DNA from: Torpedo marmorata
Lineage: Eukaryota
Direction: 5' to 3'
Length of the DNA stretch: 44,186 bases
Assembly (NCBI GenBank): GCA_977017645.1
Contig: OZ360239.1
Span: 7,254,001 to 7,298,186 of the forward strand
In this document: positions 1-44,186 of the stretch, one piece after another
Position numbering within the stretch: the first letter of the stretch is position 1
Layout: every line of letters begins with the position of its first letter
Position numbers and translations under genes: made by a program
The notes under the pieces: generated by a model
Told to the model about the DNA's origin: nothing
The model's input: only the letters and a program-made list of their open reading frames with translations
Databases searched by the model: none

Positions 1-442
1 AAGTTTGAAGCAGGCAGTATATTTGGAAAAAAATGGTTAGAAGAGATCATCTGTAAATGTATATTATAGTTTGTTTGAAAGATGCAAATTATTTTTTAAA
101 CTTGATTTTTAATTTTTTGTGATAATGGTTGGTGAATGACAAATGGAAAATCTCTGGGTGAGATTTAAAATGAAATTTGATAATACCGATGTGCTGGTGT
201 ATCAAAGTGGTCAAACTAACTCCAGATGGTAATTTGGGATTTTAAGAATGACTAGTTCCCTTCCCAAAATAGTTGTAGATTTTTGGTCAACCTATACTCC
301 CAAATCTGAATTTTGGTTCATTCACTGATAGTATGGTGCTATCGAGGTTGATAAATGGACCTAATGTTAGTGCAAATTCCAATGAGTAAACAACAAATAA
401 ATGTTTTGTTCTTTAAATGGTTTTCCTGTTCTTCAATTTCAG

Positions 443-671
443 ACACGAATGCAGAGCCTGCAGCCAGACCCTGCTGCCCGGTACAGGAATGTAATGGATG
501 CCCTGAAGAGGATTGTCCGTACAGAAGGTTTTTGGAGGCCAATGAGGGGATTAAATGTGACTGCCACTGGTGCCGGGCCAGCACATGCCCTCTATTTTGC
601 GTGCTATGAAAAGATTAAAAAGACGTTGAGTGATACCATCCATCCGGGTGGTAATAGTCACATAGCTAATG
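443..671 (+). CDS. slc25a28: Mitoferrin-2 (mitochondrial iron carrier), internal coding exon (equivalent to exon 2)
   Basis: Acceptor tttcAG at 441-442, donor GT at 672-673, 229 bp. Encodes [57 protein letters not shown]...[24 protein letters not shown] and NSHIANG match mitoferrin-2 rather than mitoferrin-1. Confidence 0.96.
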
Positions 672-969
672 GTATTAATAACTTCAGTGATTCTTCCTCT
701 TGTTTTCAACCTTGTACCTCATCTTCCCATTTGTTGCTTTCATGTACTCTTTTAATGCTCTGTACAGGTACATTGACCAGAATGTTCACCTAATGCTGAA
801 AACTACTTTGTCCTGGTTTTAAAATGTACTAATCTGCCTTCCTGTAAGCATGTTGGTCTTTTTCTAGCCCTGGCCTTTTTGCCATTCATTGTTGTGATGT
901 AACTTAGTTTTGCGCTTTGTTGGTAACCAGAGAACACACGCTAGGACCTAATACGGACCTAACTCAACC

Positions 970-1216
970 AAAGACAGCACCAATAGCCTGAATACGACTG
1001 GGATTGTCTGATCTCAGAAGCTAAGCAGGCACAGGACTGGTCAGTACTTGGAGGGGAGACTGCCAAGGAACACCAGGTGCTGTAGGTTTGTGTGAGGGGC
1101 GCTGGACAAAATAGCGACCCTCTGTCTGCCTTACGGTAGACAGAAATTAAAGAATTTCATGTATGTTACATTCTAAATGTAGTATTACGTGACAATAATG
1201 GAACCTTTACCTTTTT
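970..1216 (+). mobile_element. 5S rRNA-derived SINE (SINE3 type)
   Basis: 970-1089 aligns along vertebrate 5S rRNA (GTCTGATCTCaGAAGCTAAGCAGG...AGTACTTGGAgGGGAGAC...GGTGCTGTAGG) with A and C boxes. The T4 terminator is lost. It continues into a hairpin (1121-1144), TGACAATAA and an (ACCTTT)2 tail. Confidence 0.85.
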
Positions 1217-2167
1217 AAATGTTGCACCTAGGTCATTTATGAGCTGTTTGATGGGATGCTAGACTTGGGAAGAACGTCTCATATTTTAAAAACTCTTTAA
1301 TACTTTTCTACACTAATCCCATATCTCTGGAAGACCTAAATCTTTATGCATGTTTTCTGTTTGCCATAGATATAAGTAGTACTTAATTCAACTTGTGAAG
1401 TATAACGAAGAAAGAAAATGCACTTGACATCTACTACCTGACAACAGCAATAAAAAAAACTTGTATGGATTTTCCTCCATTAGCATCTAATTTGTAGAAT
1501 ATATTTTTGTAGAAATGCGCAATACTATTGAACTTGCTACAACTTAAGTGCTTGAGGCATTGAGTAAAGATGTATTGAGAGCGTGAAAGAAATGAATGCT
1601 AGAATAAAGACAAAATGTTTATTGGATGATACCAAATTGGTTGCTAGACAATTTCCGTGCAGCATCATTGCAGTAAACCAGTTTAGTGAAAAAGCATGTT
1701 TCTGTGCTGAAAATTTCATTTAATTGTAATTGACATTGTTGCTAAAAGCCTCTTTGTGTCTCGTGTTCATTTTGTAGTATATGTGTTGATGGACTAGGAA
1801 CCCAGAGGTCCAGATTAATGAATCCAAGCCCACCACTTCTCTAAATAAATGCTTGCCTTGTCAGGGATTGACCAATGAATTTAAACAAATGTCTCAACAC
1901 TCAGAATATCAGAAAAGGAAATTTTTTACTGAAAATTTGAAAAAAGTTAATTTGTGGACTTTGTTACGGTTTCTGAAGTTGAAAGCCTCTGAACTTTGGG
2001 AGTTTAGTAACAAATCACACAAAATTAGAAACTCAAAACTGTGTCCTCATACCATTATAATATGTAGATGAGTCTTAATGATCCATAACTATTTCATAGT
2101 GCTCTAACCCTTTAACTCCACAATTGTCATTTTACTAAGTATGGTTCGCTATGAGTTGATTTCATTT

Positions 2168-2985
2168 TCAAGATTCAATTTATTGTCATAGTAATAAGAC
2201 AGTCATATTCCATGAAATTTCTTTTTGCCTGCTGTAAGGCAGACAGATTCGCCACCGGCAGAAATTGCCTAAGAGCCTCTAACATTCCTTACAGTCAGAG
2301 AAACAAAAGAGAGTCCCCCAGAGTCACCGAGTGTCCATAGATTCGCCTCTAGCGCCTCCGCAGCCACACAGTCCAGTCCAAACCATCGGTAACCCGAGCT
2401 CCAGATCCAAACCTCCAACACGGTCAGGTCGCCCTCGGCACCCCCTCGCATCCCGGTTCCGATACCTGGTACTCCTCCAGCCAGTTCGAGCCAGCCTCCA
2501 GCAGTCCGCAGCCCGGCGTGAGTCCCCCGACAGCAGCCCACAGCCTCCGCGGGTTCCTCGCCTCGAGTCGCCAGCAGCCCGCCGCATGCACTGGTCCTTC
2601 AGCCTCAGAGCCCCTCACCGGTCTGCCGCCGTGGTCACTGCCCCGTGGGTCGTCTCCTCCGTTTCTCCTTCTCAGACCGGGGGGGGGGGGGTGATCTTCC
2701 CGTCCTCTGGTGCCCTGCTCCAGTCCTCCGCTTCACCGGAATCTGCACCCCATCGTGGCTGCTGCCGGTTAAAAGGCGCTGCCATCTTGGGCGCAGACCC
2801 CGTGGTCGCGGGATCTTAAATAAAACCACTGTCGGCTCCTTTAATACGGTCAAAGCCCGTGTGGAACCGACGGCAGTCGACTGGGCGGCTGGACCCCGCG
2901 GGAGCGCTGTATCTCCGCTCCCCGCGGGTCTGCACCAGCAGCAGCGCTGCGACTACAGCGGCTCCGGCAGCGCCGCCATTCTTGG
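2168..2985 (-). mobile_element. GC-rich non-autonomous retroelement with Rex1-like tail (copy lacking U2 head)
   Basis: Reverse complement is highly similar to 34826-35591. On the minus strand it begins AAGAATGGCGGCG (YY1-like) and ends TGACAATAAATTGAATCTTGA. Confidence 0.85.
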
Positions 2986-5052
2986 ACATTATTTTCGAAT
3001 GGTTTTAAGTATGAACTTTTTAAGTACAATTATTATTTTGAACTTTCTTTAATTTGTGGAGTTTAATTACAGATAGTTGTTAAACATCTCCCACTCTGCT
3101 GTTGTTTCATTCAGTCGTTGCGCTGAATTTCCTGTTTTGAGAGTTTGAACCAGTTCTACAAATTTTCTTTGAGCTGTGCTCCATCTAGTGGTGCTACTCC
3201 CAAAATCCTTTTTACCTTTTTTATTTCGACTTTTGGCTTCTGGCTGCCAATTAACGTGCTTCTGTTGAGATTTAGTTTGCCTTTGTTCATTCAGCTGGCC
3301 AGTTTTTGCCCCCTGAGCTTGGTGTGATCTTGATTTGTATTTTTTAGGTATGTATCATCTTTTTCTCCCCAAGCCTCTTTTCCAACACCCAAACATGGCA
3401 TAGTACAGTAAAACTTTCAAATTTTAACAAACAGATGGATAGACGCAAGATGTGCATGAAAATTGTGACGATGAACTTTATTGAATGTTATCCAAAGGAT
3501 AACTGTTTCTTCTATTTTAGTTTTCTTTATAATTTATGATCTAATTGACTTTATTGTCCAAATTTTTCACTTGAATATCATTCAGTTAAATTCTCTCTAT
3601 CCACTTTGCGTAAGTGACTTTGTATTGGAATTCTTATCACTTCCCATTAAGTTTATAATCTTGTATCTCAAAATTGACCGTGTGAAATTCTGTTTAGCAT
3701 TAATACATCGTATTATTTGCTTAAAACCTGGTAATTGCAGTCTAAATATTTTCAGTTTAGTTTCTTTAACCCTTCTCCTAGACCCTGTTTCATTTTGCAG
3801 GTTGTGAAGCTTGGTAAGTAAAATTATTGTTTTGGCCTTTGCTTTCAAAATTGCGTTCCTGTAGATTAATTTGAATGCTATTTTCTCAAATGTTAAGTTG
3901 AAATAAGGTGTTTGAACTCAGCAGTAAGGTTTTGTCTTGCATGTTGTTAAAATAAATTACCGATTTGATGTATTGAATTTTTAAACAAAAATAAATAAAT
4001 GAACTTGTCAGATCTTTTGTTCAGCACAATCTATGGTTGCTGAATTACTGACACATTTGAATTTCTTGTCCTGTAAACTGCAGATAGACAGAATTAATGC
4101 ACTCGAGGACCATTAACCAATGTTGAGAGTGAATCATCTGGGTTGGAATCTACCTCAGAAGCAGAAAAATTTTAATGTTGAAAAGTGTAATGCTTTACAA
4201 AACATTGTAACATTTATTTTGAATGCAAATCTAAGCACAAGATACTAAATCTTTTAAACCATAGCTGCAGATATCATCTTTCTCTTCTCATCTCAATGCT
4301 TGGCTGACTCTGCTGTAAGTTATCATGGGTGCTGAGTATCATGATATTAATTTTGGCTGTTTTACATACAAGATGAGCCTGATCCTGTTCACGCTTAACA
4401 TGTGTGCCCAAAAGTTGATGGATAGTGACGGAGACCATTCTTACCTTTGGTACATCTATTTCTGTTCCCCCCTCTCCCCAAAACCATCCCTCAAACAAAC
4501 ACTGCAGGCACTGCGGTTTGGCACGTGGGTGAAAGTAGCCAATTGCTTAGTCTGGTAATTAAATTTGACACCTTCCTGTTTTTCAAATCTTCAGTTTGGG
4601 ATTGGTTCCATCTTGTTTTTATATTCTACTAACCTCAGCAGACTTTGGCGAGCCAGAGTTCGTGTTGCTTTGGTTGATTGAGTTTCTGAGCCATATTGTA
4701 GGTGTAAAGGCAGCTATGAAACGAAACAAACTTTTTAACCAGTTTTCTTGGCTTCTGTTCCATCTGTATTCCTCTACCAAGATGGATGTGTGGGCCTACT
4801 TCACAGGAATTCATTTGTAACACAACCTTCGTGAATGGATAGTTACCAAAACAAAATGATATGGCCAGTCTGATGAAAATTGTGCTAATTCTTCAGGCTA
4901 TCTGCATTGAACTCTGAATGCTCTGCTTTTGGGATCCTTACAGTTGGTGGTGTAGATATTTTGAACTCTTGACTTTGGGGATAGTTCCCTCAGTAGCATT
5001 GGTAGCTCTGGGTAGTTATTACCTATATTCATGTGTGGAGTTTCTTTTGCAG

Positions 5053-5109
5053 GTGCAGCAGGATGTGTGGCGACTTTGTTTCATGATGCAGCCATGAACC
5101 CTGCTGAAG
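5053..5109 (+). CDS. slc25a28: Mitoferrin-2, 57-bp coding exon (equivalent to exon 3)
   Basis: Not in the ORF track. ttttgcAG acceptor (5051-5052) and GTaatg donor (5110). Phase 1/1; reads (G)AAGCVATLFHDAAMNPAE and joins the flanking exons in frame. Confidence 0.96.
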
Positions 5110-5488
5110 GTAATGTTAATTGTGTTAAGAATTTAATCTCTAAAGCTGCCCTTGTTTATCATTGTTGTGCTTGAAAATGTGTAAGTAACCAAAACAAAAT
5201 ATTTCGCCTGTAAATTCGGGCCTGCATTGCTCTTTTGAAGAGCATGATGTAGTTCGAGGTTTCTAGGTCTCTGCAATATTACTTGACTGTGCCTTTCCTG
5301 AATCATGGGAATGTTATTGGAGTATTTGTTCAACCTTGCTCTTGTTGTTTTCATTTTGGAACAATTTTTTTGTTCATTTCCCTTAAAGCCATTGCCATCT
5401 GTTGGCATTTCAGTGTAGTAATGATGTAGGACAAGACAGCTTGGGCTGTCATTACAGAAAAATTGCCTTTCCTCAAAAATAGTTATCC

Positions 5489-7237
5489 CAGTGTTCTGGC
5501 ATTTTTTTTATCCCTCTGCTCCCACAAACAATGTAATAGTCAACAGTTTTGCGACCTTGCAAAGTTGATGGACATTGGGGGAACCTTTCTTGCGACTAGT
5601 GCAGACTGAGCGAGGTTTTAGCCTAATGAATCAACTCAAAAACAAGCTGAGAAACTGTTTAGGTGAATGTCATTTGGATATGCTTATGAGAATCAAAAGC
5701 TATCAATTGGATGGAAGTTCTATTAGTCTAAATCAGGGCTACCCAAACTTTTTAGCTCACGGAACCCTTTTGGGGAGCACTTGGAAATTGCGGAACCCCA
5801 ATCGTCAATTACAGTTTAAAAGACCTGCATAGTAAAAAAAAAAAAGCAAATAAACTCACCATTCTCCACGATGCCCATCCGCCCTCTGACTAAACAATGG
5901 AGGGGGGGGGGTCTCCGCTCGGTAGTTGGACCGGGTGGCGACTGACAAGCGAAGACCAGTCTGCTGTTGACATCACATCATTTGCCACGCCAGAATCGCC
6001 GGCCGTTGATTGACAGGCGAGGTGGGCGGGATTCTGTCCACCCACCGACGTCACAATGTGGGGGGGGGGCACAATGGGGGCTTCGCCCACTGATTGGCTG
6101 TGCGGGCGGGCTGCAGGGACGTCACAGCCCCACCCCAATCCTCTCTCACCTGGGTAATTGGCCCGGGCAGCGATTGACAGGTCGCTGGTGACGTCACCCA
6201 CACCACCGGTTGGTGATTTGACAGGCGAGATGAGTGCCCGCCGACGTCACAATGGGGCCGCGGCCCGGTGATTGGCTGCGCGGCGGGGAGAAGAGATGTC
6301 ACAACCCCCCCCCTCCCCCAATCATTCCACCTGCTAATTGGATTGGTCTGGAACCTCGCTGCTGGACCCTTTGACGGACAGGCCGAACCCGGGCGCAGAT
6401 GGGGGGGGGGGTATTATGCAAATGAGCAGCCGAGGTGAGGTCAGCGGAGGGTCGCGTGCCTCTCCTCCCCCCCCCCCCCACCCCCCGCGCGGCTGCCATC
6501 TTGTCTACCCCCCCGGAAACACATTGAATTAAAGACAGAGGTAAAAAGTAATTTAAAGAACAACAGGCAGATCGTTATTACTCCTTGTCATTTCTTCCGC
6601 GAAACCCCTATGCCTTTCCACGGAACCAAGTTTGGGAAACCCTGGTCTAGATAGAGTTTACAAAGAATGGGTAAGTACCAAAGACAGGAGAGAGAAAAAA
6701 TAACTGAGTGACTTAAATATGTATTTTATTCTGTTGTTAATCTGTGCAGTTTTGTCAAATATTTTGTAAACCTACATAAACTGTGCTATGTGTGAAGATT
6801 TTCACATTAAACATCTGGATAGGTTGTCAACTAGCTTTGTAATTGAATGAGTTTTGATTTAACCGTTTCCAGCAACTTTAATATAATCTGTGAATTGATG
6901 GGTGGTGGTGTTATTAATTTATTTCGACATTGCATCACATAAAAATAAGAAATACTCATTAATGTTTTATTTAATGGAACAACAAACTGTTCAAAGTATA
7001 GAATAAAATCTTAACTACGGTAAATACGTTACTTCGTAGAATGCATTCATACTTGTATTATATTAAAACATGCCAATAGTTTTATTAGCCAGTTTGGCAG
7101 TGCTAAAATTATCTTGAAACAATTTCAAGTTTACATTTGCATAAGCATTCAGTGCGCACATAGTTTTGTCACAGGAAAAAAATTTGCACAAACGATTTTT
7201 GCGCACTCTTGACTCCTAAAAATTAGAGGGAACATTG
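5489..7237 (+). mobile_element. hAT DNA transposon remnant (C-terminal dimerisation domain and right end)
   Basis: ERGFSLMNQLKNKLRNCLGECHLDMLMRI is a hAT dimerisation motif. The frame resumes after the nested MITE as DRVYKEWVSTKDRREKK*. Right terminus AATTAGAGGGAACATTG; the possible left remnant CAGTGTTC at 5489 is uncertain. Confidence 0.75.
5734..6644. mobile_element. hAT/Charlie-type non-autonomous element nested in the hAT remnant
   Basis: TIRs CAGGGCTACCCAAACTT / AAGTTTGGGAAACCCTG. 8-bp TSD GTCTAAAT (5726-5733) / GTCTAGAT (6645-6652) fits the Charlie NTCTAGAN preference. Confidence 0.9.
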
Positions 7238-7416
7238 ATAGTGACCTGGTATCTTTTTAAAAGATGTTAGGAGAATTGGATAATGCATTTCATACGAGCA
7301 ATTACACTAAAAAAAAAAAAGAATCTTATCAGAAAAAATGCTTTAGGATGTCATGATCAATAGTATACAAGTGAAAGACATTTTTATTGAAGTAATTTCT
7401 TACTAAATTGAATTTC

Positions 7417-8344
7417 TATAGAACCATATACCACAGAAAACAGGCCATTCTAGTCTGTGCCAAAATATTATTCCGCTAGTCCCATTGACCTGCACCCAGT
7501 CCATAACCCTCCAGACCTCTCCCATCCATGTTTCTATCCAATTTATTCTTAAAACTTAAGAGTGAGCCCGCATGTACCATGGCAGCTCGTTCCACACCCC
7601 CACCACTCTGAGTGAAGAAGTTCCCCCTAATGTTTCCCCTAAACCTTTCCTCTTTCACCCTAAAGCCATGTCCTCTCGTATTTATCTCTCCTAATCTAAG
7701 TGGAAAGAGCCTACTTGCATTTACTCTGTCTATATCCCTCATAATTTTGTAAACCTCTATCAAATCTCCCCTCATTCTTCTACGCTCCAAGGAATAAAGT
7801 CCTAACCTGTTTAATCTTTCCCTGTAACTCAACTCCTGAAGACCCGGCAACATCCTAGTAAATCTTCTCTGCACTCTTTCAATCTTACTGATATCCTTCC
7901 TGTAGTTTGGCGACCAGAACTGCACACAATACTCCAAATTTGGCCTCACCAATGTCTTATACAACCTCACCATAACATCCCAACTCCAGTACTCAATACT
8001 TTGATTTATGAAGGCCAAGATGCCAAAAGCTTTCTTTACAACCCTGTCCACCTGTGATGCCACTTTTAGGGAATTATGTATCTGTATTCCCAGATCCCTT
8101 TGTTCCTCTGCACTCCTCAGTGCCCTACCATTTACTGTGTACTACCTTGGTTTGTCCTTCCAAAATGCAACACCTCACACTTGTCTGCATTAAATTCCAT
8201 CTGCCATTTTCTGGCCCATTTATCCAGTTGGTCCAGATCCCTCTACAAGCTTTGAAAGCCTTCCTCGCTGTCCACAACGCCTCCAATCTTAGTGACATCA
8301 GCAAACTTGCTGATCCAATTTACCACATTATCATCCAGATCATT
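7417..8344 (-). mobile_element. CR1 LINE 3' fragment
   Basis: ORF 7476-8063 has the CR1 ORF2 C-terminus (LYKTLVRPNLEYCVQFWSP...RRRMRGDLIEVYK); CR1-type tail near 7417-7460. Confidence 0.92.
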
Positions 8345-8651
8345 AGATTTGATTAGAATTAGACAAATTTTAGTCTGGAGGCTTTTATCATTACTGTATT
8401 GAAGAAATTGTATGTGACATTGCCCTCAATTGAATATATTTAATGAAAGACTGGTCAAAGGGGCTGGTTAATAATACTCTCTCCCATCACTGAGAGCAGA
8501 ATTAATTGACAATTTAACAGGTTAGCTGGTATCAGTCTGCAACACTTATTGTATCCTGTTCAGGGCAAATTTATTTAAAAAGTTGCTCTGAACATGATAT
8601 AATTTGTAACTGATTGTAAATTAATTTAGATTTTGATATCCTCTTTTACAA

Positions 8652-8691
8652 TTAGATTTTAGATTTCAGATTTATTGTCAGAGTACATACA
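8652..8691 (-). mobile_element. Rex1/Babar 3' tail remnant
   Basis: AGATTTCAGATTTATTGTCAGAGTACATA is identical to the tail at ~15190-15218. Confidence 0.7.
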
Positions 8692-8949
8692 AAAAGAATA
8701 ACGTGTTGACCCAGGAATTGCATGCTTTCTCATTGCCTACTTGTATAATGCTTTACACTTCAAAATTTATTGGGAATGGTATCAGGAGTTAAAAAAACAA
8801 GTTCTTGTATTCCCTTCACTTTCATCTCCCATGTCAAACCATTGAAACAAATGTGTGGCTGTTCACTATTGAAATGTGAAACTGACACATTTTTATCCCT
8901 TTGTTCATATTCAGATTTTTAATCTCAAAACTTGCCCTCATTTCTGAAA

Positions 8950-9400
8950 ACTAAAAAAAAATGCAGGTACTGGAAATCTATGACAAAAACAGAAAATGCC
9001 AGAAATATTGTGGGAAAAGAAAGTCGACATTTCAGAACTAAAAATAAGACACAAGAAACTTGTAAAGCTGCAATGATGCTGGAGGAGAAGGGTGTCTCTG
9101 ATCGGGTAAAACCAGGGTGATCACACGGCAAAGCTGTTTTTTCTCTCTGGAAATGGAGGCTATGCTGAGCCTGGCTGTGCTCGTGCTCTGCATTTCACAA
9201 CTCTCACATCCCCCATTGACCAGATAATCATGTTTACAGCTTAAGTTCACCTGTTTTTACCCCATGAGAGACATCCCTACCTACTACAGCTTTATGACCT
9301 TTATTTGTCTAATTTTCAGTTCTGACAATGGGTTTCCAACTTGAAATGTTAAGATTCTTTTTCCACAGAGGTGAGCTGACCTGGTGAGTATTTAGAGTTG
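8950..9400. mobile_element. Degenerate Penelope-like element remnants
   Basis: TGCAGGTACTGGAAATCT...CAGAAAATGC and TTCTGACAATGGGTTTCCAACTTGAAATGTT...GCTGACCTGGTGAGTATTT resemble decayed versions of the terminal repeat at 33598-33823. Confidence 0.5.
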
Positions 9401-9409
9401 AGAGTTTTA

Positions 9410-9866
9410 TGACACAGAACAGGCCCTTTGGCCCCACTTGCCAATGCCGACCAAGTTGTCTACCAAGCTCGTCCCATTTACCTGCGTTTGGCCCATTTCC
9501 CTCTAAATCATCCCTATCCATGTATCTGTCAAAATGTCTTTTAAACATTGCAATTGTAACTCTCTGGCAGCTCCTTCCATAAACCTACTACCCTATATCT
9601 GAATAAGTTTCCCCCTTTGGTCTCTTTTAAAATCTTTCCCTTCTCACCTTAAATCTAAGACTCCCCTAGCCTGGAGGACAAAAAGACTGTCACCATTCAC
9701 CTTATCTATGTCTCTCATGATGATATATACCTCTACAAGGTCACACTTCAGCCTCCTATACTCCACGAGTCTTAGTCTATCCAGCCTCTCCTTGTAACTC
9801 AAGCCCTTCAATCCTGATAACATCCGTGTGAATCTTTTCTGCCCCCTTTCCAGCTTAATGACATCT
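9410..9866 (-). mobile_element. CR1 LINE 3' fragment (degenerate)
   Basis: KDVIKLERGQKRFTRMLSGLKGLSYKERLDRL and FKRHFDRYMD motifs. Confidence 0.85.
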
Positions 9867-10202
9867 TTGCTTTTTCTGTTTTTGTTGCTTTCATTTCTGT
9901 CCACCCTTCCCCCTTTTCATCCCTTCCTCATTTATAGGAACATAAGAAATGGAAGCAGGAGTCGACCATCTGTCCTGTCGAGCCTGCTCCACTATTCCAT
10001 AAGATCATAGCTTATCTGTGCAAAATATTTCCAGCAATACTACTCTGCATAACATGGGTGAATTGAATTTCTCTTGCTCGAGATAACTTATTTTGACTCA
10101 ATAACTCCTGCCCCCATTAGCTCTGGTGAGCACACATAATTTAGTTTCAAACATTACAACGTTTGGTTCGTGTCCCCTCAAATTAAACTCAACCTCTGAT
10201 TG

Positions 10203-10294
10203 AGGTGGTAATTCTGCCTCGCCTGCAGGAAAATAGAATCTCAGGGTTGTACGTGATGTCATGTATGTACTCCGACAATAAATCTTAAATCTGA
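10203..10294 (+). mobile_element. Rex1/Babar 3' end fragment
   Basis: GGTAATTCTGCCTCGCCTGCAGGAAAATAGAATCTCAGGGTTGTACGTGATGTCATGTATGTACTCCGACAATAAATC matches the reverse complement of ~15195-15276. Confidence 0.8.
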
Positions 10295-10795
10295 TCACTC
10301 GGGTATTGGGTTTTATTGTTCTATGCTCTGATGTTATGCTCTGTCATTTTATGAAATTTTAATTGATGCTAATCAAATTGTGTACAGCTTCTGGTATTTG
10401 CATTATGAACCATGCTCATGGATTCTTTGGTACACATTTTGAGAAATACGAAGAATTTGTTGTACACTAAAAGAAATACCGTGGCTTTTTGAATTTTTGC
10501 CCTGTTTTTGGTGTGGATGAGAAAAGGAATGAATATTTCTTTCACTCAAAGAATGACTTGCATTGCTTACCCCGTGTTTACATTATATGCAACTAAAGTT
10601 CTTATTTCAGCAGCCTGAGGTTTAAATAGTTGTATTTTAGCTTTTGTCGTCATGCCTAGTGTAAGTATTGTGAAATGTACTTATTAATGCGTATTGGCCT
10701 CTTCATGTAACAGTGTTTCTTAACATCGAGCTATTTCAGTTTTGCTCTAATGCTGATCTGGATGTAACGCCTGTGCTTTTGTGAGGAAGATTGCT

Positions 10796-10826
10796 TTACG
10801 TGACAATAATGGAACCTTTACCTTTT
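10796..10826 (+). mobile_element. Severely 5'-truncated copy of the 5S-SINE tail
   Basis: TTACGTGACAATAATGGAACCTTTACCTTTT is identical to the end of the element at ~1185-1215. Confidence 0.7.
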
Positions 10827-12189
10827 CCAAAGCTGGAAGAGGTTGTGTTCTATTCCTTCCTTTCCATCTTCCCCTGACATGTCAATAGAGCTTGAGGTAA
10901 AATTTAACATGGCAACTCAGCTCATGTTTTGGTAGAAAAGAAATTGACTACCGGTAATTGTATTTTGTAGATCCTCTAGCTCTGTGCCTCAGAAGAATTG
11001 GAACTTTAAAAAAAACAAAAAAAAAACACACACTTTAATGCCTCTTTTTCTCTAAAGTAATGGACTTCAATAAATCCGTTTGTGTTCTACTTGTAAGTTA
11101 TGACCCCAAAAAATTGAAAGCAGGCTTTGTGCAGCATAATGTAATCATGAGCAGACTTGCTCAATATGGACTTATTACGTGTGACAGTGCAGATTTTAGA
11201 CACTGGATGTTGAGGCTTAAATGTTGGTCTTTGCTCTGGAAAAGTGAGATCAAGTGCATAAGAATTGATAATTGGAGTGCATCATTGGAATTTGAATGCC
11301 GAGTTGTGCTTGCTTTGCATTTTTTGCAATGTTCAGCTCTCCAGCAAATTGACAAATGGTTTGTTTCTGACCTCGTGCCAGGAGAGTTTAGTTGATGGAT
11401 TTTGTATGACTGCTTGACGCTCTGCCTCTCTGCAGTTCAGTAGTGCACTTGCAGTCTAAATAAAACCTGATAAATTATCCAATGTGTGTAGTTGTATTCA
11501 AACAGCCAGCACTTTTGACTTGACTCTAGTACTTTCAGCATGAGCATCTTGAATCATCGCTGCATTGCAACCTTCAGCTTTTTCAATTTCTTAAATGAAT
11601 TTATTTGTTTGGGTTCAAAATAATGAAATGTAAAAGTTCAAGGAAATAAGCAGGAGCTCATCAAACGACATTGAAATTGGTGATGATTGATAAGTAGCAG
11701 AAGGTTACAAAGCTTTCTGGAAAAAGGAAAACAGTGACTTTTTAATAGCTTAATTAGTGTCACCTTGTGAAGGGAATATGCAGCTGGGGAAAGCAAGGTC
11801 ATGAGTATGAGGACATTTGAAGCATTGTTTTCAAGGATGAGGAAGGCAGCTTCTGGTATCCTGCAGATGCAGTGAGTTTTGACAGGTTTCCCAGGATCTA
11901 CACGTTTTCTATTGCGTTTACTTTCATTGCCCATATTGTCAAAATAACAACTATTCCCACATTTACCAGCAACATTATCTTTGGTATGCAAACAGAATGC
12001 ATTGCAGCTGCCATGTTTCAAACGTTAAATGCCATTAATAACATTTGTGGCTGCATGTATTGCTTTGGGTTTCCCTCCATTTTTGTTAATTTACCCTCGA
12101 CACCATTTCTTGCACTGCTTGCCCTCCCCTCACGCCCCATCCTCCCAATATCCCCTTCAATCATCAATTTTGTACCCGTTGACTATATG

Positions 12190-12321
12190 TTGGAGAGTTA
12201 GTCTTGAGTATGCAGGCCATGGTGGAAATGAATTGTGCAGGCAGAAGAGATTTAGTTTAATTTAGCATCCCGTTCGGTGCACATATCGTGGGCCACCGGA
12301 CCTATTCCTGTTGTACTGTTC
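12190..12321 (+). mobile_element. CR1 3' end remnant
   Basis: GCACATATCGTGGGCC...CCTATTCCTGTTGTACTGTTC resembles the CR1 tail at 32640-32680. Confidence 0.55.
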
Positions 12322-12585
12322 AAGTATCTTATCTAAGAGGCCCATCTTTATGTGTGAGCTTGGGCAGGGCTAGATGATGGCCTGTTAAGCAGTGAAGGGC
12401 AGCACGTGGCATGTTTACCAGTGGCGGTTTTGGCACTTCCATTCAATCCACCCAACAAAAAATTATAAATGCCTCTGTTCCATTGGGCCAGAATCTGAAG
12501 AGTATTTTGGAGCAGCAAACTTCAACCCCAGTCATTCCCCCAATATTTTGAAAATATTTCAAATGGTTTAAGAAAATATGAAGAT

Positions 12586-14710
12586 CAAATATCGCCAAAA
12601 TTTTCTTTGACACGATCTACGAGACAGGGATGTCCCCTGTCACCAGCTTTATTTGTTTTGGCAATAGAACCTTTGGCTGAATTAGTTAGAAAAGATCCTA
12701 AAATAGTGGGTATTAAAGTTGGTATGGAAGAACATAAGATTAGTTTGTTTGCAGATGATGTATTTATATATATGACAAAATCTATTATATCACTTCAACA
12801 ATTATCTATTATACTCAGAGAATATGGTGAAATATCTGGATATAAAATTAATTCAGATAAGAGTGAAATAATGGCTTTATCTCAAGGTGATTATACTAGA
12901 TGTAAAGAAATAACACAATTTAAATGGGCTAAAGAGGGAATTAAATATTTAGGGGTTAAGGTTGATACAAAATTGGAAAACTTATATAAATTAAATTATT
13001 TTACCATTATTTGTGAAAATAAAGAAAGATTTAGAGAATTGGAAAGATTTACCTATAACTTTAATGGGAAGGGTAAATTGTATTAAAATGAATATTTTTC
13101 CAAGAGTTCAGTATCTTTTTCAATCAATTCCTTTTGGAATTCCTCAATTTTTAAAAAGATTTAAATTTTATTATTAGGAAATTTTTGTGGAAAGGAAAGT
13201 TAGCAAGAGTAAGTATGGAAAAGTTAACTTGGAATTATGAGTTGGGTGGATTGCAACTTCCTAATTTTCAAAATTATTATAAAGCAGCCCAATGAAAATT
13301 TGTTAATGAATTTTTTGATTCAAATAAAACTTCTGCTTGGATTAAAATAGAATTAAATAATATAGGAGAAAATTTTAAAGAAGAGATTATTTATAAATGG
13401 GATTCTAAATTAATATCAGTAAAAAAGAAAAATTCACCGATTATTAAACATTTGTTAGAAATATGGGGTAAGTTGGATAAAGAGATAGGTGGAAGAGGAT
13501 TAATTTCTTCAAATATGCCACTATATCAAAATGGACTTATACCATTTACTGTTAACAATCAATTATTTAAAATTTGGTTTCAAAAAGGTATTAAGAAGAT
13601 TAATGATTGTTTTGAAGCTGGAAGATTTATTACGTTTCCAAGAATGAAAGATAAATTTAATATATTAGATAATACATTTTTAGCTTATTATCAAGTTAAA
13701 GCTTTTTTAACCGAGAAATTAGGTCATGCTTTGATTTTACCAAGACAAAATGAATTAGAATTATTAGTTACTAATGGAGAAGTTAATAAATTTATTTCTC
13801 AAATGTATAAATTGTTTCAGAGGAAAATGCCTAAAATAGGATTGCATAAATCAAGATTAAAATGGGAATTAGATTTAAATGTAAATATAGATGAAAATCA
13901 TTGGAAAGATTTATGTAAGTTAAGTATGAAAAAAATTATTAATGTTAGATATAGATTAGTACAGTATAATTTCTTTCATCAATTGTATTTAAAACCTAAA
14001 AAATTAAAGAAATTTAATCCGACATTATCAGGACCATGTTTCAGATGCAATAATGAGGAAGGTTCTTTTGTTCATTCTACATGGTTTTGTCCAAAGATTC
14101 AAGATTTTTGGTTGAAAGCTAAATTTTTTTTTAGATAAAGTATTTAATATTACATTTCCAATGGATCCTATGTTATTTTTATTTGGAGATATTAGAAAAT
14201 TTAGTATTAAAAATAAATTAAATATGTTTCAAGTAGAATTTTTACGAATTGCTTTAGCGGTTTCGAAAAAATGCATTGCTATTACTTGGAAATCTGATTT
14301 AGATTTAGGATTAGAAAGATGGCATGCAGAGCTTCGTTCGTGTATACCACTGGAAAAAATTACTTATAATTTACTTAATAAATATCATTTCTTTTTGAAA
14401 ATTTGGAGCCCATATATGAGAGCTGTGGGTTTAGGGATTTGAAGATCTCTAGATATCGGATCTACTGGCATACTTGACCTCCGTAATAGAATTAGTTTAT
14501 AGATGATATTCCCCTTACACTATCTTTTCCTTTTTTTTTCTATTTCTATTTTTATTTTTTTACTTATATTACTAGATTAGTGGGGATGGGGGGTTAGGGA
14601 GGGGAGGGAGGTGGGGGGGGTGTAAAATGTATCACATGTATTTTGATGATATATTTTATTTTATGTATTTTGTGATTAAAAGTTTAAATAAAATAATTTA
14701 AAAAAAAAAA
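12586..14710 (+). mobile_element. 5'-truncated L1-clade LINE (copy 1), frameshifted ORF2 RT and C-terminus
   Basis: TRQGCPLSP, FADD and CFRC...H....C motifs; G-rich 3' UTR, AATAAA at 14687-14692 and poly(A). 15-bp TSD AGAAAATATGAAGAT (12571-12585 / 14711-14725) at a TTT/AAG site. Confidence 0.95.
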
Positions 14711-15181
14711 AGAAAATATGAAGATTCATTAGCTTGAATCAAATTTCCTCAAGTTCGAACTTAATTGTTCTTGAGTATATCCCAGAAATGTCTGCTCTTC
14801 CTATTCTGCCACCTATCCATTTGTGTTAATGGTTACTTGTACCTAATTTTCAAATAAACAGGAGGTAGAATGAAATTTGTGCTGTGGGAAGCACTCTGGT
14901 TATAAATTGTAGTAATATATTGTACAGACTGGATTCAGATTGCTTTCTGCCTTGACACCTGAACTGTTTGTTTTTCCAGTGTTTCTTCCTGGAATTTATT
15001 TTGCAGGAATTGGGACACTGAACTTTGCTCATTGTGCAATGACAATGAAAGTAGATTATTTAAAGTAAGCCTAAGTTCTGACCCATGGGAACAGAGGCAT
15101 TTGCAATTTTTAACTAGGTGGTTTGAATGGAAGTGCCAAATGTAATACAGGTATATATTCACTATTCACTGCTGCAGTAAC

Positions 15182-16258
15182 TCAGATTCAGATTTCAGAT
15201 TTATTGTCAGAGTACATATATGACATCACATACGACCCTGAGATTCCTTTTCCTGCGGGCGCGGCAGAATTACCACTAATTGGTAGTGCAAAAAATAACT
15301 ACATAGCGTAAAACATGTAAACAAACAAAGAACCGTAAACAAACTCTGCAATACAGAGAGAACAAAAGAAAATCAAAGTGCATAAGAAAGAGTCCTTAAA
15401 TGAGTCTCTGATTGAGTTTGTCGTTGAGGAGTCTGATGGTGGAGGGGTAGCAGCTGTTCTTGAACCTGGTGGTGCGAGTCTTGTGGCACCTCTACCTCTT
15501 TCCTGATGGCAGCAGCGAGAACAGAGCATGTGCTGGGTGGTGAGGGTCTTTGCTGATTGCTGCTGTTCTCCGATGGCAGCGCTCCCTGTAGATGTGCTCA
15601 ATAGTGGGGAGGGTTTTGCCTGTGATGTCCTGGGCTGTGTCCACTACCTTTTGGAGGGCTTTACGCTCCGGGGTATTGGTGTTTCCATACCAGACTGTGA
15701 TGCAGCCGGTCAGCACACTTTCTACCACACTTCTGTAGAAATTTGCCAGCGTTTCTGATGTCATACCAAACCTCCGCAAACTCCTGAGGAAGTAGAGGCA
15801 CTGACGTGCTTTCTTCACGATGCCATTAGTGTGTTGGGTCCAGGAAAAATCCTCCGAGATAGTGACTCCCAAGAACTTAAATTTGCTCACCCTCTCCACC
15901 TCTGATCCCCCAATGATCACTGGATTGTACACCTCTCGGTTTCCTTTCCTGAAGTCAACAATCAGCTCCTTAGTTTTGGTGACATTGGTGCAACAATAAC
16001 AACCTTGCACTCATTCAGCCAAGTTTTCTATCTCCATCCTGTATGCTGACTCATCTCCTTCCTTTATACAGCCCACTACCGTGGTATCGTCAGCAAATTT
16101 GTAGATGGTGTTATTGTCGTACTGAGTCCCACAGTCGTAGGTGTAAAGTGAGTAGAGCAGGGGGCTAAGAACACAGCCCTGTGGTGCTCCGGTACTAATA
16201 GAGATTGTGGAGGAGAAGTTCTTACCAATCTTCACTGATTTTGGTCTGGAGGTGAGGT
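15182..16258 (-). mobile_element. Rex1/Babar-type LINE 3' fragment
   Basis: STGAPQGCVLSPLLYSLYTYDC...KFADD, then KKARQxLYFLRSLRRFG...FYRSVVESVLTGCITVWYG (DUF1891-like). Tail TGACAATAAATCTGAAATCTGAATCTGA. Confidence 0.88.
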
Positions 16259-16574
16259 AACTGCTCCCATTTGTGAATTAATTATGTTGGACTATTATGT
16301 GGATCACTTTTGAAACTTTTTGGTTTGAAACCTTTTTGCCTTCACCTTTCACATTAGGTGTGGCATGCTTTATTTGTAATGCAAAATATTTAGACACAAG
16401 AATATGGAGATGATTTCTTATTGGATAATGCACCATTCCATCTGCAATGATCTACCCAGGAGGGGAAAATCTCTGCATGTAGCAATATCTTGGCAGTATG
16501 GCATATAACATTTGTGCCAAGGAAAGATAGGACAGAGACCAATGTGAAGGGGAGATAATATATCTCAAAGATCT

Positions 16575-17105
16575 CGTTTGCCGTGCAGGTTGGTAGGGTA
16601 TTTAAGAAGGCTTATGGTATGCTGGCCTTCAGTAGTTGGGGGATTGAGTTTGAGTCGTGAGGTAATGTTGCAGCTCTATAAAACTCTTGTTAGACGAGAC
16701 TTGAAATATTGTGTTCAGTTCAAGTAACCTCATTACAGGAAGGATGTGGAAGCTTTGGAGAAGGCACAGAGGAGATTTACCAGGATGTTGCCTGCATTAG
16801 AGACAGTGTCTTGGGAGGCAAGGTTAAGTTAGGGCTTTTCTCTTTGGAGTGATGAGAGGTGACTGAATAGAGGGCTACAAGATTGCAAGAAGCATAGGGA
16901 CAGCCAGCTCCGTTTTCCCAGGGTGACAGTAGCAAATACCAGAGGACACGTGCATAAGGAGAGGGGAGGAAAGTTCAGGGGAGATGTCAGGGGCAAGTTT
17001 TTTTTTTTTACACAGTGGGTGCCTGGAATGTGTTGCCAGGGATGGTGGTGGAGACTGGTACAATAGGGACATTTAAAAGACTTGGACAGGCACATGGATG
17101 CAAGA
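16575..17105 (+). mobile_element. CR1 LINE fragment (degenerate)
   Basis: Nucleotide similarity to the reverse complement of 7500-8060 (CAGCTCTATAAAACTCTTGTTAGAC...AGGAGATTTACCAGGATGTTGCCTG). Confidence 0.85.
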
Positions 17106-18954
17106 AAAATCTGCTTTAGATTTGTATGTCAATCAGGTCAACAAATGGCAGCCCATTCAGAAGCTATCCAAATAATTTAACAGGAACATGCATTTAATTA
17201 TTCTAAAACATTGCTTTGGATATGATGTAATTTGAAAAATAACTTTACAACTAGAATTTTACATTTAAAATAGAATTGTGCTAAACTAAAGCCTCTGATG
17301 TTGTCAGTGAGGAAATGTATTTGGTTAGTTCATTTTTGTCACATTACTACTATTAATTGCCAGCCTTGAAGTTTATGTAGCTAACTTAGTTTTAAATATA
17401 ATCATTGTAAGTGGCCTCAGTAGATTGGTTTGTGAGTGGGGTTATAAGAAACAAAAAAAAAATCTGATTGTTTTGAAGTGATTCTTTGAAAAGTGTCAGA
17501 AGTAGTGGGTAAAACTAGGAATTGGGCTTTGGTGGAAAGCCTCAAGGTGAAATTGCTTGCTGAAATAGTTTGTGTTTATAAGCACTGTCATCTGTTAGGC
17601 TTGTGAATTCAGTGGTACTTGGCCAGCTATATGTAGAGGCAAATGTTAGAATTTCAGCACTTGTATTAAATTGTATGGAAGTCTATGCACTTCATGTTAA
17701 AAATAAGTAATTGATAAATTATTCCATAGGAATGCAAAAGACCAGAGGCTCAACTCAAAGTGAATCAACTGTTGCTTTTGAAGTGCTGGAATCCCCTTTA
17801 GTTAGTATGGAGAGCTGGAATTCCCTCTGCAAATCCTGGATTTTTTCTCCAGAAAGTTCAGCTTCTTGGATTTTTAGAGGTGTTAGATCTTGTCCCTTTT
17901 CCATCATCTCACTTAATTTGGCAAAACTCTTTCTGTTGTATTTCAGCTAACTTTCTGTTTAGGGATGTCTTAAGAATTTTTAAAAAATCATTTCAGCTGC
18001 AAGGCATAGAGACAAATAGGGTGGAAGTGGGTGACGAGCTGCTCATTCTTTTGCCAATATGAGTAAAGTTTACTACTTGGTTTTTCGGAAACCAATGAGC
18101 ATCTATTCAGTTTGTTGTTTTTCCCCCTGGAGCTTTTTTCTTAGATTATCTTTTTTCTAAATCCATAAGATAATCTTTCAGCCTTTTGTCCACAATGAAC
18201 CAGCATATCTTTGCATTTTTTTTTAAAGGAATCCTATTTTGGGTAGGATTCAATAATTGATCAGTCTCTTTCGAGTGGGTGAATTATTTCAAAAAATAAG
18301 CTTTCAATGTACTAGCCCACTGTCAGTTTATCTAAAACTAAAACAAATGGTCCAGTCATCACCCAAGCAAGGTTGACTGATTTTCCTTTTGAAACCTTTA
18401 TTTTCATTCTGACCAAAGTTGGCAGTAAGGTATTGACTGTCGTCATTTCAGTTGGAAATTTTTATTCAGTTTATTTTTCCTGAAGCCGACACAAAGGTTC
18501 AAGTTAATCAAGAATGACAAAAAGGGAAAGGTACAACTGTATATGTGACATTGCAGTATTGAAACCTATATGTATGGTGGGGAAGATAGAGATGGAAAAG
18601 AATTTGGATTTGAACTAAACATGCAAGAAGTGTTTGCAATTTGGGTGCAAAATTTGTCATGGTAAGAACAGTGAAATTTTCACTCTTCACACACATTTTC
18701 TTTGTGATCAACCTATCAGTTGCTATTGAACTGTTGGGAATTTGTATATAACCTTGTGTCTGTTAAGCACTGTTTTTAAAGCAGTTGGTCAGAAATTTCG
18801 AGCTTTTGAATGCAGCAATGGACATGCCTACTTGGAGTACACATATAGTGGATTGCCAGGGTGACAATGTTTTGCTTTTGGTTAAAACAAATGTTGACCT
18901 CTGCTGTGGAAATGAAATAATTTTACTCTGTGGGTTGGGAAGAGTTGCTGACAG

Positions 18955-19117
18955 TTTCACTAACTTGTTTCCTGTTCTCTCCCTTTTAATGTTTTATTTT
19001 TGTTGCTCTAACCCATCTCTCTTTGACATGACCTGCACTTGTGACCTGGGATGGCCTGGAAACCCTGTCTCAACTTCCCTTTCCTTTGGACTGGAACCTT
19101 TGTGTTAACCTTCGCAG
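18955..19117 (+). promoter_or_regulatory. Distant branch point, polypyrimidine tract and AG-exclusion zone of the last slc25a28 intron
   Basis: No AG between 18955 and 19115. CACTAAC at 18958-18964 is directly followed by a ~45-nt pyrimidine-rich tract; second CTCTAAC at 19006-19012. Confidence 0.7.
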
Positions 19118-19638
19118 TGGTGAAGCAGAGGATGCAGATGTACAACTCTCCCTACAAGCATGTGTTGGACTGTATGAGGACAGTGTGGAAAAATGAAGGG
19201 GCTGGAGCATTCTACCGGAGCTACACTACCCAACTGACTATGAACATCCCCTTCCAAGCTGTTCATTTCATGACTTATGAGTTCTTGCAGGAAAAGTTGA
19301 ATCCTCACAGACAGTATAACCCCTCCTCGCACGTTCTCTCTGGCGCGATGGCAGGGGCTGTATCAGCAGCAGTAACAACACCACTGGACGTTTGCAAAAC
19401 ACTACTAAACACACAGGAATCCTTGGCTCTGAACTCCCTCAACATCAGCGGACATCTTTCTGGCATGGCAAATGCCTTCAGGACGGTTTACCGACTGGGT
19501 GGTATCCCAGCATATTTTAAGGGAGTTCAGGCCAGGGTTATCTACCAGATGCCATCTACAGCTATTGCCTGGTCTGTGTATGAGTTTTTCAAGTACTTCA
19601 TTAGCAAACATCACCGTGAAAGGAGGTCAACTTACTGA
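19118..19638 (+). CDS. slc25a28: Mitoferrin-2, last coding exon (equivalent to exon 4)
   Basis: ttcgcAG acceptor at 19116-19117. Reads (V)[12 protein letters not shown]...[15 protein letters not shown] (SLC25 PxD/ExxK signature)...[10 protein letters not shown] to TGA at 19636-19638. Confidence 0.96.
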
Positions 19639-20020
19639 AGTCCAATAAGCCAGCACTGATGCCACAAAAAACAAGTTGGACTGCAATACTACTATTTTCC
19701 ACTGTTACATCCTTGCTAATGAAGGAAACTGGCAGTAAATCTGATCCACGTTGCACTCTTTAATTGAATAAAATTATAACCATGTCTCCTGACAAATAAT
19801 GTCAAACCAAAGTTTGTGTATTTGTTGTAACATCTTAAGAAGCCAGGTAGACTTGGCCGTTGTCGATAAGTAAAACGCACAGGTATTTGCTGCTGGCACA
19901 AAATGAGTGTGTTGGCCATTGTTTTAAGATTTTTCCTTTTGGGTACTTTTTTCCCTCCAGTTTGCTGGGCTGGTTTAAAAGATGTTTTAAAATAAAAGCA
20001 CATACAGGTTTACATGTTTA
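19639..20020 (+). promoter_or_regulatory. Proximal slc25a28 3' UTR with candidate polyadenylation signals
   Basis: AATAAA at 19767-19772 and 19991-19996. The true 3' end cannot be determined without RNA data. Confidence 0.45.
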
Positions 20021-20611
20021 GCCAAGTGTCAACTGTTGCACCAGTATAGGTGTACTGTATCATCAAAGTAGTACAGAGTACTTAAACTACTGTCAAGGTA
20101 GGCATCAAACTGCTTAGCATAGAAGGCAAATACTGTTTTTCAACTGTATTTCACTGCACTCTTTGTACTACATCAAGCTTTTTCATGCCTACGTTTGCAT
20201 CAGCAACACACCTAAATAACTGAAATGGAGCCCTTTATATTCACTGGAATATTATTCTGGAGTTATTTTATCCAGCAAATTTATTTGCTGTTGTAGAAAA
20301 GGGTTTTCACAAGGAAGATGATTAAACAATAAGATAAACTTTGCATTGTTGTCATTTCTCATTCGTTTTGAAATGTTAAGTTTCCTTTTGTGAAAGGTCT
20401 ATTGTGAAATGGTCAAATTTTTGATGAAGAAGTCCTTGCGTGTTCAGCATTTGGTGCCTTAATTTGGGAATTTTATTTACTCGTTTGCAATGAAATTGAA
20501 TGGTGCAACAACAGTGGCAAGAATTCCTTTTTAACATTTTCAACTCTTGCATAATTCCCAAGGATAAACAATTGAAAGGTTTGATCCAAAAGGTGATTTT
20601 TGAATAGAATG

Positions 20612-21120
20612 CTCTGATAATCTGCTGTTTATAAATCCCAAGCAGCATCTGGCTCACCGTGCTTTCCCTGATCCCCTGAAGTTCACTGGAAAATGTATTG
20701 TGCTGCAACATCCATTAAGAAGTAAATTAAAAGTGTGTTGGGATATTAATAAGAATAGTCTGGAACCTCTGAAAATCTGGTACCACCTGAGTCCCGAGTG
20801 TGGATTATCAGAGTTTTACTGGTAGTGAGTATACTTGTGCTTTTAAAATTGAAATGAGAATGTGACAGGTTATTTTAGAATGTGATTCAAAGATAAATTT
20901 AAGCTTGGATTTTACACACTTGGGATGACAGAGCAAATCAAAAGGTCTTGCAACCAATTCAAAGGTGCTATACATAGGTGAGTATATTGTTTAAGATAAT
21001 TTTTTTCAGCTCTCCATTTCATCTACATGTTCTGAAGGGACTGGGAGAAGGCAAGTTTTTTAGTCAAATCTATTCAGTCCATAGCTTCAAGAGCAGTTTA
21101 TCAGGAATGAGCACAATGGT
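20612..21120 (+). repeat. Local direct duplication, copy A
   Basis: Colinear with 25780-26329 from CTCTGATAATCTG to GAGCACAATGGT; lacks the 45 bp at 26119-26163. Confidence 0.95.
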
Positions 21121-21125
21121 GTTTT

Positions 21126-24100
21126 TTGTTTTTTTAAATTTTTATATAATTTTATTTAAATTTTAAAATCACAAAATACATAAATCAAAAATAATATATC
21201 ATTCCAAGTACATGTGATATATTTCCTCCCCCCTCCCACCCTCCCCTCCCCAACCCCCCCACCACTACTCTAAAAAAAAGAAAAAGAGAAAAAAAAATAT
21301 TAGTTATAAAGAAAAAAAAAGAAAAGAATTGAATAATAAAGAATTAAAGAATTAAAGTGAGGAGAAAACAAATTACAAGCTAATTCTATTTATATATTGG
21401 AGGTTAGTTTTGCCAGCGGAGCCGACTTCTAGAGAATTAATTCATACCCATAATTCTCATATATGGGCTCCAAATTTTCAAAAAGAAATGATATTTATTA
21501 CGTAAATTATATGTAATTTTTTCCAATGGTATACATGAACGTAATTCTGCATGTAATCTATCTAAATTCAAATCTAAATCTGATTTCCAAGTAATAGCAA
21601 TACATTTTTTTGAAACCGCTAAAACAATTTGCAAAAATTCTATTTGATACATATTTAATCTATTTCTAATACTAAATTTTTTAATATCTCCAAATAAAAA
21701 TAACATAGGGTCCATTGGAACCGTAATATTAAAAATTCTATCCAAAAAATCTTTAACTTTAGACCAAAAGTCCTTAATTTTAGAACATAACCATGTTGAA
21801 TGAACAAAAGAACCAATTTCATCCTTACATCTAAAACACATATCTGATAATGCCGGATTAAATTTCTTTAATTTTTTAGTTGTTAAATATAATTGATGAA
21901 AAAAATTATATTGTACTAATCTATACCTAACATTAATAATTTTAGTCATACTCAATTTACATAAATCTTTCCAATGTTTTTCATCTATATTAATATTTAA
22001 GTCTGATTCCCATCTTAATCTTGATTTATGAAATCCTACCGTAGGCATTTTTCTCTGAAGTAATTTATACATTTGTGATATAAATTTGTTAACATTTCCA
22101 TTAGTAATTAATAATTCTAATCCATCCTGTCTTGGAGCTATTAATTGATTCCCCAATTTCTCAACTAAAAATCCTTTAACCTGATAATAAGCTAAAATTG
22201 TATTATCCAATATTCCAAATTTTTCTTTCAGCCTGGAAAATGTAACAAATCTTCCAGCCTCAAAACAATCTTTAATCTTCTTAATTCCTTTTTGAAACCA
22301 TAATTTTAAAAATTGATTATCAATAGAAAAAGGTAATAATAAATTCTGATACAATGGCGTATTTGGAGATAATAACCCTTTTCGTCCTATCTCATTGTCT
22401 AACTGTGTCCAAATTTCCAACAAATATTTAATAATCGGTGAATTTTTCTTTTTAATTAATAATAATTTAGAATTCCATTTATAAATAATATCTTCTTTAT
22501 ATCTCTCCCCTATATTATTCAATTCTATATTAATCCAAGCAGTAGACTTAGTTAAATAAAAAAATTCATTAATAAACTTTAATTGAGCTGCCTTATAATA
22601 ATATAAAAAATTGGGGAGTTGTAATCCACCCATCTCGTAATTCCAAGTTAATTTATCCATACTTACTCTCGCTAATTTTCCCTTCCATAAAAATTTCCTA
22701 ATAATAATTTTTAAATCTTTAAAAAAATTTTGAGGAATTCCAAAAGGAATAGATTGAAAAAGGTATTGAACTCTTGGAAAAATATTCATTTTAATACAAT
22801 TCACTCTTCCCATTAAAGTTATAGGTAAATCTTTCCAATTCTCCAAATCTTTCTTTATTTTCTGAAATAAAGGTATATAATTTAATTTATATAAATTTTC
22901 CAATTTTGTATCTACTTTAACTCCCAAATATTTAATTCCTTCTTTAGCCCATTTAAATCCTGTGACTTCTTTGCATTTAGTATAATCTCCTTGAGATAAA
23001 GCCATTATCTCACTCTTATCCGAATTTATTTTATAACCAGATATCTCACCATACTCCCTCAATATCTTAGCTAATTGTTGAAGTGATACAATAGATTTCA
23101 TCATATATATTAATACATCATCTGCAAATAGACTAATTTTATGCTCTTCTGTACCTACTTTAATCCCATTTATATTAATATCTTTCCTAATCATTTCAGC
23201 CAACGGTTCTATTGCCAATACAAATAAAGCAGGTGATAAAGGGCATCCTTGTCTTGTTGACCTCATCAAAGGGAATTTAGATGATATTTGACCATTTGTA
23301 ATTACTCTAGCTGTAGGTTCTTTATATATAGTTTTAATCCAATTTATAAAAGTATTCCCAAATCCATATTTCTCTAAGACCTTAAATAAAAAATTCCATT
23401 CTAGTCTATCAAATGCTTTTTCTGCGTCTAATGTTATCACCAACGGCAAATCTTGTTTCCTTTTTTGCAAATTAATTAAACTTATTAATCTTGCTATATT
23501 ATCTTTTGAATATCTATTTTTAATAAATCCTGCTTGATCTGAATGTATTAAAATTGGTAAATACTTAGCTAATCTATTTGTCAAAATTTTTGCCATTATT
23601 TTATAATCTACATTCAACAATGATATAGGTCTGTATGACTCAGTTTTTAATACATCTCTATCTTTCTTTGGTATAACTGTAATAATAGCATTCAAAAAAA
23701 GTTTTCGGTAATAAATAAGTTTCCTTAATTTGAGTCAATACTTCCATATATATAGGTATCAATAAATCTTTAAACTCTTTATAGAACTCTATCGGAAATC
23801 CATCATCACCAGGAGATTTACCACTTTTCAATGTCGATAAAGCTTCAACTACTTCTCTCATTGTAATAGGTAAATCTAACATATCTCTATTAAAATTATT
23901 TAGTCTAGGTAATGTAATTTTGGATAAAAATCTATTAATTTTTGTATCATCATGATCAATCTGAGAGGTATATAAATTCTGATGATATTCTCTAAAAGAT
24001 TCATTTATTTCCTGAGGTTTATAAGTTATTTCACCAGTACTTTTTTTTATAGCATTTATAGTTTTAGAAACTTGTTCTTTTTTTAATTGCCATGCTAAAA

Positions 24101-25098
24101 CTTTATGTGCTCTTTCTCCTAATTCATAATATCTTTGTTTCGTTCTATCAATTAATTTTTCTATTTTTCGAGTTTGTAATATATTATAATGCAGTTTCTT
24201 CCTAATTAAACGTTGTCTCCTAAAAATTGTTTTATTTCTTTGAAAATCTTTCTCCATAAATTCAATCTCCCTTTCCAATTTTCCTCCTTCTTTCAAATAA
24301 TCTTTTCTAATTTTTGCCGAAAAACTTATTATCAAACCTCTTAAATAAGCTTTTAAAGATTCCCAAATTATAAATTTATCATTAATCGAATTGTTATTTA
24401 TTCTTAAAAATTCCTGAATTTCTTTTCTTATATATTCACAAAAATCTTTCCTATTTAATAAAGAAGAATCAAATCTCCAGTTGTATACAATTTTTTCTTT
24501 CTCTGGAATTATACACGTCATCAATAAAGGTGAATGATCTGAAATTATTCTTGCTTTATAAGATATTTGAGTTACTCTATCCTGAATTTGTGAAGATATC
24601 AAAAATAAATCAATCCTAGAAAATGAATTATGTCTAAAAGAATAAAATGAATAATCTTTTTCTCTAGGGTTTAATTTCCTCCAGATATCTACCAGATTCA
24701 AATCTTCCATTAAATTAATAATTCTTTTAACTATTTTAGGTCTAGCAAGTGTTCTAGTAGTTCTATCCATGTTCGCATTTAAACAACAATTAAAATCTCC
24801 ACCAATTAAAATATTTTCCTTAGCCTCAGATAAATGTAAAAAAGCATCTTGAATAAACTGTTCGTCATCCGAATTTATAACATATAAATTTAAAAAAGTC
24901 CATATTTCTGAATAAATTTGACAATGTATTAAAACATATCTACCAGCTACATCAGTCACTACTGATTGTATTTTAAATGGTAATTTTTTATTAACTAAAA
25001 TCGCTACACCTCTCGCTTTAGAATTAAAAGATGAAGCTACTACATGTCCTACCCAGTCTCTTTTTAACTTTTGATGTTCCTTATCAATCAAATGTGTT
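21126..25098 (-). mobile_element. L1-clade LINE (copy 2), nearly complete ORF2
   Basis: APE endonuclease motifs (THL, GGDFN, SRID, SDH), RT (FADD) and CCHC knuckle. Truncated within the QE codons of the endonuclease. TSD ACAATGGTGTTTT (21113-21125 / 25099-25111); poly(A)-derived T tract at ~21126. Confidence 0.96.
21437..25098 (-). pseudogene. L1 ORF2 (endonuclease plus reverse transcriptase) split by a single +1 frameshift at ~23694-23700
   Basis: ORFs 23658-25175 and 21437-23695 overlap at a T7 run. Removing one T gives a continuous ...LLPKTFLNAIITVIPK... frame. The ORF-track N-terminus upstream of 25098 is flanking sequence. Confidence 0.85.
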
Positions 25099-25105
25099 AC
25101 AATGG

Positions 25106-25779
25106 TGTTTTGTTGAGAAAGTGTCAAGTTCGGTGGGTTCAAAGAGAGACGAGTCTGGATTATAAGGGTTTGCAATCAAATGTAACTTTATTAACACAAC
25201 AATTAATGAGAGAATTTATAAGGGAGCGTGGGAACATAAGCACAATTTATAAGCGTGGGAACATACGCGCACACAATTTATAAGGGAGCGTGGAACAGAC
25301 CGTAATGGGAAACAGGGGAGAACGTCAAACAGTACACAATTATTAATGCACACAGGCGATGCAGTCACTTGCACCCTATAAGCAGGGGTTATACACAACC
25401 TTCCAGACCCCTGAATAAGGGAAGGTGGATCTGGTACCACTGTACCCACAGGGGTATACTCATCCTCTCGGACCCCTGATCAGTTGAGAGGTGGATCTGG
25501 TACCACTGTACCCGCAGGGGTACTGGTGCTAAATAAGGGCTCGAGCCAATAAGGACGCTGTGTGTTTTGAACCAGCCAATGGCAAGGTGTGCACTGGCCA
25601 GTGGTCTGAGCCCACTCTTAACTGGCATTCCACCTGCAATTTGTAACTTTGTCTATAACTTTGTAACTGAGCGGAACAAAAAGTACACTATGTACTGACA
25701 GGTGGTGTGACTTCCAAATGAGTTTCAGGCGGGGAGGCTACGTGACCACTAGCAATAGGCAGGGAGCCTCCCCCACACA
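25106..25779 (-). mobile_element. Probable solo LTR
   Basis: 674 bp with TG...CA termini (minus strand TGTGTG...CAACAAAACA). Minus-strand AATAAA at 25187-25192, ~80 bp from the end. Internal tandem repeats at 25213-25296 and 25423-25523. No short TSD. Confidence 0.7.
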
Positions 25780-26329
25780 CTCTGATAATCTGTTTAGAAA
25801 CCCCAATCAGCATCTGGCTCACTGTGGTTTCCCTGATTCCCTGAAGTTCACTGGAAAATGTATTGTGCTGCAACATCCATTAAGTAGTAAATTAAAAGTG
25901 TTGGGATATTAATAAGAATAGTCTGGAACCTCAAAGTCTGGCACCACCTGAGTCCGAGTGTGGATTATCAGAGTTTTACTGGTAGTGAGTATACTTGTGC
26001 CTTTAAAATTGAAATGAGAATGTGACAGGTTATTTTAGAATGTGGTTCAAAGGTAAATTTAAGCTTGGATATTACACACTTGTAGGATGACAGAGCAAAT
26101 CAAAAGGTCTTGCAACCAGTGAAGCCATTAGAGATATCTTGATGCACTTGCTTTGACAATTGCATTCAAAGGTGCTATATATAGGTGAGTATATTGTTGA
26201 AGGTAATTTTTTTCAGCTCTCCATTTCATCTACATGTTCTGAAGGGACTGGGAGAAGGCAGGTTTTTTGGTCAGATACCTATTCAGTCCATAGCTTCAAG
26301 ACCAGTTTATCAGGAATGAGCACAATGGT
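25780..26329 (+). repeat. Local direct duplication, copy B
   Basis: Colinear with 20612-21120, with scattered substitutions and small indels. Confidence 0.95.
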
Positions 26330-26959
26330 CAAAGATTACTTCTCAAACCAGACTGGAAAAAGAATTAGTACAGTTTTTGTTTTGATGCACGAAATGCAGA
26401 TTTGTTAATAACATTTGAACAAAATTGTGTTCCTCACTTATTTCCCCAAAGAAAGCTTTGCCACCATTGTAAATTCAAATCTCATCTTGAATTTTCTACA
26501 TATTATAGCTAGATATTTGTTGGTTATTATTTGGGGGGGGGGGGGGGGGGTGGTGGGTGAAAAACAGCATATTGAATGATTGTTAAAGGCTTTATAATGC
26601 TATGCAGGAAAGATAACTTCTACCCATCTCTATCTTGTCCACATGTACTCCCTACTCCATACAAAGTGGTTGTCATTATCATGTAAGTGATGTAATAGAA
26701 GGTCCATCCATTCTTCAGATTGATAATGAGCAATAGATTTTGGCCACCAGATGTTTTACATCTTGACATGGAAACAAGGTTTCAGGATTCTGTTTTGTAT
26801 ATTGTGAGCACTAATATAGGATGAAACAAGTACATGAGTCAATATTGCATCTTTCACCTGGAATAGTGCAATTATTACTGCTGTAACGGATTGACAGCCT
26901 AAATTTGTTGCAGAAATTACAATTAGGGAGACTTGAAAGCTCTAGGATACAATTTAAGC

Positions 26960-27250
26960 ATACCGTATGGAAACGGCCCATCAGCCCACCACATCTGCTG
27001 GCTATCCATTTGCACTAATGCCATCTCTTTATTCTCCCACGTTCTCATCAACACCCAGAATCTACACTCCCCTGCAGGCTCGGAGCAATTTACAGTTGCT
27101 AGTTCACTTCACAATGTCAGAAAACTGGAGCATCAAAACGAAACCCACATGGTCACATTGAGAATGTGGAAACTCAAAACCCACCACAAGACGTCAAAAT
27201 TGAACCTGGGACACTGAGCGAAGATGCAGTAGCACTGCTAACTACTTTCC
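26960..27250 (-). mobile_element. Degenerate tRNA/V-SINE-like element
   Basis: GAAAACTGGAGCATC...GAAACCCACATGGTCACATTGAGAATGTGGAAACTC is the decayed reverse complement of the V domain; CR1-like tail near 26965. Confidence 0.6.
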
Positions 27251-27899
27251 TAAAATATTTTGCATCAAACCAAGTTGATTGAATAACTAAAGAAAATGTG
27301 TCATCAACCTTTTTCTCATTTCATAACTTCTGACCTTTGAGCTTTTCACCTCTTCCTCTCCCTGCTCACTGTATTTACCTTAATGTTTTGTTTTTCCAGT
27401 TCTGACTTTCCAGTCTTTGACTTGAAATCTTAATTGTCCCATTGCCAGTTGTCTCCGTAATATCATTTTATTTTCCATGATTAGCGTAGTAAATTGAATC
27501 TAGAACTTGAAACTACCCTGTTCCCTTGCTAGTAAAGCCCACTTTCTACCCAGCAATGTGGTTCTTCAGGCATGTTCTCTCAAAAGTTAAGTCCAATAAA
27601 GCTATTCCATCAGTCACACCTTGATCATTGACAGCATGCTAAGAGTAGTTGATGTTTACTCCTTCCACTTCAAACCTGCCCATGTTACGGCTATAGTCCA
27701 TGCTTGGCCAAATAACCGGCATTTAAACGATGAAGTTAAAATGACTATTTTCGACTTCAGGACTGCATCGCACTGAATGTAGCATCTACGAGCCTTACTA
27801 ACATGAAAGCCATTGAAGGAAATGTCTCATTTGGCTGGATTCATAGTTGGAAAAGATTATGATTGTTGGAACTCAAATCATCTCAGTGCGAGCCGAATA

Positions 27900-28400
27900 T
27901 TGCAGAGTTTCACCGGGTATCACTTTAAACCATGTAATCTGCCTTTTCATGTTGGAGAAGTGAGGTTCAATCATGATTTCTCAGTGTTCAAACCCACACG
28001 ATATTCCTTACAATGAAGCAGTCTATACTTTCTGGGTTCAAAATCGGAAGAACATTCAGTTATGGGCTAATGTGCCTCAACTGCACAAATCGTAGGCAAT
28101 ATCCATCTCCAACAAGGCAAACCAGCTATCTTCTGTACAATGACATTCCCTTTCCTCAATCTTGCACTATAAAACCAGAAGCTTCCATTTTTAAGTGAAA
28201 CCTAACTAGGCCAGATACATTAAATACCATGGGTCCAGTAGGAAGTCAAAACTTGGGCAAATTACTCAAGGCTATCCTGCAGCTACAAACCAGGGTTGTA
28301 ATGGAGCATTCTTGTCTGGACGAGTACGGTTCCAAAACACAAACTCAAAGATTGAGGCCCTGCACCAAGTATTCACCTGTGCACTGGAGGATCCTCCCTC
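27900..28400 (+). mobile_element. Highly decayed CR1/L2-group LINE
   Basis: Residual segments (GGCAATATCCATCTCCAACAAG; GTAATGGAGCATTCTTGTCTGGACGAG) resemble the reverse complement of the old LINE around 37140-37200 and 40800-41030. Confidence 0.45.
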
Positions 28401-28594
28401 TATAAAATGTATTGCAGCATAAAAAATGAAGGACAAAGGCAACAGATGTAAAAATGCAGGTACCACAAGTCTTATCAATTCAATATCTTGGCTTAATATG
28501 GATTTAGAGCATTCAACCCATTAAAACCATAACATTCCCTTTATCTGTAATACTGTAAATTATTTTTCTTGTGCTCTTTAATTCTTTTATTATC

Positions 28595-28770
28595 ATTAAG
28601 GTTAATTTAGAGTAGATAATTAACCTACTAGCATATCTTTGGCATGTGGGAGGAAACCAGAGCATGCAACAGAAAACTACATGGTCAAAGGGAGAACATG
28701 CAAAGTGCACACATGCTGCACCTGAGGTCAGGATCATACCTCAGTTCCCTGGAGTTTAGAGGCAGCAGTG
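28595..28770 (-). mobile_element. Degenerate V-SINE
   Basis: ATGTGGGAGGAAACCAGAGCA...AGGGAGAACATGCAAA is the reverse complement of the V domain. Confidence 0.7.
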
Positions 28771-28972
28771 ATAGCCAAGAATAGGAGCAGGCCATCTGGC
28801 CTGTTGAATCTGCTCCACCATTCATTAAGATCATGGCTGATCTGGCTGAGGACTCAGCTCCACCTACCTGCCCTTTTCCCATAACCCTTGATTATAAACA
28901 TCTTTATATTTAATGTAATTGTTTCTTTGGACAGATTCATTATCTGGGAAAAGCAGTTTCTCATATCCATCT

Positions 28973-29238
28973 TGGGCGGCATGGTTGGCGAAGCGGTTAG
29001 AGCAACGCCATTACAGCGCCAGCGATCGGGACCGGGGTTCGAATCCCGCGCTAAGGTGCTTGTACGTTCTCCCCGTGTCTGCTTGGGTTTTCCCCTGGGG
29101 GCTCTGGTTTCCTCCCACCGTTCGAAACGTACCAGGGGTGTAGGTTAATTGGGTGTAAATTGGGCATCATGGACTCGTTGGCAGAAATGGCCTGTTACTG
29201 TGCTGTATGTCTAAATTTAATAAATTTAAATTTAATAA
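28973..29238 (+). mobile_element. tRNA-derived V-SINE (HE1-like)
   Basis: A box TGGCGAAGCGG, B box GGTTCGAATCC, V domain GTTCTCCCCGTGTCTGC...GGTTTCCTCCCAC, CR1-like tail and TAAATT repeats. Confidence 0.9.
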
Positions 29239-29249
29239 AAATATTGAAA

Positions 29250-30405
29250 TTTACTCCCCCTTAATCTTGAGGTTATGTCCCCTAATTCTAGTCTCACCAA
29301 CAAGTTGAAACAACCAATTTCCTCTGTTATGGGCAAGAGACTGTTCACCTGATCTATTCCTGTCATGATTTTGTGCGCCCCTCATCCTGCGCTCCAAGGA
29401 ATAAAGCCCCAGCCTTCTTAACCTCTCCCTATAGCTCAGGCCCCCGAGTTCTGGCAACATCCTCGTAAACCTCTGCACCCTTTCCAGTTTGACGACATCT
29501 TTCCTATAGAATGGTGACCAAAAGGGAATGTAATGCTCCAAATGATTCCTCACCAACATCTTGTGCAACTGCAAATGACCTCTTAACTACATTCAATATT
29601 CTTAACTGATGAAGGTCAATGTGTCAAGTCTTTTTGACCACCCTGTCCAGCTGTGACACCACTTTCAAGGTACTATGTACATGTACTGCAAGATCCCTCT
29701 GCTCTACAACATTCCTCAGATCCCTACATTCACTGTGTAGATTCTATACGTTAGGTCTCCCAAAATGCAACACTTCATATTTCTCTGTATTAAATTCCAT
29801 CAACCATTCCTATGCCCACCTGACTAACCGATTCAAGACCCTGCTGCAATCTTTGGCAACTGACTATCTACAATACAGACACTTTAGCGTCATCCACAAG
29901 CTTGCTAATCCTGCCATGTATATTTTCATCTAAATCTTTATTGATGACAAACAACAATGGCCCCAAAGAACCCACTAATCACAGGCCTCCAGTCTGAAAA
30001 ACAACCTCCAATCATCACTGTTTTCTACCATGAAGCCAACTTTCTATCCATCCTGCTATTGCATCTTGAATGTCATGTGATCTATCCTTCCAGAGCAACC
30101 TACTATGCAGAACCTTATTGAATTTCTTGCTGAAATCCATATATACACCTCTACAGCTCTGCCCTCGTCAACCTTGGACACGTCCTCAAATAAAGCTCCC
30201 TTAGATTTGTGAGACATGACCTCCCAGTTAAAATCATGCTGATTATCCCTTAACAGCCCTTGTCCATTCAAGACTATGTATATCCTCCTCAGAATACTCT
30301 CCAGTAATTTACCAACCACAGATGTTAGGCTCACTGTCCTGTAGTTCCCAGGCTTTTCCCTGCAGCCTTTCTTGAATAGAGGCACAACATTTGTCACCCT
30401 CCATT
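29250..30405 (-). mobile_element. CR1 LINE fragment (degenerate)
   Basis: NVVPLFKKGCREKPGNYRTVSLTSVVGKLLE and KDVVKLERVQRFTRMLP motifs. Confidence 0.9.
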
Positions 30406-31114
30406 GTTTAAGGTTGATCCTGGAGACTAGGGCATATTTATTTCTGAGTTCTGTGAGTACTGTGGATTCTGAGGTGCATTTATATTTTCCTAATCCCTCT
30501 CTTGAGATAGTTGATGGGGCACAGAGCAAGAATTATACTGGGTTGCTCTTTGTCCTGTCACCAATGGGGAAATAAGTGATAAGTATTTTGGGGTAAGTAG
30601 TTATTTTCCTTCCCCTTCACACCATGAAAATTCATTGAAAATTTGCACCACAAAATGAAGCCATTTGGGTGGTTGTACCTGTGCCACCCAAGAAAGGTGT
30701 AAACTAGCCCAATCCCAGATTTCCACCAGTAGCTCTTCATTCCTCCAGGTTGAAATTCAAATGCACATCATACTAAAATGTGAGAAGGCTTACATTTCTC
30801 CTACCCTTTCCAGCAATGTTTCCCCCCCCCCAACCTTTTTTGGTGGGGGGAGAAAAAAACCCTCATTTCGCCTCTAATTGTACAAACTACTTCAAAACTA
30901 CGCCCCATTGATTTTGAACCCTCTGCTAAGAGAAATTGTTCCTTTCTACTTCCTGTTTTTGACCTCCGCATTATACACCTCAGTTTAACCTCTCCTCAGA
31001 CTCCATTATTACAAAGAAAACAAGTCCTGGCAGCATCGTCCTTAATCTCCATGCACTTTCCAGTGAAATTACTTATTTTTCTTTTAACGTGACGAAAAAT
31101 GCACAAAGTACCCA

Positions 31115-32683
31115 TTACAAAGTGATGAGGAAAATCTTAAATGGATTTTTTTTTGCATCTGTATTTACTCTGGAGAAGGATGCAGAGTTTATAGAAGTGA
31201 GGCAAAACAGTGAGGTCATGGATCCTGTACAGATTACAGAGGAGATGCTTCCTGTCTTCAGGCAAGTAAGGGTGGATATAACCCCTGGGCTTGACAAGAT
31301 ATTCCCTCAGACCTTAAGGGAAGCTAGTGCAGAAATTGCAAGGGCTCTAGCAGAGGTATTTAAAAACGTCCTTAGCCACATGAGATGCCAGAGGATTGGT
31401 GGATAGCTAAAGTTATTCTGTTGAAGAAAGGTTGTAAGAATAATCTGGGAAATTATAGGCCGGTGAGCCTGACATCAATGATGAGTAAGTTATTGGAAGG
31501 TACTCTCAGAGACTTTATAGACTGATTATGGATAGTCAACATGGCGTTGCATGGTAGGTCATGTCTAACCAATCTTATAGTTTTTTTGAGGTTACCAAGA
31601 AAGTTGATGAGGAAAGGCAGTGGGTGTTATCAACAAGGAATTTAGTGAGCACTTTGACAAGGTCCAAGGTCCCACAGTTGGTCAATATTCAGGATGAGGT
31701 AGTAAATTGGATTAAACATTAGCTTTGTGGGAGAAGCCAGAGAGTGGTAGTAGATGATTGCCTATCGAACTGGAGGCATGTGACTCATGAATGATGTACC
31801 TCAGAGATTGATGCTGGGCCCATTGTTTGTCATCTATATCAACAATCTGGATGATAATGTGGTAAATTAGATCAGCACATTTGCAGATGACACTAAAATT
31901 GGGGGTGTAGTGGATAGCGAGGAAGGCTTTCAAAGTGTAGTGAGATCTAGACCAGCAAGAAAAATGAGCTGCAAAATGGAAGATGGAAGTTAATGCGGGC
32001 AAGTGTTTGGGAAGACAAACCAGGGTAGAACTTGCATGGTAAGCGGAAGAACGGAGGGATCTGGGAATGCAGGTACACAATTCCATGAAAGTGGCATAAC
32101 AGGTAGCTAGGGTAAAATAAATTTTGACGCATTGGCTTCATAAATCAAAATATTGAGTACAGGAGTTGGGATATGTTGAAGTTCTATAAGAAAAGGAAAA
32201 ATGTCAATAAGATTGAGTGCAGAGAAAATTTGCAAGGATGTTGCCGAGATGAGCTGAATTATATGGAAAGGTGGAATAGGTTAGGACTTTATTCCTTTGT
32301 TGGAAAATGAGGGGAGATTTGGTAGAGGTATGCAAAATTATGAGGGGGATAGATAGGGTAAATGAAAGCAGGCTTTTCCCACTGAGGTTGGGTGAGACAA
32401 GAACTAGAGGACAGGGGTTAAGGGTGAAAGGTGAAATGTTTTAAGATAACATAATGGAGAACTTCAGTCAGGGTGGTGAGCGTGTGGAACGAGCTTCCAG
32501 CTCAAGTGGTGAATGAGGCTTCAATTTCAACATTTAAGAGAAATCTGGATAGGTACATGGATGGGTACATGGATGGGAGGGGTATAGAGGGATATGGTCC
32601 AGGTGCAGGTCGACGGGACTAGACAGAATGATAGTTTGGCATGGACTGAAGGGCCTGTTTCTGTACTGTAGTGTTCTATGGTT
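31115..32683 (+). mobile_element. CR1 LINE fragment with 3' tail (degenerate)
   Basis: FFASVFT, GNYRPVSLTS and FADDTKIGG coding remnants; tail GGGCCTGTTTCTGTACTGTAGTGTTCTATGG. Confidence 0.9.
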
Positions 32684-32886
32684 TTTTGTTCATTAACTTG
32701 TCCCCTGCATTCTAATCTGTCTCAACTAGTAAAGGAAAGCATGGCCAGATGTGGATTCATTTTTAACCACTTTTTTTGATCTGCCTTGTAATTTCAGGGA
32801 TTTGTGGACATATATTTCCCATTATCTCTGTTTCTCCGTGTATCTTATATTGTGTATTCCCTTGATAAATGCCCCCAAGTGTATTT

Positions 32887-33531
32887 CCATAAGACCATAG
32901 GAAAAATTGAAGGAGCAGAAATAGGCTATTCAGCCCATCGAGTCTGTCCCACAATTTATCATGAGCTGATCCATTTTCCCACTCGGCCCCACTGCCCGGC
33001 CTTCTCCCCATAACCTTTGATTCCCTGGCTAATCAAGAACCTGTCAATCTCTCTTAATTACACAATGACTTGGCCTCCACAACCGCCTGTGGCAACAAAT
33101 TCCACAGATTCACCACCCTCTGGCTAAAGAAATTCCTCCACATCTTTATTCTAAGTGGGCACCCTTCATTCTTGGAGTTGTGCCCCCCCCCCCCCTGTCC
33201 TAGACTCTCCCACCATGGGAAACAACCTTTCTACATCTACTCTGTCCATGCCTTTCAACATTCAAAATGTTTCCATGAGATTCCCCTCATTCTGCTAAAT
33301 TCCAGTGAGTACAGGCCCAGAGTTGTCAAATGCTCCTCATATGATAACCCTTTCATTCCTGGAATCATCCTTTTGAACCTCCTCTGAACCCTCTCTAACA
33401 TCAGTACATCCTTTCTTAAATGAGGAGCCCAAAACTGCTCTCAGTACTCTGTGAGTCATCAAGAGTGCCTAATAAAGCCTCAATATCACATCCCTGCTCT
33501 TGTATTCTATTCCTCTTGAAATGAATGCCAG
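32887..33531 (-). mobile_element. CR1 LINE 3' fragment
   Basis: CATAAGACCATAG...GGAGCAGAAATAGGCTATTCAGCCCATCGAG tail and CR1 C-terminal sequence. Short related tails at ~9937-10015 and ~28778-28892. Confidence 0.85.
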
Positions 33532-33597
33532 CTTTACCTGACACTTGCCAATTGGTATTGTTTCTGAAGTGCCTCTGCTATTCTTTATATCCAGTTT

Positions 33598-33823
33598 GAA
33601 ACACTATAGGCTGCAGACGCTGTGATTGTAGTAAACACACCGAAATGCTGGAGGAACTCAGCCGGTCTTTTCAGCATCTATAGGAGACAGATATTGCTGA
33701 CATTTCGGGCCTGAGCCCTTCCTTTTTTTTGGAAGAAGGCTCAGGCCCGAAATGTCGGCAATAAATCTTTGTCTCCTATAGATGCTGAAAAGACCGGCTG
33801 AAGTTCCTCCAGCATTTCGGTGT
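33598..33823. mobile_element. Penelope-like palindromic insertion
   Basis: Two ~85-bp inverted arms (33637-33721 / 33735-33823) around a T-rich loop; 14-bp TSD TTTATATCCAGTTT (33584-33597 / 33824-33837). Confidence 0.82.
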
Positions 33824-34567
33824 TTTATATCCAGTTTCACTTCTGGCAGGTTTAAAGAAAAAGTACACATCTCCTTTTTAACAATCTTCGTTCATTGGAA
33901 AACATTTTATGCCAACTTTTAAAATGCCACTGCAAGACAATTTGAAGAGCAAGGTCCCTCAAGCGATCGAGATATCAGAAATAAACTTAATTTAAGGTAG
34001 AATTGAGCAGGACACTTTGGAGGACTCTGTCACCAGAGTGTCTTTGGATCTTTCTCTTCCAGCCACTACCCAGGTGTCACTAGGAAAGATTGCTTCATTT
34101 TTTTGTTGCTTTTAAAATCTTTAATGTGCAACCTCATTGAATTCCATATGGGAAATGGAGATCTAATTGGTCCAATTACACTGGACACAAGATTTTGCTT
34201 CCAGAACACTTTTGGGTGTATTTTATGGATTTTGGGCTGTTGATCGCGAAAATCACCGTAAAATTTTCCCATCACATACTTTTTTTAAGATATAACCTAT
34301 TATTGTGATTACCTGTCATATTTTAAGTCTACTTCAAGCACAAAACCATGAATTGCAACATGTCATTGAAAATTCATTTTCTGCATTCACACTTGGACTT
34401 CTTCCCTGCTGATCTTGGTGCAGTCAGTGATGAACATGGTGAAAGGTTTCACCATGACGTGACCATGGAAAAGCAGTATCGGCAACTGGAATCCATCAAT
34501 GCTGGGTGACTATTGGTCATTGACACGAGAAGCATCAGATGCTGAGTACAAATGCAAATCAGCGGCA

Positions 34568-34757
34568 ATCGCTTCTCGGCCTTATTGGCTAAGATCATGT
34601 GTAGTTTCTGTTCTTATCAGTTTAATATCTGGTAGGTCCCTGACCAGAGGGACCGTGGATTAAATTGGTTTTTGGAGCAGGGAGGTTGGGCAGGAGCTTG
34701 CTCTGTGCACTCCACGCATCAACCTGGTATTGCAGTGTCTCTGGGAATGGTGCACTT
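34568..34757 (+). pseudogene. Full-length diverged U2 snRNA-like sequence (head of a retroposed element)
   Basis: ATCGCTTCTCGGCCTTaTTGGCTAAGATC...TTCTTATCAGTTTAATATCTG...GGAGCTTGCTC...CACTCCACGCATC...CCTGGTATTGCAGT...GGTGCAC is colinear with vertebrate U2. Branch-pairing sequence reads GTAGTT instead of GTAGTA. Upstream is transposase sequence, not an snRNA promoter. Confidence 0.92.
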
Positions 34758-35591
34758 CCCATCCATGGGAGGAGTCGGGACATCAAAGTTAGAATTTATC
34801 ATGGGGTCTTTGGGGGTCTTGCACCTGCCGCTGTAATGGCAGCGCTGGTGAGGACCCACAGGGAGCGAGGGAGCGGAGATACAGCGTTCCCGCGGGGTCC
34901 AGCCGCCCAGTGTCGGTTCCGCACAGGCTTTGAACAGCCCGTTAAAGGAGCTTATGGTGGTTTTATTTGAGATCCCGTGACCGCGGGGTCTGCGCCCAAG
35001 ATGGCAGCGCCTTTTAACCGGCAGCAGCCACGAGGGGCTGAGGACAGGAAGATCACCACTCGTCTGAGAAGGAGAAGCGGAGGAGACGACCCACGGGACG
35101 GTGACCACGTCGGCGGACCGGTGAGGGGCTCTGAGGCTGAAGGACCAGTGCATGCGGTGGGCTGCTGGCGACTCGAGGTGAGGAACCCGCGGAGGCTGTG
35201 GGCTGCTGGAGACTGCTGTCGGGGGACTCACGCCGGGCTGCGGACTGCTGCAGGCTGGCTCGAACTGGCTGGAGGAGTACCAGGTATCGGAACCCGTATG
35301 CGAGGGGGTGCCGTGGGCGACCTGACCGTGTTGGAGGTTCGGATCTGGAGCTCGGGATACTGATGGTTTGGACTGGACTCTGTGGCTGTGGAAGCGCTGG
35401 AGGTGAATCTATGGACACTCGGTGACTCTGGGGGGGACTCCCTTTTGCTTCTCTTTCTCTGACTGTAAGGAATGTTAGAGGCGCTTAGGCAATTTCTGCC
35501 GGTGGCGAATCTGTCTGCCTTGTAGCAGGCAAACAGAAATTTCATGGAATATGACACTGTCTTATTACTATGACAATAAATTGAATCTTGA
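34568..35591 (+). mobile_element. U2-headed non-autonomous retroelement (SINEU-like candidate)
   Basis: Removing 34568-35591 restores the host codons TCA GCG GCA|AAA CAT TTT TAG, so U2 head, linker, GC-rich body and tail most simply form one insertion. Confidence 0.8.
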
Positions 35592-35811
35592 AAACATTTT
35601 TAGGTCAGCTGAACTAACGCAATGTGTCAGCATCATTATGCGATTAAACATACTAAATTCAATAAACGTTAATTTAATGTTTCTCTAACTTCCTATGTGA
35701 TACAGGAAATCTGAAATTATCTTTGTGTTCAGCTTGAAGTTGTCTGTCATCCTTTTTTTCAGAAGCAAACCCTTTGGAAAAAATATGTTGTCTAGTGTTA
35801 TTTCACACTGT

Positions 35812-36066
35812 GGGACGGCACAGACAGCGTAGCATTTAGTGCAACGGTGTTAGTGCAAGTGATCGGAACCGGGGTTCGAATCCCTTGCTTTCTGCAAGGA
35901 GTTTGTACATTCTCCCCGTGTCTGCGTGGGTTTCCTCCGGGGGCTACAGTTTCCTCCCACCGTTCGAAACTTACCGGGGGTTGTAGGTTAATTGGGCGGC
36001 ACAGGCTCGTGGGCCGAAATGGTCTGTTACTGTGCTGTATGTCTAAATTTAAAAATAAATTTTAAA
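35812..36066 (+). mobile_element. tRNA-derived V-SINE (HE1-like)
   Basis: Same family as 28973-29238: B box GGTTCGAATCC, V domain, tail CTGTGCTGTATGTCTAAATTT. Confidence 0.9.
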
Positions 36067-36734
36067 AATGTACCTGTGTACCCTGCCTCACCTATTTGAC
36101 TCGAAAGCACATGAATCCATCAGACAGGAGATGGCGCTTACAGATTGCAGATACCTCTCTGGCGACCCGTATGGTGTAACTGGAACAGTCTCGGATTGCC
36201 CACCGGGTTGTTGGAGAAAACAAACCTCAAATGGGTGTTAGAAAAGGTGAAATTGAGAGCCAGCTGGCTGGATTGCTAGAGAATGATTTCAAAAGGAATA
36301 TTTGCACTTGATGCTGCAAGCAAAGTAAAGCATGTTTATGGGCATTTGGCCTTGTTGTTGAGTGCTTCACTTTCAACTTGTTTGATCTCTATTGACAGTG
36401 TCGTTGTTTGGTCTCTGGTACAGGTGCATGTGTAACCTCTGGCCTCAGTCACAAAATAACCTGGGAATGAATGCCACTCATTACTGAGCACTGACAGCCT
36501 TCCTGACAGTACAATCGGACAGGCAGCAGACACTCTGCTGCGGACACATTTTCGTCTTGTCTGCACAATTTGAATCTTCTGATTTCCCTAACTGCTATGC
36601 AACTTGAATCGTCAGTCAGTGATAAAGGAGGATGTGTATTTAAATTGCATTCTCAGGAACAACAGACCAGAGCTCAATGAATTCTGTGCAAATGCTATTG
36701 GGGGAGGGGAAATGCAAGCAAGGAATTTTTAAAA

Positions 36735-39700
36735 ATTCATTCTCAGGATCTGGATGTTGCTAGCAAAGCCAAAACTTGTCATCTTTTTAGTTGCCATGAT
36801 ACAGTGGTGATGAACCACCTCCTTGAAATGGTGCCAGTTCTTCTGATGACAGTCCTCCACTTGAGTAGGGAGTTCAGGGATTTAGACAGCATTGATGACA
36901 GGTCAGTATATATTTTCTAGTCAATATGGCAATCAAGTTGGAGGAACCTGCAGATAGTGATGTGTTCTCATGCAGCTGCTGCCCTTTTGCCCTTGGTGTC
37001 ATGGGTTTCAGAGGTGCTGTGGGTGAGGCCTGGGTGAGTGCAGTGCATTTTGTAGACATGAGCCATTGCAGCCACTGTCCATTGGTGGTGGACAGGATGA
37101 GTTTTAGTGTAGTTGATACGGAGCCACTTAAGCAGCTGTTTTATCTTGGATGTTGAGAATTGTTCATGCTGCATTGATCCAGACAAATTGAGAGTGTCCT
37201 CTTTTTAAAAAAAAAAATATTTTATTTAAAATTTTTAAATCACGAAATACATAAAGTAAAATATGAAATTATTTGTGATACATTTTCACCCCCCCTCCCC
37301 AACCCTCCCAACCCCACTAATCTAATAAAAATATAAAATAAAAATAGAAAAAGAAGAAAAAGAAAGAAAGAGAAGGATAGAGTTAGGGGAATGCCAATCT
37401 ATAAACTACTTCTATTATGGAGGTCAAGTATGCCAGTAGACCCAATACCCAGAGATCTTCAAATTCTTAAGCCAACAGCTCTCGTATATGGGCTCCAAAT
37501 TTTAAAGAAAAAATGATATTTGTTACGTAAGTTATAAGTAATTTTTTTAAAGTGGTATACACGAACGAAGTTCTGCATGCCATCTTTCTAATCTTAAATC
37601 TAAATCAGATTTCCATGTAATAGCAATGCATTTCTTTGAAACAGCTAAAGCAATTCGCAAAAATTCTATTTGATACATATTTAATTTCATCTTAATACTA
37701 AATTTTCTAATATCTCCAAACAAAAATATCATAGGATCCATTGGAAACGTAATTTTAAATACTTTATCTAAATTTTTTTAAACTTTCAGCCAAAAATCAT
37801 AAACTTTTGGACAAAACCATGTAGAATGTACAAAAGATCCTTCTTCTTTATTACATCTAAAACATAAACCTGATAATGTCGGATTAAATTTCTTTAATTT
37901 TTTAGGTGTTAAATATAATTGGTGAAAAAAATTGTATTGTACTAATCTATATCTAACATTAATAATCTTCGTCATACTTAATTAAGAGAATTCTTTCCAA
38001 TGATTTTCATCTATTCTTACATTCAAATCTAATTCCCATTTTAATCTTGATTTATGCAATCCTACTTTAGGCATTTTCCTCTGAAACAATTTATACATTT
38101 GAGAAATAAATTTATTAACATCTCCATTAGTAACTAATAATTCTAATTCATTTTGCCTTGGTAAAATCAAAGCATAACCTAATTTCTCAATCAAAAAAGC
38201 TCTAATTTGATAATAAGCAAAAAGTGTATTATCTAATATTAAATTTATCTTTCATTCTTTGAAAAGTAATAAATTTCTCAGCTTCAAAACAGTCATTAAT
38301 CTTAATTCCTTTTTGAAACCAAATTTTGAATAATTGATTATTAATAGTAAATGGAATAAGTCCATTTTGATATAAAGGCATCCTTGAAGAAATCAATCCT
38401 TTTCCTCCTATTTCCTTATCCGTCTTATTCCATATTTCTAACAAATGTTTAAAAATAGGCGAATTTTTCTTTCTTGTTGATATTAATTTGGAATCCCATT
38501 TATAAATAATTTCTTCTTTGGAATCTTCTCCTATATTATTTAATTCTATTTAAATCCATGCAGAAGATTTAGTTGAATCAAAAAATTCATTAATAAATTT
38601 TAGTTGAGCTGCTTTATAATAATATTGGAAATTAGGAAGTTGTAAACCACCCATTTCATAATTCCAAGTTAATTTTTCCATACCTACTCTTGCTAACTTT
38701 CCTTTCCATAAAAATTTTCTAATAATTGAATTTAAATCTTTAAAAAAATTTTGAGGAATTCCATAAGGAATTGATTGAAAAAGATATTGAATTCTTGGAA
38801 AAACATTCATTTTAATACAGTTTACTCTTCCCATTAAAGTTATAGGTAAATCTTTCCAATTTTCTAAATCTTTCTTTATTTTCACAAATAATGGTAAATA
38901 ATTTAATTTATATAAATTAGTCAATTTTGTATCGACCCTTATTCCCAAATATTTAATTCCTTCCTTTGTCCATTTAAATTGTGTGATTTCTTTACATCTA
39001 CTATAATCCCCTTGTGATAATGCCATAATTTCACTTTTATCAGAGTTAATCTTATATCCAGATATTTCCCCATATTCTCTCAATAACAGAGACAATTGTA
39101 CTAAGGATGTAGTAGATTTTGTCATATATCAATACATCATCTGCAAACAAACTAATTTTATGTTCTTCCATTCCAACTTTAATACCAACTATTTTAGGAT
39201 CTTTTCTAACTAATTCTGCCAAGGGTTCTATCGCCAAAATAAATAATGCTGGTGACAAAGGACATCCTTGTCTAGTAGATCGAGTCAAAGGAAATCTTGA
39301 AGAAGTTTGTCCATTTGTAACTACTTTAGCTGATGGTTCTTTATATAAAATTTTAATCCAATGAATAAATGTATTTCCAAAACCAAATTTCTCCAATACC
39401 TTAAATAAAAAATTCCACTCTAATCTATTGAAAGCCTTTTCAGCATCTAAAGTTAAAACTAATGGTAAATCTTCCTTCTTTTTATGTAAATTGATTAAAC
39501 TAATCAATCTAGCTATATTATCTTTTGAATATCTATTTTTAATAAAACCAGCTTGATCTCCATGAATGAAGTCTGGTAAATAACTAGCCATTCTATTTGC
39601 TAAAATCTTTGCCATTATCTTGTAATCTACATTTAATAATGAAATAGGTCTATAAGATTCAGTTTTCAATACATCTCTATCTTTCTTTGGTATAACTGTA

Positions 39701-41030
39701 ATTATTGCATTTAAAAAAAGTATCTGGTAAAGAGTGAGATTCCGTAATTTGATTCAATACCTCCATATATGGAGGTATTAATAAATCTTTAAACTCTTTA
39801 TAAAATTCTGATGGAAATCCATCATCACCTGGAGATTTACCACTCTTTAGCGAAGTAAGAACTTCATTAACTTCCCTCATTGAAAAAGGTAAATCTAAAG
39901 ATTCTCTACTTTGAGTATTCAATTTAGGTAATATAATTTTAGATAAAAATGTAGTAATTTTAGAGTCATCTTGATCAAACTGAGATTTATATAAATTCAA
40001 ATAATAATCTTTAAAAGAATCATTTATTTCTCGAGGTTTATAAGTTATTTCTCTAGAGTTCTTTTTCCTTATAGCGTTTATAGTTCTAGAAGTTTGGTTT
40101 TTTTAAATTGCCATGCCAAAACTTTGAGCTCTTTCCCCTAATTCATAATATCTTTGTTTAGTTCTTTCAATTAGTTTTTCCATTCTATATGTTTGTAATA
40201 AATTATAATGTAATTTCTTCCCAATTAAACGATACCTTTTTTGAATTGATCTGTTTTTTTTTGTAAATCTTTTTCCAAACATTCAATCTCCTTCTCTAAT
40301 TTTTCTACTTCCCTAAGATAATCTTTCTTAATTTTTGCTGAATAGCTTATTATTTGACCTCTTAAATAAGCTTTTAAAGCTTCCCAAATAATAAATTTAT
40401 TATCAGTGGAATTAGAATTTATTTGTAGAAATTCCTGAATTTCCCTTCTCATATAATCACAAAAATCTTTTCTTTTTCCGGAATTATACAAGATATTAGT
40501 AAAGGTGAATGATCAGAAATAATTCTCGCTTTATACGATGCTTGCGTTATTCTATCTTGAACCTGTGAAGACAATAAAAATAAATCTATCCTAGAATATG
40601 AATCATGCCTGAAAGAATAAAAAGAATAATCTTTTTCTCTAGGATTCAATTTCCTCCAAATATCTACTAAATTTAAATCTTTCATCAAAGAAAGAACTCT
40701 TTTAGCAATTTTAGTTTTAGCAAGTGATCTTGAAGTTTTATCCATTATTGGATCTAGACAACAATTAAAGTCTCCCCCAATTAAAATAGAGAGTGTCCTC
40801 TTTACCAGATTTGTTTCGTAGATGGTGGAAAAGCCTTGGGAAATCAGGTGAGTTGCTCTTTGGAGAATACCCAATTGTATGATCTGATCTTTTAGCAATG
40901 GTATTTATGGGTTGGCTTAGTTGAGTTTCTGGTCCATGGTCATCTCAGAGGGGTGGGGGGGGGGGACATAGCAATTGTAGTACCATTGAATGTCAGGGGT
41001 AGGTGATTGGACTCTTTATTTGGAAATAAA
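36735..41030 (-). mobile_element. Old CR1/L2-group LINE fragment split by L1 copy 3
   Basis: Segments 36735-37204 and 40789-41030 join across the L1 TSD. Decayed and not open; family assignment is from pattern recognition only. Confidence 0.55.
37205..40788 (-). mobile_element. 5'-truncated L1-clade LINE (copy 3), multiply frameshifted ORF2
   Basis: GGDFN, SRID, SDH, FADD and CFRC motifs in fragments. 15-bp TSD GAGAGTGTCCTCTTT (37190-37204 / 40789-40803). The 3' UTR is closest to copy 1. Confidence 0.95.
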
Positions 41031-41089
41031 TAATTGACATTTTGATGACATAAATGTTTGTAATTTACAATAGTGCCGCAACAGCGTGG

Positions 41090-41305
41090 TTCTCCCAGTG
41101 GCCACCTATTTCAATTCCCCATCCCATTCCCTTGCTGACATGTCTGTCCATGGACACATGCACTGCCAGACTGAGATCACCTGCAAATTGAAGGAACAAC
41201 ACCTCATCTTCCGCCTGGGCATCCTCCAACTGGATGGCATTACAGCAATGTCTCTGTTTCCGTTCAAACCCCGCCCCCCATCTTTGTCCCCGTCTCCTTT
41301 TCACT
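41090..41305 (+). mobile_element. Penelope-like element fragment (C-terminus of GIY-YIG endonuclease region)
   Basis: Reads PVATYFNSPSHSLADMSVHGHMHCQTEITCKLKEQHLIFRLGILQLDGI, matching the PLE E..LI..LG.L.P.G.N end motif. Confidence 0.8.
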
Positions 41306-44186
41306 CTGTCTCTCGGTCTGTCTCTCTCTCTCTCGGTCTGTCTCTCTCTCGCTCGGTCTGTCTCTCTCTCGCTCGGTCTGTCTCTCTCTCGCTCGGTCTC
41401 TCTCTCGCTCGGTCTGGCTCTCTCTCGCTCGGTCTGGCTCTCTCTCGCTCGGTCTGGCTCTCTCTCTCGCTCGGTCTGGCTCTCTCTCTCGCTCGGTCTG
41501 GCTCTCTCTCTCGCTCGGTCTGGCTCTCTCTCTCGCTCGGTCTGGCTCTCTCTCTCGCTCGGTCTGGCTCTCTCTCGCTCGGTCTGGCTCTCTCTCGCTC
41601 GGTCTGGCTCTGTCTCGCTCGGTCTGGCTCTGTCTCGCTCGGTCTGGCTCTGTCTCGCTCGGTCTGGCTCTGTCTCGCTCGGTGTGGCTCTGTCTCGCTC
41701 GGTCTGGCTCTGTCTCGCTCGGTCTGGCTCTGTCTCGCTCGGTCTGGCTCTGTCTCGCTCGGTCTGGCTCTGTCTCGCTCGGTCTGGCTCTGTCTCGCTC
41801 GGTCTGGCTCTGTCTCGCTCTCTCTCTCTCCGTCTCGGTCTGGCTCTCTCTCGCTCTCTCTCTCTCCGTCTCGGTCTGGCTCTCTCTCGCTCTCTCTCTC
41901 TCCGTCTCGGTCTGGCTCTCTCTCGCTCTCTCTCTCTCCGTCTCGGTCTGGCTCTCTCTCGCTCTCTCTCTCTCCGTCTCGGTCTGGCTCTCTCTCGCTC
42001 TCTCTCTCTCCGTCTCGGTCTGGCTCTCTCTCGCTCTCTCTCTCTCCGTCTCGGTCTGGCTCTCTCTCGCTCTCTCTCTCTCCGTCTCGGTCTGGCTCTC
42101 TCTCGCTCTCTCTCTCTCCGTCTCGGTCTGGCTCTCTCTCGCTCTCTGGCTCTCTCTCTCTNNNNNNNNNNNNNNNNNNNNNNNNNNNNNNNNNNNNNNN
42201 NNNNNNNNNNNNNNNNNNNNNNNNNNNNNNNNNNNNNNNNNNNNNNNNNNNNNNNNNNNNNNNNNNNNNNNNNNNNNNNNNNNNNNNNNNNNNNNNNNNN
42301 NNNNNNNNNNNNNNNNNNNNNNNNNNNNNNNNNNNNNNNNNNNNNNNNNNNNNNNNNNNNNNNNNNNNNNNNNNNNNNNNNNNNNNNNNNNNNNNNNNNN
42401 NNNNNNNNNNNNNNNNNNNNNNNNNNNNNNNNNNNNNNNNNNNNNNNNNNNNNNNNNNNNNNNNNNNNNNNNNNNNNNNNNNNNNNNNNNNNNNNNNNNN
42501 NNNNNNNNNNNNNNNNNNNNNNNNNNNNNNNNNNNNNNNNNNNNNNNNNNNNNNNNNNNNNNNNNNNNNNNNNNNNNNNNNNNNNNNNNNNNNNNNNNNN
42601 NNNNNNNNNNNNNNNNNNNNNNNNNNNNNNNNNNNNNNNNNNNNNNNNNNNNNNNNNNNNNNNNNNNNNNNNNNNNNNNNNNNNNNNNNNNNNNNNNNNN
42701 NNNNNNNNNNNNNNNNNNNNNNNNNNNNNNNNNNNNNNNNNNNNNNNNNNNNNNNNNNNNNNNNNNNNNNNNNNNNNNNNNNNNNNNNNNNNNNNNNNNN
42801 NNNNNNNNNNNNNNNNNNNNNNNNNNNNNNNNNNNNNNNNNNNNNNNNNNNNNNNNNNNNNNNNNNNNNNNNNNNNNNNNNNNNNNNNNNNNNNNNNNNN
42901 NNNNNNNNNNNNNNNNNNNNNNNNNNNNNNNNNNNNNNNNNNNNNNNNNNNNNNNNNNNNNNNNNNNNNNNNNNNNNNNNNNNNNNNNNNNNNNNNNNNN
43001 NNNNNNNNNNNNNNNNNNNNNNNNNNNNNNNNNNNNNNNNNNNNNNNNNNNNNNNNNNNNNNNNNNNNNNNGGCGCTCTCTCTGGCGCTCTCTCTGGCGC
43101 TCTCTCTGGCGCTCTCTCTGGCGCTCTCTCTGGCGCTCTCTCTGGCGCTCTCTCTGGCGCTCTCTCTGGCGCTCTCTCTGGCGCTCTCTGGCGCTCTCTG
43201 GCGCTCTCTCTGGCGCTCTCTCTGGCGCTCTCTCTGGCGCTCTCTCTGGCGCTCTCTCTGGCGCTCTCTCTGGCGCTCTCTCTGGCGCTCTCTCTGGCTC
43301 TCTCTCTGGCTCTCTCTCTGNNNNNNNNNNNNNNNNNNNNNNNNNNNNNNNNNNNNNNNNNNNNNNNNNNNNNNNNNNNNNNNNNNNNNNNNNNNNNNNN
43401 NNNNNNNNNNNNNNNNNNNNNNNNNNNNNNNNNNNNNNNNNNNNNNNNNNNNNNNNNNNNNNNNNNNNNNNNNNNNNNNNNNNNNCTGGCTCTGGCTCTC
43501 TCTCTGGCTCTGGCTCTCTCTCTGGCTCTGGCTCTCTCTCTGGCTCTGGCTCTCTCTCTGGCTCTGGCTCTCTCTCTGGCTCTGGCTCTCTCTCTCTCTC
43601 TCTCTCTGGCTCTCTCTCTCTCTCTGGCTCTCTCTATCTGGCTCTCTCTCTCTCTCTCTCTGGCTCGCTCTCTCTCCCTGGCTCGCTCTCTCTCTCTGGC
43701 TCGCTCTCTCTCTCTCTGGCTCGCTCTCTGGCTCTCTGGCTCCCTCTCTGGCTCTCTCTCTCCCTGGCTCTCTGGCTCTCGGTCTCTCTGGCTCTCGGTC
43801 TCTCTGGCTCTCGGTCTCTCTGGCTCTCGGTCTCTCTGGCTCTCGGTCTCTCTGGCTCTCGGTCTCTCTGGCTCTCGGTCTCTCTGGCTCTCGGTCTCTC
43901 TGGCTCTCGGTCTCTCTGGCTCTCGGTCTCTCTGGCTCTCGGTCTCTCTGGCTCTCGGTCTCTCTGGCTCTCGGTCTCTCGGTCTCTCGGTCTCTCTGGC
44001 TCTCGGTCTCTCTGGCTCTCGGTCTCTCTGGCTCTCGGTCTCTCTGGCTCTCGGTCCTCTCTGGCTCTCGGTCTCTCTCTCTGGCTCTCGGTCTCTCTCT
44101 CTGGCTCTTGGTCTCTCTCTCTGGCTCTCGGTCTCTCTCTCTGGCTCTCGGTTTCTCTCTCTGGCTCTCGGTCTCTCTCTCTGGCT
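41306..44186. repeat. Compound CT-rich micro/minisatellite with two assembly gaps
   Basis: Sub-arrays of 20-mer GGTCTGGCTCTGTCTCGCTC, a 36-mer (41821-42145), 12-mer GGCGCTCTCTCT and 16-mer GGCTCTCGGTCTCTCT. N gaps at 42162-43071 and 43321-43485. Confidence 0.97.

Follow-up and report, generated by a model that had tools for sequence, protein, structure and literature searches.

How one 3' tail came to be shared by a LINE and by elements with quite different 5' ends is the question raised by a 44,186-nt stretch of Torpedo marmorata DNA (GCA_977017645.1, contig OZ360239.1, positions 7,254,001 to 7,298,186, forward strand; hereafter the window), in which a 5S rRNA-derived SINE, a GC-rich element preceded by U2 snRNA and a Rex1-like LINE end alike. 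The hairpins and motifs that an earlier note on this DNA had described for the three tails were all recovered where it had placed them. Each tail family has thousands of copies in the 6.2-Gb assembly and the reversed-pattern controls gave 0 matches, so the three window tails are not a product of chance. The explanation that best accommodates the observed anatomy, counts, homology and covariation, and which we consider fairly probable, is that a Rex1 reverse transcriptase (RT) acts in trans to copy a non-coding lineage with the tail of Rex1-like LINEs, that 5S and tRNA heads were added to this lineage, and that U2 was acquired by read-through. The analysis covered sampled loci of about 1.1–1.5 Mb together with pattern counts over the assembly; RexA to RexF are labels coined here for the LINE families, and "GC element" is likewise our label for the non-coding element. 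The repeats are of the kind found in a cartilaginous fish. Target-site duplications, where present at all, were short, and they were left out of the analysis. Public sequencing runs contained at most 0.39 of the words searched.

In this genome the Rex1-like LINEs in general end in the shared 3' module, and folding gave two hairpins per tail. Hairpin 1, which varies among families, lies at 1121–1144 (+) in the 5S SINE, at 35512–35531 (+) and, as a mirror copy, at 2226–2245 (−) in two GC elements, and at 15251–15269 (−) in RexA. Hairpin 2, the conserved part of the module, is found at 1157–1192 (+) in the 5S SINE, with the base UCAUGU/ACGUGA, at 35542–35573 (+) in the GC element (UCAUGG/CUAUGA) and at 15207–15241 (−) in RexA (UCAGGG/CUCUGA). 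The two linear motifs of the tail, AATTTCATG at 1153 and TGACAATAA at 1190 in the 5S SINE (+), have their counterparts at 35538 and 35571 in the GC element (+) and at 15245 and 15209 in RexA (−). The bracketed letters of AATY[TCAKG] and [TGA]CAATAA are the two basal strands of hairpin 2, which the earlier note had overlooked, and AATYTCAKG is not invariant, since an intermediate GC subfamily reads AAGTATATCATG in its place. Both hairpins are also present in a RexA-tail remnant at 10205–10294 (+), and a shorter RexA-tail remnant lies at 8658–8691 (−). Folding was clearly better than in shuffled sequences for four of nine tails (z of −5.6, −4.2, −2.7 and −2.4); in the other five, including RexB and RexC, it was not clearly better (z of −0.4 to −1.7).

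The pairs of hairpin 2 were counted by anchoring, because the MAFFT alignment (A1) had put the LINE hairpin 2 out of register. Based on the majority bases of eight families (5S SINE, n = 56; young GC, 44; old GC, 5; RexA, 17; RexB, 12; RexC, 7; RexD, 28; RexF, 2), with the tRNA SINE, a duplicate of the 5S SINE, and the RexE type left out, 30 of the 32 cells for pairs 3 to 6 contain a canonical pair. Across families pair 3 occurs as A-U, G-U or G-C, pair 4 as U-A, U-G or G-C, and pair 5 as G-C, G-U, C-G or U-A, with two-sided changes. When the 3' strands were permuted among the families, 4 of 40,320 arrangements equalled the observed pairing, in a register set by the analyst and for families that are related by descent. 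A covarying tail stem, for which the earlier note had proposed a check, is therefore present across families, but it is not the hairpin that the note had named: the hairpin-1 differences on which it relied (T-A for T.G, G.T for G-C) exist, although they are one-sided and not compensatory. No description of a covarying terminal hairpin as a recognition signal of Rex1 LINEs was found in the literature searched.

The LINE that lends its name to the module is represented in the window by a 5'-truncated RexA copy at 15186–16257 (−; 5' limit approximate), which retains the end of the RT, PF09004 and the 3' UTR. RexA, RexB and RexD carry RT and PF09004, in keeping with the APE-plus-RT coding frame without LTRs that characterizes Rex1/Babar LINEs; full-length RexB measures 3.24 kb and has a single frame of 999 aa, in which the endonuclease matches are weak and below the cut-off. 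RexB has near-intact ORFs, and a motif of its 5' end gave 3,402 matches, 27 of 30 sampled being true RexB 5' ends. In all three families a conserved 3' UTR is followed by variable short repeats, the layout by which the Rex1/Babar group is described in PMC6274825. The RT and PF09004 pair is common to all of the 120 homologues listed, the named ones being teleost, and the RTs of RexA, RexB and RexD group with unnamed teleost PF09004 LINEs (support 96/97) and are separate from those of CR1 and L1 type. The Rex RTs contain [FY]SSAFNT, the peptide encoded by the Rex1 forward primer, and at the DNA level they match the primers poorly (7–11 mismatches). The Rex1 label is based on this peptide and on the 3' layout given in PMC6274825, the references in the tree being unnamed teleost LINEs. 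The attribution of the tail to a Rex1-like group is supported, as PF09004-bearing LINEs own it and the best non-passenger tails come from them.

The passengers, in turn, form one lineage composed of a headless GC element of about 830 nt, a young 5S SINE and a tRNA SINE. In the window the 5S head occupies 974–1088 (+), where the best 30 copies start at this position or a few bases away; Rfam reports 5S at 970–1088 with 44 bits, above its 38-bit cut-off, and boxes A, IE and C are recognizable by eye against their usual consensus. The body and tail (1087–1215, +; tail repeat ACCTTT) are common to the tRNA SINE, and a 31-nt remnant of this tail lies at 10796–10826 (+), 100% identical to 1185–1215. 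A 21-mer of the SINE tail has 24,808 exact matches genome-wide (control 0). Among the first 30 SINE tails by position, 26 have a whole or partial 5S head, three are cut within the tail and one has a tRNA head. The 5S SINE, of about 240 nt, has 22,048 head–body junctions, a LINE-type tail and no T4 run before it. The tRNA SINE, absent from the earlier note, shares the same body and has 1,621 junctions; all 40 scored matches stand at 96–100% identity, and the head was present in 20 of 20 loci. Its identity as tRNA-Thr(UGU) was read by eye, and ARAGORN made no call at the locus inspected (L144).

The GC element is the most abundant passenger, with 30,991 tail matches. A full-length headless copy lies at 2165–2983 (−), beginning at the element's own 5' end with A-ATGGCGGCG, without a U2 head, and ending in the repeat TCTTGAA. 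Of 30 tails sampled by position, 16 reach the 5' end region and 14 are 5'-truncated, and in none of the 30 was a U2 head or a joined ORF found. A looser pattern recovered 6,624 additional tails, and all 30 of those sampled match the GC element at 65–87%. No LINE resembles the SINE tail as closely as an intermediate GC subfamily does (98 of 120 matching positions, against 74 of 120 and many gaps for RexA), which makes the GC lineage the source of the SINE tails. SINEs can reportedly take tails from other SINEs, as a title by Matveev from 2007 has it. In the proposed history, the headless GC element would be the oldest passenger form and a likely Pol II product, since it starts AARATGGCG like full-length RexA and RexB and has T4 runs within it, and the 5S and tRNA heads would each have been joined to the last 130 nt or so of one GC subfamily, giving rise to two young SINEs, presumably of Pol III type, without T4 runs before the tail. 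Head swapping on one body, as the earlier note had envisaged, is thus real between 5S and tRNA; U2, however, is not an equal partner head.

Which LINE moves these passengers is less straightforward. The passengers have the hairpin-plus-ACAATAAA tail of the Rex1-like LINEs, and a Rex1 RT would probably copy them in trans by reading the shape of the tail and not its letters. In classical SINE/LINE pairs, by comparison, the published partners have near-identical 3' ends (PMC3747384), and a LINE 3' end of this kind was absent from the sampled loci. A rare LINE with a near-identical tail, outside the sample of about 1.1–1.5 Mb and the pattern counts, might accordingly be the true stringent partner, all the more as none of the four abundant Rex families matches closely. 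We regard this as unlikely. No LINE with the passenger tail was met in 30 GC tails, 30 older tails and 30 SINE tails sampled by position. A pattern joining the Rex ORF end to the passenger hairpin gave 148 matches, and the 30 examined were all nested or adjacent passengers: in 28 the LINE's own tail stands before or after the passenger and in two the passenger body lies inside the LINE 3' UTR. Since the pattern derives from RexA and RexD, it could miss other families. A search with PF09004 gave no partner either, the seven loci (of 30) whose ends were inspected being all RexD. Moreover, the passenger tail has drifted over its subfamilies, with 65–95% identity, and therefore no single donor tail is expected. 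The sister Rex1 family with a matching tail, suggested in the earlier note, was thus not found by tail sampling, PF09004 search or ORF-end pattern, all three of which were sampled and not exhaustive.

A profile of the passenger tails returned 362 hits in loci totalling about 1.2 Mb; the non-passenger ones are weak, reach at most 11.9 bits (E of 0.18 or more) and are mostly RexA (47) and RexE-type, with a few weak unclassified ones. RexA and RexE-type rank first among non-passengers, RexB scores 6.3 bits, and CR1 and L1 contributed no recurrent tail family to the hits; the best-scoring non-passenger tails in these loci are thus of the Rex1-like group. By local alignment to the passenger tails RexA is also closer (z of 4.6 and 9.0) than RexB (0.1 and 1.7). 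The ages tell differently, as judged from median non-CpG divergence: 1.4% in the 5S SINE (n = 29), 1.1% in the tRNA SINE (n = 19, a score-biased sample) and 2.5% in the GC element (n = 37), against 6.5% in RexA (n = 12), 4.6% in RexC (n = 6), 2.7% in RexB (n = 23; lower quartile 1.3%) and 1.7% in RexD (n = 6). RexA, the family present in the window, looks older than the SINEs, and for this reason the young sister family RexB appears the likelier engine although the RexA tail is closer. The divergence of both RexB and RexD overlaps the SINE burst, and of these only RexB has the UCAUG stem base.

The U2 head demands a separate explanation. In the window a complete, diverged U2 snRNA (34568–34760, +; Rfam 146.5 bits, model positions 1–192) is followed by a 66-nt linker (34761–34826, +) and by a GC element without its first 17 nt or so (34827–35592, +). 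Allowing two mismatches, the linker–body junction occurs at nine places genome-wide, on nine contigs, and these nine are also the ones, out of 40 scored matches, that continued in the 5' direction. All share one junction, their starts are staggered within U2 or the linker with one exactly at +1, and no 5' extension common to the nine was seen. Besides a tandem U2 array the genome has another class of U2 genes, U2-B, and the linker is homologous to U2-B 3' flanks (45/61, 49/63, 44/63 and 44/63 identical positions), the flank of the tandem array being a poorer match (33/60). The linker also keeps a 3'-box-like motif. The U2 head is only 86% identical to both classes, and therefore the donor is a third U2 variant. 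In a tree of 51 GC bodies, from which one U2-headed copy (L003) was excluded by a length filter and whose bootstrap was not settled, seven of eight U2-headed bodies fall in one clade (90/94). The eighth, L008, stands outside it, and a single clade of all eight was not rejected (p-AU 0.448). The end branches of the U2-headed copies are all alike (0.028–0.036), which indicates one burst. As a source gene the window copy itself was considered and rejected: its end branch is ordinary, and its upstream DNA, compared with the sampled loci, is not U2-gene-like. None of the loci examined combines promoter, U2 and GC element as a source locus would, and in an 80-kb U2-B cluster (C42) no U2 copy is immediately followed by a GC element.

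U2 on these nine copies likely came from one read-through U2 gene. One GC copy would have inserted 66 nt downstream of a U2 gene, and read-through transcripts would then have produced nine retrocopies without the U2 promoter on their 5' side, probably dead ends. Another route, somewhat unlikely in our view, is a single template switch onto a 3'-extended U2 precursor, with the chimera amplified from a host promoter: snRNA chimeras formed by template switching are in print (PMC4494074), the GC body misses only about 17 nt of its 5' end, and a locus uniting the three parts is precisely what was not found. A chimera driven by a host promoter, however, would be expected to share a 5' extension, while the full-length copy starts at U2 +1, and the 66-nt flank extends well beyond the 3'-box-like motif. 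That U2 instead serves as a functional head in a SINEU-like family, the Pol II partner in modular head swapping, is very improbable, even though nine copies of one structure are dispersed over nine contigs, U2 is complete in one of them and L008 may represent a second body. Nine copies face about 31,000 GC elements, the 3' flank of the U2 gene was kept and the end branches speak for one burst. In addition, the promoter of a U2 gene precedes the transcribed RNA (PMC4494074), and no such region is present at the sole full-length copy. The U2-headed passenger family of the earlier note is therefore not supported, which agrees with its absence from the 30 position-sampled copies. Read-through from one U2 gene is the reading retained here.

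The origin of the GC element leaves room for a bolder proposal. It starts with AARATGGCG, as do full-length RexA and RexB, which begin AARATGGCGCC and continue with GGCGACTYTYTG, and the passengers have a similar two-block motif just 5' of hairpin 1. One pattern for this motif, devised after the data had been inspected, gave 1,188 matches; a sample of 30 contained 10 Rex 5' ends, the other 20 being GC tails. When the 5' part of the GC element was compared with LINE 5' ends, 35 of 1,000 shuffles reached the best score and seven of eight comparisons were not significant; a profile of LINE 5' ends reached at best E 0.19 on the passengers, and the 5' regions of RexA, RexB and RexD do not significantly match the GC body. 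Single Rex deletions joining 5' and 3' parts do exist (L391, L392 and L462), and the short one at L392, tried as a repeated family, was single-copy among 41 matches. A real kinship between the Rex 5' ends and the passengers through this motif is possible though doubtful. We offer just as tentatively the joint reading in which Rex1 LINEs would sustain long-lived, sequence-independent passengers through one terminal-hairpin shape, the 130-nt module would be an internally deleted Rex1 with its 5' end joined to its 3' end, and the U2 copies would be a failed birth of a SINEU with the flank kept.

Several known systems resemble this one. Shared tails, exchange of 5S and tRNA heads, U2 heads and one Rex1–SINE pair are already in print. 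SINE2-5_NV of Nematostella likewise has the 3' end of a Rex1-clade LINE, Rex1-24_NV (PMC3472496; PMC3747384), but as described there it has a tRNA head only and another tail sequence, whereas 5S, tRNA and headless forms occur here without a matching LINE. In salmonids, SlmI, HpaI and OS-SINE1 combine tRNA and 5S heads with one LINE-type tail in a fish (PMC3747384; PMC5135761; PMC3272025), and according to these accounts they have a matching LINE, RSg-1, unlike the passengers of T. marmorata. Should RSg-1 prove to be a Rex1 element, the salmonids would already provide a Rex1-tailed 5S SINE; the clade of RSg-1 was not found in the literature searched. HaSE1/HaSE3 (PMC3272025) and CoeSINE4/CoeSINE5 (PMC5786205) also carry 5S and tRNA heads on the same body and tail, with partners that these sources place in the RTE clade, unlike here. 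[quoted passage not shown] Of the SINEU hallmarks given in PMC4494074 and PMC5786205, the U1/U2-derived head is present and a high-copy unit of its own is not (9 copies against 30,991). The U2-headed copies would rather fit the chimeric or read-through case that Kojima separated from SINEU (PMC4494074).

As for the LINEs, the Rex1/Babar review (PMC6274825) describes the same APE-RT, mostly 5'-truncated elements with a conserved 3' UTR and variable short repeats; its available text names neither a hairpin nor passengers, and both are present here. Bipartite non-autonomous LINEs such as Bov-A and RIME (PMC5786205) are alike in being non-coding, with a LINE-type tail, a LINE-like start and RNA heads acquired later. 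They are reported in the available text of that source for RTE, Ingi, Vingi and R2 only, and the GC body does not significantly match RexA, RexB or RexD. The literature searched yielded neither a 5S SINE nor a headless passenger with a Rex1-type tail, and Repbase or Dfam may hold these families.

Each ingredient of the system is thus already known. If the 130-nt module is indeed an internally deleted Rex1, Rex1 would join the four clades that spawn bipartite elements. The covarying terminal hairpin provides a testable candidate recognition signal for Rex1 LINEs. On one tail, T. marmorata offers a natural series in which heads with an internal promoter stand at 22,048 (5S) and 1,621 (tRNA) copies and the head with an external promoter, U2, at nine, a series that bears on how SINE heads are gained and on why snRNA heads are rare.

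Among the Rex1-like LINE families of the assembly, RexD (loci L361-L380) differs at its 5' end, being without the AARATGGCG start common to full-length RexA, RexB and the GC-rich element, and its tail carries GACAAATAAAGG at the end, with TGACT repeats. Hairpin 2, the covarying stem-loop of the Rex1-type tail, is kept despite these differences. The body and tail of the 5S SINE also stand behind a tRNA head (L144:1363-1560 and L211-L230), and 1,621 junctions of this arrangement were counted in the genome.

In the window, the 5S SINE, a headless GC copy and a RexA copy lie between exons at 442-671 and 19045-19638 whose translation points to a mitoferrin-like carrier gene. Other repeats include two copies of another tRNA-type SINE, lacking the Rex1-type tail module (35827-36069 and 28988-29242), CR1-type fragments (7418-8340, 29378-29808 and 31845-32679) and three L1-type LINE copies (12585-14716, 21124-25175 and 37214-40904), one of which holds endonuclease and RT frames.

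The octamer ATGCAAAT at window positions 34551-34558 is probably a chance occurrence; it precedes the start of U2 by 16 nt, too close to serve as a distal element. An apparently intact gene of the second U2 class, U2-B (L067:1200-1760), has an octamer at -185 and, near -60, a PSE-like stretch. U2-B copies also form a small cluster, at C42:55.74-55.79 Mb. The tandem U2 array (G000:C78:10271225-10300675, L070-L080) has a unit of 2,926 bp, each containing a RexB 3' fragment. In both U2 classes, poly(A)-bearing 3' ends of LINEs interrupt the sequence near U2 position 35-42 (L081, L082, L083, L084, L085 and L088, near 1500), with RT-like frames upstream at L081 and L085; these resemble Keno (Tx1) as PMC4494074 describes it.

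Three single Rex copies (L391, L392 and L462) bear an internal deletion, the 5' end being fused to the 3' UTR. At L289, L296 and L299, a truncated GC tail directly continues the RexA tail repeat, and the AATCT that the two share where they meet suggests microhomology between tail and target at insertion.
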